From the IMG/VR virus record IMGVR_UViG_3300031673_000014, positions 17,146 to 81,145 of that record: DNA of 64,000 nucleotides, one strand, 5' to 3'. This document shows positions 1 to 64,000 of this stretch, piece by piece. Source of the DNA: a virus. Position 1 is the first letter of the stretch, and each line of letters begins with the position of its first letter. Position numbers and translations under genes: made by a program. The notes beneath the pieces are model-generated. The model saw nothing but the letters and a program-made list of their open reading frames with translations. It did not search any database and had not been told where the DNA came from.

Positions 1-1
1 G

Positions 2-187
2 TTCGGTCGGAATAATCTTATTAAATATTTGAAAGATGAAAAAATTATCATGAAATCTAATGAACCATATCAAAAATATCTACATTATTTTAAAGCTGTA
101 GAGGTTGAAACAAGTGTTGGATTAAAATTAAAACCAGTAGCTTTTCAGAAAGGTGTAGATTTTATTTTAAAAAGAATAGGGAAATAA
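2..187 (+). CDS. Antirepressor KilAC (ANT) domain protein, 3' part only (truncated by window edge)
   Basis: Frame 2 reads FGRNNLIKYLKDEKIIMKSNEPYQKYLHYF...AFQKGVDFILKRIGK*, matching the GRN-L...N-PYQ-Y...F...KG pattern of KilAC domains. Confidence 0.75.
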   Translation, partial: FGRNNLIKYLKDEKIIMKSNEPYQKYLHYFKAVEVETSVGLKLKPVAFQKGVDFILKRIGK

Positions 188-199
188 AATTAATTCCTC

Positions 200-228
200 T
201 TGACAACCTATCTAATCGGGTGTAGATT
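200..228 (+). promoter_or_regulatory. sigma70-type promoter with CTAATCGNNTG spacer motif
   Basis: TTGACA-17-TAGATT, spacer contains CTAATCGGGTG; followed by RBS AGGGGGAAT. Confidence 0.75.
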
Positions 229-251
229 TTAGGTATATTCAAGGGGGAATT

Positions 252-1025
252 ATGAAGGAAATACGCTTAGTTGGAAGAGCTAAAAATAACATTTTTCTAT
301 CTATCTGTGAGAAAAAAGGATTATTCACAAATAGGGTGATAGCTGATTACTTTGGTATACCGGAAGGTAAAATAGGAAAGATTATTAATCTGGCTAAAGG
401 CTCTGTTTTAAACTCAAAAGGGGATTACTTAGAGTCATCGAAGATTATAGCAAAAAAGCTAAATCTACTTGAAGAAGATTTGTTTCCATTTTCATTATAC
501 AGCATTGAAGAGACCAAATTTAACCTAGAGATGAACATTGAAGACAGGGTTAAAATTTTAGACGATTCTTATATATTTGACAGGATAGAAAGCAATCAAT
601 TAAAAAAATCTTTAAACGATATACTTGATACAATCCCACCGAGGGAAAAGCTTGCAATCGAACACAAATACGGTCTTAACGGAGAAGAACCTAAAACCTT
701 AGAAGCCGTCGGAATGATCCTTAATGTTTCCAAAGAAAGATGCCGACAAATAATATGTAAGGGCGAAAGGAGACTAAGACATCCTAAAAGAGTATCCAAA
801 CTAATACAATTTATGGATTTCGAGCCTACCGACGGGGATGGAATAGGCTCTAGTGTTATTAAGATAAAAAGATTAAAAGAAGAAATAAAAGATCTTTATA
901 GAAAGGTTTCTTCTGGGGAAATATCCCGAAAGGAATATAGAGACTTTAATAGTCGTTTAAATTGTTTACAGATTATGCTCAATCGAGAGATATTAGAACT
1001 TAAAACAAAAAAGGGGGAATTATGA
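252..1025 (+). CDS. Sigma-70 region 4 domain protein with N-terminal HTH (phage transcription regulator)
   Basis: LDTIPPREKLAIEHKYGL...PKTLEAVGMILNVSKERCRQIICKGERRLRHP is a sigma70 region 4 signature; no recognisable region 2. Confidence 0.85.
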   Translation: MKEIRLVGRAKNNIFLSICEKKGLFTNRVIADYFGIPEGKIGKIINLAKGSVLNSKGDYLESSKIIAKKLNLLEEDLFPFSLYSIEETKFNLEMNIEDRVKILDDSYIFDRIESNQLKKSLNDILDTIPPREKLAIEHKYGLNGEEPKTLEAVGMILNVSKERCRQIICKGERRLRHPKRVSKLIQFMDFEPTDGDGIGSSVIKIKRLKEEIKDLYRKVSSGEISRKEYRDFNSRLNCLQIMLNREILELKTKKGEL

Positions 1026-1180
1026 TAGATATGGCACAGGAATGGAAAAAGAAAATAGACCAGTTAGACGAGAAGATTCGGAACACTGAATCCGGTAAAG
1101 ATGGAAGATTAAGACAATTAAGTGGCTGGAAAGCTAATATCCAATTAGCATATTTAAGATGTTTGGTGGCTAAAGTATGA
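1022..1180 (+). CDS. Small hypothetical protein (52 aa)
   Basis: AGGGGGAAT RBS, ATGA overlaps with both neighbours. Confidence 0.6.
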   Translation: MIDMAQEWKKKIDQLDEKIRNTESGKDGRLRQLSGWKANIQLAYLRCLVAKV

Positions 1181-1608
1181 AAGTAGTTTTTACTCAAGGG
1201 CTCCAAGGAAGCGGCAAAAGTACTTGGGCTAAAATGAAGGCAATGGATCCAGAGTGGAAAAGAGTTAATAGAGATGATCTCCGACTCATGTTGGATAACG
1301 AGAGGTTTAATCCTAAGAATGAAAATTTCATCACTGTTGTGGAAGATCAAATAATAGCTTCGGCAATAGCTTCGGGATATAATATCATCATTGATTCAAT
1401 GAATTTGAATACACAAAGAATCAGAGAAAGGTTTGCTCAGATCTCAAGATACATTCCTTCGGTTGTTTGCGAAATTAAAAGTTTTAGAGATGTACCATTA
1501 GAAGAGTGTTTAAAAAGAGATTCTGTTCGTGAATTTCCTGTTGGAGAGTTTGTGATAAGGAAAACGTATAATAAACATTTTGATATTACAACGGGGGAAT
1601 TGTTATGA
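1177..1608 (+). CDS. P-loop kinase, AAA_33 / T4 polynucleotide-kinase N-domain-like
   Basis: Walker A GLQGSGKSTWA, RVNRDDLR, IIIDSMNL, ECLKRD..R motifs. Confidence 0.85.
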   Translation: MKVVFTQGLQGSGKSTWAKMKAMDPEWKRVNRDDLRLMLDNERFNPKNENFITVVEDQIIASAIASGYNIIIDSMNLNTQRIRERFAQISRYIPSVVCEIKSFRDVPLEECLKRDSVREFPVGEFVIRKTYNKHFDITTGELL

Positions 1609-1775
1609 ATGGCACAAGCCGCAACTGTTTTAATTATTCAAATATTGATCGAATTCTTCCAACAAAAGAAGAAGTTGACTTTCTCTGTAAAGATATCAAA
1701 ATTATAGATAAAGTTGCTGAGAACGCCATCCTAAGCGGTGATTTAGAGACAAAAATAAATCCTGTTGACAAATAA
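1605..1775 (+). CDS. Small hypothetical protein (56 aa)
   Basis: GGGGGAAT RBS, ATGA overlap with kinase stop. Confidence 0.5.
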   Translation: MNGTSRNCFNYSNIDRILPTKEEVDFLCKDIKIIDKVAENAILSGDLETKINPVDK

Positions 1776-1793
1776 ATATTAAAGACTTAAAAT
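1765..1793 (+). promoter_or_regulatory. Promoter of structural (late) operon
   Basis: TTGACA-17-TAAAAT. Confidence 0.7.
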
Positions 1794-1825
1794 CATAACA
1801 TAAATCTAACGGGAGTTCGATAACG

Positions 1826-1859
1826 AGACCTGTTCCTTAACTGGGACAGGTCTTTTTTT
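1826..1859 (+). terminator. Intrinsic terminator in the late-operon leader
   Basis: AGACCTGTTCC-ttaact-GGGACAGGTCT followed by a T run, directly before the protease ATG. Confidence 0.8.
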
Positions 1860-3353
1860 ATGCTTATGATAGAAAACGATTATATTTACACAGAAGCAAG
1901 AATCTCGAAAAGCATTGTCGGCGAACAATGGGAAACTGATAAGGCCGGAAATCCTATTATAATAATCGAGGCTTCTAATGAGGATCTTGACTATGAGGGC
2001 GAACGGGTCCTGAGATCTGCTCTATTAAACAGTAGAGATTACTTTCTTCAAAACGGCGTTATTTCTTATGATCACAAACATCTACCTTCCTCAGACAATC
2101 ACTCATGGGATCCTGAATGGAATTCCGAGAAATATGTAATAGGGAAACCTATAGATGCATGGGAAGGAAAAGACGATAACGGAAAAAAAGTAGTTCTTGT
2201 AAAAGCTGTCCTTTCCCGGTCAAATGCTATTGCCAAAGAGATAATTGGAAAACTTCGCGACGGACTAGAAACTGTTAAAGCTTCCGTTGGCGGTCGTAAA
2301 GTGAAAAAAGCGTTTAAAATGGATACGAACACATATAAAGAAGTACCTACCATTATGGCGGTAGACTGGGATGAAGTCGCTTTGACTTACAAGCCAGTTA
2401 ATCAGTCTCTTGGAGCTACAACTTTATGTCCGAAGGAATTTGTGAAATCTCTTACTGCCGGTTCAAGTGCGAATCCTGCAGAGATGTCCGGGGGAAATGC
2501 CTTACAAGTGCAATCCTTAGAGGGGTCTCCTGTTAGATCCTTAATGACTAAGTTAAGAAATAAAGAGATAAGCAAAAGTAGTGATGCAATTAATCATCTT
2601 GTGAATCTTGGTTACTCGACAGAGAAAGCCGGGAATGTCCTCAAGGTGATATTGAAAAAATATTTAGGAGATATTGTTATGGCAAAAAACGACAACGTTA
2701 ATGACATCATCGATTCCTCCACCGATGAGCTTTTAAAAGCCCTGGAAGACCTTGAGGGCGGTGGTGATGTTCTTATCAAAGGTATTGATAAGATGAAAGA
2801 TGATGGCGTGTACAAAAACCGTGGTGGTCACATGTACATGAAAAAAGCCGATGGAAAATATGAGAAGATGGATGAAGATTCACCTGATTATGACGGCGAA
2901 GATGATGATGATGATGACAATGATGAAGACGACATGGGTAAATCCCTTGGCGAAGAAGTCATTGATGCAACTGAAGTCATCGAAAGTATGGAAAAATCAA
3001 TCAAAAAACTTGTTGGAATGGTTGAATCCCTTTCGACAACTGTTGAAAAACAGAGTTCTTTGATGAAATCTATTGGGGCTGTTACTGCCGAAGATTCTGT
3101 TTTGATTAAATCAATTGCAGGAACTCCGCAACCGAGACAGACAACCAATGGGTTAAAAGTTGAACCAAGATTTCAAAAATCTCAGGTAGACGCGCTGATG
3201 AAAGTAACAACTGAATCGTTGATCAAATCAATGATTGATGCAGATATTGATGGAAACACAATGGCTGCGGCAAACCTTGCTTTCAGAAAAGGCGGAATTC
3301 AGGCTGTTGTGGCCAACGTTCCCCGAGTTGCTGAACTGCTGGTGAAGGAGTAA
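1860..3353 (+). CDS. Prohead protease fused to scaffolding protein
   Basis: N-half with ASNEDLDYEGE, SYDH, ASVGG and EVALT-PVN protease-like motifs; acidic coiled C-half; directly upstream of capsid gene. Confidence 0.8.
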   Translation: MLMIENDYIYTEARISKSIVGEQWETDKAGNPIIIIEASNEDLDYEGERVLRSALLNSRDYFLQNGVISYDHKHLPSSDNHSWDPEWNSEKYVIGKPIDAWEGKDDNGKKVVLVKAVLSRSNAIAKEIIGKLRDGLETVKASVGGRKVKKAFKMDTNTYKEVPTIMAVDWDEVALTYKPVNQSLGATTLCPKEFVKSLTAGSSANPAEMSGGNALQVQSLEGSPVRSLMTKLRNKEISKSSDAINHLVNLGYSTEKAGNVLKVILKKYLGDIVMAKNDNVNDIIDSSTDELLKALEDLEGGGDVLIKGIDKMKDDGVYKNRGGHMYMKKADGKYEKMDEDSPDYDGEDDDDDDNDEDDMGKSLGEEVIDATEVIESMEKSIKKLVGMVESLSTTVEKQSSLMKSIGAVTAEDSVLIKSIAGTPQPRQTTNGLKVEPRFQKSQVDALMKVTTESLIKSMIDADIDGNTMAAANLAFRKGGIQAVVANVPRVAELLVKE

Positions 3354-3357
3354 TAAG

Positions 3358-4791
3358 ATGGATGTAAACAATTTTGCAACAAGCAATTACGGGTTTGGCG
3401 GTGGCGTAGGAGTTGGTAATATTGATGCTGAAGCATTGAATAAAGCTCTTACTGCCGGTGATTCTGCTAATCCTGCCGCAATGGGAACTGGTGGTAATAC
3501 CCTTCAGTTCGAGTCACTTGAATCTCAGCTTATTTCGGCTCTTGCTGAAAGAGTAGAAGATTTTAAACTGATGAAGATGCAACCTAAAAACAAGGTCGGA
3601 TCTACTGTTCATCAGTACACACAGGCAACTAACTCAGGAGAGTATGAAGGGCTCGGTACTGCCGAACTTGGCGATCCCATTGAGTCAACGTCTGTATTCG
3701 CTAGAAATACTCGTAATGTGAAGTATTTCCAGACAAAAAGAGAAGTTTCAATTCAGGCTCAGTCATTAAGCCCTGTAATCGGCGGTGCGGCTGAAGCAAC
3801 CGAAGAAAGACTTGGAACACATGTTATGTTGAAAGGTACAGAGTACTATTGTTTCCATGGAAACGAAGCGGTTTCTCCAAACCTTCCAAGTGGGTATCCT
3901 GCACAGATTAGAGCTGAAGCTCCAAACAATGTTTTTAACATGAATGGACTGAAAGTTTCTGACGCTGGCGGTGAGGCTGTTATAGAAGCTGCAATCGGTT
4001 CTATTTATGAGCTCGGTGGTGAAGTATCAGATATGTTCTTCCCCCCTTCCATTGCTAATGACTGGCAGAATCTTTTAAAAGACAGATACCGATACAATTC
4101 TGGTGACAAAACAGCCGGAACAAAATTGACTACTTTTCAGTCAATGTACGGTCGAGACATTTGGATCTCTGGTAGAGCCGGAATCGACAAAATGTATAAG
4201 ATCAAAACAAGGCCTGTAGCGTCTTCTTTGACGACTTTAAGACCTACAGCTCCGACTTTCGCTCTCGCTGCTCAGGCTTTAACGGCTCCCGGAACTCCCG
4301 GTTTTGTAACTGCTACTGCAGGAACTTACCGATATACAGTTTTTGCTGTTGATGCAAGTGGTCTAGTTTCTGCCGCCGCTGCCGAGGCGAATCTCGCTCT
4401 TACTGCCGGTCAGGAAGCAAAAATAACAATCACTCCCGGTATTGCTCCTTTGGCAACTGGTTATATTGTTTGTCGTGGAAAGAAAGACGTTACTACAGGA
4501 ACTGATGTTCGTGAAATGTATAGAGTCGCTGATAGTGGTGCTGCTACTACTGTAACTCTTGATCAGAATGCTGAACTTCCGGGAACTGCAGAAATGCTTC
4601 TTCTTTCTTCTGAAGGCGTTGAAAACTCTTATCAGTGGGATTCGTTCCTTGATCTTAGAAGATTCAACCTTGGGCCAACAAGAGCGTCAATTCCTTTCCT
4701 ACTCTTATGGTATGGAACACCTGACCTGAAGATCGCCAACTTTAACGGGATCATCAAAAACGTCGGACACAGTGGTATTGACTGGTTCTAA
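3358..4791 (+). CDS. Major capsid protein
   Basis: 477 aa after protease; KALTAG...LQFESLE N-terminus and EYYCFHGN motif resemble SPO1/A511-type capsids; followed by terminator. Confidence 0.85.
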   Translation: MDVNNFATSNYGFGGGVGVGNIDAEALNKALTAGDSANPAAMGTGGNTLQFESLESQLISALAERVEDFKLMKMQPKNKVGSTVHQYTQATNSGEYEGLGTAELGDPIESTSVFARNTRNVKYFQTKREVSIQAQSLSPVIGGAAEATEERLGTHVMLKGTEYYCFHGNEAVSPNLPSGYPAQIRAEAPNNVFNMNGLKVSDAGGEAVIEAAIGSIYELGGEVSDMFFPPSIANDWQNLLKDRYRYNSGDKTAGTKLTTFQSMYGRDIWISGRAGIDKMYKIKTRPVASSLTTLRPTAPTFALAAQALTAPGTPGFVTATAGTYRYTVFAVDASGLVSAAAAEANLALTAGQEAKITITPGIAPLATGYIVCRGKKDVTTGTDVREMYRVADSGAATTVTLDQNAELPGTAEMLLLSSEGVENSYQWDSFLDLRRFNLGPTRASIPFLLLWYGTPDLKIANFNGIIKNVGHSGIDWF

Positions 4792-4798
4792 AAATAAC

Positions 4799-4820
4799 AA
4801 GAGCCCTTCGGGGCTCTTTT
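4799..4820 (+). terminator. Intrinsic terminator after capsid gene
   Basis: AAGAGCCC-TTCG-GGGCTCTT-TT. Confidence 0.85.
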
Positions 4821-4832
4821 AGGAGAAAAATA

Positions 4833-5324
4833 ATGAGTTACAAAGATAAACTTATAAAAGCTTTTCCCGTATTCAGTCATTTATTGAAAAACCCTCTCAT
4901 AAAATCAGCTACTATAGCTGGTGGAGCTGCAGGGGCTTTGACTGTAACCGGGATTAAGAAAGACGATGAGATCGTAAGTGTTGTGAACGTAAGCGGAAAT
5001 ACTCAGGTTCTTGCCGCTGGTGGTGCTGCCGGAGATTTAACGGCGACTGGAGTCTCTGCTGGTGATGTTCTAAAGAGTGTTATTAATTTAACAGATTTAA
5101 CAGATGTTACCTCCGAGTTCTCAATCACAGCGGATGATACGATAAATAACACTGGCGGAACAGCTACAACGGGAGACGTTCTACTGGTTGTTTTTGAAAA
5201 AGCAAAATCTGACTTGGCTTCTGAATTTATTGTTACTGCGGATAATACCGTAAACAATACCGGGGGAACTGCTACAACTGGCATGACTCTGCTCGTAACA
5301 TGGCTCCAATGGGCTATAAGATAG
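4833..5324 (+). CDS. Putative head decoration protein
   Basis: Gly/Ala/Thr-rich with internal duplication (AGGAAG-LT-TG x2; SEF--TAD-T-NNTGGTATTG x2), next to capsid. Confidence 0.55.
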   Translation: MSYKDKLIKAFPVFSHLLKNPLIKSATIAGGAAGALTVTGIKKDDEIVSVVNVSGNTQVLAAGGAAGDLTATGVSAGDVLKSVINLTDLTDVTSEFSITADDTINNTGGTATTGDVLLVVFEKAKSDLASEFIVTADNTVNNTGGTATTGMTLLVTWLQWAIR

Positions 5325-5335
5325 AATAGGGGGAA

Positions 5336-5683
5336 ATGATGGATTTAAAAGTATTGAGTATTGATGAAATGAAATCTTTAGCTGATGATTTTAAAATTAA
5401 ATATCATCCGGCTATCGGAGAAGATAAACTTCTTGAGAAACTCGAAAGACATGTTGAGGAAAACCCCGGATGCCTCGGAGAAGATGAAGAGGTAAAAGCT
5501 AAACCGATTGAGCCAGTGAAAACACCGGCAAAAAAAGGTAAAGTTAAAATCAAGTCTCAATTTTTTGGAAAAATATCTTCTTCTTTCGGAGTGATAGACT
5601 TCGGAGAAGACGGGATTGCAGAAGTTGAACCGGAAGTAGCAGAACATTTCTGTAGTCTTCCAGTAGGATATGAAAAATGTTAA
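5336..5683 (+). CDS. Hypothetical virion/packaging-associated protein
   Basis: Position in head module; GGGGA RBS; helical N-terminus. Confidence 0.55.
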   Translation: MMDLKVLSIDEMKSLADDFKIKYHPAIGEDKLLEKLERHVEENPGCLGEDEEVKAKPIEPVKTPAKKGKVKIKSQFFGKISSSFGVIDFGEDGIAEVEPEVAEHFCSLPVGYEKC

Positions 5684-6741
5684 TAGCTACAAAAAGTGGC
5701 ACAAACATAATTTTAAAAATCTCAAATGCAGTATCTTTCGTATTATCTCGAAAGGTTAATACTGGATCGTGGGAAGACTGGGACGGCTCCTCATGGGGAG
5801 GCGTTCCCGTTTCTTTATCCATAACAAATTTTACAGATTACGATTTGTCAGATGGAATCTATCAGTATAGATATACAACAACAGAAATCGTTTATTCAAA
5901 CTGTATAGCCATAGGCTCTGATGCTGTTGGTTGGACTTTTGAAAACTATATAGTACCTGATGGTCAATTCGGTGAAATCCTGACTGCAGATGATGTTAAA
6001 TACTCATTTATGTGGGGACAGGCTTTTCTTGCTTCCAACGGTGATGTATGGAGTGATGCTCAGACTAGAACGATGATCAAGTGGGCTGTAAAACAATTAG
6101 AAAAGAAATTAAACATAGATATATTCCCACGTGAGTATTTCTGTGATGACATAACAAACGACGCTATAGATGAGTCAGAATACGTTAAAAAAGAATTTCC
6201 ATATCCTAACAGGAGAAAAAGGAAATACACTATTGTATCGCGACATAGGCCGGTCAGGGAAGTTACCCGGCTCGATATGTACGCTCCGACTGACGATAAA
6301 ATATTAAATCTTCTCCAGTGGTTAAGAATAGACCGAAGAAACGGGAAATTCAGAATATATCCAAGGCAGGGGAAAATACAGAGTTTTACTTCAAATTCCT
6401 ATCCATGGATGAGACTGCTCGATATGTATGATTATCCCGATGCTTTTCATATAGACTATACTACTGGCTACAAAACAGCCGATCTTATCCCGGATGATTT
6501 AAGGGATATAATTGGAAAGATAGCAACTCTTAAAATGTTAAATGTGATCGGTGACGGTTTATTAGCTGGTTTTTCTTCATCTTCACTGTCTTTAGACGGA
6601 ATGAGCGAATCTTTTAGTTCTACTCAGTCGGCAACGTCGGCCTATTATGGGGCAAGGCTGGCTGTGTATAAAAAAGAAGTGGAAGAATACATCGACGAAA
6701 ATAAAAACAAATACGGAAATTTCTTAATAGGTAGTTTCTAA
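5677..6741 (+). CDS. Head-tail adaptor (neck) protein
   Basis: IDYTTGY...IPDDL, S-SLDGMSES-S motifs typical of head-completion proteins; position. Confidence 0.65.
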   Translation: MLIATKSGTNIILKISNAVSFVLSRKVNTGSWEDWDGSSWGGVPVSLSITNFTDYDLSDGIYQYRYTTTEIVYSNCIAIGSDAVGWTFENYIVPDGQFGEILTADDVKYSFMWGQAFLASNGDVWSDAQTRTMIKWAVKQLEKKLNIDIFPREYFCDDITNDAIDESEYVKKEFPYPNRRKRKYTIVSRHRPVREVTRLDMYAPTDDKILNLLQWLRIDRRNGKFRIYPRQGKIQSFTSNSYPWMRLLDMYDYPDAFHIDYTTGYKTADLIPDDLRDIIGKIATLKMLNVIGDGLLAGFSSSSLSLDGMSESFSSTQSATSAYYGARLAVYKKEVEEYIDENKNKYGNFLIGSF

Positions 6742-7823
6742 TGGCTAATGCAGGACTCGGAGAAATAACACCAGTAAAACTTCAACTCTCAAGAGAAAAC
6801 TTTAACGCTTTAATAGGTCGTCATTCACAGCCTATACGGTGGCTTATTTCAGAAAAATGTCCTTGTGTACAGAATAACCTTAAAGTTGACGAGAACTGCC
6901 CTTTATGTAAAGGGAACAGCGTTATTTACAACAATCCAACGGGATCATTAAGAGTTGAATCTTTAAAAGCTCCCATTGACGGCGTAATTGATCAAACGAA
7001 TATTATATGGGTCCGGGACTTTTCCGGAAATGATTATCCGGTAACAACTCAAGATTGTATGGCTTATGTTACAGGGGTTAAAAAAGGGCAGGTTTATCAG
7101 GTTAAATATACCGAAGAAGTGAATTTGTCCGGTTCAGGAATAGCCGAATATATCGCGGATAAATTATATAAAATAGATATTCCGACATTGGTAGAGTTCG
7201 ATACTGTCCAGGGATCTATTTTGTCAGTGAGTGCCGTTGCTAATGGGTCTCCATTAACAGTGTCAACAATCTTTAGAAATTGCTTTGAGATAACCGATAC
7301 AATTTTACCGGCTGATGAAGTGACGGTCACTTATGAATATATCAATCCCTTCAAGTTTGCTTTGATTCAAAATAATTTTACTAAAACAGACCAGAAATTT
7401 CTCTCAGATATAGGGGGAGATGGAATATTGATATTCCCTCAGAGATGGGAAGTATACGAAAAGGATATTATAGTTGCTCTTAATGCAAGCCAAATAAAAA
7501 AGACTGTTTTCAGGTCCACAGGGGTAATTGATACATTGCCCTCTTTTTATCCTTACGAACTTAAGAGCGCTTATGTTCTCCGGGCAGGGGTGAAATACCC
7601 ATTTGAGCCGGGTGTTGATTTTGTTTTATATAGTGGAAATAAAATAAAATGGATCGGGGACGCTCCGACTGATAAAGAACAAGTAAGTATTTCATATTCA
7701 TATAATGTTGTTTACAGAGTCATGAGTGAATCTCCTGCTCCAAGAACAAGCGAAGATAACAGGTTTCCAAGAAAGGTTGCCCTTAAATTAGTTACCGATT
7801 TTAACGGCCGGGAGGGTTTCTGA
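6741..7823 (+). CDS. Head closure / neck protein
   Basis: W....CPC.....CPLCKG motif typical of SPO1-like neck proteins; position. Confidence 0.6.
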   Translation: MANAGLGEITPVKLQLSRENFNALIGRHSQPIRWLISEKCPCVQNNLKVDENCPLCKGNSVIYNNPTGSLRVESLKAPIDGVIDQTNIIWVRDFSGNDYPVTTQDCMAYVTGVKKGQVYQVKYTEEVNLSGSGIAEYIADKLYKIDIPTLVEFDTVQGSILSVSAVANGSPLTVSTIFRNCFEITDTILPADEVTVTYEYINPFKFALIQNNFTKTDQKFLSDIGGDGILIFPQRWEVYEKDIIVALNASQIKKTVFRSTGVIDTLPSFYPYELKSAYVLRAGVKYPFEPGVDFVLYSGNKIKWIGDAPTDKEQVSISYSYNVVYRVMSESPAPRTSEDNRFPRKVALKLVTDFNGREGF

Positions 7824-8677
7824 TGATGACATTGTCAATTGTCCCTACCGATCCAGTTTTAATTGAATTGATAGGCGCTCTCGGAGGAATTGGATCAAAC
7901 GGTGGTCTTAGGTATACCGAAAGGGCTGTAGAAAAACTATCCTCAAATATTGCCTGGGCTTGGCAGCAAACCGTAGGATCTAAACATGTGATCGAAAAAA
8001 AGAAACTTACTCCATTTTCTCATGCTGTATTTTCCCGAGATGATGTTGTTCATTGGTTAGAATATGGACTTAAGCCATTTGATATGAAAATGACTCACCC
8101 TTTCGGAAAGAAGTCGAGAGTTGTTAAACCCCGTAAAGGATCAGGCGGAAAGGTAATATCATCATGGACTCAGACCAGAAAAGACGGAAGTACTTATACT
8201 GTCCATGCCGGAGATCCTTATTTAATAATCCCTATGAGACATAAAACTGCAGGACAAAAGAATAAAGAGGGAGATACAACAAGCCCTAGAACATTGTCTG
8301 ATGTATATTCAAAAGTTCAAAAAGGAATGAAAGATCCTTCTTTTGAGAGAAGTTTCGTTACTACTTCTCCAAGTAAAAGCGATAAAATAGAGCCAAATTA
8401 TTGGAAAGTGGCCGTAAATAGAGCTAAATATTCTTGGGGTACAAGATTCTCATTCCCGGAAGATGATACTTTTAAAAACCTACGAGGTATGGTTGTAATG
8501 GGAGAGAAAGGGGATAGTCAGTTTATGACCTTTAGAGTTGTTTCTGTGAACTCTCCGTCAAGTGCATGGATGCACCCCGGAATTAAAGCAAGGCATAACC
8601 TTGCCAATATTCTTGAGCGAGGCCGGGAAACAATGCAGGGAGTTATTGAAGATGCTCTGCGGAGGGATTTTAGATGA
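7823..8677 (+). CDS. Neck / tail completion protein
   Basis: LEYG..PFDMK, YLIIPMRH, FMTFRVVS..S...WMHPG motifs. Confidence 0.6.
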   Translation: MMTLSIVPTDPVLIELIGALGGIGSNGGLRYTERAVEKLSSNIAWAWQQTVGSKHVIEKKKLTPFSHAVFSRDDVVHWLEYGLKPFDMKMTHPFGKKSRVVKPRKGSGGKVISSWTQTRKDGSTYTVHAGDPYLIIPMRHKTAGQKNKEGDTTSPRTLSDVYSKVQKGMKDPSFERSFVTTSPSKSDKIEPNYWKVAVNRAKYSWGTRFSFPEDDTFKNLRGMVVMGEKGDSQFMTFRVVSVNSPSSAWMHPGIKARHNLANILERGRETMQGVIEDALRRDFR

Positions 8678-9417
8678 TCGTAGCATATAGTTATATTCCA
8701 GTAATAGAAGAGATATTAATCGAAAGACTCACGAAATTCTTAATGGAAGATTGTAAATGGGCTGATCAGTTCCCGAATTTCCCACAAGTAAGGATTTCCA
8801 ATGAGTACCCATGGGTGCCTTATATGGCTTCGGAAGAATTTTTTACTAATGGGTGGCTGGATCTTAATAAAGTATCTGAGACTCTTTTCCCGAGTGCGAC
8901 TATTGTTACAAGTGCCGATTCTAAGTCTCCACAGTTATATGTTTCAATGAAGCCGACTACATTGGAAAAAACAGAAGTCACCGCTTTTAAAGCTCAGGCT
9001 GCTTTAGATGGATATTTGATATCTCCTGCGGCTTTAACTGAGATAGATACTCATTTTGTGACAAACGATTCTTTGAATGGTGTAAACATTGTATATCAGC
9101 GACGAGATACAATAAATATTGATATTACAACCGACGATCAGACAAATATTAAGAATAGATTGTACGATTTGATCAGTCTCTTTCTTATAGGTCATGGAAA
9201 TGTAGAGCTGAAAACTGATCTTGATATTGCCATTATTGAAAGTAGTGTAAATGGATCCCGGTCTGGTGTATATAATAATGATTTTGGTAGAGTCTTGAGA
9301 GGTGCGTCAATTCAGTTCAATGTGGATTATAAAATCTCTCAAGTTTTTTATAATACTGATTCTGGATTAATTGACAGTGTTTTAATCGATCATGAAGTTT
9401 CAGTCGTTGGAGGATGA
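8674..9417 (+). CDS. Putative tail terminator protein
   Basis: Position just upstream of sheath; coupled overlap. Confidence 0.5.
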   Translation: MIVAYSYIPVIEEILIERLTKFLMEDCKWADQFPNFPQVRISNEYPWVPYMASEEFFTNGWLDLNKVSETLFPSATIVTSADSKSPQLYVSMKPTTLEKTEVTAFKAQAALDGYLISPAALTEIDTHFVTNDSLNGVNIVYQRRDTINIDITTDDQTNIKNRLYDLISLFLIGHGNVELKTDLDIAIIESSVNGSRSGVYNNDFGRVLRGASIQFNVDYKISQVFYNTDSGLIDSVLIDHEVSVVGG

Positions 9418-9601
9418 ATTGAAAGAAGATAAAAAAGATCCTGTAAAGGATCTAAGAACGTATCCCGTTAAGGAGTATTTAAAAACTACTACCCGAAAGG
9501 ATGCTGTTAAAAAGATGATGATGGATCTTTTCATCGGTCAATCAAGAACGATGGAAGAATGGGCAATTGCAGACAAACATATAAATGAAGGGAGGTGCTA
9601 A
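9392..9601 (+). CDS. Small hypothetical protein preceding sheath
   Basis: ORF track; typical position. Confidence 0.5.
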   Translation: MKFQSLEDELKEDKKDPVKDLRTYPVKEYLKTTTRKDAVKKMMMDLFIGQSRTMEEWAIADKHINEGRC

Positions 9602-9603
9602 AA

Positions 9604-11313
9604 ATGGGCGTTAATCCTGCGACCTTTTCAAGTGCTGGTCAAATTAGTCAGCATTACATACCTGGGGCTTACTCCAGAAGAAATTTTGTTTCAAATGAGG
9701 GCGGTGGAGTTTCTGCCGGAAACATTTGTATTTTAGGTTATGCAGAACTAGGGAAACCACAAGTTTTACAGGTTTTTGATTCTGCTAATGAGGCAAGGGC
9801 GGTCTTAAGCTCAGGAGAGGGACTTGAGGGTGTTATTCAGGCTTTTGCTCCGGGCAACGATCTTACTCCTCAGCAAGTCGGGTTTATCCGAGTCAACCCC
9901 GGGACACAATCTTCTCGTGTACTTCAAAAGTCTGCCGTTGATGTTTTTACAGTAAAATCATTCTCATACGGTGTCCCAATGAACCAATTGAGATTGAAAT
10001 ATTCTGCCGGAACTGTTGTCGGATCATATAAGGTTCAAACAGAGTTCAAAGGGAATACCAGCGAGACTGACAATATTGAAAGAGATTCTTTGTCGATTCA
10101 GTATATTGGTGCCGGTTCAGCCACAACGATGACTATCAATGCGACAACTCTGGCAACCACAGTTACAGGAGGTCCGGGTTCAGAAGATTTGTCTTTAACT
10201 CTTTTAGACTTCCCGACAATAAGCGAACTTGTCCAGTACATTGATAATCAGGCTGCTTATAGCTGTTCTGTTTTAACTGATGCTCCGACTCAATTATCTT
10301 CCCAGTTAGACTATGTAACTGCTCAGAATATTTTGACGGCTGCATATTCAGCAAAATCAGACTACCAAGCAGTTTACGAGGCTCTTGTTGCTGATGTTTA
10401 TATTGATTCTGTTGTAAAAAACGGCGTCATAAGAAATGCTCCCGATGTCGATCTGGACTATGTTTATCTCTCAGGTGCAACTTCAGGGGCTTATACAACT
10501 GCAGAGTTTACGGATTCCTTAACAGTTCTTGAACAAGAAGATGTTCAATTAATAGCTACTCCGTCAACACTAGAGTCTGTACATATCTTGATGAAAAATC
10601 ATTGTGTGATTATGAACTCTGTTGAAGGTAGGAGAGAAAGACAGTTCTATGTCGGTGGTGCTTTAGGGGAAGATGAAACGGCGGTAGCTGCAAGGGCTGT
10701 TGTTCTTAATTCTTCTTTTGGGTCTCTTTGTTCTCCCGGGTATTACCAGTTTAACGATTCAGGAATAGAAACTTTATATGCTCCGTCTTATTATGCTTGT
10801 AAACAGGTTGGTATGGTATCAGCTCTATCTCTGAACAATCCCACAACTTCAAAGGCAGTTAATGTTACGAAATGGGAAAAAGACTATACAAGAGCTAATA
10901 TGAACACTCTTATTAAAGCCGGTGTTTTGATTGGCGGTAAAGATCAGGACGGATCTTATATCACTATAAGATCGATTACAACTTACCAGGGATCTCTTTT
11001 ACAGCAAAATGAAGCTTCCATTATGAGAGAATCTCTTTATCAAAGTGCTGATCTTAGAAGAAGACTTGAAAAAGCTTTGATTGGTACTCCAAATGTTGGT
11101 CAGGCTCAGTTGGCTACTGTTGACTCAATTTTCGAGAGAACTATTCAAGATTGGAAGGGGCAGGGAATAATCGTTGCAAACGGCGGTATACTTTATTCTG
11201 GGTATACTCGTAAAATTGTTGCAGATCAGATTGTTGTTGAATATAACACGTGGAATACAGCGCCTACAAACTTTGTATTCGTAACTCATAACATTTCACT
11301 GTTGGTACAGTAA
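9604..11313 (+). CDS. Tail sheath protein
   Basis: ~570 aa; YIPGAYS, ILGYAELGKP, IRVNPGTQS, RSITTY motifs; ATG 9604 has GGAGG RBS. Confidence 0.9.
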   Translation: MGVNPATFSSAGQISQHYIPGAYSRRNFVSNEGGGVSAGNICILGYAELGKPQVLQVFDSANEARAVLSSGEGLEGVIQAFAPGNDLTPQQVGFIRVNPGTQSSRVLQKSAVDVFTVKSFSYGVPMNQLRLKYSAGTVVGSYKVQTEFKGNTSETDNIERDSLSIQYIGAGSATTMTINATTLATTVTGGPGSEDLSLTLLDFPTISELVQYIDNQAAYSCSVLTDAPTQLSSQLDYVTAQNILTAAYSAKSDYQAVYEALVADVYIDSVVKNGVIRNAPDVDLDYVYLSGATSGAYTTAEFTDSLTVLEQEDVQLIATPSTLESVHILMKNHCVIMNSVEGRRERQFYVGGALGEDETAVAARAVVLNSSFGSLCSPGYYQFNDSGIETLYAPSYYACKQVGMVSALSLNNPTTSKAVNVTKWEKDYTRANMNTLIKAGVLIGGKDQDGSYITIRSITTYQGSLLQQNEASIMRESLYQSADLRRRLEKALIGTPNVGQAQLATVDSIFERTIQDWKGQGIIVANGGILYSGYTRKIVADQIVVEYNTWNTAPTNFVFVTHNISLLVQ

Positions 11314-11324
11314 GGAGGTAGGAA

Positions 11325-11810
11325 ATGCCATTACCAAACGCGAGCGAAAAATTAATCCAACAGGGATCGTTTTGTAACGTTGTAATTTATGATGCAACGG
11401 CAAACCGGCAGACATTAGGATTAGTACAAAATGCTTCTTTTAATGAGGACTTCAACGTTGTAACTGCTCAGGTAATAGGATTCTTTGGTCCAGTTTCTCT
11501 GGATTCTCAGAACTATTCTTGTACGTTGACGTTGGGAACTTATGTTGCATTAAGGCCTAGAGAAGATATTGTAATTCCATACCTTGACGGAGGGGAGACA
11601 ACTATTCAGAAATTGTTGAAAACGAGATCTGAAATAGCTCTTACCGGAAAAGGGACGGTTCTTAGTCAGATAGACTTTGTTGATCTTCAGGCTGGAGTAG
11701 TATACAATTCCTTTAACCAGTGTGTAATATCCACAAACGGTGTTACTATTGGGGTTGCTGCTTATGTAACAGCAAATATTCAACTAATGTGTATCGAAAG
11801 AACACTATAG
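11325..11810 (+). CDS. Tail tube protein
   Basis: 161 aa right after sheath; LGLVQNAS-NEDF...VIG pattern. Confidence 0.75.
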   Translation: MPLPNASEKLIQQGSFCNVVIYDATANRQTLGLVQNASFNEDFNVVTAQVIGFFGPVSLDSQNYSCTLTLGTYVALRPREDIVIPYLDGGETTIQKLLKTRSEIALTGKGTVLSQIDFVDLQAGVVYNSFNQCVISTNGVTIGVAAYVTANIQLMCIERTL

Positions 11811-11819
11811 GAGTAGTTA

Positions 11820-12206
11820 ATGTTTGAAGAGAATACCATTGTAGGTAAAATTGCAAAGGGGGAATTCCCGGAAGAAAGTGTTAAAACTAAATACGGTGAA
11901 TTTGTAATAAAATTTCCTTCAGGAGAAGATTTCATGATCATTTCCAGAAAGAAAGCGACTTATTTTGGCGGGCTTCCCATTAATTCGTTTGATATCAGAG
12001 TACAAAACGTGGCTGAGAGGGATGCAACTCTCTCAGTCATTATTAATCAATATCCTGAAAAATTCCCCGAGAAGTGGGAAGGGGACGGTTTTATAAACTT
12101 CCCGGATGAGGAGGTGAAGAACACCATTTATAAGGCGTTCAATACCTTTTACAGTAAAACTCAGGACCGAATATCAGGAAGGGGTCGAGGAAAAGATAAA
12201 GAATGA
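11820..12206 (+). CDS. Tail assembly chaperone
   Basis: Between tube and tape measure. Confidence 0.65.
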   Translation: MFEENTIVGKIAKGEFPEESVKTKYGEFVIKFPSGEDFMIISRKKATYFGGLPINSFDIRVQNVAERDATLSVIINQYPEKFPEKWEGDGFINFPDEEVKNTIYKAFNTFYSKTQDRISGRGRGKDKE

Positions 12207-12237
12207 GGATCCAGAATTAACAGTTAGAATCTGGTAT

Positions 12238-12495
12238 ATGGATCGTTATTCACTTACTCCATTCGACAAAAGGTATTTAAAACTACCCTATGAATGGATG
12301 GAGTATTCTTATCTTAGATTTATGAGTAAAAATGGCTTTGAAGAAATTCGAGATTATCATCTTAAAACGATGTTTGAAGCTGAAAAAAACAAAAAGTACG
12401 ACGAAGAGTTGAAAGAGCAAATGGAACAGTATGGTGATGGATTTAGTCCGGCCATGATGGAAGACGTTATGAAAGCTTTTAAGGATGCAAAATGA
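12238..12495 (+). CDS. Tail assembly chaperone second ORF (possible frameshift extension)
   Basis: +1 frame open from ~12118; ATG lacks SD. Confidence 0.55.
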   Translation: MDRYSLTPFDKRYLKLPYEWMEYSYLRFMSKNGFEEIRDYHLKTMFEAEKNKKYDEELKEQMEQYGDGFSPAMMEDVMKAFKDAK

Positions 12496-14306
12496 TTGAA
12501 ACGGGAACGATAATAACGGTTCAAGACAATGCCAGCGCTAGTGCGAAGAGAATATCTGAAGAACTTCAGGGCGTTGCTAGAAGTGCTGATAACGTCAACT
12601 CTTCTTTTGATTCGAGAGTCTTAGACGAATATGATAAAAAGCTTACCCAGATAGGGGAAAACTTTTCTAAACTTCAACAAAAACAGCAAAATGTAAACAG
12701 AATGCAAGTGCAGAGAGGACATCAAATACAAGGGATGACTTCTTCTGCAGTGTCTACCTTAACACAGGCCGGAAGGGGAGATGTCGGAGGGGCTACTGAT
12801 ACTGCCGGGAAGGGCTTATCTGGTCTTGCTTCTCTTATGGGCGGCTCAGGAGCTTTACTTGCAGGAATGGCGGTTGCCGGTGTCGCGGTTGCCGGAACAA
12901 ACGCTTTAGCCAACCAATATGAACCAAGAAGCGGACCGGCTACAAAACTGGCCGGGTTACAGGGTGATTTTGGAACCGACATGGAAGCCAATACGAAGGC
13001 TTTGCGTGAAGCAATGGCTTCTACCGTAGAATCAGTGTCTAAATTCGGTATTACGTTTGAAGAAGGAGCCAAAGCTCAAGAGGCATTCTTAATGGCCGGT
13101 GGTACTGATTTTCCGGGAAGTCGTGCCGGTGATTATGCTATGGCTGGAAGGGGCTCAATAGGGCAATTGTCTGCTACTTCGGGTTTATTCCAAAGATATG
13201 GACAGACAGGAGTATTAGATACTGCAGAAAAATTAAGAAAGTCCCAGGGTTTAGAGGTTGCTCAATACGGGGAACTTTTAACAGGAATAGAAAGTGCTTT
13301 TACTTCTGCCCTTTCCCGGGGTGTAATCAGAGATCCTAACGATATAGCAATAACTCAGGCTTTTATGGCAAGGGGCGGAGAAACATTTCAGGGTGCTTTA
13401 GGTGCTCAGAAAGTTGCTGGTATGGATCAGGCAACCGCTAATGCCGGGAATCTGCAAAGTCAAGAAGATATCTTTTTATATAGAGCAGGTCAAAAACTTA
13501 AAGCCAATAAAAGTGGTGGTTTAATAGAAACTCAAATGTTACTTGAACAAGGGCTTTCTCCTGAGTTATTAAATAACTTATTCGGGGAATATGAAGCTTA
13601 TGGCTATGGCGAAACAGAGCAAATAAAGAAACTTCAATCTGCTTTTGGTCTTAGTGTTACCGATGCCAGCAAGATATACGGTATGGATCGAGCAAACATG
13701 ACTCAAAATGATCTTGATAACTATACCGGAGTAAAATCAGGAACCGGACAAACAATAGAAACACAATATACTGAGAATATAGAGAACCTAAGACAAACTA
13801 TTGCCGGGGAAATGGGAGCTGTTGCTTTTGATATAAGGGCGAAATTTGTAGAAGGTGGCACAGAGCTTTTAGATAAATTTAAATCGTGGTTTTCTGAACT
13901 TGGAGATTCAAAAACTGCCGAGGCAATTCATACCAGAACAATTGTTGCTTCTTCTATTCAAATAAATGAAAACATGGCTACCGATACTTTTGGGGCTGAG
14001 GTATATTTGCCAGCGGTAAATATGGGAAAATCAAGGGCTGGGTACTCGGAGCTTGTTACAAAAATAGATGAAGCTAGGGCAGATGGAGCGACAGAAGCAC
14101 AGCTTTCCGGAATAACCGGAAGATATATGGAATATACTAAAAAAGACTCTGTTGGAGGCGTAGACATTGCCCCTACAGAGCTTGCAGTTCTTAATATGAT
14201 GATCGATGCTATTACCGCTTCTAATCAAAAAGTAATAGAGGCTATAAACAGCCCTATGCAAGTTTACGGCAGAACTAGAGGCGTTGACCTGGGAGAAACT
14301 CCGTAA
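12492..14306 (+). CDS. Tape measure protein
   Basis: Ala/Gly/Gln-rich helical 604 aa after chaperones. Confidence 0.75.
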   Translation: MIETGTIITVQDNASASAKRISEELQGVARSADNVNSSFDSRVLDEYDKKLTQIGENFSKLQQKQQNVNRMQVQRGHQIQGMTSSAVSTLTQAGRGDVGGATDTAGKGLSGLASLMGGSGALLAGMAVAGVAVAGTNALANQYEPRSGPATKLAGLQGDFGTDMEANTKALREAMASTVESVSKFGITFEEGAKAQEAFLMAGGTDFPGSRAGDYAMAGRGSIGQLSATSGLFQRYGQTGVLDTAEKLRKSQGLEVAQYGELLTGIESAFTSALSRGVIRDPNDIAITQAFMARGGETFQGALGAQKVAGMDQATANAGNLQSQEDIFLYRAGQKLKANKSGGLIETQMLLEQGLSPELLNNLFGEYEAYGYGETEQIKKLQSAFGLSVTDASKIYGMDRANMTQNDLDNYTGVKSGTGQTIETQYTENIENLRQTIAGEMGAVAFDIRAKFVEGGTELLDKFKSWFSELGDSKTAEAIHTRTIVASSIQINENMATDTFGAEVYLPAVNMGKSRAGYSELVTKIDEARADGATEAQLSGITGRYMEYTKKDSVGGVDIAPTELAVLNMMIDAITASNQKVIEAINSPMQVYGRTRGVDLGETP

Positions 14307-15763
14307 TGAATAACACGTATTACAGAAATCCCGAGTGGATTGTAAAAGTACAAAGACCTGATTATACAAAATCGACAATAACCTATAAGACTGTCCCGGA
14401 GTGGTCTCAAACTGGGTACCAAGTTTCTAAAGTGGAATTCTCATCATCTTTAGACAAAACTAATTATCTATACGGAAACACTGATTTAATCGGATATGAA
14501 TATGAAGAATCAATAGGCAGTCCTGGAAACCCGTTTTCATTGACGCTTGTGCCTATCGAAGATAAAAAAGGACATACCTGGAAAGATAAAATAAAAGCCA
14601 GAGATGTTGTTTCAATTATAGAATTCGGGAAAGTACGATATATAGGAATTGTAAAATCAACCGGCTATTCTTCATCAATGGATAATAACGGCAACCCGAT
14701 AAGGTCAATTGTTATATCAGGGGAATCGTTAGGGGGGATGATAAGCAGTTTTAATTTGCCGATGAACTTATATCTTTGGTATAATGTCGGAGCTGATGCT
14801 GCAAACCGAAAACTTTTTGAAGACCTAAATTCAGTTGCTGCAAAAGGTCAATCTATAGGTGAAGTTTTTAGGAAAATAAAAGAAGATTTTTTTGAAGTTG
14901 TATTTGGCGCTGATTTTGGGGGATTTATAGCCGTACTAGATGCGTATTTTTCTCTTGATATTGATAAATTGGAAGCTTACTATCCGATGAACTTGAAACC
15001 ATTCCAGATCGATACTAATAATTTATGGGAAATATTCAGGCAGATTGCGCCTACTCCCATATATGAACTGTTTGGAAGATTTGAGAAAGATAAATACCGT
15101 CTAATATGCCGGGAAACTCCGTTTGATACTCAAGATTGGAATAAGCTAAAGAGAACAGAAATAAATACATTATATTTAATAAGTCAAAACTTGAGTGATT
15201 CAGACGGCCAAGTCTATACTCATTATTTTTCACAGATGCCAAATTCTGCATTAACCGAGGCAGAAATTTGGGTAAATAGTTCCTTGAGTGAGATATCTGT
15301 TTTCGACAAAGATAAACTTCCTATTTACGGTTACAACCAATTAAAGGCGACATTTCCATTTTTTGATTTAGATAAAGGAAGGGCAGAATCTTCTATAAAC
15401 TTTTTGAAAAACAATTCTGCAAGAATGTATGCATGGTATAAAAATAATGTCGATTTTCTTTCTGGTAAAATTGAGATGATGACCGTACCAGATAAAGAGA
15501 ATAATTATATTTCTATTGGAGAACGGATATCCCATTTCCAAGGATCAAACAATTCGATTGAATTTTATGTGGAAGCGGTTAAAAGAAAGATGGATTATCC
15601 CGGGACAATGACATCGGAATACTCTGTTACACGAGGGTATGAGTACGGGTATGCGTCGGTAACGGTTGAAGGCGTAACTTTGAGCACACCCCAGGTAAAA
15701 AGGATTTCCCAACAAGGTAGAAAGATGATACAATCTGAGAAAGATATAACAGGAGGGAGATAA
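14306..15763 (+). CDS. Baseplate hub protein
   Basis: Position; P.YELF, LICRETPF, EFYVEAV...TSEYSVTRG motifs. Confidence 0.6.
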   Translation: MNNTYYRNPEWIVKVQRPDYTKSTITYKTVPEWSQTGYQVSKVEFSSSLDKTNYLYGNTDLIGYEYEESIGSPGNPFSLTLVPIEDKKGHTWKDKIKARDVVSIIEFGKVRYIGIVKSTGYSSSMDNNGNPIRSIVISGESLGGMISSFNLPMNLYLWYNVGADAANRKLFEDLNSVAAKGQSIGEVFRKIKEDFFEVVFGADFGGFIAVLDAYFSLDIDKLEAYYPMNLKPFQIDTNNLWEIFRQIAPTPIYELFGRFEKDKYRLICRETPFDTQDWNKLKRTEINTLYLISQNLSDSDGQVYTHYFSQMPNSALTEAEIWVNSSLSEISVFDKDKLPIYGYNQLKATFPFFDLDKGRAESSINFLKNNSARMYAWYKNNVDFLSGKIEMMTVPDKENNYISIGERISHFQGSNNSIEFYVEAVKRKMDYPGTMTSEYSVTRGYEYGYASVTVEGVTLSTPQVKRISQQGRKMIQSEKDITGGR

Positions 15764-16378
15764 TTGAAAGTATTAAAATTTAATAATTCGCCCCGCCCGA
15801 TCAATCAAACCAATTCAAGATCTTCATTTTTTTCAAAATCACTATCGGTAACATATGGAAGTATAGATAGTAATAATACCGACAGTACTTGTAATGTTCT
15901 TTTAAAGAGTGGATTCGTAGCTACAAATATCAGACTTTTATCAACGGTATTTCCTTCAAAAGATCCGACTTATGGCGGTGTTAATTATCCTCAAATAGAA
16001 GCTGAGGTTTTAATCATTCATCCTGAAGGAGACTTGAGTTCGGGGTTTATAATTCCTTCTCCTCTCGATGTAAGAGATGATACCGTTAAAACTGACCTAT
16101 TTGATCAGGGAGACATAACGTTGCTCCCTGGGGGCTGGAAACATCTATATGATAAAGAAACTGGCAAAGCACAATTCTTACATGGAGACTTTTTTAGTCT
16201 TATAGCAGATCCCGATACTGAAAAGGTTACTTTTGTGGATTTTAAACAAAATAAAATCACGACTGATACCAATGGAATGCTTTTGGAAGATCTAAATGGA
16301 AACACCATAAGCATGGAAGCGGCAACTCCGACAACAAAAAAAGTCTTAATAAATGGTAATTTGGAGATATTACAGTAA
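15764..16378 (+). CDS. Baseplate spike (gpV-like)
   Basis: OB-fold-like N-terminus (YPQIEAEVLI) and beta-repeat C-terminus (D..GNTI). Confidence 0.6.
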   Translation: MKVLKFNNSPRPINQTNSRSSFFSKSLSVTYGSIDSNNTDSTCNVLLKSGFVATNIRLLSTVFPSKDPTYGGVNYPQIEAEVLIIHPEGDLSSGFIIPSPLDVRDDTVKTDLFDQGDITLLPGGWKHLYDKETGKAQFLHGDFFSLIADPDTEKVTFVDFKQNKITTDTNGMLLEDLNGNTISMEAATPTTKKVLINGNLEILQ

Positions 16379-16770
16379 TGGCTAGAAAACTTTTAGCAGT
16401 AGAAGGATTAACAATATCTCACAGTTCAGGTTCGGCGGTTTCCGGTGGGACTTTCACTATTACAAGTGCTCCCTCTTTAAAATATGCTGTTAAAAATGTC
16501 ACTTTTAAAAAGGTATACAGAGGAACTTTAACTTTTACCTTTACCGGAGGTAGTCACTCTTCCGGGACTTCTGGTTCAGCTACAGGGGCAGGGACCATAA
16601 ATTTTACAGCTACAAAAAATAAGATTGACGGACAGTTTGTTTTAAGAGTAGAGGATACCGGGACTTTAACAGGAGTTTATATTCCCCCAAGTGTCCCACC
16701 GCCTACTGTGGCGTTTACTTCTAATGTAGAGATATCAGATGCCGGACAGTCTAAGGCTTTAGGAGAATAG
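16378..16770 (+). CDS. Putative spike-tip / baseplate protein
   Basis: Gly/Ser/Thr-rich; K.KIDGQFVLRVED and ISDAGQSK PAAR-like segments. Confidence 0.5.
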   Translation: MARKLLAVEGLTISHSSGSAVSGGTFTITSAPSLKYAVKNVTFKKVYRGTLTFTFTGGSHSSGTSGSATGAGTINFTATKNKIDGQFVLRVEDTGTLTGVYIPPSVPPPTVAFTSNVEISDAGQSKALGE

Positions 16771-16771
16771 A

Positions 16772-18457
16772 ATGGCTTATACAGATTTATATAAAAAATC
16801 AATATTTTTTGAAATACTTTCTGTTGATTCAAATGGGCAGCCGTTGGTTACTGTAGAGTCTTTCGCTTTTACAATACCGCCGTCTAGTTTGGAGATTGTT
16901 CAAACTCAGAGAGTTACAAAAACAGCTACTCCCGGAGGATTCTTTATTGATAACTACGGAATGGGCAGCGCCAATATAACAATAAGTGGAGAAACTGGAA
17001 ACGAAGAGAAGCGATTGTCTATTTTAGGACCGGGCAAAACCCCCCGATCTCTTACCGGTCAAGAATGTTTCTTTTATTTCAGAGATAAAATAGCAAGATA
17101 TTCACAGAAAAATCAAAACTATGTTATGAGGTTTTATGATCTTACCCATAAAGGAGGTAAGAATATTTTCAACCGTTTGTCGTTCGGCGGCAATTCTCAG
17201 TTTTCAGAGGCATGGGAAGTTGTTTTAGATGAATCGGCAATGAGAAGAACTTCAGCAAAACCTTTCTTTTATCCATATACAATCAATCTAACTGGACTAA
17301 GGCCACTGGGAACTTATAATTCTGGTGCTGTTGGGAAAGTTATTGGATTTTTAAGCGATATAAAAAATAAAATTGATGCTGTAGTAGCGGCCATTGAAGA
17401 ATTCAAAACAAACATAACTTTCTTACTTGATAATGCTTTTGAGTTTGTTTCTGATGTAGCCAGTATCTTGACTTCTGTAAATTCGTTTGTTTCTCAGCTC
17501 ACAAGTTTTACGGGTCTGGTTTTAGAGTATGAAAAGAAACTAGGCGGTCTATTTGATGATGTAATCTCAGAGACCAGCCAATTCATATCATCAGGATTGC
17601 AATTAATATCATTTCCTTACGATGTATTAGAAACGGCCAGACTTGAAGCTTTAGATGTAGTGGATAAAACAAACCAGTTAATTAGCAGCGCAAAAACGGC
17701 AGGAAAAAATGTTTTAAATAAATATGACTGGACAGAAAATATCGATCCTGTCTCTAATATCGGGTTGTCCCTTATAGCGATAGAAGAAAAATTTAATGTT
17801 ATTGTATTGTTGGCAAAACAGGATTCGTCTTTTGAACCGATAGGAGGAATAATTTTAAACGGAATTGTTACTCCGGTCTATGGTCAAGTTTCATATGTCG
17901 TACAAGAAAATACACGGCTAGATAAATTAGCGAGGGATATTTACGGAGATCCGGACCTTAAAGATGTCATTGCTGGTATAAACGGAATATATTCAAATGA
18001 TGAATTGACAGCTTCGACCATATTGAGTCTTCCAATTTTATCCCCCGATATAAGATATGCAAATAACGCCGTCTATAACACTCCGGATAATAGAAATGAT
18101 GTGTTAGGTAAAGACGCTCACGTTGTCGAGGGAGTTTTTGATTTAAACTCAGAAGATTATGCTATTACGGCAGGGGAAGGAACAATTTTACAGGCTATTT
18201 CATTTAGACTGACAGAAAAAAAAGGCCGTCAAATTCGTGATGGATCATATGGGATTGTGGCTCAGATAGGTACAGCTTTAAATAGTGATGCTCCTTTTGA
18301 GTATTTAAGCGTATCGTTGGCCGAGACATTGATCCAAGATCCGAGAATAACCGCCGTTTATGGATTGAACTTCTTAGGTGACGGAGATAAACTATATCAG
18401 GAATTTAAAGTGGATACTTTATCTAAACCAGCTATAACATACCGGGAGGGACTATGA
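16772..18457 (+). CDS. Baseplate protein (tube initiator + LysM-like + gp25-like wedge fusion)
   Basis: TATPGGFFIDNYG...ITISGETG N-term; LDKLARDIYGD...IAGIN LysM-like; QAISFRL...YG...LIQDPRI gp25-like C-term. Confidence 0.65.
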   Translation: MAYTDLYKKSIFFEILSVDSNGQPLVTVESFAFTIPPSSLEIVQTQRVTKTATPGGFFIDNYGMGSANITISGETGNEEKRLSILGPGKTPRSLTGQECFFYFRDKIARYSQKNQNYVMRFYDLTHKGGKNIFNRLSFGGNSQFSEAWEVVLDESAMRRTSAKPFFYPYTINLTGLRPLGTYNSGAVGKVIGFLSDIKNKIDAVVAAIEEFKTNITFLLDNAFEFVSDVASILTSVNSFVSQLTSFTGLVLEYEKKLGGLFDDVISETSQFISSGLQLISFPYDVLETARLEALDVVDKTNQLISSAKTAGKNVLNKYDWTENIDPVSNIGLSLIAIEEKFNVIVLLAKQDSSFEPIGGIILNGIVTPVYGQVSYVVQENTRLDKLARDIYGDPDLKDVIAGINGIYSNDELTASTILSLPILSPDIRYANNAVYNTPDNRNDVLGKDAHVVEGVFDLNSEDYAITAGEGTILQAISFRLTEKKGRQIRDGSYGIVAQIGTALNSDAPFEYLSVSLAETLIQDPRITAVYGLNFLGDGDKLYQEFKVDTLSKPAITYREGL

Positions 18458-19542
18458 GCGAAATATTAACGCAAAAAGATTTCTACGAAGCAATGAAGTC
18501 TTATCTCGTTGCTAATCAGGATAGAGTTACAGACTTTAATAAAGGATCTACTTTAGATACTCAGTTAAATGCAATTGCTACTCAGTTAAATCAGGCTATG
18601 GTAAAGGCAAGTGGAGGGTTTAAGGTCCAGTTTGAACAAATTCCTTACCAAGTTTTTGACTTTAATAGAAAAACACCGAATACAGCTTCAGGAACAGTCA
18701 TATTCTCTCGCCAGACTCCCGATGCTGTACAAATAACAATTCCTATAGGAACTTTGGTAGGAACTGTTAGCGGTCTTTTATATGCTACTCAGGCAGAGGC
18801 AATCATCCTATCGGGTAATCTAAATTCTTCCGTTGTATCTATAATCGCAAACGATATAGGAACGGCTTACAATGCGGTTATCGGAGATGTGAACCAGATA
18901 AACTCATCAGTCCCCGGGATAAACTCAGTTACGAATAATACTGCGGTTGCCGGTGGTACTGATAAAGAAAATAACTCATCGTATTTTACCAGGTTCACTA
19001 ATTTTATACTTGGGTTGGCGGGTTCTAATCGGTTTGGAATATTAACCGCTGCTACTTCTGTTGAAACTATTCAATCTGGATATGTTGAAGATCATTTCCC
19101 CCCGGAATCGGGGCTTTATAATTACACTATTTATGTTGATGATGGCTCTGGAAGTGTCCCTCAATTAAAACTGGACGAAATAGAACTTGTTATATATGGA
19201 AATGATACATCTATTTACAAAGGGTATAATGCAGCCGGAATTAATTTTCGTGTATTATCTGCCGGGCTTATATCTATAGCCGTCGCGTATACGGTCGAAG
19301 TGGATGTCGTTAGTTATGATCTTGATGCTACCGAAACGCAAATACAAGAAACCATATTAGGCTATGTGAATTCATTATGGGTTGGAGCAGAGGTAATCAG
19401 AGCTGAGATAATAAAACTGATCCAGGGACTTGATGCTGTTTTGAACACTACCGTTTTAACTCTGAACGGAGGAGTAATTGATATTGCGGTTCTTCCAGCT
19501 CAGGTAGCAAGAATCAGTACAATTGTAGGTACACTGTCATGA
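18454..19542 (+). CDS. Baseplate J-like wedge protein
   Basis: TDFNKGS, IPIGT, VTN...GGTDKE, IYVDDGSG motifs. Confidence 0.85.
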   Translation: MSEILTQKDFYEAMKSYLVANQDRVTDFNKGSTLDTQLNAIATQLNQAMVKASGGFKVQFEQIPYQVFDFNRKTPNTASGTVIFSRQTPDAVQITIPIGTLVGTVSGLLYATQAEAIILSGNLNSSVVSIIANDIGTAYNAVIGDVNQINSSVPGINSVTNNTAVAGGTDKENNSSYFTRFTNFILGLAGSNRFGILTAATSVETIQSGYVEDHFPPESGLYNYTIYVDDGSGSVPQLKLDEIELVIYGNDTSIYKGYNAAGINFRVLSAGLISIAVAYTVEVDVVSYDLDATETQIQETILGYVNSLWVGAEVIRAEIIKLIQGLDAVLNTTVLTLNGGVIDIAVLPAQVARISTIVGTLS

Positions 19543-20627
19543 GTCAAATTACAGAGCTTAATGAACAGATATTAGAAGCCATACTGAAAACAGATCCTTT
19601 CTATGAAGCTCTTTATGGAAAAGTAAACTTTTTACCAGAAACCACAATCACCGGTCCGAATGATTTTAACTGTGGAGCGATAGCAAACGGACTGGAATAT
19701 CTTTATCAGTTCGTAAGAGAACTCACAGAACCGGAAATTGCCAACTTGAAAGCTCCTTATATTGATATAGTAGTTTTCTTCTTTACCGGGCTTAAGCGAT
19801 TCGTTGATGAGACAACAGTTAAGTTTTTAAACAGAATGCAATCTCTTACAGTAAGAGAGTGTGGTGGTTGGAGCGCTGACAAATTAGGTACTCCATGGGA
19901 TATTTTAAATGTTTTATGTTATTATTTAGACCGAGAATTGTTATATTATATCCCTAATCATGTTTTGACTAATCTGATGGTAAATGGGGACTTTGAAACG
20001 GCTTTGGGCGCTGAGTGGGTTACTGCAGGAGCAAGGACGATAAGTGATGCATTTTCCGGAGACTGGAAGATGGACTTTTCAACTTTTAGTTCTCTGGCTC
20101 AGACTATAGCGGTGACGGCAGGATCTTTTATTATGAATTGTTTCATAAACCCTGCAGTTGATCCCGTTGGAGATACGGACATCTTTTCATTTAAAATACA
20201 AAGGTCTTCGGATAGTAAATATTTCAATACTTCTACCCTGGTATGGCAAGTTGCGGATCCTTTAAATGTTCATTCAACAGATAAAGCAGGGTATAGCCTG
20301 GCTGAATATTTTGTAATAGTCGATGGAAGTTATAATATAACGATAACTTTTACAAAAGTTGTTTCATTTATGTTAGATCATGTTGAATTCGGGGAGAAAC
20401 TTTACCCCGCTTTTGAGATAATTTATGTAGATAGTGGGTTTGCGGATAGTTTTGCTGCGACCTGGTTAGATGGTACAGTCAGCCCCGAAAACGCTTCTTA
20501 TATCGAGCAAGACTTTATGTTTTCCAGTTCAACGAGTGTGTATTCGGATGTTTATTTCCAGTCGCTTATCGATACGGTAAAAGCTTCCGGAGTCAAAGGA
20601 ATTTTTAATAGAGAGGTTAGATCATGA
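19539..20627 (+). CDS. Baseplate wedge / tail protein with carbohydrate-binding-like module
   Basis: After baseplate J; NLMVNGDFET motif; C-terminal KASGVK. Confidence 0.55.
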   Translation: MSQITELNEQILEAILKTDPFYEALYGKVNFLPETTITGPNDFNCGAIANGLEYLYQFVRELTEPEIANLKAPYIDIVVFFFTGLKRFVDETTVKFLNRMQSLTVRECGGWSADKLGTPWDILNVLCYYLDRELLYYIPNHVLTNLMVNGDFETALGAEWVTAGARTISDAFSGDWKMDFSTFSSLAQTIAVTAGSFIMNCFINPAVDPVGDTDIFSFKIQRSSDSKYFNTSTLVWQVADPLNVHSTDKAGYSLAEYFVIVDGSYNITITFTKVVSFMLDHVEFGEKLYPAFEIIYVDSGFADSFAATWLDGTVSPENASYIEQDFMFSSSTSVYSDVYFQSLIDTVKASGVKGIFNREVRS

Positions 20628-22840
20628 AAAGAGCTAGATGGGAAGGAAACGAAATAATATTAACTGATGACATGGAAAACAACTCTATTAGTCTGGTAGA
20701 GAATAACGATGAATCTTTCGAGATAATCGGGGCTACTACCATAATGAGGGGCTTCCAGTGTACTCAATCGGTAACTCCGGGCATGAGTGCCATTATTCCT
20801 TATGGGATAGCATACGATGAGACCTTAAAGAAGCTACTTGTCAATCTCGCTTCTGTAACCGCGACATTTACGGCGGCTGACCCGGTATCTGCAAGAAGAG
20901 ATATTGTCGAAATAAGAAGACTTGAATTTGAAACTACCTTAGCAAACAGACAGTTTAAAAATGCAGGAACCGGGGCTATTTCTACTTCTCCGATTAATAC
21001 AGAGACCGAATACAATATAGAAGTAAAAGTCGTTGCCGGATCTCCCGGGGGAAGTGCTCCTTCGGTAGAAGCTGGATGGATAAAGATAGCAGAAGTTTTG
21101 ATCCCGGCTGCCTCTTCAACTGTTGTTAATGCGAATATTTTTAATGTAAATTCGGTTGCTACCGGGCTTTCTAATACTTCATGGACAACAGATATAACAT
21201 CAATTCACAGAAACGGTTCGTTAAGTGAGATGAAAACTCAGCTTTATGGACTAACTCAATCAATAACAACAATTTCTCTTACGGTAACAGGACTTACGGC
21301 TACAGCAACCTTAACCTCAACAGGACAAACCATACTTGCAAGAGATGGTGGTCAGGTACTGGTTTCAGGACATTCAGGGACAACTTATAACCTCGGAGTA
21401 AAAACTGTAGCAGGGAATGCACTAGCTCTGGGAAATGCGACAGGTAACGGTGATATATTCTTAGATTTTACAAACTCAGTAACAGCTGTTAGAGCTAGGA
21501 TTGCCAGTAAAAACGAAACAACGGCAGATTTAGACTTTTATACAGGTGGGAACATTACTACACCCAAACTGTCTATTCTTAATAGTGGTAACGTCCTAAT
21601 AGGAACACCTACTGACTCAACAATTGGAATCCTTCAATTAGAAACAGACTCAGTTAATACTTTGAATATAAGGAACTCAACAGGAACTGTTAACAAAAGA
21701 AGTTATGGATTTTATGCTGCGAATGACTTTCTAAGGTTAAGATCATTTGATGATGCTGGAGCATCAGCATTTAGTGCAATTATGGAATGGACACACGGAG
21801 GAAATGTCTTAATCAGGGGTGGAGCAGACACAGGCGAAGGTCTACATGTCGGTTCAGGTGGGATGAGGGTTACTGGGACAAATGGTTCTATAATAATTCA
21901 ATCAACAGGCGACACTTTCCAAATGACTAGAAACTCTACAAATTTTTTATGGGCTACTGGCTCTATTGCAACGGTAGCTATTGGTACAGGGCCAACAGTA
22001 ACGCTTACAGATGCAAACCTGATTTGTAACGCCGATCAATCAGTAACAGTAAATACAACTTTACTTGTAGACACAATAAGCGAGAAGACAGCAAGTGCAG
22101 GTGTAACTATTGATGGTTTACTCATTAAAGATTCTGGAATTGGAGCATCTCTTACTATAACCGGTTCTTTAACTGCTACAACTTCTTTGATTACTAATAC
22201 TATTTCAGAAAGAACAACTGCTTCTGGAGTTACAATAGACTCTGTATTATTAAAAGATAATAGTGTTACAGCTACAAGCATTTTTACAGGCACAATAAGC
22301 GAGAAGACAGCAAGTGCAGGTATAACATTTAATAATATTGTAAAAGTAGACACAATAAGCGAGAAGACAGCAAGTGCAGGTATAACATTTAATAATATTG
22401 TAAAAGTAGGCACAATCAGCGAGAAGACTGCAAGTGCAGGGGTGACTTTTAATAATGTTGTAAAAGTAGACACAATCAGCGAGAAGACTGCAAGTGCAGG
22501 GGTTAGTGTTCAGGCTTCAAGTGGAGAGCAGTTATTAACAAAGATTATTCCTATTGGTGATTGGGATATGACAACCACCAATAGTTTATCAGTAGCTCAT
22601 ACTATTCCTGATTATTCAAAAATAAGAACAGTATACGTTCTGGTGAGAAGGGATTCGGATGCTGCAACACCTCAAGTTACACGACTTGATTATGATGACA
22701 ACATTGTTTCTGGATATTATACAAATATAGGGGTCACGAACATGTTATTAGTTGCTATCTCCGGAGGGATTTTTGACAATATTAACTATAATCAAACCAG
22801 CTACAACCGAGGTTGGATCACAATCACCTATGAAGTGTAG
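20624..22840 (+). CDS. Tail fibre / receptor-binding protein
   Basis: AADPVSARRDIV...WIKIAEVLIPA N-terminus; Thr/Gly-rich; GNVLIG repeats; last gene of tail module. Confidence 0.85.
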   Translation: MKRARWEGNEIILTDDMENNSISLVENNDESFEIIGATTIMRGFQCTQSVTPGMSAIIPYGIAYDETLKKLLVNLASVTATFTAADPVSARRDIVEIRRLEFETTLANRQFKNAGTGAISTSPINTETEYNIEVKVVAGSPGGSAPSVEAGWIKIAEVLIPAASSTVVNANIFNVNSVATGLSNTSWTTDITSIHRNGSLSEMKTQLYGLTQSITTISLTVTGLTATATLTSTGQTILARDGGQVLVSGHSGTTYNLGVKTVAGNALALGNATGNGDIFLDFTNSVTAVRARIASKNETTADLDFYTGGNITTPKLSILNSGNVLIGTPTDSTIGILQLETDSVNTLNIRNSTGTVNKRSYGFYAANDFLRLRSFDDAGASAFSAIMEWTHGGNVLIRGGADTGEGLHVGSGGMRVTGTNGSIIIQSTGDTFQMTRNSTNFLWATGSIATVAIGTGPTVTLTDANLICNADQSVTVNTTLLVDTISEKTASAGVTIDGLLIKDSGIGASLTITGSLTATTSLITNTISERTTASGVTIDSVLLKDNSVTATSIFTGTISEKTASAGITFNNIVKVDTISEKTASAGITFNNIVKVGTISEKTASAGVTFNNVVKVDTISEKTASAGVSVQASSGEQLLTKIIPIGDWDMTTTNSLSVAHTIPDYSKIRTVYVLVRRDSDAATPQVTRLDYDDNIVSGYYTNIGVTNMLLVAISGGIFDNINYNQTSYNRGWITITYEV
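22069..22502 (+). repeat. Coding repeats TISEKTASAG(I/V)T in tail fibre, including 60-bp tandem units
   Basis: cacaataagcgagaagacagcaagtgcagg-like unit at ~22071, 22291, 22351, 22411, 22471 plus a diverged copy ~22197. Confidence 0.9.
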
Positions 22841-22866
22841 AAGGTGGTGGTTTTAAAACATAAAAA

Positions 22867-23190
22867 TTATTTATTCGGATAAATTTGAATAAAGGTGTAA
22901 TAGTAAGATGCTTCATACTCAGTTATTTTATTTCCTGTGTATGCACTATATAACTGACCATCAAGGACAACAACTGCATGGTCAGTTATTCCCCCAATTC
23001 CAACGGATCTCTGTCTATAAGGTGTACAGTAAACAGAAGCATACCCAAAATCAACACCCAATGAAAAATGTGCAATATTCATAAAAAGAAGAGCGTGGGT
23101 CACACAATTCCCTTTCCCAATTATAGATGGAAATGTTGGACTAGTTGGAAATGTAACAGTTTCTTGGTGAGAAAAATTTATATTGTTACA
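22867..23190 (-). pseudogene. 5'-truncated transglutaminase/cysteine-protease-like gene remnant
   Basis: Frame reads GKGNCVTHALLF...DHAVVVLDG; the putative catalytic Cys lies upstream of the only start (GTG 23103) and there is no in-frame ATG. Confidence 0.4.
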
Positions 23191-23238
23191 ATACTTGCTG
23201 GGGATACTGCCTTTGTTTCATGTACAAGGATGACATAG

Positions 23239-23634
23239 TTATTTAAGTCTCCTGGTATCAAAGTTAATATATATTTTATCATACTGATCAAAGTACCCAT
23301 AACTCCTATCAATGTTATGGGTACAGAGATGCTGATACCCTATTTCCAATATCCATAGATTGATTCCTGCTGTTACATAATACTTTTCTTTATATGGTGA
23401 AAAATAAAATGATCTTGATTTTGTAATATCTACTTCTTGATTTACATCAACGAACAGAAACTTCCATGCTATGCCTATCCCTATATTTGTTGAAAAATAC
23501 ATGTTCTCATCATTTGTAAATCTATCCTCTTTCATAGGATAATAAGCAAACTCCCCAAATGAATAGAAACTAAAATCACTTGCATATAAATAACTGCTCA
23601 ATAATAACATCAATAAAACTATAATCTTTTTCAT
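23239..23634 (-). CDS. Secreted / outer-membrane beta-strand protein (moron)
   Basis: Signal peptide MKKIIVLLMLLLSSYLYA; alternating aromatic beta strands; own promoter and RBS. Confidence 0.65.
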   Translation of the reverse strand: MKKIIVLLMLLLSSYLYASDFSFYSFGEFAYYPMKEDRFTNDENMYFSTNIGIGIAWKFLFVDVNQEVDITKSRSFYFSPYKEKYYVTAGINLWILEIGYQHLCTHNIDRSYGYFDQYDKIYINFDTRRLK

Positions 23635-23652
23635 AAATTCCCCCTACTTTTA

Positions 23653-23680
23653 ATTATACATACGATTAGAATAAAAGCAA
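23653..23680 (-). promoter_or_regulatory. Promoter with CTAATCGNNTG motif
   Basis: Minus strand TTGCTT-16-TATAAT with CTAATCGTATG. Confidence 0.7.
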
Positions 23681-23691
23681 GGGAAATCGCT

Positions 23692-24117
23692 TTATTCCCC
23701 GATCATTCCTAATTTATCAAAAACAGATAGATCAGAAAGAGATAGAACAGCTTTTTCGTCTTTCATCTCTTTCATCAAAGCTTTGAACGTTTCTTTTTTC
23801 AGGACCGGGAAATCCAGTTTTACAGGAACCGGAGAATTCAGGAACAATTCAGTTTCAGTAAGGTTTGATTCTTGCTCGTCTGCAGAGTTATAACCACCGG
23901 GATTGAATTGTGTTATTCTTTTTTCTGCCATTTTTCCATACTTCAAAGCAATAGAATTTGATCCTTTTGTGAACAATTCATCAACTTTGACGAAATCCTG
24001 CTTTAATTTAGCAACCATGATAGATTCTTCCCAGTCCGGAAACCCTGGAAGTTCAAAAAGTTTTGTCATAGCAACTCTACTCTCTCTGAAATCTTTAAAA
24101 GTAAACTCTTCTTTCAT
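23692..24117 (-). CDS. Hypothetical protein
   Basis: 141 aa, GAGAGGA RBS. Confidence 0.65.
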   Translation of the reverse strand: MKEEFTFKDFRESRVAMTKLFELPGFPDWEESIMVAKLKQDFVKVDELFTKGSNSIALKYGKMAEKRITQFNPGGYNSADEQESNLTETELFLNSPVPVKLDFPVLKKETFKALMKEMKDEKAVLSLSDLSVFDKLGMIGE

Positions 24118-24169
24118 ATTATCCTCTCTTGAATTTATTTAAGGTGAATTAAATTCCCCCTGATTCCTA

Positions 24170-25666
24170 TTATACTTTCTTGGCTGTAAGAGTCAAGATG
24201 ATGTTTCTTGCAGTCTCCATTTCACTCATATTCATTTCTTTTAATTGACACTTCCGGCCAATAGCGACATATATCTTCATCCATAAGATATTCCTTCTCC
24301 GGAAACTTTCGGTATGGATTATTCTCTTTTTACCGTCCAGTTCCTTTACTGATTGCTCACCTACGTACCGATTGATCATTGCGTTAATTTCTTCACGGAA
24401 AGATTTTTCTTTCATTGACGGGGTAATATGAGCGTTTCCAGAGATTATCTCAAGTTCTGGTTTATGCTGTCCCGGGAGACCTTTTCCTCCGTCTTTTTTT
24501 TCTTTATATTCAAGAGCCCTGTCTTGTTCCCATATCCAATTCTTGAAAAAAGATATGAAGTCCGGATCTGCCGGTGCTGTGATATAAGCGAAGTCTTTGT
24601 ATGTTTTGAATCTTGTCGCTCGATTCAGGCATTGGATTAACCATGGCTCAGAGCGGTATATGTGCAGAATGATCATAAATGCTGTATTCGGGGCATCTAA
24701 TCCTTCTGAAGCTTGATTACAGCTACTTAAGACAGGGAATTCACCTTTTCTATAACTTTTTATTATACCAAGAGAATCTTTCATTTGAGAGTCAACGGAT
24801 TTACATTTACACCACTTATGATTTACATGTCTGGAATACTCTCTGGCTAGTTCAATGTCAGCTCCAACAATAATCATTTGAGCCCAAGGATTATTTCTTC
24901 TATATTCCATAAATTCAGACATTGCATTGTCTATTACTTGAAAAGCATAATCACTTCGAACGGCTGCATTAAGATGTTCTCTGTCCATAGAGTCATATTC
25001 AATAATCTTTTCACCTTTTTTATATTCCCCGGATCCGTCTATAAGATTTAATTTTACAGGAATAATGGCATCTTCTCTGAGGGCATCTTCCCGGGTATAT
25101 GTTACCCATCGTATATTTTTAGTTTCTGTTTTATCCAGCATATTATTTTTATATGGGAAAAATGAGATCTTATCCCCGGTGTGACGAAAGGCGGTCCCGG
25201 TCATAAAAACACAAAGTTTTGCTAATTTTACCAACTCAAGAAAAGGCTTCTCCCAGCTCCCATCACTGGAAACGTGATGATGTTCATCAGCAATAAGAAT
25301 ATAATTATATTTTTTGAAATCTTCTATTATATTGTCGGCATTACTGGCAATGGCTTGAAAAGTTATCCCGAATCCGTCTAATCCCCTTGATGGATCTTTT
25401 CCGTTATCCGCAACCCTTATTGTTTTCCCGGAATCAAAGAAAGGATCAATCATACTTTCTTCAATTTGGTATACTAACGATAACCGGGGCGCGACATGCA
25501 TAATTTTATCAAAGCCATTACCAATTAGATGTTTTGCAAATAGAATAGAATCTCCGCTTTTACCGGATCCCGGATGAGCATCTATAAATATTTTATTTAT
25601 TGGTTCACCTTCAATAATTTCGTTACATATAGAAATTACTTCAGATTGATGTTTTCTCCAAGCCAT
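24170..25666 (-). CDS. SF2 DEAD/DEAH-box helicase (ResIII-like)
   Basis: WRKHQ, HPGSGKS, IADEHHH, MTGTAFR, SEGLDAP, IQCLNRATR motifs. Confidence 0.9.
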   Translation of the reverse strand: MAWRKHQSEVISICNEIIEGEPINKIFIDAHPGSGKSGDSILFAKHLIGNGFDKIMHVAPRLSLVYQIEESMIDPFFDSGKTIRVADNGKDPSRGLDGFGITFQAIASNADNIIEDFKKYNYILIADEHHHVSSDGSWEKPFLELVKLAKLCVFMTGTAFRHTGDKISFFPYKNNMLDKTETKNIRWVTYTREDALREDAIIPVKLNLIDGSGEYKKGEKIIEYDSMDREHLNAAVRSDYAFQVIDNAMSEFMEYRRNNPWAQMIIVGADIELAREYSRHVNHKWCKCKSVDSQMKDSLGIIKSYRKGEFPVLSSCNQASEGLDAPNTAFMIILHIYRSEPWLIQCLNRATRFKTYKDFAYITAPADPDFISFFKNWIWEQDRALEYKEKKDGGKGLPGQHKPELEIISGNAHITPSMKEKSFREEINAMINRYVGEQSVKELDGKKRIIHTESFRRRNILWMKIYVAIGRKCQLKEMNMSEMETARNIILTLTAKKV

Positions 25667-25750
25667 TATTTATTATCCTTTCTGCAAAATAATACGCGAT
25701 GATCATAATCTTGCACCGTTAAATAAGATAGGTCGAAATCCTGTCCGATC

Positions 25751-26374
25751 TTATTTATTCTCTTTAATATATTTCTTCCTGAAATTATCTATGTTCTGCA
25801 TTGTCATAACTGCTTGAGGGTAGTTTCTACTCTCGGAGACGTTTGTTCTAAGAGTCAATAATCCAAGATTTAAAGATTTTTGAGAGGGTATATTTTTCCC
25901 GGTCAACAACCCATTATCTCTCATAATGTCAAATATTTCTGTTTGGCTTAACCCTAAATGTTTGCCAGCATCACGAATAGAATAATGTTTTGATTCATCT
26001 CTCAGGGCAGCATCAGCAAGTGCAGCTTTTGGTTTTAGAATTGCATTTTCTTCCTCTAGTTTCTTATACCTCTGAATAGCGAGCTCATAACCTTTTACGA
26101 TCATCAAAGCTTCTTCTGCCTGTGTTGTTGGCAACTTCCTACGATCATCGGAAGTGATTAAAGAACTATTTTCCTTAATTCTCATTGAAACTGCCGTTAC
26201 TTCATATTCGTTCAAATAAGTAATCTTACCATTCTTAACTTTATCAGGAAAAATCTCATTAACCCTTTTTATTACAAGGGCATAACTTACTCCTAATGAA
26301 TCTGCAACTTCTTTTATGGTCATTGTTTTTTCTGGAAAATCTTCTTGTGGAAATAATGCAAGATCTCTGTTCAT
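25751..26374 (-). CDS. Antirepressor with KilAC domain
   Basis: N-term HTH MTIKEVADSLG; LKPKAALAD...SIRDAGKHLG...C-term; start corrected to ATG after AAGGAG. Confidence 0.8.
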   Translation of the reverse strand: MNRDLALFPQEDFPEKTMTIKEVADSLGVSYALVIKRVNEIFPDKVKNGKITYLNEYEVTAVSMRIKENSSLITSDDRRKLPTTQAEEALMIVKGYELAIQRYKKLEEENAILKPKAALADAALRDESKHYSIRDAGKHLGLSQTEIFDIMRDNGLLTGKNIPSQKSLNLGLLTLRTNVSESRNYPQAVMTMQNIDNFRKKYIKENK

Positions 26375-26544
26375 AAAAAACTCCTTAAGTCTTCCTGTAG
26401 CGACCACTAAAAAGCTAGTTCGGAAAACTTTATAGGGCAGGAAGACTTAAGGAGTCTTTCAAATCCCAAACTAATATAACTCTCCGCTAAAAGAGCAGAT
26501 CAACGATCTTCCATAATAATACAGACATTAAAGAACATTGTCAA
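26375..26544 (-). promoter_or_regulatory. Antirepressor promoter and attenuator leader
   Basis: TTGACA-17-TATTAT (26544-26516); 18-bp perfect inverted repeat 26380-26397/26438-26455 that includes the SD and is followed by T6. Confidence 0.75.
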
Positions 26545-26606
26545 ACAATATAAAATAAACTAGACATACGATTATTATTGTGCTACTGTTTAGTTCAGGG
26601 GGATAT

Positions 26607-27638
26607 ATGAACTATACCGAATATCTAAAAAGAATTGATGTTTTAAAAAAACAGAACATCAAAGTAGGAAGTTTTGACTTTAATGGTCAAATGCCGATTG
26701 AATTCCTTAAGATTGAAATAATTGAGGAAGAAGTGACCGATTCTGCTTTTCATTGGCAGGACAAGTGGTCAAATAATGGGGGGAAATGGGTAAAAGAAAA
26801 ATCTATCGTTGACTGGGATAAAAACTACATTCTTATGCTTGGCGGTTTGTGTGGGATCGAGTCTGATCACTCTAAAAGCGAAAAAATGGGAAAATACTCA
26901 TATCTTTCAAAGTCTACCTGTTATCGTGTTCTTCCTTCGGGGAAAAAAGAGTATGAGTCTGCAGAATATGAATTTGATGCTGAGGTCAGGGCTGAAGAAG
27001 TAGTTTTGAAAAATGAGATTAAAGCCATGGAGTATGAGGAGAAAAAAGCTTCTAATTCTCTACGGCAGAATGACAGAGAAGTTTCCCGGAAATACAAAAG
27101 TGATTTTGAGAAACAATTAGTCGTTGTTGAAATGGCTAAATTCGGCAGACAGAGGGCTGACACTGGGGCTCACAAGAGAGCAATACAAAAGATGATAAAA
27201 TTACCGTCTGCAAACGAATCGTTGATTGGTACTCATTTATTCTGTTTTCAGTGTGTTCCTGATTTTTCTAATAAAAATGTTCGTCAAAAGTATCTTGAAA
27301 CTGACAGTCCCGGTTCTTCTGTTTTCGGACAAATAGAACATAGAGATTCTGATGTTATTGATCAGAAAGATACTGAACCATCGGCAATGTTCCAGATAGC
27401 AGAAAAAAAAGGATCGTTAAAATCAAATGCTGTTTTATACAAGTTGGCAGGATTTGTACTTGAGTCTGAGGCACACGCTGAAGGTTTTCTGGATCTTTTA
27501 AAGGGGTATAATGAGATTGAAGATAAAACTTCAAAGTTGATATTCTGGGTAGATCTATTTGAATCAATAGATCCTATTATTAAAAATGGCACTATCGGTG
27601 CTAAAAAAGATTACTTAAAAAACTGGGGGAATAAATGA
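26607..27638 (+). CDS. Hypothetical protein, possibly recombination-associated
   Basis: First gene of rightward early operon, CAGGGGGA RBS; two genes upstream of SbcCD fusion. Confidence 0.6.
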   Translation: MNYTEYLKRIDVLKKQNIKVGSFDFNGQMPIEFLKIEIIEEEVTDSAFHWQDKWSNNGGKWVKEKSIVDWDKNYILMLGGLCGIESDHSKSEKMGKYSYLSKSTCYRVLPSGKKEYESAEYEFDAEVRAEEVVLKNEIKAMEYEEKKASNSLRQNDREVSRKYKSDFEKQLVVVEMAKFGRQRADTGAHKRAIQKMIKLPSANESLIGTHLFCFQCVPDFSNKNVRQKYLETDSPGSSVFGQIEHRDSDVIDQKDTEPSAMFQIAEKKGSLKSNAVLYKLAGFVLESEAHAEGFLDLLKGYNEIEDKTSKLIFWVDLFESIDPIIKNGTIGAKKDYLKNWGNK

Positions 27639-27765
27639 AAAGTTTACTTAACAACGTTATCATACTGACAAGTATAATGGCCGGATTTATACTGACCTTT
27701 GTATGGTTTGGATGGAAAATGGCTATAGTATTATTATTATTAACACAATTCGCAGGGGGAATAGA

Positions 27766-28020
27766 ATGAAAATATCTATAGAAATGGAAATACCGGACAA
27801 TGTTTTAAAAGGAATGTTCGGTGTTGCGGATGTGAACATAAAAATGGTTGAAGACATGGTAAGAATATCTTTTTATCAAGAGGTTGCCTCTAAACATGGC
27901 GATATTGATAGTGTATTGGATTGGATTGCATCGGATGATGTTTCAGAAGTTGAAAGAAGATTCCGTAAAAACCTTATTGAAATGACAAGAAAGTTCAATC
28001 AAAAGAGGAAATCTAAATGA
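27766..28020 (+). CDS. Hypothetical protein
   Basis: CAGGGGGAAT RBS before ATG 27766; ATGA overlap. Confidence 0.55.
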   Translation: MKISIEMEIPDNVLKGMFGVADVNIKMVEDMVRISFYQEVASKHGDIDSVLDWIASDDVSEVERRFRKNLIEMTRKFNQKRKSK

Positions 28021-31000
28021 AAACAGCGCATATAGCAGACTTACACCATAGTCCAGAGAGACATAAAAAAGTAATGAGAATCTTGGATCAGGTTATTGAG
28101 ATCCTTCCAGATGTTGATTTATTGACAAATTCCGGTGAGAATTTCAATAATCCTTACAATATTGGAGAGGTTTACAATCAGCTGCTTGATAAGTGGGGAG
28201 AGGCTACAGCGATTAAACCGGTGGCTACAATAGATGCTACTCAAGGAAAGCACGAACGGGAAGGAATGCTAAGAGGTCTCAAAAGTGCTGGTATAGTTAT
28301 TATAAAGCCCGGAATGGCTTATGGGTATGGAGCAGGACAGATCTATCCTAAAATTGATGGGCTTGAGCCAGAAATGCTATTATTCGGCGTTCCTCATGCT
28401 CATAAGGGAAAAATCGTGATGGGTGAAATGTCCAGAGATGAAGCCAATGCTAAAGTAAATCAGGAAATGGCAAAACTGTATTCTTTTTATGGTGCATTGA
28501 GAGCGAATAATCCCGATATACCAGCCCTTGCCGTTGGTCATGGAGTCGTACAGGGTAAGAATACCAGAGATTTACATGCTATTAAGAACAGTTCTATTTA
28601 TTCAACTGAAGCTGAATTAAAACAAATGGGCTGTGATTTTTACGCATGGGGACATTATCATGTCCCTACAGAGTTTGAATTAATCAAGGGCGGTTATCTC
28701 GGTTCGTTTGCCTGGGATTGGAACGAATTGAACTATAAACCGGCAATTACTATCATGGACTGGGATACAATGGAAGTTACCAGACATGAGCTTGATATCA
28801 ATACAAGAAAAAAACTTGTTATGTTTCCAGGGGATAAAATACCAGACCTGACCGGTTGTGATGTTCATTTGATCAATAATGAAACTGAATGGACTGAATC
28901 TGACTGCAGAGATGCCGGAGCCGGACAGATAAAAATAACAACAGAGGTTGAACTTGAAAACAAGATAAGATCTCAGGCAGTAGTCGAAGCCGTTTCTTAT
29001 CCGGAAAAATTCAAAGCGGTTTATCCCGATGCAACCGATAGGCAATTACAGGTTTGTGATGAAATGTGGGAAGCTGACAAAGCAGAGGGTAAGATACCCG
29101 AAGAAAAGGTCATAACTCCTCTATACCTGACTGTCCATGGATCAAAGAACTTCCTAGAAAGAATAGGCAGGGAAACAATAAAGATTGATTTTAGAGACCA
29201 TGACGGCCTTGTAATGCTTATCGGTGACGGTGGACTCGGAAAGACAACGTTGTTTGATTATGCTAATCCGTTTCCGCTGCTTTTCGCTCAGGGGAATTCA
29301 TTACTTTCTACTTTCGAGATGGAAGATTCTTTTATTGAGCAGGGATGGGATATAAACGGGGAAGTTTTTATTATAAAGAAATTTTTCAAACCTACTTTAA
29401 AAAGTCCTAAAGCCGAATATTATGCTTTTAAAGAAAATGGCGAAAAGATATCCGGTCTGGATTCTGGGAATGTTGGACCGTATAGTGATTGGTGTCTGTC
29501 TATGTTTGGATCTCCCCGAAGATATTCTTCTTCTGTTTTCAATACTCAGTTTGACGACAATCCTGCGACATTCTCAGGGCAAAAGATAAATCCTTCCATA
29601 TTTCAGGCAAATAATATTGAGTTAAAATCATTATTTCATGAGCTGGCAGGAACAGATTTGAAACATCTTGAGCTGCAATGTAAAGCAAAAGCCGACGAAT
29701 TCAAAGATATGGCTGAGAATGAGCTTATGAAAAAGTCCGGTGTAGAAGAAAGTATTCCCGATACTGCGGTATTTATGGAAAGGATGTCAGAAATAAATCA
29801 CGAAATTGCTGATAAGAGTATTGTGTTAGGGGCAATAGACAGTGAAATATTATCCTGCAAAGTAAAAATCAAAGATATAGAGAAGATTGAAGAGGGAAAT
29901 AGAGACATTGATACAACAGTCTTTATTCTTAACGGACAGATTGGTACGGAAACTGCGAACAGGAATACCCTTAACCATGAGCTGTCAGGGCTTAATAATG
30001 TCGACATTGATACTGTTACCAAGGTTTTAGAAAAGATGGATTCTGACAAGGTTATATACGATTCTCGCTTAAAAGAACTTCCAGAGATCAAAAGACATAA
30101 TGTTGATATTCAACAAACATTTATGAAAGCTCTTGAAAATTGGAATACTGATAACCTGGGAATTGTAGAGCATAACAACAGTGTTTCATCTATTAAAAAA
30201 GAGATTGAAACTGCCATGTTGAATAAAACAAGGGCAATTACAAGAAAAAAAGATAAACAGGTCAGAGCTGAACAGGATCAAAAAAACCAGAACATAAACA
30301 TTGAAAATGAATATGGAAGACTTAAGGTAGGGATTGAACAATCCATATCCACTTTGAATGAACAGATCAAAACCGGAAAGGAAATGGTTGAAAATATCGT
30401 TGCCTGTCCTAAGTGTGGATATCAGGATGAAGATTCTCTCAAAAAGAAGTCTGACTATGAAGCAAGAATAAAGCTGAGAGAGACCGAACTTGATGGTAAA
30501 GTGAAAGAACTTCTTGAATTGGTAGAGCCGGAAAAAGTAACCGTAAAGGCTGATTGTTCGGAAGAAGATAAAGAAATTGTCGAATATGATGAGATAATCA
30601 ATCAGGTAGTACCAGAGATAAAGCCAGTCCCCGATAAACCGATTGAACCGGTTTACTTGAATGAAGATCTCCCGGTGTTTGATTTTGACAAATATTCTTC
30701 TTTGAAAGACCAGATTTCTTCTTATTCTGAATCAAAAATAACAGAACTGCAGACAAGAATTTCAGAGTGTACAAAGAGAATAGCTGATTTACAGAATCAA
30801 AAAGAGTCTAAAATAAAGACCGAAATTGATTATTCTCCTGTTGATCAATTGAAGGCTGCCGAAGAAAAACTGAAAACTATTGAAAAAGAGATCCAACAAT
30901 TAAACAATGAGATTTCTTTAAAAGAGTCTAAGATATCTGATATCAATAAGATGAGAGAATCACTTGTTGAATACGACAACCGGATAGAGAAGTATAATGA

Positions 31001-31505
31001 GGAATTTACTTTCTGGGCTGATATGAAAGAGAAATGGGGTCCTAAAGGGATACCGGCCAGAATACTTGAGCATACAGGACCTTATGTTGATCAGGAGGCG
31101 AACAGGATACTCGCGAAATATTACCCATTGTATAAAGTTCACTCAGAGACTACAAAAATGTCCAGTGATGGTAAAAAAGAGCTGGAAGTGTTTAATATCT
31201 CAGTAGTGAATCAAGAGACTACCAGAACAAAGCCGTTGAACTGTATAAGTGGAGAAGAGAGAAACTTCATTAATGAGGCTCTACGGTATGCTTTCAGGAA
31301 AGTAAACGAACAGAATTCACTTGTCCGGTATAATGTTATGTTTGAGGACGAGCCCGACTCACATGTTTCTAGTGCTCAATTACATACGTTTTGGGATTTA
31401 TTAACCGATATATCAGAAGATCGATTATCTTTTTGTATATCTCATTCTCCGGAAGTGAAACATAGATCAGCGACAACAATAGATATAATAGATTTGGAGG
31501 GGTAA
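28017..31505 (+). CDS. Mre11/SbcD nuclease - Rad50/SbcC ATPase fusion
   Basis: HIADLHH and WGHYH phosphoesterase motifs; Walker A GDGGLGKTT; coiled coil with CPKC hook; ISGEE signature, MFEDEPD Walker B, ISH H-loop. Confidence 0.9.
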   Translation: MKTAHIADLHHSPERHKKVMRILDQVIEILPDVDLLTNSGENFNNPYNIGEVYNQLLDKWGEATAIKPVATIDATQGKHEREGMLRGLKSAGIVIIKPGMAYGYGAGQIYPKIDGLEPEMLLFGVPHAHKGKIVMGEMSRDEANAKVNQEMAKLYSFYGALRANNPDIPALAVGHGVVQGKNTRDLHAIKNSSIYSTEAELKQMGCDFYAWGHYHVPTEFELIKGGYLGSFAWDWNELNYKPAITIMDWDTMEVTRHELDINTRKKLVMFPGDKIPDLTGCDVHLINNETEWTESDCRDAGAGQIKITTEVELENKIRSQAVVEAVSYPEKFKAVYPDATDRQLQVCDEMWEADKAEGKIPEEKVITPLYLTVHGSKNFLERIGRETIKIDFRDHDGLVMLIGDGGLGKTTLFDYANPFPLLFAQGNSLLSTFEMEDSFIEQGWDINGEVFIIKKFFKPTLKSPKAEYYAFKENGEKISGLDSGNVGPYSDWCLSMFGSPRRYSSSVFNTQFDDNPATFSGQKINPSIFQANNIELKSLFHELAGTDLKHLELQCKAKADEFKDMAENELMKKSGVEESIPDTAVFMERMSEINHEIADKSIVLGAIDSEILSCKVKIKDIEKIEEGNRDIDTTVFILNGQIGTETANRNTLNHELSGLNNVDIDTVTKVLEKMDSDKVIYDSRLKELPEIKRHNVDIQQTFMKALENWNTDNLGIVEHNNSVSSIKKEIETAMLNKTRAITRKKDKQVRAEQDQKNQNINIENEYGRLKVGIEQSISTLNEQIKTGKEMVENIVACPKCGYQDEDSLKKKSDYEARIKLRETELDGKVKELLELVEPEKVTVKADCSEEDKEIVEYDEIINQVVPEIKPVPDKPIEPVYLNEDLPVFDFDKYSSLKDQISSYSESKITELQTRISECTKRIADLQNQKESKIKTEIDYSPVDQLKAAEEKLKTIEKEIQQLNNEISLKESKISDINKMRESLVEYDNRIEKYNEEFTFWADMKEKWGPKGIPARILEHTGPYVDQEANRILAKYYPLYKVHSETTKMSSDGKKELEVFNISVVNQETTRTKPLNCISGEERNFINEALRYAFRKVNEQNSLVRYNVMFEDEPDSHVSSAQLHTFWDLLTDISEDRLSFCISHSPEVKHRSATTIDIIDLEG

Positions 31506-31507
31506 TT

Positions 31508-31843
31508 GTGGGAAGACCAGCAAAAAAATATGGAGGAGATGCTCGAAAAGAGTATCTCGATGTAGCAAAAAAACTTTTCATAAAGAAAGGTTTTGCAAAT
31601 ACTTACATAAGAGAAATAGGCCGGTTGTCAGGGTATAATGAGAGTAATCTTTACACTTATTGGAAAACAAAAGAGGATCTTTTTAATGAAATTACAGCTT
31701 GTGTTTCTGATATGGATTTGGATTCTGCTTGCCAATTTCCTATAGAGTATGCAATTATGGTAGAGAAGATGCTTTCTGAAGAAGGAACTTTGATTACTAA
31801 GTTATCAGAATTAAGCCCGGAACTTTTAGTTTCAATGCTATAA
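31508..31843 (+). CDS. TetR/AcrR-family regulator
   Basis: AKKLFIKKGFANT-IREIG...S-LY-YWKTKEDLF TetR HTH. Confidence 0.85.
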   Translation: MGRPAKKYGGDARKEYLDVAKKLFIKKGFANTYIREIGRLSGYNESNLYTYWKTKEDLFNEITACVSDMDLDSACQFPIEYAIMVEKMLSEEGTLITKLSELSPELLVSML

Positions 31844-31845
31844 AT

Positions 31846-32493
31846 ATGAGGGGGAGAAATCCCCCGGTATCAAGAGAGGAAACTTTGAAAAACGTAATTA
31901 TTTATTTATCTGTTATTTTTTGTTTTATAATATTAGGGATTTTGATCGGTCGTTATATAATCCCTAGGGATCCTGTAGTGATTGAAAAAGTGGTCGAAAA
32001 AATTGTTTATTTGGAAAAGCCGAAAATAGAAAAAGTGTTCAATTATATAAATCCTATCCATGAAGAAGACTATATTAAATTAAGCAGTCCATACGGTCTA
32101 AGAGAAATTCCGAAAGGGATCTATACCGGGGGAGCATTAGACCGGGATCATGAGGCACTTGATTTATATGGTACTTGGCAAGCCCGGATTGTGGCCGTCG
32201 CTGATGGTGTTGTTAAAGAAAAATGGTATGTTCCTAATGAATATAAAGGCTATAAAGGACATCCGATTTATGGCGGATATATTGTAATACTTCATTCAGA
32301 CGGAAGCGAGACAGGTTACGGACATCTTAGCTGGATAAGCTCAGAGGTCCATGAGGGAGACTTTGTTTCTCAGGGTCAAGTAATTGCCCGGCAGGGTGAC
32401 ACGGGACTGTCAGACGGCGGACATCTTGATTTTTCCGTTAAGATAAATGGAGAATATGTAAATCCGTTAAAATATGTTGACATAGAAGAATAG
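31846..32493 (+). CDS. M23 family peptidase with N-terminal TM anchor
   Basis: SSPYGLR, HEALD, YGHL, G-TGLSDGGHLDF, VNP motifs; TM segment residues ~17-38. Confidence 0.9.
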   Translation: MRGRNPPVSREETLKNVIIYLSVIFCFIILGILIGRYIIPRDPVVIEKVVEKIVYLEKPKIEKVFNYINPIHEEDYIKLSSPYGLREIPKGIYTGGALDRDHEALDLYGTWQARIVAVADGVVKEKWYVPNEYKGYKGHPIYGGYIVILHSDGSETGYGHLSWISSEVHEGDFVSQGQVIARQGDTGLSDGGHLDFSVKINGEYVNPLKYVDIEE

Positions 32494-32495
32494 TA

Positions 32496-32523
32496 TTGAC
32501 ATCTATCTAATCGCATGTATAAT
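32496..32523 (+). promoter_or_regulatory. Promoter with CTAATCGNNTG motif
   Basis: TTGACA-16-TATAAT with CTAATCGCATG. Confidence 0.75.
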
Positions 32524-32540
32524 TAAGTGCAGGGGGAAAT

Positions 32541-32840
32541 GTGAAAAAATCTAAAGTATATTTTGAAGAATTAAAAGAAGCTCTCGAATCTAAAAATGAA
32601 GAATCTATTAATAAAAAAATAGTTTCTGTTTTCAATGATATTTTCATAAAGGAAATACCTGAGATAATTGAAATGAGAAGGGCTGAGTCTGATTCTGCAA
32701 TGAAGGCTATTTTTAGGGAACAAAACCAGAAGTGGAATTCTATCTGTAATAAGTGTGAATCTATTGGATGTAATGTCTTAAAAAGAGATGCAATAAAAAA
32801 TATTGTTGAAAAAGATGTTCTCCATGGTGAAGCATTGTGA
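32541..32840 (+). CDS. Hypothetical protein
   Basis: GTG start after CAGGGGGAA. Confidence 0.6.
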   Translation: MKKSKVYFEELKEALESKNEESINKKIVSVFNDIFIKEIPEIIEMRRAESDSAMKAIFREQNQKWNSICNKCESIGCNVLKRDAIKNIVEKDVLHGEAL

Positions 32841-33364
32841 GAATTAAAGTCAATCAAGTTATGCCTAAAGACGGATTTAAACAGCCATGGTTAAAAGCTA
32901 TCATTCTCGATGGTGAGATAAAAGAACAATCAGTCTACGAATTAATATTGATTGACGAACAAACTGATCAGCAAAGAAAATTGTTTAATCCTTTATGCCG
33001 GTTGTATTTCGATTCTCTATGTTATCAGAGGGTTGCTGTCGATTGGCTTGATCTCCGGGACCAGATAAAACTTAAGCTTGGAGCCGGGTATGAAACTATT
33101 CGGTTTACAACTTCTGATTATGCTATCCATGAGATACCGTACAAAGAGAAAAACGACATTCCTAAAGATGTTATAGAAGATTACCGGAAAGGCAATGAGG
33201 CCAGAGTACAGCTCATTTTAAAGTCTATGAGGGACTACTCAAAGAAAGAAATGACCGATATAACTGATTCGCTTATTCGCGAGATGATTACTGCAGGAGT
33301 CGGTCAATCCAGCAAGGCAAAAAGATTTAATGAGATCCTGGAAAAGATAAAATTTCAGGAATAG
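32837..33364 (+). CDS. Hypothetical protein (NinB-like?)
   Basis: T-QQRKLF-PL and KSMRDYSKKEM motifs; near NinG. Confidence 0.4.
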   Translation: MRIKVNQVMPKDGFKQPWLKAIILDGEIKEQSVYELILIDEQTDQQRKLFNPLCRLYFDSLCYQRVAVDWLDLRDQIKLKLGAGYETIRFTTSDYAIHEIPYKEKNDIPKDVIEDYRKGNEARVQLILKSMRDYSKKEMTDITDSLIREMITAGVGQSSKAKRFNEILEKIKFQE

Positions 33365-33372
33365 GGGGAATT

Positions 33373-33723
33373 GTGAAAAGATGCGAAATACTTGCACGTG
33401 TTATTTGTGATATTCAAAAAAGTTTTATATCTTCTTCTTTTTATGATGATGGTGATAGAACCCATAGCAATGTCTCTCAGATAGGATTTATTAAAGAATA
33501 TAGTGGATCTTATGGATCAATCGGAGCTCTTTGTGGATTATCTGTTACTGAAGAAGACGCTAAAGAAGAGGGGCTAGATTTAAAATATTCGGGGGAGTAT
33601 TCAGGAAGGGTAGAGATCTTTACATACAATAATGTTAGGGTTAAAGCGATGCTTCTTAGCCAAAGCGGCCCTTACAGCTACGCCGGACCGATGATATTGT
33701 TTTATAAAATTAAGGGGGAATAA
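33373..33723 (+). CDS. Hypothetical protein
   Basis: AGGGGGAAT RBS. Confidence 0.55.
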   Translation: MKRCEILARVICDIQKSFISSSFYDDGDRTHSNVSQIGFIKEYSGSYGSIGALCGLSVTEEDAKEEGLDLKYSGEYSGRVEIFTYNNVRVKAMLLSQSGPYSYAGPMILFYKIKGE

Positions 33724-34287
33724 ATGAAGGTAGAAGTTTTTAGAGAAGTAGAAGAGATCGATTCTAATGAGTCCGGATATGTTCAGTTTTCGAGAGAAAG
33801 ATATAATTCTGAATATTTCGGGGGAATGCCGGAAGCTGTTGATTTTTCAAGAGAGCAATACAAAGTCAGGACGGTTGCTCAGGTTAGAGCTTTACCGACA
33901 ACAATCAATAGAGAACACGTCCTTAGAGAAAAAACAAAACTCCTGCAGGATGGTTTTAAGGAAAGAGACCGAACCGGATATGAAGATCCCAGGCTTATAC
34001 TTTTTGACAAAAGAAAGGATTTTGTTATTGCTGATAAAATGATCGATTCTTATATCGGAAGCATGTCAGAAGAAGATCCAGAAATTCTCGACAAAAGAGG
34101 AATGAATCTTCTTTTAATTGATCTTGTCTGTGAGGTAAATAAGCAAAAGACAGATCTTGAATCTAAAAAAGAGCTTATCGGGAATTATAGAGCAGAATAT
34201 CTTAGGTTGCAAAACAGCCATAGATATCTGAAATCCAGAAATATTTTTCAGAGAATATTTTTATGGAAAAAATCGATAAAGGAATAG
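33724..34287 (+). CDS. Hypothetical protein with C-terminal amphipathic FQRIFLWKK motif
   Basis: AGGGGGAAT RBS; motif shared with 45178..45579. Confidence 0.6.
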   Translation: MKVEVFREVEEIDSNESGYVQFSRERYNSEYFGGMPEAVDFSREQYKVRTVAQVRALPTTINREHVLREKTKLLQDGFKERDRTGYEDPRLILFDKRKDFVIADKMIDSYIGSMSEEDPEILDKRGMNLLLIDLVCEVNKQKTDLESKKELIGNYRAEYLRLQNSHRYLKSRNIFQRIFLWKKSIKE

Positions 34288-34288
34288 T

Positions 34289-34681
34289 ATGAAACCGAAC
34301 GAAAAGAAAGCTAAAGAGATATTTTCCAGATATGTAAGGGTCCGGGATTGTGTTAAGACTTCTGGCACCCCTCATATTGGAAAATGTTTTACTTGTGGGA
34401 GAGTATTCACTTATGATGAGCTTCATTGTGGCCATTTTGTAAGCGGTAGAGGGAATTCTTTATTCTTTGAAGAACATAATTCTACTATTCAGTGTGGGAC
34501 TTGTAATACATCTCTGGGAGGCAATCCAGAGGTTTACCGTAAAAAGATGATCAATAAGTATGGAATAGAAGAGGTTGAACGACTTGAATCTCTCAGGCAT
34601 GTTCCTGTAAAAATAAGAGAGTCGGAGTTTAAAGAATTGAGTATTAAATTTGACATTAAATTTAAGAATATGTTAGATTAA
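34289..34681 (+). CDS. ninG: NinG/Rap-like recombination endonuclease
   Basis: FSRYVRVRD, CFTCG, HCGHF, N...QCGTCN, GN...Y motifs. Confidence 0.85.
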   Translation: MKPNEKKAKEIFSRYVRVRDCVKTSGTPHIGKCFTCGRVFTYDELHCGHFVSGRGNSLFFEEHNSTIQCGTCNTSLGGNPEVYRKKMINKYGIEEVERLESLRHVPVKIRESEFKELSIKFDIKFKNMLD

Positions 34682-34700
34682 ATTTAACAGGGGGAAAATT

Positions 34701-35414
34701 ATGGATATAAAGAAATTAGTAGATGATCAGACAACAAAATTTATAGAGTCTGGCGAATTGGAAAAATTGATCACTGAGAATGTGCAGAAGTCTATAGAAA
34801 AGGTAATTACCGAAAAATTTGGAGGATATTCTTTTCAGAGAGATTTAGAAAAAAAACTATCTGAAGAAATTGAGCCGTTACTAGGAGAAATCTCTTTTTC
34901 CGGATATAGAAATGTGATTATTGACAGGATAAAAGCTATTCTTACCGGCCTTGTAGATTCTGAATTGGTTGAAAAAGTGGAGGAAGCATATAAAGATATT
35001 TTTATCTCTTCTTCAGAGCCATTAAAGATGTCAGATTTTTTCAAAATAGTTCGAGATTGCTATCTTGATGAAGACGGACAATCTTACGGGGAATTTTTTA
35101 AAATAGAAATTTCTGATGACGAAGGCTCAGATCCCACCTTTAGACATATAGAAATTTCATTTTCGGAAGATGAAGGCGACTGTCGATGCACAAACAGCTT
35201 TAGAATGATGTCTTATAAACAGGAATTATTCACTATCTACTCTTTAAAAACAGAGCATTTATCTTATGAGAAAGATTCTAAGACATTATTAAAAGTGAAA
35301 TATCTTGATAAATTCGAAAGAATTCTTTTGAATGCTTATATAAACGATCAGAAAATAATCTTTGATATTGAAGAGGATGATATTGATCGATCAAAATTTG
35401 AAGGTGACTATTAA
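34701..35414 (+). CDS. Hypothetical protein
   Basis: 237 aa, CAGGGGGAAA RBS. Confidence 0.65.
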   Translation: MDIKKLVDDQTTKFIESGELEKLITENVQKSIEKVITEKFGGYSFQRDLEKKLSEEIEPLLGEISFSGYRNVIIDRIKAILTGLVDSELVEKVEEAYKDIFISSSEPLKMSDFFKIVRDCYLDEDGQSYGEFFKIEISDDEGSDPTFRHIEISFSEDEGDCRCTNSFRMMSYKQELFTIYSLKTEHLSYEKDSKTLLKVKYLDKFERILLNAYINDQKIIFDIEEDDIDRSKFEGDY

Positions 35415-36163
35415 TGGGAGCGGCTTTTAATACTGCAAAAAACAAGTATTTTGATAAAACAAAGAATCATACAATCTTTACACCGCCAACGGTCTGTAAT
35501 TGGTTATATGAAATATTGCAACCGGAACTGGAAGATGTTAAGACTGTATTTGACCCGGCCTGTGGCTCAGGTAATCTACTGATGCCGTTTAAACAAAATC
35601 CTGATATTGTAACAATGGGATGTGATATCGAAGATTTTGGAGCAGATATAGATCATTTGTTCAAAGACGATTTCCTGACATGGAAAGGGGAATTCCCGGA
35701 AATTGACTTATGTATGATTAATCCGCCGTTTAATCATACCCCGGAGTCCCGGAAGAAATGGGGAAAAACGAATCTTCTCCCGGAGCTATTTATTCAAAAA
35801 TGCTTTGATTTATTCGGGAAAGATGTAAAAGCGGTTTTGTTTACTCCAATGGGGTTTAGGTTGAATACTAGATGTTATACTGAGAAGCAGGGCAGCCGAT
35901 ACCGGAATATAAGAGATAATATGGGGAAAATTACTTCTATAGTCTCTATTCCTCTTGATATGTTTCCAAATCCTGATTTTGATGAAAGACTTCCAGAGCA
36001 GAGGAAAAATCCAAGGTTAAAAATTCCGAACTCCAATATCAAGCGAAAAGAGATTCAACAGGAAATAATTTTCTTTAATATGCCGAAGCTGGATCCTCAT
36101 TATTGTCTTCCGGATTCAGTCATTGAAGACCTGAGAGAGATGGACCGGGAGACCTGGGGATGA
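35414..36163 (+). CDS. N6-adenine DNA methyltransferase
   Basis: IFTP, FDPACGSG, MINPPF motifs. Confidence 0.85.
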   Translation: MGAAFNTAKNKYFDKTKNHTIFTPPTVCNWLYEILQPELEDVKTVFDPACGSGNLLMPFKQNPDIVTMGCDIEDFGADIDHLFKDDFLTWKGEFPEIDLCMINPPFNHTPESRKKWGKTNLLPELFIQKCFDLFGKDVKAVLFTPMGFRLNTRCYTEKQGSRYRNIRDNMGKITSIVSIPLDMFPNPDFDERLPEQRKNPRLKIPNSNIKRKEIQQEIIFFNMPKLDPHYCLPDSVIEDLREMDRETWG

Positions 36164-36280
36164 ATATCTTTTGTGAGGAGTTAATATCTCTTGAAATTAA
36201 GAAAAAACTCGATGATAAAGAAGCTATAACCGAATACTGGGAAAATATTGCTATAGAAGCATTTGAGGCAGGAGAAGAAA

Positions 36281-36514
36281 ATGACAATTGAAATGTTTAT
36301 GAAAATACCAGTAGATCAGCTATCGAATTTCAAGACAAATTTAATCTATGCTTATTTGAATCAATTCTCTGATCCTATTGGACAAGTTGTGAAGGTCAAG
36401 GATGAGGCAGGAGAGGGTATTTATAGATGTGATGTATTTGTCTATCAGAATCATGAAAAAGAAGTCCTGGAAGCCATGGCGAAGGAAGTAGGGCGATTAT
36501 CTAATGGTAATTGA
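36281..36514 (+). CDS. Hypothetical protein
   Basis: AGGAG RBS before ATG 36281. Confidence 0.5.
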   Translation: MTIEMFMKIPVDQLSNFKTNLIYAYLNQFSDPIGQVVKVKDEAGEGIYRCDVFVYQNHEKEVLEAMAKEVGRLSNGN

Positions 36515-36689
36515 GTTACAAGTTAAGATTTCTCCCTATACGAGATATTTACATATTACACCGGTTTACGTTGAAGGTAGGGAAGTAGGGTTTATAGATG
36601 AAATAATTTCTCATTTAGACGGGGATGTATTTCTGTGCTCTATTGTTTTGAATAAAGAGTCAGAGAAAATGATAAAGGATAGGCGTTAA
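36504..36689 (+). CDS. Hypothetical protein
   Basis: ORF track; overlapping operon structure. Confidence 0.45.
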   Translation: MVIELQVKISPYTRYLHITPVYVEGREVGFIDEIISHLDGDVFLCSIVLNKESEKMIKDRR

Positions 36690-36775
36690 TTTTTTTTGCT
36701 CAAATAATATTATATAGTTGTAATAAGAATAATATGAGTATAATATAGATAAATTAAGAGATAAGGAGTTGTTAT

Positions 36776-36922
36776 ATGTGGTTGACTGTAAAAGAATATG
36801 CTGAAAAGCATGGTATAACCGATCAGGCAGTAAGAAAGCGAATGAAAGCAGGGCATATCCCTGAAATTAGAATCAGAAAAAACGACGGGGGAAAGATTGA
36901 GATAAAAGAGAGGGAATCATGA
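36776..36922 (+). CDS. Small HTH protein (Cro/excisionase-like, 48 aa), missed by ORF track
   Basis: MWLTVKEYAEKHGITDQAVRKRMKAG; AAGGAG RBS; ATGA overlap with next gene. Confidence 0.75.
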   Translation: MWLTVKEYAEKHGITDQAVRKRMKAGHIPEIRIRKNDGGKIEIKERES

Positions 36923-37626
36923 CTATAAAAGAAATTTCAGATTTTACCGGGAAAGAGATAAGAACTATAAGAAGATGGATTGCCAAAGCAGGTGACAAAG
37001 TGTCACAGGTGCCCCATGACAAAATGTCACAGGGTATTCCTTTCGATTATTCAATAGATGATGTTGAATGCATATTGCAGTCAGGATCAATGTCTAAAGA
37101 TGCCGTAACTATTGTTATGAGTAATGCAAGAAACAATAATAAAACATCGGACACTTTGGCAGACAATACGTCCGGCGGTGATATTGTTGTGTATAATGCA
37201 CATAATCAAACAGAATTGTTTTTAAGATTTTTTGATAAAATACAAAAAGATAATTTAAATGCAATTGATAGAATGCAAAAAGACAATCAAATATTCATGC
37301 AAAATATTATTGCTGAGATCAGGTTGCAAAATGCAACCCAATCAAAACCTAATAATCAGTTACAAATAGAAGATATACCAGAAAAGCCATTAAGAGAGGC
37401 ATATAAAGAGAAAATGAGAGAATATGCCTTCAAGTCTGGTAAAGATTTTGGAACAGCGTATCGATATGTTTATGATGAAATCGGTTCTATATATGGGATT
37501 AGGGTAATGGCAAGAGCTAAAAATAGAAAATGCACCGGAGTTGATATACTTGAATCTGACGGATATCTGAATAAAGGAATCTCTGTAATCATAAAGCTGA
37601 TCAAAACATTAGAAGAGGGAGTTTAA
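36919..37626 (+). CDS. HTH antirepressor-like protein
   Basis: MTIKEISDFTGKEIRTIRRWI HTH; C-terminal Y-YVYDEI..IYGI-V-ARAKN domain. Confidence 0.6.
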   Translation: MTIKEISDFTGKEIRTIRRWIAKAGDKVSQVPHDKMSQGIPFDYSIDDVECILQSGSMSKDAVTIVMSNARNNNKTSDTLADNTSGGDIVVYNAHNQTELFLRFFDKIQKDNLNAIDRMQKDNQIFMQNIIAEIRLQNATQSKPNNQLQIEDIPEKPLREAYKEKMREYAFKSGKDFGTAYRYVYDEIGSIYGIRVMARAKNRKCTGVDILESDGYLNKGISVIIKLIKTLEEGV

Positions 37627-38333
37627 TGGCCGAGCGTAGAATGTTTGCAAAGACAATAATAGATTCTGATATATTTCTTGATATGCCTCAGACAACACAA
37701 AATCTATATTTCCATTTGAATATGAGAGCTGATGATGAGGGGTTTGTCAACTCTCCTAAAAAGATTATGAGAATGGTCGGGTCTAATCAAAACGATTTAG
37801 AAATATTATTGGCGAAACGTTATTTAATAGCGTTTGAATCCGGTGTAATCGTAATTAAACACTTTAAATTACATAATACAATCAGAAAAGACAGGATGAA
37901 GGAAACTCTTTATCTTGAGGAAAAATCAAAATTAAGAGAGAAAGTAAATGGGTCGTATACAGAGGTTCAACCAGATGACAACCAAATGTCAACCAAGTGT
38001 ACTCCTAGTGTATTAGATTGTAGTATAGTTAAGTCTAGTATAGATGAGATTAATACGGCAGAGCCGAAATCTAAAAAACCTACAAAAGAGATAAAAAATA
38101 AACATGGTGAATATGGAAGAGTTTTTTTAACTGAAAAACAATTTGATAAGTTAGTAGTAGATTATGGAGAGTCTAAAGCAAAAGGCATGATTGAAAACAT
38201 TGATACATATTTTCAAGAACACCAGAGTAAAATTAAAAACTTTTCAGATCACAACTTGACAATGCGGAAATGGGCCGGTGCTCCTGCAGAAAAACAGAAA
38301 GACGGTGAAAAAGAGGATCTCATATGGAATTAA
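37626..38333 (+). CDS. Replisome organizer / replication initiator
   Basis: MAERRMFAKTIIDSDIFLDMP...LYFHLNMRADDEGF N-terminus. Confidence 0.85.
   Translation: MAERRMFAKTIIDSDIFLDMPQTTQNLYFHLNMRADDEGFVNSPKKIMRMVGSNQNDLEILLAKRYLIAFESGVIVIKHFKLHNTIRKDRMKETLYLEEKSKLREKVNGSYTEVQPDDNQMSTKCTPSVLDCSIVKSSIDEINTAEPKSKKPTKEIKNKHGEYGRVFLTEKQFDKLVVDYGESKAKGMIENIDTYFQEHQSKIKNFSDHNLTMRKWAGAPAEKQKDGEKEDLIWN
37967..38046. repeat. Putative replication origin iterons inside initiator gene
   Basis: Three 11-bp units tcaaccagatg/acaaccaaatg/tcaaccaagtg followed by an AT-rich tract of TAG-containing repeats. Confidence 0.6.
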
Positions 38334-39016
38334 AAACAATAACGCTATTAAACGGAAAAGAGATCCAACTGAATCAGGCTTTCAATATGGATTGCCTTCA
38401 GTTTATGAAAATGCTTCCTGACAAATGTATTGATTTAGTTTTGACTGATCCTCCTTATGGGATTGGTGCTGATAAGGGTGTTGGAGGTGGTTCAAAGCGT
38501 GGAGATGTTAAAAAGTTTTCAGGAGATTGGGATTCAAAAATACCAGAAAAAGAACTATTTGAACAGATATTCCGGATATCAAAAAATCAAATAATTTGGG
38601 GTGGTAACTATTTTACGGAATATTTAAAACCAACATCATCATGGATAATATGGGATAAGAGAGAAGGACTTCCGGAAAGAACATTTGCAGATTGTGAGAT
38701 GGCTTGGAATAGCATCAAAAGCCCTGCAAGAATATTTCGCCACAAGTGGGACGGTATGATTCAAGAGAACATGAAAGACAAAGATATTAGAATACATCCA
38801 ACTCAAAAACCTGTAAAACTTTTTAAATGGTGTATAGAAAAATATGTAACAAATGAGAAAATAATATTTGATCCATTTTTAGGATCTTTTTCTTCTTCTA
38901 TTGCATGTAATTCTTACGGGTTAAATTGGTTAGGTTGTGAATTATCGGAGGAGTTTTATACGTCAGGCTATCACCGATACGAACAAGAAACAAAGCAGAT
39001 GTTAATGGAGTTTTAA
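38324..39016 (+). CDS. Beta-class DNA methyltransferase (N6A/N4C)
   Basis: LTDPPYG, IIWGGNYF, HPTQKP, FDPFLGS motifs. Confidence 0.9.
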   Translation: MELKTITLLNGKEIQLNQAFNMDCLQFMKMLPDKCIDLVLTDPPYGIGADKGVGGGSKRGDVKKFSGDWDSKIPEKELFEQIFRISKNQIIWGGNYFTEYLKPTSSWIIWDKREGLPERTFADCEMAWNSIKSPARIFRHKWDGMIQENMKDKDIRIHPTQKPVKLFKWCIEKYVTNEKIIFDPFLGSFSSSIACNSYGLNWLGCELSEEFYTSGYHRYEQETKQMLMEF

Positions 39017-39019
39017 AAT

Positions 39020-39481
39020 ATGGAACTGAGAGAGCTAGAGGACAAGATTGTTAAATATTATGACATTCATAAAAGCAAATATGTCCAGAGTGTTGTTATG
39101 GCTTATGTAAAATCTCATTATGACAAAAAAAATTACGATTCCCTCCTTCAGTCAATAATAAGATCACATCCGTTTAATTTTGGTTTTCCTGATGTATGTG
39201 CCATAGAAGACGCTCAGGATAAACTTTATATCAGAGATAAAAAGTCACTAAGAAAGAGCCAGACTTCTTCGGATTGGAAAATTCCAATAAAACCATTGAC
39301 AGAAGAAGAGAGAAAAGAAGCCGAACCAATGTGGAAAGATTGGAAGAAATTTGTCGGTAAAATATCCTATAAGGCAAAAGATAAATTATCCTGTTCAACT
39401 TGTACTTACTTAAAACCAACGAAAACAGGGATATGTGAAAAGTGTATAGATTTTTCAAAACATGAAACGGGGGAAAAATGA
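39020..39481 (+). CDS. Hypothetical protein (possible helicase-loader/inhibitor-like)
   Basis: Position after initiator; FGFPD motif; C-terminal Cys cluster. Confidence 0.45.
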   Translation: MELRELEDKIVKYYDIHKSKYVQSVVMAYVKSHYDKKNYDSLLQSIIRSHPFNFGFPDVCAIEDAQDKLYIRDKKSLRKSQTSSDWKIPIKPLTEEERKEAEPMWKDWKKFVGKISYKAKDKLSCSTCTYLKPTKTGICEKCIDFSKHETGEK

Positions 39482-39819
39482 CAGATAGCAAATTTAGAAT
39501 ATTTTGGACACTTCCTGAAAGTGATAGTAGTGGTTTTGATTACTTCAAAGCCGGTGAGATTTATTTTCAATCAGATCCTAATCAAGAATTTGACGAGTTA
39601 GAGCAATTTGTAGGAGTTAGTGATAAAAATGGGAAAGATTATTTCATCGGAGATAAAGGTCGCTTTGATAACGGAGATACTTTCGTCTTAAAAATGGAAG
39701 ATAACTGTTTACAAGTATATGTTGATTGGATAGGCGATCCAGAATGTGAAGATCAGGCAAGAGATTTATACAGAATCTCAAAAGCTGAAATAGTAGGTAA
39801 TATACACGAGGGGGAATAA
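39478..39819 (+). CDS. YopX family protein
   Basis: KFR, EQFVGVSDKNGKDYFIGD, EIVGNIHE motifs. Confidence 0.85.
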   Translation: MTDSKFRIFWTLPESDSSGFDYFKAGEIYFQSDPNQEFDELEQFVGVSDKNGKDYFIGDKGRFDNGDTFVLKMEDNCLQVYVDWIGDPECEDQARDLYRISKAEIVGNIHEGE

Positions 39820-40061
39820 TGAAAGAGAGGCCGATAATTTTTAATACTTCACTTGAAATAACTGATGTCAGAGTTGAAATGGTTCAGGAGATAGACAACG
39901 ATTCTGCAATAAAAGAGGGAATTATTGTTGAATCAGGGCTTGAAAATGGGATAAATAACCTTGCAAAGGCTAGATTTGCTGATTTATGGGATTCTATCTA
40001 CAAAAACTGGGATAAGAGCCCATGGGTATGGGTAATTGAGTTTAAAAGGATCGAAAGATGA
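39819..40061 (+). CDS. Internally deleted ASCH-like phage protein
   Basis: MKERPIIFN joined directly to LEITDVRVE...WDSIY...PWVWVIEF; the usual central region is missing. Confidence 0.6.
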   Translation: MKERPIIFNTSLEITDVRVEMVQEIDNDSAIKEGIIVESGLENGINNLAKARFADLWDSIYKNWDKSPWVWVIEFKRIER

Positions 40062-40264
40062 AAATCTCATATACCGATGGAATGTTTGAAGTAGACTCTC
40101 CGAATATCTGCTATGGAAGATTTGAAAATATGTATCATTCTGGTGATGGTGTTGGTCTACAGGTTAATAATGAGTCCCGGAGAGAAGAAATTGAAAAGAA
40201 ATGTGATGAAATATACAAATTGGTTGTCGAGCTGGATAATCTAACAAAAGAGGAGGTTTTTTAA
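40058..40264 (+). CDS. Hypothetical protein
   Basis: ATGA overlap. Confidence 0.5.
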   Translation: MKISYTDGMFEVDSPNICYGRFENMYHSGDGVGLQVNNESRREEIEKKCDEIYKLVVELDNLTKEEVF

Positions 40265-40485
40265 TGCAACCAGAATCAGTAAATATGTTTTTTCGCGAAG
40301 TAAAAGATGAATTGAGGATAAGAAAATTAAAACAAGGGGCTTTTGCTGAAAAAATTGGATTGTCCCCGACTTCTATGAGCTGTTACATGAAAAGGAAAAA
40401 GACTCCTTCACTTAAAACTCTTGAGGACATTGCTGAGGGCTTAGGAATGAATGTTATAGTTTGTTTGGGGGATAAGGATGATTGA
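40264..40485 (+). CDS. XRE-family HTH regulator
   Basis: LKQGAFAEKIGLS...PSLKTLEDIAEGLG. Confidence 0.85.
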   Translation: MQPESVNMFFREVKDELRIRKLKQGAFAEKIGLSPTSMSCYMKRKKTPSLKTLEDIAEGLGMNVIVCLGDKDD

Positions 40486-40786
40486 TTTTTTAAATGATGC
40501 TGAGTGTAAGATTATATGGGATGCCTGGATGAAATGGCACAGTGTTGAAGGTTCAAGCTTTGATGCTTTATGGTTTGGATATTCTGATTTGTCGGACCAG
40601 ACCAGAATTGATGTAAAAAAACTTAAGAAGTTTATAAAAGTACTGAGAGATGGAAATATTGCTTATTCATCTTCTTTGTGGAGTGAAGAGGGAATGTTGA
40701 GAGGCAAAGGCAATTTTATCCATGATAAGTATCTGTATAAGCCCTGGGATGAAATAAAAATAATTCTTGATAAGGATAAAATATGA
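40478..40786 (+). CDS. Hypothetical protein (winged-helix-like)
   Basis: ORF track; coupled overlap. Confidence 0.5.
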   Translation: MIDFLNDAECKIIWDAWMKWHSVEGSSFDALWFGYSDLSDQTRIDVKKLKKFIKVLRDGNIAYSSSLWSEEGMLRGKGNFIHDKYLYKPWDEIKIILDKDKI

Positions 40787-41007
40787 GTATTGTCATTCAT
40801 AATAAAACCGGGAAATTTTATATTCTTATTAAATTATTTGCTATAGATTCCACAAATGGGAAACATAGATATTTTTCTGTTTACAAGAGACCTTTCGGAA
40901 AGCATGTTTTTGTAAGAAGAACTCATGAGTTTTGTATGAAATTTACTCATTGGAAAGACTGGGACTTTAAAAACAGAAGAAGAAAAATAATTCTTGATAA
41001 AGATTGA
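40783..41007 (+). CDS. Small SH3-like (DUF1653-like) protein
   Basis: H-KTG-FY...A.DSTN...VY...VFVR...EF..KF pattern. Confidence 0.5.
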   Translation: MSIVIHNKTGKFYILIKLFAIDSTNGKHRYFSVYKRPFGKHVFVRRTHEFCMKFTHWKDWDFKNRRRKIILDKD

Positions 41008-41175
41008 ATCATGGATTATAGTTGATTTATCAGTTTAGAACCTGACTATACGAACAATAATCTAAATTAGATTATGAGACTGGTAATAGTTTTCAGAGGA
41101 ATAATACAATATGGCCGTTGTTCGTGGTTTGTATCATTCGTTCTAACTCGGGAAACTATTGCTGGTCTTTTTTTA
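40995..41175 (+). promoter_or_regulatory. Antirepressor promoter and attenuator leader
   Basis: TTGATA-17-TATAGT; stem 41077-41094/41151-41168 plus T run; upstream segments complementary to the stem's loop. Confidence 0.75.
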
Positions 41176-41188
41176 TTTGGAGGATTTT

Positions 41189-41887
41189 ATGAACGATTTA
41201 ATTAAGATTGAAAACAAGAACGGAATTGAGACCGTCAACGCAAGAGAACTTCACGAGTTTTTAGAGAGTAAACAGGATTTTTCTACATGGGTAAAAGGTA
41301 GAATTAAAAAGTATGATTTTTCTGCAAACATCGATTTTATTTGCTTCCATAAAAAAATGGAAGCCAACAATGCAACCATAATAGACTATCATATCTCACT
41401 TGATATGGCTAAAGAACTCTCCATGGTTGAAAATAACGAAAAGGGAAGAGAAGCCAGAAGATACTTTATTGAGTGTGAGAAAAAGGCTAAAGGCTTTGTT
41501 ACTCAAAATATAAACAGTTCTGATGTAATTATACAACTGCTACAGCAAAACCAGATAATCATGAAATCACTTATTGAAAGAGTTGATAAGGTAGAGAGTA
41601 ATTCTTTTATTGTTTCTTCCGGGAAAAAGCAAAAATATAAACTTCCCCCGGCGAAACAAATGGAATTCCAGAGTATTGGAGAAGATTATTACACAATAGC
41701 AGCTTACCAGAAGATCAGGAAAATTTCTCTTTACGATACGTCTTCACATGGGAAAATTCTTACTGGAATATGCAATCGGGAAGGAATACAGATAAGTTCT
41801 GTTAAAAGCACTACTTTCGGGATAGTAAATTCTTATCCTGAATCAGTTCTTAAGAAATATTTTGATTCTATGGTGGTCGGGAAGTAA
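41189..41887 (+). CDS. AntA/AntB antirepressor
   Basis: VNARELHEFLE..QDFSTW, DY-ISLDMAKELSMVE-NEKG--ARRYFIECEK; GGAGG RBS at ATG 41189. Confidence 0.9.
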   Translation: MNDLIKIENKNGIETVNARELHEFLESKQDFSTWVKGRIKKYDFSANIDFICFHKKMEANNATIIDYHISLDMAKELSMVENNEKGREARRYFIECEKKAKGFVTQNINSSDVIIQLLQQNQIIMKSLIERVDKVESNSFIVSSGKKQKYKLPPAKQMEFQSIGEDYYTIAAYQKIRKISLYDTSSHGKILTGICNREGIQISSVKSTTFGIVNSYPESVLKKYFDSMVVGK

Positions 41888-41960
41888 TGAAATATGTTTT
41901 ATTTGCTTTAATAATTGTTCTTATTCTGGTTGTGTTCTGGTTAGTTTCGGGAGATGGTAA

Positions 41961-42212
41961 ATGACTGTAGAAGATTTAATTGAACAGCTCAAGGTTTCAC
42001 TTGAAATGGGAGTTATTGATAAAAACGATATTGTTTCTATAACTACAAATACTGGAAAAGGCTGGAATACGGAATTTGTTAGATCAATAACAGCTCCGAC
42101 TATGAGATATCCAGCTCCTAAAGAACAGAGAGCAATACATCAAATATCTTTTGTAAAGTTTATAGAAATAGAAGACGAGAAAAACCAGATAAAAATGAAT
42201 TTTTTAATTTGA
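41961..42212 (+). CDS. Hypothetical protein
   Basis: MTVEDLIEQLK typical small phage protein start. Confidence 0.55.
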   Translation: MTVEDLIEQLKVSLEMGVIDKNDIVSITTNTGKGWNTEFVRSITAPTMRYPAPKEQRAIHQISFVKFIEIEDEKNQIKMNFLI

Positions 42213-42237
42213 TTAATAACAGAATAAGAGTTATTAT
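42209..42237 (+). promoter_or_regulatory. Promoter driving the large non-coding unit
   Basis: TTGATT-17-TATTAT. Confidence 0.6.
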
Positions 42238-42243
42238 TTTAAT

Positions 42244-42842
42244 ATCGGGGGATATGAGAAAATTCCCCTTTAAATCTTTTCCGTATGGAGAAGAAAATTA
42301 TACCTAATTAAAAGTATCTAAAAATTAGGTCCCGATTTTATAGCAATGTAGTAGTAGTGGTAGGATCGAAAAGGAGGGAACTACCTGTAGGTTAAAGTAT
42401 CGATGAAAAGATTCTGCCGTGGAACTGTCAAAGGTTTTCGGCGGTAAATTAACGTAGATGGTTAAGGCTATCCGTTTATGTTATACTGAAATAAATGCAA
42501 TTCGATTTTACAGGTCTTATTGTGTTTTAACGATCTTGCCCGTATGGGCTGATCTAAACAAGGGATAGTAACTGGTCCCGAAAACAATTGATTATATTTT
42601 CCCTCACACGAGGGGTTCTTCGGGGACGGTCAAGGGTCCCCGGAGATAAATACTTGTGTTAATGTTGATAGTGTTGCAAGTGCTAATGTTGATCAAGTAG
42701 AGACTGAAATCAGGCAGTCTTTAAAGAAATCTGTGATACCACGGGAGGTAAAAGATAAATCCCTATACCAGCGGAAAAGCTGTGATTTCCTAAAAGTCCA
42801 GGTTGTTTGAGATATTTCAACTGTAAAAGAAATACTCGTCAA
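42244..42842 (+). ncRNA. Candidate large structured ncRNA (~600 nt, ROOL/GOLLD-like)
   Basis: No plus-strand ORF of 60 aa or more; more than 10 hairpins plus long-range helices; flanked by promoter and tRNA-like element. Confidence 0.65.
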
Positions 42843-42915
42843 TGGGAGCTGGTGAAATATGGGATCACGGCAATACAAGTTATGGCAATATGCGGTTCAA
42901 GTCCGTGGCTTCCAA
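42843..42915 (+). tRNA. tRNA-like cloverleaf with non-canonical anticodon loop (pseudo-tRNA)
   Basis: TGGGAGC/GCTTCCA acceptor, GTGA/TCAC D-stem, TGCGG-TTCAAGT-CCGTG T-arm; loop ACAAGTT lacks U33 and purine 37. Confidence 0.75.
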
Positions 42916-43013
42916 TTGCCTCGCATGAGGTAAAACATAAAAGAAATATTAAGAAGTGTTTTGAATTAGAACAAACAGGTTTCTGACGGTTTCTTATTAT
43001 GTAATTCTCCTTA

Positions 43014-43058
43014 GCCGGATCGATGAAGAGGCACTTCGGTGATCCGGCGTTTTTATTT
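43014..43058 (+). terminator. Intrinsic terminator closing ncRNA unit
   Basis: GCCGGATC...GATCCGGC followed by GTTTTTATTT. Confidence 0.75.
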
Positions 43059-43075
43059 CCAGAATCGGGGGATCT

Positions 43076-43570
43076 ATGGAATGTGAAAAATGTAACTATA
43101 TGGACAAAACCTGTACCATAGAGAGTCTTTATGGCATAGATCAATTAAAGTCATGCCCTTTCTTGAATGAGCCAGTGCTGAACGAATACGGTTGGCTTAT
43201 GAATCCGCCATTTACAGAGAAGTACCAATTATCTTCAGGTCATGTTTTTCTTATCCCGGAAAAGATAGATTCTAAATGGATTGTTCATTGGAGTTTATTT
43301 AAAGATGGGGCTGGAAGCTGCGGAAGATCAGAAATAGATTTATTTATCCTGGCATATAAAAAAGCAATAAAAGATTTATTGTCAACTTATAGGTTGACAG
43401 ATATTGACCGGGAAGAAATACAATATATATCTGATAATAAATTTGATAACAGAAGATCGTTTCTTCCGAGAGAAAACAAAATAGAAGAAATCCCCGAAAA
43501 AATTGAATACATAAGCCCGTTTTCGGATATGGAATTTGGGGAAATAGGAGATCAACTAGAATTGTTTTAA
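43076..43570 (+). CDS. Hypothetical protein (N-terminal Cys cluster, C-terminal QLELF)
   Basis: GGGGGA RBS; QLELF resembles a beta-clamp-binding motif. Confidence 0.6.
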   Translation: MECEKCNYMDKTCTIESLYGIDQLKSCPFLNEPVLNEYGWLMNPPFTEKYQLSSGHVFLIPEKIDSKWIVHWSLFKDGAGSCGRSEIDLFILAYKKAIKDLLSTYRLTDIDREEIQYISDNKFDNRRSFLPRENKIEEIPEKIEYISPFSDMEFGEIGDQLELF

Positions 43571-43612
43571 TTAGACTATTTACTATAATAAGGTATATTA
43601 AATTAAGGAGAC

Positions 43613-44044
43613 ATGAAGATGAAGAAAACAATTTACATTATTATTGATGGGTGTTATTCAGACTGGTTTATACATGGATATTTTAATGATATAGAAAAAG
43701 CTGAAAAATATGTTGTTTGGTATAATGCCAATCATAATGGGTATGGTGATGAGGCATACATTCAGGAACATGAACTACTTGAACCTGAAATAGATTACAA
43801 TGCTATTAAAGTTCTTAGGAATCACAAGGTTGTTTTTGATAAGCGTGGCAACTCATGGAACATGAGGAATGAACCTGATAGATATGATATATATACAGGA
43901 GTTAAAAAAAAGACTGTTTCTGGACTTTGGGCACATAAAAAACAGATATATCATGTTGAAGTAACAACACACGAAAGAAAAAAAGCTGAAAAAATAGCAC
44001 AGGATTTGTTATACAAATGGCTTGCTGAATCTAATGGACTATAA
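43613..44044 (+). CDS. Hypothetical protein (cassette 1)
   Basis: IYII..G.YSD..I.GYF...EKAE..V N-terminal pattern. Confidence 0.7.
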   Translation: MKMKKTIYIIIDGCYSDWFIHGYFNDIEKAEKYVVWYNANHNGYGDEAYIQEHELLEPEIDYNAIKVLRNHKVVFDKRGNSWNMRNEPDRYDIYTGVKKKTVSGLWAHKKQIYHVEVTTHERKKAEKIAQDLLYKWLAESNGL

Positions 44045-44093
44045 AAATAAGACTATTTACTATAATAAGGTATATTAAATTAAGGAGACAATA

Positions 44094-44297
44094 ATGAAAT
44101 ATCCGTACATACATAGCACATCAAAATTAAGGAAACATAAAGGGTTATGCAAAATATGCTTAGAGCCAAAATCTGACACAAGGGTTGATGTTGCTTTTAA
44201 TGTATTTAGAGGTGATGATAGTGTTTATACAGTACATAGAGATTGTTTGTATAATATTGGTAAAAAAGAATTTATTGAAAGATTATTTGTTAAATAA
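44094..44297 (+). CDS. Small Zn-binding hypothetical protein (cassette 2)
   Basis: CKIC...HRDC. Confidence 0.6.
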   Translation: MKYPYIHSTSKLRKHKGLCKICLEPKSDTRVDVAFNVFRGDDSVYTVHRDCLYNIGKKEFIERLFVK

Positions 44298-44333
44298 AAC
44301 AGCTACTATAATAAATAAAAGGAGACATACAAA

Positions 44334-44507
44334 ATAAGTAGAACTTACAAAGATAGACTTCCTAAAAAGTACAGGAAAGGATATTGCTGGCTTTCGGACT
44401 CATATAATAATAAAATTCTTAGGAGGCGCATTGAAAGAAGTGATATACAAAATGGTTCATCTTTTAAAAAACTAGCGAATAAATTAGATGAATATGCAGG
44501 AATGTAG
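44334..44507 (+). pseudogene. Cassette 3: 57-codon ORF with ATA in place of ATG
   Basis: AAGGAG-9nt-ATA AGT AGA ACT TAC AAA reads (M)SRTYK...; open to TAG 44507. Confidence 0.55.
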
Positions 44508-44545
44508 GACAAGTCTATTTACTATAATAAATAAAAGGAGACAAT

Positions 44546-44782
44546 ATGATTTGTGATAGAAATAGTGAAGACATAATTAAATGTCATGCTTACAATAATG
44601 GTGAGTGCATGAACAGTGTTACGTGCGGTGGAATTATGGCTACTTCTCCAATTAAAACCATTCATAACAGAGTTTTTTACAGTTCTATAATAGATCCAAC
44701 GTTATATCATTGCGAACATTCTACTGCAAAAATAAGCAAATATCCCTACTGCCCTTTTTGTGGCGAGAAAATAGATAAATAA
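44546..44782 (+). CDS. Small Cys-rich hypothetical protein (cassette 4)
   Basis: YCPFCGEKI C-terminus. Confidence 0.6.
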   Translation: MICDRNSEDIIKCHAYNNGECMNSVTCGGIMATSPIKTIHNRVFYSSIIDPTLYHCEHSTAKISKYPYCPFCGEKIDK

Positions 44783-44818
44783 AAAACCCCGTCCGGTTAA
44801 CAACACGAACGAGGTTTT
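44781..44818. terminator. Bidirectional terminator (better paired on minus strand)
   Basis: Minus strand AAAACCTCGTTCG...CGGACGGGGTTTTTT with G-U pairs. Confidence 0.75.
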
Positions 44819-44949
44819 AATCTTAAGAGTTATCCAACGTTTGTCTATTTCATAATTCCCCCTATAAGATATTTTTTAAACCGATTACTAATCTACCGGA
44901 TAACATCCGATTTATGTATAAAGTTAATCCCTTTAAATTGAGCTGTCAA
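44781..44949 (-). ncRNA. Small minus-strand transcript carrying AUG-AAA-UAG minigene
   Basis: TTGACA-17-TAACTT promoter (44949-44921), AGGGGGAATT-ATG AAA TAG (44853-44845), terminator. Confidence 0.5.
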
Positions 44950-45177
44950 GAACAAAAAATAAAAATAACCATTGATTAATACATGAAACGAGTATAAACT
45001 ATGTACAAAAGACAAAAAGGGGTAAGAAGTGAATGTAAAGACAGAATGCTATGGAGAAGTTGAAAAACTACTCATAGCACACCAGAAGAAGTATTTCTCG
45101 CATATAAAATCTACAGGGGCGTACTTGGTTGAAATGGCAAGGCAAAGAGCCGAAAAAGACATGAAGGGAGAATAGAA

Positions 45178-45579
45178 ATGGAAGTGGAAATCTATAAATA
45201 TGACAGCAAAGTAGAAATACCAAAATTTATGAATACTGGAAAAGAAAGGACTTCGATCCAATTTGAATTAAAAACCGGAGGGACTATTCGTTTTGAGATA
45301 AATAATATTCTTCAAAAAGAAAACTTTCTTGTATCATCGACTAATGCAAGAGAAAAAAGGACAGAGCTTGCAACTAATAATTTTTTGCTGGTCAAAGAAT
45401 CTTTGGGTAGGGAGTTCTGGGAGAAAAATAGATATTATTGTATAGCCGATAAAAAAATAAATGCAATACAAACGGAATCGGTTTTTAATAGCTATAAAGA
45501 TGAAGCAATTTACAAAATTAAATCTCTTAACCTGTTTCAGAGAATATTTATGTGGAAGAAATACACAAAGGGGGAATAG
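45178..45579 (+). CDS. Hypothetical protein with C-terminal FQRIFMWKK motif
   Basis: GGGAG RBS. Confidence 0.6.
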   Translation: MEVEIYKYDSKVEIPKFMNTGKERTSIQFELKTGGTIRFEINNILQKENFLVSSTNAREKRTELATNNFLLVKESLGREFWEKNRYYCIADKKINAIQTESVFNSYKDEAIYKIKSLNLFQRIFMWKKYTKGE

Positions 45580-46337
45580 TGAATCAGGACCAATTAAAAA
45601 TAAAACTTGATAGTTTTACAGAACATAAAGACTTCCAGGTTATCTTCTCCGGGAAGCACAGTACTAAAGTTGATGGAATATATAATCCCGAAAAACATGA
45701 AATAATAATTCACAACAAAAACTTTAGCGAAGAAAACGGATTAATGTATACAGCGATACACGAGCTGGCTCACCACATTGATTTTAAAGACAACCGGGAG
45801 AAAACTACCCGGAACGCACACGGGGGAGAGTTTAGAACAATATTCCATTTTTTACTTGAAAAAGCTATTGAGTCCGGAGACTACAAAGAATTTGAAGATC
45901 CCTTTCTTGATCAGGTAGTCGCGATAAACAAAGAGCATACCGTTTTCTTGAAAAAGTTCGGAAAAGCTTTGATTGCATTACTGGAAAAATGCCAGCAATC
46001 ATTCAATTTAAGCTATTTTGAAGACATTGTGGATCGTAAATTGTCTTTAAAATACGGACAGGCAAAAGAGATTATGGCCGTTTATGCAATGGATATATCC
46101 GAAGAGATCGGCGGGGAGTTCTCGAAAAAGGTAGCAAAGATAAAAGATCCTGCTGAGAGAAGAGAAGCCGAAGAAAAAGGTGAAATTCCTGTAAAGATAA
46201 AAACTGTTCTTTCCGGTCCGGAAAGCGAACTAGCTGAAGCTGAAAAAGCTCTGAGAAGAATTGAGAAGGCAATAGAAAACCTGGAAAGGAAAAGACAGGT
46301 CTATTTAGATCAAATTGAGGGGTATGAACATGAGTGA
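45579..46337 (+). CDS. SprT-like zinc metalloprotease domain protein
   Basis: MYTAIHELAHH...HGGEF HExxH motif; GTG start after GGGGGAATA. Confidence 0.75.
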   Translation: MNQDQLKIKLDSFTEHKDFQVIFSGKHSTKVDGIYNPEKHEIIIHNKNFSEENGLMYTAIHELAHHIDFKDNREKTTRNAHGGEFRTIFHFLLEKAIESGDYKEFEDPFLDQVVAINKEHTVFLKKFGKALIALLEKCQQSFNLSYFEDIVDRKLSLKYGQAKEIMAVYAMDISEEIGGEFSKKVAKIKDPAERREAEEKGEIPVKIKTVLSGPESELAEAEKALRRIEKAIENLERKRQVYLDQIEGYEHE

Positions 46338-46472
46338 TCAAGAAAAAAAAGCCAGAGAATATCTTAAAAAAAGAGAAGAAAGACTGTCCCAGAAAACAGG
46401 TACAATATTTCAATATAGTGGATATGAAGAGAATTTGATAATTCAGTCTTACATTTCCGGAATGGAGGCCAA

Positions 46473-46730
46473 GTGAAAGATAATAGCTTGGAAGCAAAGA
46501 CAGCAGCCGAAACAATAATGTCAATATGCACTGATTATCTCATGGGAGGGCAAAATACAGAGTCTTTCAAAAGAAATATAAGAATGTATAGCAAGTTTCT
46601 AAACCATGGAAAACACGCAATATCAAGAATTGAAAACATTTTCATTGATGGGTGGGAAAATGATGATAGTGGAAATCATTATGACATGCTGAAAAGCATT
46701 TCTGAGATAATAAAAGAGGGCAAAAGTTAA
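46473..46730 (+). CDS. Hypothetical protein
   Basis: GGAGG RBS, GTG start. Confidence 0.5.
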   Translation: MKDNSLEAKTAAETIMSICTDYLMGGQNTESFKRNIRMYSKFLNHGKHAISRIENIFIDGWENDDSGNHYDMLKSISEIIKEGKS

Positions 46731-46731
46731 A

Positions 46732-47577
46732 ATGAAAGATCTAAAATATTACGAAGAAAAACAGAAAAATCTACTTGAAAACACAATTAAGCTGGATCTC
46801 TTGAGGGGACCAGTTCCTATAACAGTGGATTGCACGATTGAAACAGAAGAAGATCTTGAAAAATCCTCTGTACAATTTGCTTTAAGGCGAACATGGCGAA
46901 GGGCTGCTCAGGTAGACTTTGAAAAGTCTCACGTCCCGGAGATGAGATTTATAAAACCTATGCCTGGATCATTATTAAACGGAATTCCTCTTGATGAAGG
47001 GATAATCCTGCCTATTTTCGCTGCCGACATGCTGGAGGATAGCGAAATTACAACAGCAATGATGATTGAGGGCTTAATTTTGCATCTTAAGCATGAATTT
47101 GATACTTATTACTACAGATTGCTCATATCGTTTGATCTGAGCGTTTTACCAGAGCAAATACAAGAAAAAATACAGGAATGGGGGGGAAGGTTGATGATTA
47201 AAGGTGAAATAAAAAAGTTAAAAGACATCGCAGACAGTGGCACAATAATAACGGTTTCAGGGATAGTAAACGAAATAGAATATGATGTAATTGAAGGTGG
47301 AAAAGAAAAGCTTAACCGGGGAAGTTTATTTCTCCTTTCCGGTACAAAAGCAATAGAAGTTGATGTTATAGTCGAAGTGTGGGGATCTCCTGGAATCTCT
47401 AAATCAGATACAAACCAGAGAAGATTGGTATCTCTCCCAATTAGGGAGACATTTCAAGCTAAAATATCACACATAAAAGTTAGCAGAGTAAACGGGTTAG
47501 ATTTCATATCAAGACTTTGGGTTTCTGTGGTTAGCGACTACTCAGAGAAGATACAGGAGAAAACCGAAAATGCATAA
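46732..47577 (+). CDS. Hypothetical protein
   Basis: 281 aa ORF in operon. Confidence 0.6.
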   Translation: MKDLKYYEEKQKNLLENTIKLDLLRGPVPITVDCTIETEEDLEKSSVQFALRRTWRRAAQVDFEKSHVPEMRFIKPMPGSLLNGIPLDEGIILPIFAADMLEDSEITTAMMIEGLILHLKHEFDTYYYRLLISFDLSVLPEQIQEKIQEWGGRLMIKGEIKKLKDIADSGTIITVSGIVNEIEYDVIEGGKEKLNRGSLFLLSGTKAIEVDVIVEVWGSPGISKSDTNQRRLVSLPIRETFQAKISHIKVSRVNGLDFISRLWVSVVSDYSEKIQEKTENA

Positions 47578-47830
47578 AACACCGAAAAGAAGAATGAGCA
47601 CAAGATATTTTCCGAATCGAGAAGTAACGGTCGGAGAGTACAAAATTTCAATAAACAGGACGGGAGCAGTATATCAGACTAATTGTCCCGGTCACAGAAA
47701 ACTTGATTCTATGTTTATCGGCGGAGCTCTCCATGTAGTTCTTCCGAATGAAGAAACCGTTGAGATAATCCAGAACGAAAAAGGTGAACTGGAAGAAAAG
47801 AAAATTGTAAAGACGGTTCCTGTAGTATGA
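47570..47830 (+). CDS. Hypothetical protein
   Basis: AGGAG RBS; overlaps. Confidence 0.5.
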   Translation: MHKTPKRRMSTRYFPNREVTVGEYKISINRTGAVYQTNCPGHRKLDSMFIGGALHVVLPNEETVEIIQNEKGELEEKKIVKTVPVV

Positions 47831-48144
47831 AAATATATCTTTCAGGTGGAATAACCAATGTAAAGAACTATGATGAAGTATTTCAGGCAGCCGAAACACT
47901 TCTTAACACAAAAGGAATGGACTCAAAAAGAATTTATATTTCAAAATCCAACCTGGAAGTAGTAAACCCGGTAAAACTTCCTCATTTCCATGATCATTCA
48001 TGGGAAGCATACATGAAAGAATGCATTATCACTCTATGTGATTGTCAAATGATTTATATGCTCAAAGGCTGGTGGAAGTCCAGGGGAGCAAGAATTGAAT
48101 GGATTACTGCTAAGATATTAAAAATTGAGGTAGAGTATCAATGA
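47827..48144 (+). CDS. DUF4406 (nucleoside 2-deoxyribosyltransferase-like) protein
   Basis: MKIYLSGGIT, VVNP, W--YMK-CI--L--C--IYMLKGW-KSRGARIE. Confidence 0.85.
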   Translation: MKIYLSGGITNVKNYDEVFQAAETLLNTKGMDSKRIYISKSNLEVVNPVKLPHFHDHSWEAYMKECIITLCDCQMIYMLKGWWKSRGARIEWITAKILKIEVEYQ

Positions 48145-48486
48145 TTGTTTGCTGTTTAAAATGCCGGACAGATAGAAAGAAGAAAGTGAGGATGATATTG
48201 AAAAGAAATCATGTATTTTGTCCGGTATGCAAAAGGGCGGTCAAGAGGAGAGTGTTATGAATTACAATAGAAAACTAAAAAAATCACAAAGACGGTACGC
48301 ATTACAAGAATTGCGTAGGATAGCCAAGATTAGAGATGAGCTTAAAAAAACATCCAACCCGGGGAGGAAATGAAATAATGACATATTTTTTTCTAGTTCT
48401 AATATTGGCCCAATTAGTGGCAATTGGAGTCTTTCTAATTGTAATTATTAACAAATTAGACCAGATTATTCACAGGAGAAATCAAA

Positions 48487-48948
48487 ATGAAAGATGATGA
48501 CTCAGGAACACAATCAAAGCAACCTTGTCCATGTTGTGGGGAAAGATTACCAGAAAACGGTAAAGAGCTTTGCAGTAGGTGTGATACCCTTCCCTCACAG
48601 TCAGAACTAGAATACAGCTCAGGGATGCCCTTAATGAAAGATGAAGAGATGAAACCATATAAAGACATTGCAATTCTACAAAGAGAAATGAATGATCAGG
48701 CTCAAGAGATTATTAACAGAGACAAAGAAATCTCTGAGCTAAAAGATATAATCTCAGTTCAAAAAGAAGATCTTGAAAATGTCAGATTGTTAGCTGTAGA
48801 GCTGAGAGAATGTAATAAAATACTCGCAAAATTTAATCTAAATAATGCAGGGAAGATAGCAGAATGGAAATCCGAATTCGAACGGGTAGATTCAGAAAAG
48901 GATGATTTACTAAAATTGGTTGAAGATTTAAGAGAAGAACCAAGATGA
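48487..48948 (+). CDS. Zn-ribbon + coiled-coil hypothetical protein
   Basis: CPCCG...CSRC then heptad repeats. Confidence 0.6.
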   Translation: MKDDDSGTQSKQPCPCCGERLPENGKELCSRCDTLPSQSELEYSSGMPLMKDEEMKPYKDIAILQREMNDQAQEIINRDKEISELKDIISVQKEDLENVRLLAVELRECNKILAKFNLNNAGKIAEWKSEFERVDSEKDDLLKLVEDLREEPR

Positions 48949-49044
48949 ATAAATTAAAACAGATCTTAAGCGATATGGGATATTTCTTCTCCCGATGGTG
49001 TTCAAATGCACTCATAAGCTATCTAAGCCCGAAAAGGAAAAAGA

Positions 49045-49275
49045 ATGGCTGATAAAACTCTTTGTAACGATTGCGGAAATGAAGTAAAATATATTAATAC
49101 CAGAAAAGAGGGTATACTCAAGTGTGTATCTTCTACGGTAAAAGCAGTACAAGAATCAGGAAGGATAATAGAGGTATTTTTAATTCATGAATGTAACAAT
49201 AGGTCACTTGATGAAACATCTATCGGAGAAGTTAAAGAAAGGAAACTATGGGTCGGTCCTGATACACATCCGTGA
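49045..49275 (+). CDS. Small Zn-binding hypothetical protein
   Basis: CNDCG...HEC. Confidence 0.5.
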   Translation: MADKTLCNDCGNEVKYINTRKEGILKCVSSTVKAVQESGRIIEVFLIHECNNRSLDETSIGEVKERKLWVGPDTHP

Positions 49276-49510
49276 TGGCGTCATTACCGGAGTCAAAGAT
49301 AATATTGAATGGAATGCCGATTCTTTTGTAGAATTTGTAGAAAATGCACAAAAACCAATAACTCGTTATGTAGTAAAGAATAAAAAGAACGAAATGCCCG
49401 AAAATGACGTAAAAATAGATACAATTGAAGTTATGATTATACCAACTGAAAGCATTAATGCGAAAAAATTGCATAATGATGCTATTATTTTACCGGATGA
49501 AAAAGAATGA
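49187..49510 (+). CDS. DUF2292/YezD-like small protein
   Basis: NYGSVLIHIRDGVITGV motif. Confidence 0.45.
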   Translation: MNVTIGHLMKHLSEKLKKGNYGSVLIHIRDGVITGVKDNIEWNADSFVEFVENAQKPITRYVVKNKKNEMPENDVKIDTIEVMIIPTESINAKKLHNDAIILPDEKE

Positions 49511-49612
49511 TATCGAATAAACCGTTATTGAGTAAGAAAATAAAAATATGCATTATAGACATTAGTAATGTATTTAATTATAACAAAATAAAAAACGGGG
49601 GAATTGTTTAAA

Positions 49613-50311
49613 ATGGCGTGTAAAATCTGTAATGACAAAAAACTACCCCTTATCAACAGGATGATACTAGATAATGCCCCGAATACCGCTATAGTAAAAA
49701 GATTTGGATATGATCCCAGAACAATAAAAAAGCATAAAAAAAACTGTATATCAGAATCAATTTTAAAAACTGCTCAAGCCCGGGAGATAATTGCTTCTTC
49801 TGCTTTGCTGGAAAACGTAGAATCTAAAATAGAAATGATGGACAAGTTAATCGAGGGCTGCGCCGACTACCTGGTAGATCCAGATGATCCTAATAAATAT
49901 TTTCTAGGTGCACGGGGATCAGAAATTCAGGTTGTTTATCAAGAAATTAACGAAAACGGGAAACCCGGGACACTTCAGAAAAAAGCTACCCTTCAGGCTC
50001 TCTTAGATGCCATTTCAGAAGATGGTCACTACATTGTGATGAATACTACAATAAAGCATTCTGATCCCAGGGATCTTCTTTTAAAGGGTATTTCAGAATT
50101 AAAATCGGTTGCAAAAATGTTGATTGATGCAAGTCAGGTCGTAATAGAACACGAGCGCCTTAATTTAGCGTATGAGCGAATATCTAAAGAGGGCGGTTCT
50201 ATATCAATAGAAAAAGAAATATCCTCTTTAACAGAGAGAATAACCATTGCCCTTAAAGGGAGCAATACAGAGGAATTATCAAAACTTGCCGGACTGCCGG
50301 ATCTGGACTAA
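49613..50311 (+). CDS. Putative terminase small subunit (HTH)
   Basis: MACKICN...INRMI...IVKRFG...IKKHKKNC N-terminus and helical C-terminus. Confidence 0.45.
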   Translation: MACKICNDKKLPLINRMILDNAPNTAIVKRFGYDPRTIKKHKKNCISESILKTAQAREIIASSALLENVESKIEMMDKLIEGCADYLVDPDDPNKYFLGARGSEIQVVYQEINENGKPGTLQKKATLQALLDAISEDGHYIVMNTTIKHSDPRDLLLKGISELKSVAKMLIDASQVVIEHERLNLAYERISKEGGSISIEKEISSLTERITIALKGSNTEELSKLAGLPDLD

Positions 50312-50319
50312 AATTATGC

Positions 50320-50348
50320 TTGATTAAATTACTAATCGGGTGTATTCT
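50320..50348 (+). promoter_or_regulatory. Promoter with CTAATCGNNTG motif
   Basis: TTGATT-17-TATTCT with CTAATCGGGTG. Confidence 0.7.
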
Positions 50349-50366
50349 TTTTATCAGGGGGAATAT

Positions 50367-50678
50367 GTGAAAGCAGAGAAAATAATATCTAATTACATAG
50401 CTGAGTTTGATCGGTTGACAAATACCGAAGAGAAATTCTCAGGGAATAAACAGGGTGAGGATCACTTGAATAGTTTTGTTTGTCCAGACTGCCGGGACAT
50501 TCTTATAAATCAGGGCGACGCTCTTTTTTGTGAAAATCCTGAATGTAGTAACACCGAAAGGTATGAATATACTTACATGAAGATTACTGGAAAGCCAACC
50601 TTTACCATAGAAAAAGATTTTCCAGATCCCTTGAAAGAAATATATGATATTGATCCGATGATGGTGAAAGATGACTGA
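50367..50678 (+). CDS. Zn-ribbon hypothetical protein
   Basis: CPDC...CENPEC; GTG start after CAGGGGGAATAT. Confidence 0.6.
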   Translation: MKAEKIISNYIAEFDRLTNTEEKFSGNKQGEDHLNSFVCPDCRDILINQGDALFCENPECSNTERYEYTYMKITGKPTFTIEKDFPDPLKEIYDIDPMMVKDD

Positions 50679-51066
50679 AAAATGTGACTTCACAGAAATG
50701 GAGATGTGCGATAGGGCAAAAGACAGTGGAATAATCACTTTCGGAATTTCTATAACGAATGGATTTGCTGCAACAATAGTTGGATCAGGTCTAAAAATTG
50801 ACTATTGCCCGTATTGTGGATCAAGTCTTAAGGATTTCAAATTAATAATGAAACCTATATTTTCCCGGGGATTAAATTTTAAATATAAGATTGATACAAT
50901 GAGATTGGAAAACTTTTTTGTAACTCAAGAAGAGGCTATTGGAAGATATAAGTTCCAAGACCATATTGAGGATCTTAAGAAAGAAAAGTCTCCCTCATAT
51001 GTCAAAAAAAGTCTTAATGATATTTTAAACTCCAATGAAGGAGCTACGAATTTCAATGAAATCTAA
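50671..51066 (+). CDS. Hypothetical protein
   Basis: IDYCPYCG motif. Confidence 0.55.
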   Translation: MTEKCDFTEMEMCDRAKDSGIITFGISITNGFAATIVGSGLKIDYCPYCGSSLKDFKLIMKPIFSRGLNFKYKIDTMRLENFFVTQEEAIGRYKFQDHIEDLKKEKSPSYVKKSLNDILNSNEGATNFNEI

Positions 51067-51226
51067 TTGTTTATCATACTGCAAAGATACCGGGAAATGT
51101 AATTCAAGAGAAAGTTCATGCTTCTATAAGAGCATGGATAATTTAAACTGTAAATCAAAGGGAGTTGTCCCTGAAATAAAAAACCATGATTATTATCATA
51201 ACAGAGCAAGGGGGGAATGAAACGAT

Positions 51227-51385
51227 ATGATAAAAGGCAATATAAAGATAAATCAAGAGGTAGCCAACCGGATCCGTGATGAATATTATATCCCTGGGGT
51301 CACAGCAAAAAGTTTGGCTGAAAAGTATGGTGTATGTATATCTACCATTTCAAATATAATAACTTTTAAAACGTGGAGAGGATAA
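51227..51385 (+). CDS. Small HTH protein (52 aa), missed by ORF track
   Basis: IRDEY...TAKSLAEKYGVCISTISNII..KTW, like the DNA-binding tail of HNH endonucleases; TAATG coupling to dUTPase. Confidence 0.65.
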   Translation: MIKGNIKINQEVANRIRDEYYIPGVTAKSLAEKYGVCISTISNIITFKTWRG

Positions 51386-51867
51386 TGAGATATAATTTTA
51401 CAAAAGAGACCGAAACGGCAAAACTACCAACCAGACATACTCAGGTATCTGCAGGAGTAGATTTTTATTCTGATGAAACCGTCGCTATCCCGGCAAACGG
51501 TAGGGCGGTAATATCAACTGGAATTTCATGGAATCCCTCATTTAATTCAAAAGAATCTTTTAGTTTTCCTTTTTCATGCTTTGTATCATTAATCATACAA
51601 TCCCGGTCAGGGCTTGCCTTTAAAGAAAATATTGAATGCTCAAATGCCGGAGTTATTGATCAGGATTATGTTTCTACTGCCGAAAACAAAGCTGTAATCA
51701 ACGTTATGATGCATAATCACAATAGTGAACCGCGACATATTTACAAGGGAATGAAGATCGCTCAGGGAGTCCCTAATTTAATACCGTATTTTGAAGATGT
51801 GGAGAATTTGGATGTTACCCGGGATGGTTTGGGGTTTGGAAGTTCGGATGAAAAGGAAAACAAATGA
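51385..51867 (+). CDS. dut: dUTPase (trimeric)
   Basis: SAGVDF, SRSGLA, NAGVIDQDY, KIAQ, RDGLGFGSS: all five motifs. Confidence 0.92.
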   Translation: MRYNFTKETETAKLPTRHTQVSAGVDFYSDETVAIPANGRAVISTGISWNPSFNSKESFSFPFSCFVSLIIQSRSGLAFKENIECSNAGVIDQDYVSTAENKAVINVMMHNHNSEPRHIYKGMKIAQGVPNLIPYFEDVENLDVTRDGLGFGSSDEKENK

Positions 51868-52009
51868 GAAGGGTAATAAATGTGGTAATATCAGCAATAG
51901 CACCCGTTGTACTTCATAATGACATGTCAGTTTATCAAACTATGATGCTTTATTTGGCTTGTCTGTTTGTTTTAAATTCAATTGATTTTATGTATGGAGA
52001 TACAAAAAA

Positions 52010-52192
52010 ATGAAATATAAAGAGTGTCCATTTTGCGGATCAATTCCATGTATAAATTCACAATTTCCTAACAGTGTAATAATAATGCATTACCCTAGAT
52101 GTTACATGCTGTCCGGCATGATCCAGCACCAATTACTGATAAACGATCCAGAATCATGGAATACACGATTCGAGAAGAAGGAAATAAAATGA
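52010..52192 (+). CDS. Lar-like Zn-ribbon protein
   Basis: KECPFCG...WNTR. Confidence 0.6.
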   Translation: MKYKECPFCGSIPCINSQFPNSVIIMHYPRCYMLSGMIQHQLLINDPESWNTRFEKKEIK

Positions 52193-52530
52193 GAAACCCT
52201 ATAGATGTTAATAAAATAGAATTAGTAGATTTCCATAAACTATTCGATAAAATATGGACGGAAGATATTACAGATGAAGATGAAATGATGTTTTTTAAGT
52301 TCTATAAAGCAGGGGTAAATATTCATAAAGAATATTATAGAAAACTAGAATCATACTGCGAGAAGCTTGAAAAAGATAAAGAGATTGCGGTTGAGATATT
52401 GGGTGAAGTATTACAAGATGCTGATTCGTTATATATGCAGCTTCAACATGCTCAAGACAATCCACCACCTACCGTTAATTATTTTAAAAAAGAAAAAGAA
52501 ATACTTCGGAAACTAAGGAGTGAATTGTGA
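52189..52530 (+). CDS. Hypothetical protein
   Basis: ATGA overlap; AAGGA RBS. Confidence 0.5.
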   Translation: MRNPIDVNKIELVDFHKLFDKIWTEDITDEDEMMFFKFYKAGVNIHKEYYRKLESYCEKLEKDKEIAVEILGEVLQDADSLYMQLQHAQDNPPPTVNYFKKEKEILRKLRSEL

Positions 52531-52684
52531 TTGAAGCAAGATGTTTGGTTTGTGGTTCCCCAATGGGAGAGTTGATGACTCATTTATCATCACGTAATCA
52601 CGAAGGGAGAGAGACAGAATGTTGCTCAGAAGAATGTGAAGAAATATACTATGACCAAGAAGAACAATGGCAAGAGGAGCAAAA

Positions 52685-53191
52685 ATGAATAATGAAGTTA
52701 ACTGTGATAATCCAGAATGTAGAGACGGTAAGATTGGGTATGGGCTAAATGATAATGTTATTAAACCATGCCCCGATTGCACAGACCAAGAGGAAAAGAA
52801 TGATTTAATAATAAAATTAAAAGATAACGACCCTGCGAAAGATTGGTATAATAAATTAACTGAATCTGAAAAAACAATTTTTTATGCGGGATACAAGCAT
52901 CAATCAGTAAAACTAAAACAGCAAGCCGAAGAGATTGAGTCAAATAAGGCATTTTTAAGTTATTATTCTAAAAAGATTACAGAGTTAAAAGAAGAGATTG
53001 AACAGCTAAACAAAGAAAAGGTTCATTACTTTGATATGACTGTTAAACTTAAAGAACAAATAGAATCAATGAAGTGCTGCGGGAATTGCGGAAATGAAAA
53101 GTATTACTATACGGATAAAAGAGTGTGTAATGTTGGGGTACAAGACTGTTTACCTGGATGGCGAAATAAATGGAAATCAATATTATTATAG
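52685..53191 (+). CDS. Cys-cluster/coiled-coil hypothetical protein
   Basis: GAGGAG RBS; IESMKCCGNC motif. Confidence 0.6.
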   Translation: MNNEVNCDNPECRDGKIGYGLNDNVIKPCPDCTDQEEKNDLIIKLKDNDPAKDWYNKLTESEKTIFYAGYKHQSVKLKQQAEEIESNKAFLSYYSKKITELKEEIEQLNKEKVHYFDMTVKLKEQIESMKCCGNCGNEKYYYTDKRVCNVGVQDCLPGWRNKWKSILL

Positions 53192-53202
53192 GTGAGGGGA
53201 GA

Positions 53203-53409
53203 ATGGAAGATTTATATAAAGAATTTTTAAAACAAAACGGATATCCAGAACCAACCGAAATAAATCTTATTAGCATTAAAAGACCTAATATAGATCCTAA
53301 GCTAAATAATATATATTCTAAATCTATTCAATGTGGAATGACTAATTATAGATTTAAGAATTTTATGGATCATATAGAGTCTATTGTTGATGGTGAGGGG
53401 AGAGAGTGA
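53203..53409 (+). CDS. Hypothetical protein
   Basis: GAGGGGAG RBS. Confidence 0.45.
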   Translation: MEDLYKEFLKQNGYPEPTEINLISIKRPNIDPKLNNIYSKSIQCGMTNYRFKNFMDHIESIVDGEGRE

Positions 53410-53527
53410 GATGATAATGGCAGCTGCAATAAAACATGATGGTGTAGTTTAGTACATGATTTTATTGAATCAAAAGATATTGAAAAAGAACTTGTAAAAT
53501 ACTTAGAAGAGCATAAGGATAATAATC

Positions 53528-53896
53528 ATGATTGACGATAAAATGAAAAAAATAATTAAAGATATAAAATATCTTGTTAATGAATTAGAATTTGAATATA
53601 AGAATACAAATAATAAAGAGTTCCATCATCATAAAAAATATCAAGATTACAAATTGGGGTCTGATATTTTAAACGAACTAACAAGACTTATGATTGGGTT
53701 TGATATTGAAAAACTAGAAGATAAAAATGAATTATTAAAATGTTACAAAATTATAAACACTTGCTACGATCTTTTAAGTGATTCCATACATTCATTAAGA
53801 GAATCAGATACATTCGAGCAAGAGTTACTTTCAGGCGGCATAATGTATTATATAGATACTATTGAAATCACAAAAATACGAGAGTATATAAAATAA
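53528..53896 (+). CDS. Hypothetical protein
   Basis: AAGGA RBS; very AT-rich. Confidence 0.5.
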   Translation: MIDDKMKKIIKDIKYLVNELEFEYKNTNNKEFHHHKKYQDYKLGSDILNELTRLMIGFDIEKLEDKNELLKCYKIINTCYDLLSDSIHSLRESDTFEQELLSGGIMYYIDTIEITKIREYIK

Positions 53897-53956
53897 AATA
53901 GGTTTATTTAAATTAGGAGAGGATAAGGCAAAAGCACTATCCAAACTAAGGAGTGA

Positions 53957-54541
<585 letters not shown>

Positions 54542-54554
54542 AAGAGGAGCAAAA

Positions 54555-54851
54555 ATGAATAATGAAGTTAGATGTGAAACATGTGGTGGTAAAGAATATT
54601 GCTATAGAGATAAATTAAATATGATAGATAGGGATACCTGTAGAGATAATCAATTTAATGACTATTGGCCGGAAGGAACTATTCAACCCGATTGCACAGA
54701 CCATCAGACAGAGGATGATCAGATAAATATAGAGGATAAATTATATATTATATGGAAAGATGGGTTTGATTCAGAAAATCTTAGTCAGTATGAGTTTAAT
54801 GATGATATATGCAAGCTTGAAGAAAGCGTGCAAGAGAAGCCGGATTTTTAA
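54555..54851 (+). CDS. Hypothetical protein, partial paralogue of 52685..53191
   Basis: Identical 29-bp RBS/start and shared PDCTD block. Confidence 0.55.
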   Translation: MNNEVRCETCGGKEYCYRDKLNMIDRDTCRDNQFNDYWPEGTIQPDCTDHQTEDDQINIEDKLYIIWKDGFDSENLSQYEFNDDICKLEESVQEKPDF

Positions 54852-55008
54852 TGAAGATGAATCAAACACTGAATAAAGACATAACTTTATTTGACAAAAA
54901 AGAGATTGATCGATTATGGTGTGAAGTATAGAGTGAATAGGTAAAACTTATGACCACGATTGACATAAAGAATAGATTCGGTTATATTTATCTGAAAGGT
55001 GGGTAAAT

Positions 55009-55701
55009 ATGAAAAATATAGTTATTTTAAATGGGAACTCTGTTTACACGACAACTCTTATAATAGCTGAGGGTGTTGGTAATGATCACAGGAATGTAAT
55101 GAGGTTGCTTAAAAGGTATTCAAGTACAAAGATTCTTTCGACCTTTGAAACCGCAAAAGTATCAAATGGTGGTAGACCTGTAGAATATGCTATTCTAAAT
55201 GAAACACAAGCTACATTTTTAGTCACTCTTATGAACAACTCTGAAATAGTGGTGTTGTTTAAGGAAGCTCTTACAAATGCGTTTGTGAGGCAAAGAGAGA
55301 TTATTTCAGGGCTTATTCAACAAAGAAAAGATCCAGACTGGCAAAATATAAGAAAGGATGGAAAGACCGTATACATTCAAAAGACGGATATAATAAAAAG
55401 ATTTGTAGACTATGCTACAAGTCAAGGAAGTAAGTCAGCTAAAATGTATTATATGAATTTTGCAAAAATGGAGAATTCTGCATTATTTTTCTTTGAACAA
55501 AAATATAATAACCTCCGAGAGATAATGACGATCAAACAATTAATGCAAGTAGCTACTGCCGATAGCGTAATTGAAAAGGCTATCCAAGATGGTATGGAAT
55601 CTGAAATGTATTACAAGGATATATATAAACAGGCAAAAGAGAGAATTATATCGTTTGCAGAGATTATAGGAAGATCGCCAATATTGGCACTGGGGGAATA
55701 G
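55009..55701 (+). CDS. Rha-family phage regulatory protein
   Basis: TTTLIIAEG...H.NV, GGRP...LNE-QATFL-TLM-N...V-FK..L...F. Confidence 0.85.
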   Translation: MKNIVILNGNSVYTTTLIIAEGVGNDHRNVMRLLKRYSSTKILSTFETAKVSNGGRPVEYAILNETQATFLVTLMNNSEIVVLFKEALTNAFVRQREIISGLIQQRKDPDWQNIRKDGKTVYIQKTDIIKRFVDYATSQGSKSAKMYYMNFAKMENSALFFFEQKYNNLREIMTIKQLMQVATADSVIEKAIQDGMESEMYYKDIYKQAKERIISFAEIIGRSPILALGE

Positions 55702-55702
55702 A

Positions 55703-55885
55703 ATGTCATATGAGTATGATCTAATTAAAGACAAATTGGAAGAAATCAGAGCTGCCGAAGAGAACGGAAAACTTGAGTTAAACGACTGGGAGATAAACTT
55801 CATTGATGGTGTTTATGAAAATTATAAGTGGACCGGCGCTCAGGAAGATAGAATAAAATTAATTCACAATAGGATTGAGTCATGA
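55703..55885 (+). CDS. Hypothetical protein
   Basis: LNDWEINFI motif; GGGGGA RBS. Confidence 0.55.
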   Translation: MSYEYDLIKDKLEEIRAAEENGKLELNDWEINFIDGVYENYKWTGAQEDRIKLIHNRIES

Positions 55886-56091
55886 ATTTGTATGATGAAA
55901 AAGATTTTGAGGATGCAGCCGATAAACCGCCATTAGGATTAACACCTATCAAAAACTGGGAGCAGGGCAAAGATAAAGAACGTATAGCCGATATAGTCGA
56001 TGCAATGACCCGGTACTCGGAAAACGAAAAGGTGATCCCTCTTGACTGGATAAGCGAGCTGTGGGGCAGGGTTACAAACCTGGGGGGATAA
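55882..56091 (+). CDS. Hypothetical protein
   Basis: KPPLGLTP...RI..I..AM.RY...IP..W..EL pattern. Confidence 0.6.
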   Translation: MNLYDEKDFEDAADKPPLGLTPIKNWEQGKDKERIADIVDAMTRYSENEKVIPLDWISELWGRVTNLGG

Positions 56092-56610
56092 ATGAACATA
56101 CAAGATAAGATTTTAAAATTACTAAAAGAAAAACCTATGAGCCGAATTGCAATTGTAAAGGCAATTCCTGAAGAAATGGCTCATGCGGTCAATGGTAATC
56201 TAAACGCTTTGTTGATCGGTAGTAAAGTTATATATGATGGTATAGGTTATTCTATTGCACCGAAACTAAGCAAATATAGAAATGTAAAAACAGAAGTTGA
56301 CGGTATTAAGTTTGACTCAAAAGGCGAAGCCGGGCGATATCAGAAATTGCTTTTACTGGAAAAGGCCGGAATGATTACAGACCTTAAAAGACAGGTGCCG
56401 TTTATTATTGCTGATGCTGTTAAATGGGACGGTAAGGTTATCAGGGCTAAAAAATATGTCTGTGATTTTGCTTATACTGATATAAGTACTGCAGAAATAA
56501 AGAAAGTTGTGGAAGATTTTAAGGGTAAAAAGACAGATTTGTATTTACTTAAAAGAAGTCTATTCTTGAATAGATACCCGGAATATTGGTTTCGGGAGAC
56601 AGAAAAATAA
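56092..56610 (+). CDS. DUF1064 PD-(D/E)xK nuclease with N-terminal wHTH
   Basis: SKYRNVKTEVDGIKFDSK-EA-RY, YVCDF-Y, VEDFKG. Confidence 0.85.
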   Translation: MNIQDKILKLLKEKPMSRIAIVKAIPEEMAHAVNGNLNALLIGSKVIYDGIGYSIAPKLSKYRNVKTEVDGIKFDSKGEAGRYQKLLLLEKAGMITDLKRQVPFIIADAVKWDGKVIRAKKYVCDFAYTDISTAEIKKVVEDFKGKKTDLYLLKRSLFLNRYPEYWFRETEK

Positions 56611-56622
56611 TAGGAGACAAAA

Positions 56623-56862
56623 ATGCCAGTAGGTGAAATTAAATTAAGAACCATAAAAGTATCAGGTAGTTACCAGTCTTTCTCTAAAGGGGAAGATGTT
56701 AAAATAACAGATGAAAATGGAAATATAATCTATGCTGAAGGTCTTGATATTACAATGGGAGTTCATGGAGAGTTTAATAAAGCTGTTCTTCGTGAAATTG
56801 TTGGGATTGAATTTTGTGGTGAAATTGAAAATACAACCAATAAAAAAAGAAATCCCCGGTAA
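56623..56862 (+). CDS. Hypothetical protein
   Basis: AGGAG RBS. Confidence 0.5.
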   Translation: MPVGEIKLRTIKVSGSYQSFSKGEDVKITDENGNIIYAEGLDITMGVHGEFNKAVLREIVGIEFCGEIENTTNKKRNPR

Positions 56863-56923
56863 AGAAATGGAGCTTAATCGTGAATAATGGGGGAATACCC
56901 ATAAAAATATTATAGGAGTGTTT

Positions 56924-57066
56924 ATGAGTGAAGGAACAGCAAAGACTATGAGTTTCGGTGAAGCTTTAGAGGTTTTAAAAAAAGGGCATAAAGTAGCAAG
57001 GTGGGGTTGGAACGGTAGCTGGCAAGCCAGACAGATATCCTGGCTGAAGATTGGGTGGGTGTATGA
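56924..57066 (+). pseudogene. Internally deleted DUF2829/Tad2-like anti-defence gene
   Basis: MSFGEALEVLKKGHKVARWGWNG fused out of frame to LASQTDILAEDWVGV*. Confidence 0.8.
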
Positions 57067-57338
57067 AGCATTTAGAGATTATTGAATCAATAAAAAAACT
57101 GAACAATAAGATTGATCAGTTAGAAGGGTTTGTGAGTCGTATTGAAGATGATTCGCCGACATGTTTAACTGGTGATGACAGAAAAGAAGAAGACCCTCTT
57201 TCAATGAGCCAGTTTCTTTCCGGGGGTGGTCGAGTTTTAATAGAACATCTTAATGATAGAGTTGATCATATCCATAAAAAACTATCAGATCTGCTAGAAG
57301 GAACTAGAGATATAGTAATAGATAAGCCAGAAAAATAA
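57063..57338 (+). CDS. Hypothetical protein
   Basis: ATGA overlap with the original stop of the DUF2829 remnant. Confidence 0.55.
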   Translation: MKHLEIIESIKKLNNKIDQLEGFVSRIEDDSPTCLTGDDRKEEDPLSMSQFLSGGGRVLIEHLNDRVDHIHKKLSDLLEGTRDIVIDKPEK

Positions 57339-57343
57339 TTTAA

Positions 57344-57447
57344 TTGACAATCCAAGTGAAAGGATATAATGTTAATTTGGTTTTCATAATTTTCCTTTAT
57401 TTATTTTTACATTAGTCCCGGTTAGTGCAGCCGGGGCTTTTTCTTTT
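57344..57447 (+). ncRNA. Candidate small RNA with anti-AUG/anti-SD tract and terminator
   Basis: TTGACA..TATAAT promoter, TTTTCATAATTTTCCTTT, hairpin AGTCCCGGTT/AGCCGGGGCT plus T run. Confidence 0.45.
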
Positions 57448-57515
57448 ATAATCATCCAAGTATTTAGTCTCAAATTTAACAAGATAAATCAGGGCTTTTT
57501 TTATCCGCAAATAGT

Positions 57516-59132
57516 GTGTATAATGATTTTATGTGGACAGGTGAACAAAAAGTTGTCGTAGCAACGGCAGCACTAACGACAATGAATCCAGAGTTTAAAC
57601 TCGACTTCTGGCAGGACTGGTATTTAAAGTCCAATGAAAGATTTTTAGTTGTCAATAAGAGCCGTCGTATTGGATGGTCTTATATTACTTCTTTGAAGAG
57701 TGTAGTCGAAGCAAATTCCCCGGATGTCTATAAATATCAGAATGTTTTCGTTTCGTATGGTATGAACGATGCCATAGGAAAAATATCCGATGCCAGAAAT
57801 GCGTTAATGAATCTTCCGGACCGGTGGAGAAAAGAAATATCTTCTGATTCTAAAACATCACTTGAATTTTGGGATAAAGACAGAAAAAGTAAATCTCAGC
57901 TTATATCACTCCCTAATCGTACACTGAGGGGTTTTGGTACTTCTAATCCTTTCGGGGGAATCAGTCTCGATGAATTCGCTTTTCATCAAGATGATAAGAA
58001 AGTTTACGAATCAGCTTTACCGTGTCTCACAAGGGGCGGTTTGCTGTCAATTGGATCAACTCCTTTAGCAAAGGCCGGAATGTTTTATGATATCCTTTCT
58101 GACAAAGATAAATATGCGAGGTATCAAAGATTAAATATTCCCTGGTGGTGGGCTTCTGCTCTGTGTATCGATGTAAATACAGCTCTTAAAATAGCGCCTG
58201 ACTTAACCACGTGGGAACGGGTTGATCAATTCGGAACTGATATTTTAAAAGAAATATTCTCTTCTATGGGATTATCATCTTTTAAACAGGAATTTGAATG
58301 TGAATTCACCGATGAGTCCGAAGCTTTCATAACACTCGAAATGATTAAGTCCTGTACTCCTCAGCAAGTAGAACAGTATGAATATCAAAATATTGCTGAA
58401 TTACTCAATGGTGTAGATATTCCTGAAATATGTACCGGGTTTGATCCAGACGGACAACCGATATTTGAATCGGTAACAGCTCCGGCCTATGATCCTGAGA
58501 TCCATGGTGTGTTATTTGCCGGGTGGGATATGGGAAGGACTAAAGACGCTTCTGTATTTACATTAATCGGATATAAAGACGGGAAATTTCATGTCTGGAT
58601 GTCATACGAATTAAAAAATACTCCATTTGATGAACAGAAAGAATTTGCTTCTCTGGCATTGTCTTCACTTCCAATACAACAATTTTTAATAGATAAGAAC
58701 GGTCTCGGTATGGACTTTGCGGAATGGGCTGAAAAGAAATTTCCGACTATTGCTCATGGTGTCCAGTTTACCAACGAAACTAAAGAAGTTATGGCCAATA
58801 AAGTTTACCTGGGATGTGAGCGAAGAGAATATGTTTTCCCGATGAACAAAAAACTTCATGCAGATATCCATTGTATAAGAAAGACTCTTACTGCAATGAA
58901 ATTCAATAAGTATGATGGAAGTACCAAAGACTCTCATGCAGACCGTTTCTGGAGCTTGGCGCTTGCTACAATGGGAATTACGACAGAGAATAGTAATATA
59001 TCTCAATTTTATTCTCAGTATAGGAAAAATAAGGGTGAAACTAAAAAGAGTGTTAGAATATCGACAGGGAATCCCGAATTAGATAGAATCAAAAGAATGG
59101 TAAGAAGGGGTAATAGGCATGGTAGACGGTAA
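57516..59132 (+). CDS. terL: Terminase large subunit
   Basis: VNKSRRIGWS, ISLDEFAF, STP, FKQEFECEF, GWDMGRTKD, IDKNGLG, HADRFWSLALA. Confidence 0.92.
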   Translation: MYNDFMWTGEQKVVVATAALTTMNPEFKLDFWQDWYLKSNERFLVVNKSRRIGWSYITSLKSVVEANSPDVYKYQNVFVSYGMNDAIGKISDARNALMNLPDRWRKEISSDSKTSLEFWDKDRKSKSQLISLPNRTLRGFGTSNPFGGISLDEFAFHQDDKKVYESALPCLTRGGLLSIGSTPLAKAGMFYDILSDKDKYARYQRLNIPWWWASALCIDVNTALKIAPDLTTWERVDQFGTDILKEIFSSMGLSSFKQEFECEFTDESEAFITLEMIKSCTPQQVEQYEYQNIAELLNGVDIPEICTGFDPDGQPIFESVTAPAYDPEIHGVLFAGWDMGRTKDASVFTLIGYKDGKFHVWMSYELKNTPFDEQKEFASLALSSLPIQQFLIDKNGLGMDFAEWAEKKFPTIAHGVQFTNETKEVMANKVYLGCERREYVFPMNKKLHADIHCIRKTLTAMKFNKYDGSTKDSHADRFWSLALATMGITTENSNISQFYSQYRKNKGETKKSVRISTGNPELDRIKRMVRRGNRHGRR

Positions 59133-60612
59133 TCAGTTTAGAGAAGCAATGCAAAAAGCTGTTAAAAAGGATCAGAGAAAAGAAGAGTTAAAATCGAAAC
59201 TTATTGATCCAAGATATAGAGGATATCAAAGAGGGCTTTTGAGTCCGGAAAAATCCTATTCAATGCAATTGTTCAGGAGAATTTCAGAAAAAGCATGGTT
59301 AATAAATGTCGTAATAGGACATATTATTGATAAAACAATTCCTTATATGAGACCGGAATCGGCAAGAGGGTCCAGATATTTCGATATAGAATTGAAAGAT
59401 CCGGACAAAAAGCTTACCGATAAGCTTAAAAAAAGAGCTATGGAAATTCAGGAATTCTTTCTTCAAACAGGCTGGGATAGACTTAATCCAGACCGGGAAG
59501 ATGACCTACCCCATTACACGAAAAAGATTTTAAGAGATCTTCTCACCTTAGACCAGGTTGCAGCCGAAAAGGTAAAAACGTATAGCGGAGACATGCATTC
59601 GTTTTATGCCATAGATGCAGCTACTATCTTAAGATGTACTGAAGAGGGCTATGAGGGCGACGATAAGATTAAATTCGTTCAAATGATCCAGTCTCAAATA
59701 GTTTCTACTTATCATGCCGGACAAATAATATTTCAATTTGACAATCCCCGGACTGATGTACTTCATTATGGATATGGATATTCAAAAATAGAACAGTGTG
59801 TTGGATTGATCATATCTTCAATTAATACTTTTGCTTTCAATGCCGGAGCGTTTACAGAAGACAAACTCCCCCGGGGTATGCTACTCCTCAATGGCGATAT
59901 TGGTATGGAAGAAGTCGAAGAGATAGAAGACTATCTAATCGACGTTATGGGTCCCGATGGAATATCAGGAGCTACCGGCCGGTGGGGGATCCCGATTATC
60001 CCTTCCGGGAAAAGTGGAGACAAAAGTTCTATTTCATGGCAACCAATGGGAAATTCCAATCAGGAAATGCAATATAGCCGATGGCAAGACTTTCTTAACA
60101 TGGGAATAGCCGCCATTTACGGTGTAGATATAGAGTCAACCGGGATAAAGAACGAAAAGGGCGCTAAAATCATGGAATCGGGCTCTGCCGAAGCTCATAA
60201 GTATTCTGATGATAAAGGTATAGGTAATGCCTTAACGTTCTTAGAACGTCATTTTCAGACCATCCTGGATGAAATAGATCCTCAGTTCCGTTTTGTCTTC
60301 CATGGTTTTGAACAGGACGATGCAAAAGAAATGAGAGACGCTACTAAATCAGAGCTTGAAAGTAGTAAATCTCTTAATGAACTGAGACTGGAAAAAGATT
60401 TAAAACCAGTTCCTTTCAAGTTTGCCGATGTTCCGGGATTACAGAATCCTCAGTATTTACAAGCTTATCAGGCCGAAGTCGGTGGAGGTGAAGAAGAGGG
60501 TGCTCCCGGGGGAGATCCCGGAGCTGAAGATCAAGGGATGGATGAGTTTGATCAGGGTTTTGATGATTTTGAAAAATCAATGAATAACGATATTATAACA
60601 ATTGTTATATAA
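59119..60612 (+). CDS. Portal protein
   Basis: RDLLTLDQ, FYAIDAATI, NPRTD..YGYS.IE, SLNELR motifs; after terL. Confidence 0.9.
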   Translation: MVDGNQFREAMQKAVKKDQRKEELKSKLIDPRYRGYQRGLLSPEKSYSMQLFRRISEKAWLINVVIGHIIDKTIPYMRPESARGSRYFDIELKDPDKKLTDKLKKRAMEIQEFFLQTGWDRLNPDREDDLPHYTKKILRDLLTLDQVAAEKVKTYSGDMHSFYAIDAATILRCTEEGYEGDDKIKFVQMIQSQIVSTYHAGQIIFQFDNPRTDVLHYGYGYSKIEQCVGLIISSINTFAFNAGAFTEDKLPRGMLLLNGDIGMEEVEEIEDYLIDVMGPDGISGATGRWGIPIIPSGKSGDKSSISWQPMGNSNQEMQYSRWQDFLNMGIAAIYGVDIESTGIKNEKGAKIMESGSAEAHKYSDDKGIGNALTFLERHFQTILDEIDPQFRFVFHGFEQDDAKEMRDATKSELESSKSLNELRLEKDLKPVPFKFADVPGLQNPQYLQAYQAEVGGGEEEGAPGGDPGAEDQGMDEFDQGFDDFEKSMNNDIITIVI

Positions 60613-60621
60613 AGAAGTATA

Positions 60622-60724
60622 TTGACAACCAGCCCTATAGAATATATCTTTAAAGCATGGATGAGCTTGCTCTCCTACCCCGGCAACATATTCCCCTGAA
60701 TCTGAAAGCCGGGGTTCTTTATTT
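60622..60724 (+). ncRNA. Candidate small RNA with anti-RBS loop
   Basis: TTGACA-17-TATCTT; CTCTCCT; ACCCCGGC/GCCGGGGT hairpin whose loop holds CATATTCCCCTGA; T-rich tail. Confidence 0.5.
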
Positions 60725-60755
60725 ATAATACTTTCACGAATAACTAAAATAATGT

Positions 60756-60784
60756 TTGACAGAGAAACTAATCGGTTGTATATT
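60756..60784 (+). promoter_or_regulatory. Promoter with CTAATCGNNTG motif
   Basis: TTGACA-17-TATATT with CTAATCGGTTG. Confidence 0.75.
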
Positions 60785-60807
60785 TTAAGTATCAACAGGG
60801 GGAATTT

Positions 60808-61038
60808 ATGACAAATATTCAAGAATCGGTAATAAGAGCGACAATTTTTACAGAGATAAAATCTTTTTCTAACCAGGAAATAAAAGATATTATCCAAAAC
60901 AAAGCGAATGTTATTTTAAATGGCAGTCTTTGTGCGTCGGGTGATGTAGCGTTTACAGGAAAAGAACTTTTTTGTGGATCATATATAAATAATATTCTTG
61001 CTGTAGTCGATTATGAAGGGAACAGGCTTACGGCATAA
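60808..61038 (+). CDS. Hypothetical protein
   Basis: CAGGGGGAAT RBS. Confidence 0.55.
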   Translation: MTNIQESVIRATIFTEIKSFSNQEIKDIIQNKANVILNGSLCASGDVAFTGKELFCGSYINNILAVVDYEGNRLTA

Positions 61039-61050
61039 AGGAGAAAACCC

Positions 61051-61242
61051 ATGACAGTAATTGAAAGACGTTATTTTAGCGGATTGATAGAAATCCAGAT
61101 AGACCATACCAGATCAAGTAGCGGTCATAATGAATTGGATAGTCACGATGAGTATGAGTCATCATTTGAGACTATTGAAAAAGTGAATGAATTCATCGAA
61201 GATATAGATGAGGAATTCACAAGATTACCAGATATCAATTAG
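61051..61242 (+). CDS. Acidic hypothetical protein
   Basis: AAGGAG RBS. Confidence 0.55.
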   Translation: MTVIERRYFSGLIEIQIDHTRSSSGHNELDSHDEYESSFETIEKVNEFIEDIDEEFTRLPDIN

Positions 61243-61250
61243 GGGGATCC

Positions 61251-61535
61251 ATGGAAAAGAATATACCAGTAGCAGAAATAATGATGCTCGACCTTATGCA
61301 GAGCGATGCAATAGAAGACTATTCAAACAAAATGAGAGTCTATATGTTTTGTATGGATATGGAGAACGTCGGAAAGGAATTGATGGGAGAGGAATATTCT
61401 GAGCTTCTTTTTATTGAGAAGTTTATCGAGAAGATTCAGGAAAGTTCTGGATATTTGAGTTTTGCTTCTTTCTGTGAAGTAGATTTAGAGGGATTGGAAG
61501 ACCTTGCTGAAAAGGTTTTTAAATTATTAGCATAA
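61251..61535 (+). CDS. Acidic hypothetical protein
   Basis: AGGGGGA RBS. Confidence 0.55.
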   Translation: MEKNIPVAEIMMLDLMQSDAIEDYSNKMRVYMFCMDMENVGKELMGEEYSELLFIEKFIEKIQESSGYLSFASFCEVDLEGLEDLAEKVFKLLA

Positions 61536-61574
61536 ACAATCTTGTGATTGTACAAATATATTTATGGGGGAATT

Positions 61575-62459
61575 ATGAAAGCAAAAGACTTAACTGTGAA
61601 TTGTACATATTGTGGCAAAAGGTTTTTGCCAAGTGCCAGCGCAAGGTGTCGTCATAAAAAACACGGAACTAATATCTTTTGCTCAAGAGAATGTCACCAT
61701 ATGAACTCTGGACACCATTTCGGGAAATATAATATCAAATGCAAAACGTGTGGTAAAGAAATGGTTTCTACATATGATGGGAGAAAATATTGTTGTCTCA
61801 AATGCTATATGGCTGACCCGGAAACGAAACATAGATTAGAAGATATGAATCTTAAGAAGAAGAAAGATGCAGAAGTGATAAAGAAATGTGCTTATTGTGG
61901 GACGGTTTTACATATGAAAAAATCCAGAGAATCTAAAAGGAACTATTGCAATAAGGTATGTTCGAGGGCTTATATGTCGGAGAGATTTGACCGATTCGTT
62001 GTATCTGAAATGTCTTTAGGTAAAATAAACAATTACGATGAGTTTTTATCTAAAGAGATATTACCATGCCCTGTGGATGGATGCGACTGGGAAGGGGAGT
62101 GGTTGTCATCTCATATGAATTTTGAACACGGGATAAAGAAAGATGATTTTAAAAAAATGATGGGGTTCAATATCAAGTCGGCGATAATGACATCAGGTCT
62201 TCATCTTCAGTTCCTAAATAAAGATACAACACATTTAGACCAATATAAGGGCAAGGCTATTGGGAACTTAAAACATAAGAGAAAAGATAATTATTACTCA
62301 AGTGAGGCAAGTGAACATAAATCTAAAGAGTTCGCCCTAAGAGAAAATATTAAAGAGTGTGTAGTCTGTGGAGAAGAATTTAGAATAACCAATTTTGGAA
62401 ACCATAGATACTGCTCTGTAAGGTGCCGGGAAAAAGAATATTATAAAGATAAACTGTAA
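61575..62459 (+). CDS. Multi-zinc-finger protein with MucR-like segment
   Basis: Four CxxC...(F/Y)CxxxC fingers plus C-C...LSSHMNFEHGI---DFKK--G. Confidence 0.65.
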   Translation: MKAKDLTVNCTYCGKRFLPSASARCRHKKHGTNIFCSRECHHMNSGHHFGKYNIKCKTCGKEMVSTYDGRKYCCLKCYMADPETKHRLEDMNLKKKKDAEVIKKCAYCGTVLHMKKSRESKRNYCNKVCSRAYMSERFDRFVVSEMSLGKINNYDEFLSKEILPCPVDGCDWEGEWLSSHMNFEHGIKKDDFKKMMGFNIKSAIMTSGLHLQFLNKDTTHLDQYKGKAIGNLKHKRKDNYYSSEASEHKSKEFALRENIKECVVCGEEFRITNFGNHRYCSVRCREKEYYKDKL

Positions 62460-62482
62460 GGGCTCCTCCGGGAGCTTTTTTT
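62458..62482 (+). terminator. Intrinsic terminator
   Basis: GGGCTCC-TCCG-GGAGCTT plus T run. Confidence 0.8.
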
Positions 62483-62534
62483 ATTGCAAAAATCTTATAT
62501 ATGAACTAATCTAAACCAATGATTAAATCTAATC

Positions 62535-62636
62535 CAGCCATTTAGAATAACGGCATTTCGTGTCTGAGTGGTTGGTGCACACCACGTTTCATAATGATCA
62601 GGCAAGGTTCCTTAGTTCGAGTCAAGGAAATGGTTG
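62535..62636 (+). ncRNA. tRNA-like structured element
   Basis: CAGCCATTT/AAATGGTTG closing stem, TGTCTGA/TCAGGCA, GTGGT/ACCAC, T-loop GTTCGAGTC. Confidence 0.5.
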
Positions 62637-62669
62637 TATATAAATGCTTTTATAGGTTAAAATTACGGT

Positions 62670-63773
62670 ATGAAAATAGTGAAACTGGAAATAAACGATA
62701 TCAATGATCTTAATAGGGCTGATAAGTTCCAGAAAGCTATTGATATCTTATCAAAAGAACTGAATATCCCGGCAACAATAGAACATAAAGAGCATGGAAA
62801 AGAAGAATTTCCCTTTATTGCTCAAAACGAATTATATGAAATGTATAAAACTCGTTTCGGTTTACTCATGGATGATCTATATTCCCGGGTATGTTCAACA
62901 GTCGGACTCCGGCCAATCTCTACTTTCAAGAAATCAATCGATCCTAAAGCGCCAAAGCTCGGTAAAGAGATATTATGGAATCCAGAGACAGGACTTCCAA
63001 TTACTCAAAAAGATCTTGACAGGCTCTTAGGTGCCGTTGATAAGTTCATGAATAGAAATAATCCCACAAAAGAATTTGTAATTAATCAGGCTGCCGTCTC
63101 CAGGATAATCTCGGATATGAGAAAAAAATCAGATATGGAAGCTTTGAGAAAAATTCCTCTTAAAGATGTTGTTTTCAAAAAAACAAGTTGGGATCAGTTC
63201 AAAGACTATACAGATATTAAAAACTTCTTCCCGAGTTCAGATATTAACCGGTTGAAATTCAGAGAGAGAATAGTCGGAAATTATATTCAGGATGTAAACG
63301 ATAAAACCAGAAAGGGAATAAGAGACATTCTTGATCAGGGATATATGGCCGGAAAATCAAAAGGACAAATATCTCAGGACCTATTCTATAAGTTTGGAGA
63401 CTTGAATAAAGACTGGGACAGGATAATTGATACTGAAGGTGTGAATATCTTTAATGCCGAATACATAGATGAGCAGAAAAGCGAATCCCTGCCCGGTGAG
63501 CCCTTGTATTTCGTTCGTAGAGAGTATGGCGATGCAAATACTTGTTCTTTCTGTATGGGCGCAGTACAGGATCAAATTATTGCTCGATGGTCTGATGTTC
63601 CCTTATCTGATGAAAATATAAATGATCCTATTGCCTCTATTGCTATCTGGGATGGGAAGAGTAACTATGGAGTTAAGAGGGATAGTTGGGCGTGGTCTGC
63701 TGGACCAAACCATCCCCGATGTCGCGGCTCATGGGATAGATACTATGAAGAACTGGGAGATATTGAATTATGA
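62670..63773 (+). CDS. Phage minor head morphogenesis protein (Mu gpF/SPP1 gp7-like)
   Basis: DW-RI--TE, C-FC, PNHPRCRG motifs. Confidence 0.8.
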   Translation: MKIVKLEINDINDLNRADKFQKAIDILSKELNIPATIEHKEHGKEEFPFIAQNELYEMYKTRFGLLMDDLYSRVCSTVGLRPISTFKKSIDPKAPKLGKEILWNPETGLPITQKDLDRLLGAVDKFMNRNNPTKEFVINQAAVSRIISDMRKKSDMEALRKIPLKDVVFKKTSWDQFKDYTDIKNFFPSSDINRLKFRERIVGNYIQDVNDKTRKGIRDILDQGYMAGKSKGQISQDLFYKFGDLNKDWDRIIDTEGVNIFNAEYIDEQKSESLPGEPLYFVRREYGDANTCSFCMGAVQDQIIARWSDVPLSDENINDPIASIAIWDGKSNYGVKRDSWAWSAGPNHPRCRGSWDRYYEELGDIEL

Positions 63774-64000
63774 AATGTGAATGCGGACTTAATTTAGAGA
63801 ATATCGGCGGTCTTATGTTATGCCCTGAGTGTGATATAATAGAAGAACCAATGGATAAAACATTGAGTGATGCTAAATGGGTACAGGAGAAACACGATGA
63901 TAGTAATCAGAAAATCAATTAACTTAAAAGGGAAAGGCGACAAATTTAATCTCGAAAAGATTTCCGAAAAACATAAGGTTTCTCTTGATAAAATAGAAAA

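Follow-up and report, generated by a model that had tools for sequence, protein, structure and literature searches.

Phage tRNA islands are already known as sources of unexplained RNAs, such as RNAC and RNAD of T4, ROOL and GOLLD. RNAC and RNAD are processed together with the T4 tRNAs. Both are small RNAs of unknown role transcribed from the tRNA region of this phage (PMC3014915). ROOL, with a length of ~580-600 nt, is found in a phage context adjoining tRNA islands and its function is unknown (PMC5737381; 10.1101/2024.12.08.627333). GOLLD is likewise found in phages, displays a variable 5′ half, and can harbour tRNAs in its linker (10.1101/2024.12.08.627333).

The locus compared here with these systems lies in the window, by which we mean the whole 64,000-nt stretch of DNA that was analysed, which spans positions 17146-81145 of an IMG/VR virus record 81 kb in length, with an estimated completeness of 92%. 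The genes of the window include those for a major head protein, a tail sheath, a portal and a large terminase, which points to a myovirus. The nearest isolated phage, as judged by the terminase, is Brevibacillus phage Emery with an identity of only 34%, indicating that the lineage is uncultured. The sequencing runs containing the stretch were soil and sediment metagenomes, with no RNA run among those listed.

A preliminary description, made from the letters of the DNA, had singled out a gene-free gap of ~860 bases, and this gap is real. Every one of the six frames of 42209-43075 is interrupted by 13-20 stops, with all three stop codons represented. Consequently, no single stop reassignment would open a frame, and protein coding under other genetic codes was ruled out. 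When ORFs from 60 aa upwards are counted on either strand, no ORF-free stretch of the window is longer than 42213-42692, which lies inside the gap. The ORFs overlapping the rest of the gap (61 aa on the minus strand, 59 aa on the plus strand and 101 aa on the minus strand) run over a tRNA-like element and a terminator, and no equivalent was present in the homologous stretch of the metagenome contig L013. Among 17 nearby ORFs, Pfam revealed nothing related to RNA; the matches were AntA, two DNA methylases, a dUTPase and, weakly and below the cut-off, DUF7336. The genes for N6_Mtase (35414-36163), N6_N4_Mtase (38324-39016), the dUTPase (51373-51867) and a 1162-aa SbcC-like protein (28017-31505) belong to the same plus-strand block. 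The sole minus-strand gene cluster of the window (24170-26407; 498 aa and 218 aa) coincides with a local reversal of GC skew and is flanked by the ORF-poor regions 23239-23902 and 25052-26579. The features of the locus are as follows.

42209-42237, plus strand: promoter-like TTGATT-17-TATTAT with 9/12 matches; a possible start of the non-coding unit, as a weak lead
42247-42268, plus strand: hairpin GGGGGAU/AUUCCCC, then UUUAAAUCUUUU (pair probability 0.73)
42275-42294, plus strand: 8-bp hairpin with the cap C(GUAU)G
42302-42330, plus strand: 8-bp hairpin ACCUAAUU/AAUUAGGU (probability 0.93)
42333-42380, plus strand: hairpin and motif AAUGUAGUAGUAG..GUAGGA..GAAAAGGAGG
42383-42699, plus strand: module X, about nine successive local hairpins with A-rich linkers (z -4.5, centroid)
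42413-42443, plus strand: hairpin H, a 6-8 bp stem with the invariant 14-nt loop AACUGUCAAAGGUU (covariation in four copies)
42700-42842, plus strand: module E, a conserved leader of ~145 nt directly 5′ of the tRNA-like element (compensatory changes)
42844-42914, plus strand: tRNA-like element (start G42844 set by homology; cloverleaf MFE)
42916-42933, plus strand: hairpin CCUC-GCAU-GAGG directly 3′ of the tRNA-like element, conserved in the metagenome contigs L013 and L015
42935-43003, plus strand: tail hairpin of the 3′ trailer (z -3.9 for the whole trailer)
43014-43058, plus strand: intrinsic terminator, stem GCCGGAUCG..CGAUCCGGC (43014-43048) followed by UUUUUAUUU

Concerning the ends of this unit, the site TTGATT-17-TATTAT that had been proposed to bound the gap does exist, but it is not evidence of a promoter, as seven such matches were found against 7.6 in shuffles. 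The terminator proposed for the other end was confirmed, with the stem and the following UUUUUAUUU both present; a simple scan did not report it. The hairpin at 42247-42268 is either the terminator of the upstream gene or the 5′-terminal hairpin of the RNA. An exact 10-nt direct repeat, ATCGGGGGAT, occurs at 42244-42253 and 43064-43073 and thereby brackets an 820-nt non-coding unit. Its second copy is the Shine-Dalgarno (SD) region of the next gene, and the repeat overlaps SD-like GGGGG sites. It may be a target-site duplication, a footprint of insertion or recombination, or a product of chance (by a rough estimate, ~0.4 such repeats are expected).

Known RNA families did not account for the locus. 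Rfam 15 gave no match at the gathering score in the whole window, and at E≤10 only chance-level matches were found in three slices, including slices of 1.4 kb and 0.6 kb. The models without a match included ROOL, GOLLD, group I and II introns, RNase P and tmRNA, as well as HEARO and raiA. The suggestion in the preliminary description that the locus encodes a divergent ROOL or GOLLD member was thus not borne out, even at E≤10. On the other hand, its proposal of a structured plus-strand non-coding RNA next to a tRNA-like element, outside the described Rfam families, agrees with both the lack of an Rfam match and the folding results below.

The plus strand of 42240-42842 was predicted to fold with -176.6 kcal/mol (z -5.0), as compared with -131.7 kcal/mol (z -2.6) for the minus strand, and is thus more stable than its shuffled counterparts, a check that had been named beforehand. 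In terms of GC-corrected stability, the gap ranked first among 160 windows of 600 nt (-3.7 SD). The local helices pointed out previously are all present in the sequence and appear in the MFE or centroid structure with pair probabilities of 0.8-1.0. Many G-U pairs on the plus strand were also found in the predicted hairpins by direct reading of the helix list, and the linkers in 42383-42699 are A-rich, again as had been claimed. The long-range helix 42383/42508, by contrast, can be found in the sequence but is absent from the MFE structure and is contradicted by natural variants: its 5′ side is skipped in one Logan contig of run X4, and its 3′ side carries a deletion in a Logan contig of run X2. 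A second long-range pairing, 42428-41/42578-91, is broken by changes in the contig X7. In the MFE structure, the molecule is closed by helices of probability 0.2-0.65 that join the 5′ region to module E, which occurs in relatives without the 5′ partner of these helices. The centroid of 42383-42699 is a succession of nine hairpins, and a supported multistem junction is absent. The leader thus looks like a string of local hairpins in these predictions, rather than one ornate fold of ~600 nt.

The contig X7 provided a view of how the hairpins vary. It matches 42423-42650 with 12 differing bases and five gaps over 228 nt and then diverges. All four stem substitutions listed (42479, 42497, 42575 and 42620) replace a G.U pair of the plus strand by G-C or A-U, and the other changes listed all fall in linkers, which supports conserved RNA hairpins on the plus strand. 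A tandem pair, GTGTTAATGTTGAT and GTGCTAATGTTGAT, 24 nt apart at 42656-42693, provides the opposing arms of a long, imperfect hairpin, in place of which X7 carries other sequence. Further upstream, the cap CCGUAUGG of the hairpin at 42275-42294 is repeated at 42538-42549, in the metagenome contig L015 and in one Logan contig. The motif AAUGUAGUAGUAG..GUAGGA..GAAAAGGAGG is also common to L015, where it lies 5′ of a tRNA-like element. A perfect SD-like AAGGAGG is conserved at 42370-42377 and at 6451-6458 of the oriented L015, with no ORF or start codon at a usable distance.

Relatives of the locus proved to be few. Flanking proteins used as synteny anchors led to no relatives, and blastn against phage GenBank records gave no match. 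A search with the major head protein identified one related IMG/VR phage, G001, with 85% identity. The corresponding gap in G001 is ~400 nt long and has only hairpin H (loop AACUGUCAAAGGUU) and a block of 40 nt in common with the window, the block being situated directly 5′ of a tRNA-like element. Scanning with the pattern of this block yielded G001 and one chance match among viral contigs, and four true and nine chance loci in metagenomes, with L013, L015 and L024 as the true relatives. Two patterns from the 5′ region found nothing in contig scans. In viral and GTDB genome contigs, only chance matches were obtained with the module E core and, G001 excepted, with a 16-mer of hairpin H. The scarcity of matches beyond chance, apart from G001, shows that the family is rare. 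The homologue set amounts to 4-5 members from about three lineages, and the covariation statistics given below are accordingly weak.

The homology of L013, L015 and L024 is limited to module E (42700-42842) and the tRNA-like element or trailer. In L015, module E is flanked by two tRNA-like elements; in L013, it is preceded by a 43-bit tRNA (#1); and in L024, a further copy of the AACUGUCAAAGGUU hairpin, a GC-rich hairpin and a canonical class II tRNA-Ser (GCU; L024:1263-1346, 63.7 bits) lie 3′ of it. Given these tRNAs and tRNA-like elements next to module E in the relatives, the locus is a tRNA or tRNA-like island with structured spacers. Module X occupies the position at which L015 has a tRNA-like element, and Logan contigs were the only source of its pieces. 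In one X4 contig, 42231-42286, 42404-42449, 42488-42529 and the sequence from 42804 onward are joined, with 42287-42403, 42450-42487 and 42530-42803 skipped. Other X4 contigs run into different GGGUA... elements after 42841/42842, and one X2 contig carries 188 other bases in place of the tRNA-like element. The relatives, comprising one IMG/VR phage, three metagenome contigs and the Logan contigs, thus contain different subsets of the modules, and none of them holds the whole unit.

Two helices of module E display compensatory changes, with a covariation score reached by 1 of 500 shuffles. Its 3′ end is the 40-nt block (42803-42842), GTTTGAGATATTTCAACTGTAAAAGAAATACTC(G/A)TCAA, identical to that of G001 at 39 of 40 positions and largely common to L013, L015 and L024. 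The hairpin of the block, UAUUUC-AACUGUAAAA-GAAAUA, overlaps a promoter-like TTGAGA-18-AATACT. This terminal hairpin of module E is nearly invariant, and the helix has no compensatory support. Taking into account its near-invariance and the overlap with the promoter-like site, it may function at the DNA level, at the RNA level or at both. Module E is present as a single copy in G000 and as a partial copy in G001, and the model R1 detected no second copy in either. Its helix P1 (AGACUG/CAGUCU vs AGUGC/GCACU) appears compensatory by eye only, the MAFFT alignment being out of register there, and would make a pseudoknot with helix 20-24/40-44.

Across four copies of hairpin H, five of the eight stem pairs are changed on both sides, and the covariation score was reached by none of 500 shuffles. 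A small ORF across this hairpin (42403-42447, 14 codons) was considered and rejected, as it is not conserved in G001. Related loops are found at 42626-42636 (ACGGUCAAGGG) and, read directly in the sequence, inside the 40-nt block (AACUGUAAAAG) and at the anticodon position of one L015 element (GACUGUCAAGAA). The loops AACUGUCAAAGGUU, AACUGUAAAAG, ACGGUCAAGGG and GACUGUCAAGAA have the same sense and none is palindromic, which argues for a common sequence-specific ligand over loop-loop pairing. On the minus strand, the loop of hairpin H reads TTGACA; a conserved -10 element behind it was not seen in the copies compared.

The tRNA-like element next to the structured RNA, also noted in the preliminary description, was recognized by ARAGORN as a 73-nt gene (42843-42915, 'Leu aag'). 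Read in the register given by homology, the element comprises an acceptor stem of 7 bp containing G3.U70, the discriminator A73, a D arm and the T loop UUCAAGU. The G3.U70 register needs a T stem of 4 bp, and the ARAGORN register places the wobble at G4.U69. The acceptor and T-arm half of a tRNA is thus present, with its 7 bp of paired acceptor stem, its discriminator base and a T stem capped by a loop of the form UUCRANY. The anticodon loop, ACAAGUU, has C33 and U37 on a stem with a mismatch and differs from the canonical loop with U33 and a purine at position 37 on a 5-bp stem. Against the Rfam tRNA model (RF00005, threshold 29 bits), no match was obtained at E≤10, even in a search of 121 nt. 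The best Rfam match of the element was mascRNA, with an insignificant 13.7 bits (E 1.8).

A comparison of six elements indicated that the acceptor and T stems covary and stay paired, and that the anticodon arms are degenerate, replaced or expanded, with insertions or no stem in the relatives. G1-C72, G2-C71, G3.U70 and A73 are found in G001, L015 #1, L015 #2 and, in the homology register, the window element. These are the identity marks by which AlaRS recognizes tRNA-Ala and tmRNA. Five elements are located 3′ of the block or of the sequence corresponding to it in L015, and G3.U70 and A73 occur together in four of them; the exception, L013 #2, has G3-C70. An encoded CCA is absent from all block-linked tRNA-like elements. 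The element of G001 (L003:1549-1651) scores 48 bits on the Rfam tRNA model, has G3.U70 and A73, and contains an extra ~26-33 nt in the anticodon arm, which represents a short insert resembling an intron or else an extended arm without decoding capacity. Removal of 26 nt after loop position 37 would leave the 7-nt loop AUAGCAA, with the Ala anticodon AGC, on a stem of 6 bp. The two elements of L015 (1324-1398 and 1565-1662, minus strand) show similarity to the Rfam tmRNA model at its two ends only (28.3 and 19.2 bits against a gathering threshold of 47), and in one of them the anticodon arm is replaced by the motif GACUGUCAAGAA. Neither an ARAGORN call of a tmRNA nor a tag reading frame was found. 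The window element and its relatives resemble the tRNA-like domain of tmRNA and tRNA-Ala minihelices in their acceptor stem, which in most of them has G3.U70 and A73, their T arm and the lack of an anticodon arm, but differ from tmRNA in having no mRNA-like domain or tag frame.

We then weighed other explanations of these data. According to the preliminary description, the leader would be one ornate RNA of ~600 nt. A single large RNA of a new class, similar to ROOL or GOLLD, whose leader would fold and perhaps multimerise as a whole, with or without the tRNA-like element and with hairpins varying at the periphery, would fit well with the locus being the most stable region of the window and with the adjoining tRNA-like element in a phage, as is the case for ROOL and GOLLD (PMC5737381; 10.1101/2024.12.08.627333). 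ROOL and GOLLD are found in phages or prophages near tRNA genes, and here too we have a myovirus record, an adjoining tRNA-like element and relatives located in islands. The locus shares with ROOL the length of the leader, and with GOLLD a size of ~800 nt including a tRNA and a variable 5′ part, which GOLLD tolerates. The many hairpins with conserved caps could, in addition, provide tertiary or bridging contacts. Against such an RNA, there is no Rfam match at E≤10, the centroid lacks a multistem junction, the long-range helices are of low probability and involve pairing with module E, those examined in variants are broken or missing, and relatives share modules and not the 600-nt unit. Unlike ROOL, the 5′ 460 nt are without supported multistem junctions or pseudoknots, and unlike GOLLD, only a trailer of ~140 nt with the terminator follows the tRNA-like element, with no large conserved 3′ domain. 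We therefore consider one large RNA quite improbable, and a very strong folding energy beside a tRNA insufficient for calling a giant RNA of the ROOL/GOLLD kind. Nevertheless, the variable 5′ half and linker tRNAs of GOLLD mean that modularity alone is compatible with a large functional assembly (10.1101/2024.12.08.627333).

The locus might also act mainly as DNA, with the block representing a promoter, a palindromic operator and a cassette-swap junction, and the other hairpins being terminators or protein-binding DNA. The near-identity of the block in G001 (39/40) between flanks that both differ is the pattern of a recombination boundary, the block holds TTGAGA-18-AATACT together with the inverted repeat TATTTC-N10-GAAATA, and the TTGACA on the minus strand of the hairpin H loop could be read in the same way. 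What makes us doubt this explanation strongly is that folding is strand-asymmetric (see the energies above), that many G.U pairs of the hairpins would turn into A.C mismatches in the complementary strand or in cruciforms of the duplex, and that variants change G.U to Watson-Crick pairs. Moreover, the stems of hairpin H covary, and the minus-strand TTGACA is not followed by a conserved -10. A further explanation, functionless remnants of a decaying tRNA array in which the tRNA-like elements are pseudogenes and the spacers neutral, would account for the degenerate or interrupted anticodon arms, the failure of the window element against the Rfam tRNA model, and the rarity and hypervariability of the region. 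Decay is nonetheless difficult to reconcile with acceptor and T stems that are fully paired via compensatory changes across elements, with spacer hairpins kept by structure-preserving substitutions, and with the highest folding stability of the window, and we give it little credence.

We favour, with a probability of roughly 0.55, the interpretation that the locus is a plus-strand stable-RNA operon of a hypervariable tRNA island, consisting of a hairpin leader, module E, a non-decoding element at which RNase P would cut and which AlaRS may charge, and a terminator-bearing trailer. Absence of coding, plus-strand folding, conservation and covariation of modules, and mosaicism are shown directly by the data. 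The closest documented parallel would be RNAC and RNAD of T4, which are also non-coding RNAs from a phage tRNA region (PMC3014915), a likeness by genomic logic alone. Unlike the T4 locus, the leader of ~600 nt is much longer, the linked element is non-decoding, and the host and phage lineage are unrelated.

In the stable-RNA operon, the island of this uncultured soil and sediment myovirus would be transcribed from the plus strand up to the terminator at 43014-43058. The ~600-nt leader would consist of hairpin modules, each folding on its own, that related phages gain, lose and exchange, with a structured module of ~145 nt immediately 5′ of an element keeping only the acceptor/T-arm half of a tRNA, and a short structured trailer would close the transcript. 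RNase P probably cuts at 42843/42844, separating the leader from the tRNA-like RNA, which would then gain CCA. The arrangement recalls mascRNA at the 3′ end of the eukaryotic MALAT1, where a tRNA-like element 3′ of a long non-coding RNA directs cleavage by RNase P; the similarity is one of mechanism, without homology, and for our locus cleavage is inferred. As it carries G3.U70 and A73, the tRNA-like RNA may be charged by AlaRS despite the lack of decoding. The hairpins with the loops AACUGUCAAAGGUU and AACUGUAAAAG could all be bound by a single factor with sequence specificity, most probably a protein.

A bolder, unlikely reading is that the block-linked tRNA-like RNAs constitute a new class of non-decoding acceptor mimics of alanine identity, encoded by phages and produced together with the conserved pseudoknot-capable leader and loop hairpins for a dedicated partner. 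They would then form an undescribed phage system acting on host tRNA processing, charging, trans-translation or tRNA-targeting defence. What is new here, outside all Rfam models, is the leader motif with compensatory changes, the covarying hairpin with a 14-nt loop, and the alanine-marked, non-decoding tRNA look-alikes. Should such look-alikes undergo processing and charging, they would point to a way in which phages exploit the acceptor half of tRNA beyond translation.

Follow-up and report, generated by a model that had tools for sequence, protein, structure and literature searches.

A predicted, conserved small RNA unit with a C-rich anti-Shine-Dalgarno loop behind the portal module of an uncultured phage

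P22 sar and P1/P7 c4 are phage RNAs of ~70 nt that pair, through their loops, with a phage gene's ribosome-binding site; sar arises as an antisense transcript of the gene it targets, and c4 acts within the operon that encodes it. The closest known systems to the locus analyzed here are LhrC and the other CU-rich/UCCC small RNAs of low-GC Gram-positive bacteria (RsaE/RoxS, RNAIII, SprD and FsrA). [quoted passage not shown] StxS / lambda 6S RNA is a short transcript that starts at PR' and ends at tR', and StxS is a short promoter-terminator product with a second, regulatory job (PMC7547250).

We analyzed a 64,000-nt stretch of phage DNA (the window) in which an original prediction had placed a family of three trans-acting small RNAs, each with a pyrimidine-rich anti-SD tract at a terminator. 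All the sequences it quoted are present: AATTCTCCTT at 43003 (site 1), TTTTCATAATTTTCCTTT at 57381 (site 2), CTCTCCT at 60670 and AACATATTCCCCTGA at 60685 (site 3), as well as the putative target sequences TCAGGGGGAATATGT at 50354 and GGAAAATTATG at 34693. The terminators of all three sites are real, with stable hairpins followed by U tracts, and sites 2 and 3 have predicted promoters of their own. The sites do not however form one family, since site 3 appears to be a conserved RNA unit, site 2 a looser unit and site 1 a transcript end.

Site 3 (60622-60734), the solid one, is predicted to be a conserved small non-coding RNA unit of this uncultured ~81-kb phage and is hereafter called type B. 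Features are on the plus strand unless indicated. The promoter P_a (60622-60650; TTGACA 60622-60627, N17, TATCTT 60645-60650; 10/12 match) starts 10 nt past the portal stop codon. The predicted RNA of ~66 nt (60657-60722, ends inferred) folds at -23.6 kcal/mol (z=-3.35) into two hairpins. In hairpin 1 (60659-60675, GGAUGAGC/GCUCUCC) the CTCTCCT tract is not free but forms the 3' strand, and this hairpin is kept in G001, a complete 88-kb relative, with both strands changed together (GGA/UCC to AGAA/UUCU). The terminator hairpin (60677-60715, -17.9 kcal/mol) has a lower stem ACCCCGGC/GCCGGGGU and an upper stem AUUC/GAAU (60690-60693/60698-60701), which closes an apical loop of only 4 nt, CCCU (60694-60697), within AUAUUCCCCUGAAUC. 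It is followed by a U-rich tail with an interrupted U tract (UUCUUUAUUU) and a conserved TATAATACTTT block at 60724-60734 (together 60716-60734), the same in G001. A second promoter, P_b (TTGACA-N17-TATATT, 11/12 match), precedes a 76-aa gene with its SD GGGGGAA at 60798-60804 and ATG at 60808 (60756-60810 in all).

No conserved ORF was found on either strand of site 3 across the relatives, and the 106-aa minus-strand and 23-aa plus-strand ORFs of the window are both missing in G001 and L001. This bears on an alternative in which the tracts serve minus-strand mini-peptides as ribosome-binding sites; MKTKLTLYPFTWIVN and MLPG at site 3 had been named by the original prediction itself, and an M-K-stop at 44852 is a further case. 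The window's reverse complements do read as an SD, 4-5 nt and an ATG, and the relative L033 has a 16-aa minus-strand ORF with LTLY in common, but the homologous places in G001, L001 and L011 lack an ATG or ORF, reverse translation of the TATAA and TTGACA promoter hexamers accounts for the shared LTLY and IV(N/S) residues, and the promoter scan reported no minus-strand promoter there. MLPG is removed by the missing ATG in G001 and L001 together with the lack of a conserved ORF, and we regard the mini-peptide explanation as a whole as very hard to credit.

Comparison with relatives supports the view that the type-B unit is more conserved than the genes beside it, as its core is 81% identical between the window and G001. 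The corresponding values are 68-71% for the genes of terL, portal and the 367-aa protein, whose third codon positions reach 48-49%. The loop block ATATTCCCCNGAATC is the same in G001 and the window except at N. The type-B design recurs in six lineages (the window and five others), always between the portal module and the conserved 367-aa gene. A TTGAC[AC]-N17-TAnnnT promoter is present at the P_a position in G001, L003, L001 and L005; G002 has a poor P_a (TTGACA with a -10 TAATAT at 18 nt), so that P_a is clear in five of the six. In the window, G001 and L003 it lies behind the stop codons of three different genes; in L001, L005 and G002 the TTGACA sits within the conserved C-terminus of the upstream protein, so that coding constraint may account for its conservation in these lineages. 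P_b is also found 3' of the terminator in G001, L001, L005 and L011, and the tail TTTATTTATAA is common to the window, L001, L005 and L011.

In all six lineages the terminator hairpin displays a pyrimidine anti-SD loop. The type-B loops are AUAUUCCCCUGAAUC in the window, AUAUUCCCCCGAAUC in G001, UUACCUCCUUUU and UUAUUCUCCUUU in L001, UUUCCUCCUUUU and UUAACUCCUUUU in L005, UUUCCCUUCUCUUU and UUUUACUCCUUUUCG in G002, and ..UUUUCCCCUUU.. in L003; they remain CU-rich while the stems are wholly different between lineages. Relative to same-length genomic samples, anti-SD 5-mers are enriched in the type-B RNAs of the window (P=0.008), L001 (P=0.005), L003 (P=0.003), L005 (P=0.009) and G002 (P=0.027), and the remaining terminators of these genomes, when checked, had no pyrimidine anti-SD loops. 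L011, the closest relative by terL (80%), carries the terminator plus P_b at this place but lacks both a clear P_a and a pyrimidine loop. On this comparison with relatives, the original prediction stands in making site 3 a self-contained unit that runs from promoter to terminator and exposes a C-rich anti-SD loop.

The type-B RNA would resemble LhrC in being short and G-poor, with its own promoter and two stem-loops. The RNAs of L001, L005 and G002 have the exact two-loop layout of LhrC, whereas those of the window and G001 have one CCCN loop. Unlike LhrC, type B is phage-encoded, single copy and fixed in place in the head-gene region, its function is a predicted one, and it has no sequence or covariance-model similarity to LhrC (Rfam gave no match). 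LhrC hosts are low-GC Gram-positives, whereas the phage host here is not necessarily a Firmicute (one relative was binned with a Spirochaetaceae MAG). The units also differ from sar and c4 in that they overlap no target and match a generic SD.

The original prediction had proposed the start region TCAGGGGGAATATGTG of a 103-aa gene (50354-50369, SD GGGGGAA) as the target of the 60685 loop. An 11-nt perfect core of AACATATTCCCCTGA is indeed complementary to 50358-50368, at the true start region (GTG at 50367), but this target, 3rd to 6th in rank among 127 start regions, is not special: the loop fits the general GGGGGAAU start consensus, which ~24 genes have. An 11-mer complement among the 127 start regions has a P of ~0.016 for the site 3 loop; against the whole plus strand an 11-mer match is expected by chance. 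For the site 2 tract the 11-nt complementarity is at chance level (P=0.16), and site 1 has no complement longer than 8 nt (P=0.84). In duplex energy with start regions the site 3 loop is likewise ahead of shuffles (0/60 shuffles), with site 2 marginal (1/60) and the best match of site 1 no better. The G001 loop is marginal against shuffles (best P=0.15, top-5 P=0.07). The G001 orthologues of 43076 and 55703, which are among the top window targets, rank 2nd and 1st of 130 for it. The G002 loop shows no gain at all over shuffles in start regions. Since any C-rich loop will pair with a G-rich SD, this complementarity is generic and not specific to a target. No clear correspondence is seen between loop flavour and the SD flavour of each genome, the window and G002 both using GGGGGAA and AAGGAG types.

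We tentatively propose, at somewhat below even chances, that the type-B RNA is an LhrC/RsaE-like trans-acting anti-SD small RNA. Sequence features, folds, conservation and shared position are observed, while RNA production, ends, trans action and targets are inferred. The strong host-type promoter just past the portal gene would fire into the terminator ~66 nt downstream, yielding an RNA in which a small 5' hairpin is followed by a long terminator hairpin with a C-rich tip. This tip (CCCU, inside AUAUUCCCCUGAAUC) would act in trans by contacting the purine-rich SD of target mRNAs, chiefly the GGGGGAAU variant (~24 genes); opening of the 4-bp AU stem below the loop would allow a longer duplex, which may block 30S binding. 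LhrC, RsaE and RNAIII, all CU-rich/UCCC small RNAs, act in this manner. The terL and 367-aa head genes, which start at their promoter without an SD, would escape this control.

Alternatively, the RNA could be a protein decoy or a mimic of the 16S rRNA tail, or its loops could mask SDs globally rather than on particular mRNAs. Candidate partners for a decoy are ribosomal protein S1 and a nuclease or toxin recognising the 16S tail or pyrimidine-rich RNA. RNAs of this type carry several redundant loops, each near the anti-SD consensus, the ACCUCCUUU of the L001 loop equals the conserved 3' tail of 16S rRNA, G001 and G002 lack target-specific complementarity beyond the SD core, and leaderless late genes would be spared. 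However, the analysis turned up no candidate protein, the window and G001 loop is the CCCC variant with flanks AUAUU and GAAUC rather than the 16S sequence, and global masking is demanding in RNA amount; we consider these explanations improbable.

Slightly further down the scale, we hold it quite improbable that P_a transcripts read through the weak U tract as a cis leader whose loop folds onto the next SD (60798-60804) and silences it while P_b transcripts are translated. In the window and G001, 7-8 bp are possible between the loop and the downstream GGGGGAAU, a clear cis anti-SD pair (CCUGCCUUUU/AAAAGGCAGG) occurs in another G001 leader, and the U tract is interrupted. Yet for the window loop the downstream start is not among the best six targets, in L005 it is a poor loop match, the best match in L001 is a gene 1.5 kb upstream, and the alternative pairing is far less stable than the terminator hairpin. 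Because the L003 downstream gene is leaderless and has no SD, and because downstream genes have their own P_b, the type-B loop is unlikely to be a nearby cis anti-SD element.

Site 2 (57344-57448, type A) appears to be a looser unit of promoter, short U-rich RNA and terminator. Its promoter P1 (57344-57370) was identified by direct sequence reading, the promoter scan having passed over the 15-nt spacing between TTGACA (57344-57349) and TATAAT (57365-57370); TAATGT at 57367-57372 is an alternative -10 with a 17-nt spacer. The predicted RNA (57377-57448) consists of a U-rich, G-poor 5' part with the tract at 57381-57398, a terminator hairpin (57414-57438, -15.6 kcal/mol) and a U tract, and the whole unit has z=-2.8. 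Type A is present in 5/12 lineages, and TTGAC[AG] lies at the P1 position behind different upstream genes in L004, L011, L015 and L033. Identity to G001 is only 58%, and the G001 counterpart of the tract shows no advantage over shuffles in pairing with start regions (P=0.48). As the anti-SD tract is not conserved in relatives, an SD-pairing role of type A is doubtful. Downstream lies an orphan terminator 3' arm with a T run (ATAAATCAGGGCTTTTTTTAT, 57484-57505), which aligns with the 3' arm of the single terminator of the relatives, so that the window has ~60 nt extra. The terL gene then starts leaderless (57519-57533; TATAAT 57519-57524, 6 nt, ATG 57531) without an SD. The same geometry and the N-terminus MWT are found in 10/11 relatives, and the 367-aa head gene is arranged likewise, which excludes a nearby cis SD target.

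Both units could instead be transcription punctuation only, their hairpins ending the upstream operon and protecting the promoter that follows, and the upstream promoters yielding functionless by-product RNAs whose pyrimidine loops have no trans role. Such protection would matter most for leaderless genes, since a read-through transcript would bury the SD-less AUG, and in several lineages each leaderless promoter has a terminator 20-190 nt upstream. In addition, no part of the module is shared as widely as the tail TTTATTTATAA plus P_b, L011 retains terminator and P_b without the anti-SD loop, and the type-A sequence is barely conserved. However, seven lineages have a leaderless terL and no upstream terminator, and punctuation leaves unexplained a near-consensus promoter directly upstream of a terminator behind three different genes, conservation of the loop block above coding DNA, and large pyrimidine-rich loops amid stem turnover. 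We find it rather unlikely, if a serious contender.

As with StxS / lambda 6S, a phage promoter here would fire straight into a terminator at the late-gene entrance, and the product could be regulatory. This raises an antitermination cassette of the lambda PR'-tR' kind, in which transcription from a constitutive promoter halts immediately at a terminator until a phage factor allows RNA polymerase to continue into the late genes; the short RNA would be a by-product, perhaps with a second job like that of StxS. Promoter-then-terminator units do occur at late-gene entry (ahead of terL, behind portal and at 1765-1862 of the window), with unannotated small proteins just upstream. Against it, the downstream genes have their own promoters (P2 or P_b 3' of every unit), a read-through transcript could not express terL, which has no SD, no Q-like family was matched among neighbouring proteins, and the GCUCU boxA-like motif is found in the window and G001 only, as a hairpin strand there. 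The predicted RNAs, at 60-110 nt and with anti-SD loops, differ further from StxS / lambda 6S. We judge this cassette highly improbable.

Site 1 consists of the tract (43003-43012) adjoining a terminator (43014-43048, hairpin -20 kcal/mol; 43003-43048 together). No promoter was found between the tRNA-like element at 42843-42915 and this terminator, and site 1 is the 3' end of the upstream ORF-free/tRNA-like transcription unit rather than a stand-alone RNA gene. In G001 the sequence before the homologous terminator (44564-44597) is CUCUUAUGCUUUU, with no anti-SD tract; the small RNA proposed at site 1 is the end of a longer transcript. A stronger anti-start element, missed in the original prediction, is TTTCATAATTCCCCC at 44848-44862, which is not conserved in G001 or G002; it is a 15-nt perfect inverted copy of the start consensus GGGGGAATTATGAAA (P<0.001). 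On its minus strand it reads SD-ATG-AAA-TAG, followed by a bidirectional terminator at 44777-44823.

Of the three places at which a pyrimidine-rich tract complementary to the Shine-Dalgarno (SD) sequence had been flagged beside a terminator (site 1, 43003; site 2, 57381; site 3, 60670-60699), site 3 is well supported as a new predicted family of phage RNAs, belonging to a functional kind already known. All the strings quoted in the original prediction were found at their coordinates and the hairpins of the three sites are stable terminators with U tracts. The promoters proposed for the last two sites are also there (TTGACA-N17-TATCTT at site 3; TTGACA 15 nt from TATAAT, or 17 nt from TAATGT, at site 2), and site 1 lacks one. 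Both of the named targets are genuine start regions, 50354 with the SD GGGGGAA and a GTG at 50367, and 34693 ahead of the gene at 34701. When only start regions are searched, a match of 11 nt to the site-3 loop is unusual (P about 0.016); over the whole strand a match of this length is expected by chance. In contrast, the claimed match of the site-2 tract to start regions is not unusual (P = 0.16). For the site-1 tract the longest start-region complement is 8 nt (P = 0.84), and duplex energies against start regions agree with the match-length tests across the sites. CTCTCCT, which had been taken for a free anti-SD tract, is instead a stem strand of the first hairpin of site 3, because the pairing of this hairpin is kept through changes on both strands between the window and the related genome G001. 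The earlier observation is thus partly confirmed and its interpretation partly supported.

The window (bases 17146-81145 of an 81,145-bp phage contig) has a G+C content of 36% and almost all its genes lie on the plus strand. PHROGs identify terL (57531-59132) and portal (59119-60612); further upstream, a Rha-type regulator lies at 55009 and a DUF1064 resolvase at 56092. Megablast with 56900-61100 gave no match among isolated phages, in which the closest terL, that of Brevibacillus phage Emery, has 34% identity. The relatives, with terL 63-80% identical to that of the window, came from IMG/VR (L001-L007 and L033), metagenomes (L011, L015 and L016) and a GTDB MAG (L049). Two were read entire: G001 (87.8 kb with terminal repeats), which contains L004, and G002 contig 47, which is L049. 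The latter (83,956 bp) is a near-complete relative binned in a MAG labelled Spirochaetaceae, a weak host hint that may be a binning artefact. The runs matched to window 52500-62000 were six DNA runs from soil, sediment and subsurface, and a search for further relatives with the conserved 367-aa head protein brought no new upstream regions.

At site 3 the promoter, the hairpin at 60677-60715 and the U tract form, judging from the sequence, a predicted stand-alone unit after portal (predicted RNA 60657-60722; hereafter type B). In G001, L003, L001 and L005, too, a promoter with an intrinsic terminator no more than about 60-120 nt away is predicted; the G002 counterpart has the terminator and a poor -10. 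The G001 module (L004:10145-10333), whose TTGACA overlaps the stop of a gene other than the one that precedes it in the window, consists in order of TTGACA, -10, small hairpin, terminator hairpin with the loop block AUAUUCCCCCGAAUC, tail TTCTTTTTTTATAATACTTT, second promoter and GGGGGAAUUAAUG start. Window and G001 are 81% identical from GCTCT to TATAATACTTT, and 68-71% identical in the terL, portal and 367-aa genes (48-49% at third codon positions). MFE folds end site 3 in a stem of 4 bp (AUUC/GAAU) with CCCU as its loop in the window and CCCC in G001.

This design recurs at the equivalent position in four further lineages, between the portal module, with its optional methylase or moron genes, and the 367-aa gene. 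In MFE folds of L001, L005, G002 and L003 pyrimidine loops of 12-15 nt were seen. The loops of hairpin 1 and of the terminator are UUACCUCCUUUU and UUAUUCUCCUUU in L001, UUUCCUCCUUUU and UUAACUCCUUUU in L005, and UUUCCCUUCUCUUU and UUUUACUCCUUUUCG in G002; in L003 the first is not pyrimidine-rich and the second contains UUUUCCCCUUU. The stems are unrelated across lineages (GGAGGCAG/CUGCUUCU, AUAG/CUAU, CCCCUUUGAGAG/CUCUCAAAGGGG and CCCCCGG/CCGGGGG), and despite this turnover the loops remain pyrimidine-only and near the anti-SD sequence. Each element is enriched in anti-SD 5-mers (P = 0.003-0.027), and no such pyrimidine loop was found in the other terminators of these genomes. The compensatory changes in L001, L005 and G002 were taken from individual folds only, because their MAFFT alignment offset the stems by one column. 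As a confounding factor, the TTGACA of these same three falls in conserved C-terminal codons of an upstream 143-aa protein; in the window, G001 and L003 it comes after the stop codon of a different gene each time. In L011, whose terL is the closest, the terminator, the tail and the next promoter are kept, and there is no clear first promoter and no pyrimidine loop.

A covariance model built from the type-B units of the window and G001 recovered those two only among 275 kb of relatives, and the remaining lineages resemble type B in design and position, not by alignable sequence. When IMG/VR was scanned, the loop pattern found G001 only and the tail pattern gave 8 matches, all unrelated. The Rfam scan of the window found no LhrC, RsaE or other family at gathering score; permissive matches at sites 1-3 were at chance level (ncr982, E = 6.5; CyaR, E = 3.8; PsrR1, E = 0.085 with 25.6 of 42 bits), as were all those in the relatives at gathering and permissive settings, none being credible. 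Coding at site 3 is excluded. The minus-strand MLPG start and the 106-aa minus-strand ORF 60577-60897, which has no family match, are absent in G001 and L001. A leaderless 23-aa plus-strand ORF from the predicted +1 (60657) has no ATG and a stop codon in the loop in G001, and is absent in L001 too. That the tracts belong to minus-strand small-peptide genes is barely credible, the homologous places of G001, L001 and L011 holding no such ATG or ORF.

The type-B layout matches the LhrC/RsaE class, in which CU-rich motifs in loop A, the linker and the terminator loop bind target mRNAs at the SD region (PMC4132741). As in the LhrC/RsaE/RNAIII class, there is a predicted stand-alone unit with a C/U-rich motif in unpaired loops, often in more than one. 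We tentatively favour, at somewhat short of an even chance, the reading in which type B acts in trans as an anti-SD small RNA on the phage's own starts. Against the start regions of the window (n = 127) none of 60 shuffles did as well in duplex energy as the window site-3 loop, whose match of 11 nt has P = 0.016. The G001 loop gave P = 0.07-0.15, and the G002 loops did no better than shuffles, in a query that held stem G's, which weakens that control; pairing in G001 and G002 is not clearly above composition-matched shuffles. In favour of action in trans, the G001 orthologues of two top window-loop targets, 43076 and 55703, rank second and first, which may reflect nothing beyond conserved GGGGGAAU starts. 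In L001, two of the 8 listed starts contain AAAGGAGAAUA, a match to loop 2 that is suggestive of a link between loop and SD flavour; the window and G002 each use both flavours. Considered as a possible early class, the genes with a G-rich SD show a mild enrichment in the non-structural part (20 of 24) and no size difference from the others. Loops so close to the 16S rRNA tail could also serve as a protein decoy or as a mimic of that tail, a reading we consider improbable.

The genes next to these units bear on the remaining alternatives. A TATAAT-like hexamer precedes the terL start by 6 nt, with no SD, in 10 of the 11 relatives; in the exception, L049, terL is SD-led or translationally coupled. 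The 367-aa gene has a like geometry in all five genomes (window, G001, L011, L003 and G002). For the two genes these starts lie at 57519-57533 and 62634-62672 in the window, L004:6000-6018 and 10830-10877, and L011:4985-5003 and 9885-9928, with further ones at L001:380-397 and L003:905-926. This is the geometry of leaderless mRNAs and both genes appear leaderless; the units before them therefore cannot be cis anti-SD elements, and a cis leader is quite improbable. The terminators may rather shield the promoters of these genes from read-through. Pure punctuation of this sort is an unlikely but serious alternative, and would still give a clean picture of leaderless late promoter shielding in the clade. 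An antitermination cassette of the lambda PR'-tR' type would account for the promoters that run straight into a terminator where the late genes begin, at sites 2 and 3, and StxS shows that by-product RNAs of such a cassette can still regulate (PMC7547250). However, the late genes have their own promoters (TATAAT + 6 nt + ATG for terL; TTGACA-N17-TATATT at 60756), both conserved in relatives, which argues against such a cassette, and we hold this origin to be very improbable. The neighbouring proteins include no Q-like Pfam or PHROG match. A BoxA/nut reading of GCUCUCCU was rejected, the string being limited to the window and G001 and forming a strand of a hairpin that has a U tract.

The position of type B beside apparently leaderless genes suggests a link of SD masking to leaderless translation. 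Small RNA loops copying the anti-SD tail of 16S rRNA would mask the SDs of host and early phage mRNAs, and key late genes (terL and the 367-aa head protein) would come from leaderless mRNAs needing no SD. That these paired devices make up a late RNA-based switch from SD-led to leaderless translation in the clade is a long shot. Small RNAs of virulent or uncultured phages are poorly known and no Rfam family matches these. T4 controls translation with the proteins RegA and RegB. If the anti-SD small RNA reading is true, type B would be a compact case of phage translation control by RNA, not protein, with a conserved RNA at a fixed position whose loops mirror ribosome-binding sites.

The site-2 unit before terL (type A) consists of a promoter, a predicted U-rich and G-poor RNA of 35-55 nt and a terminator. 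It is present in the window, L004, L011, L015 and L033, with differing upstream genes, and absent from the other seven lineages. The CC-containing tract is confined to the window, L004 and L033, type-A identity between window and G001 is 58%, and against start regions the pairing of the G001 RNA does not exceed that of shuffles (P = 0.48). The window has about 60 extra nt here and an orphan terminator arm at 57484-57505. A minus-strand peptide at this site is not conserved, and its LTLY and IVN likeness to an L033 ORF is a reverse reading of the TATAA and TTGACA hexamers. In G001 five tRNA genes (Leu-TAA, Leu-TAG, Ser-TGA, Ser-GCT and Tyr-GTA; L004:5533-5955) lie between the type-A unit and terL, where the window has none. 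Upstream, a 55-aa ORF at 56918-57085 resembles the N-terminal part of the Pfam Tad2-like family (Thoeris anti-defence 2; E = 3.3e-7, 31.2 bits, cut-off 25).

At site 1 the tract lies directly against the terminator of a unit that comprises an 864-nt stretch without credible ORF (42212-43076) and, near its end, a tRNA-like element (42843-42915). ARAGORN calls this element tRNA-Leu(AAG); with the Rfam tRNA model it gives no match even at E<=10. A block of 54 nt directly before it is 91% identical to G001:77765-77818, and the G001 element has an insertion of about 40 nt. The G001 counterpart of the site-1 terminator (44564-44597) is preceded by CUCUUAUGCUUUU, without an anti-SD tract.

Three further elements were observed. 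The first, at window 44777-44862, includes TTTCATAATTCCCCC, which repeats the start consensus GGGGGAATTATGAAA in inverted orientation over 15 nt without a mismatch (P<0.001) and is conserved in neither G001 nor G002; its minus strand reads SD-ATG-AAA-TAG followed by a bidirectional terminator, and it could be a two-codon minigene or a relic of an inverted gene start. A promoter (TTGACA-N17-TAAAAT) followed by a strong hairpin at window 1765-1862 is kept in both complete relatives (G001:5010-5090; G002:C47:10370-10445). In the window the hairpin separates an SD-like GGGAG from the ATG (1860) at which a 497-aa gene starts, and the element may act as a regulated terminator or form a split ribosome-binding site. 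Finally, the leader of the 321-aa gene after portal in G001 (L004:9083-9184) has the pairings GGGGGAUAA/UUAUCCCC and CCUGCCUUUU/AAAAGGCAGG, the second of which would hide the downstream SD by base-pairing; this leader is a candidate cis translational switch.
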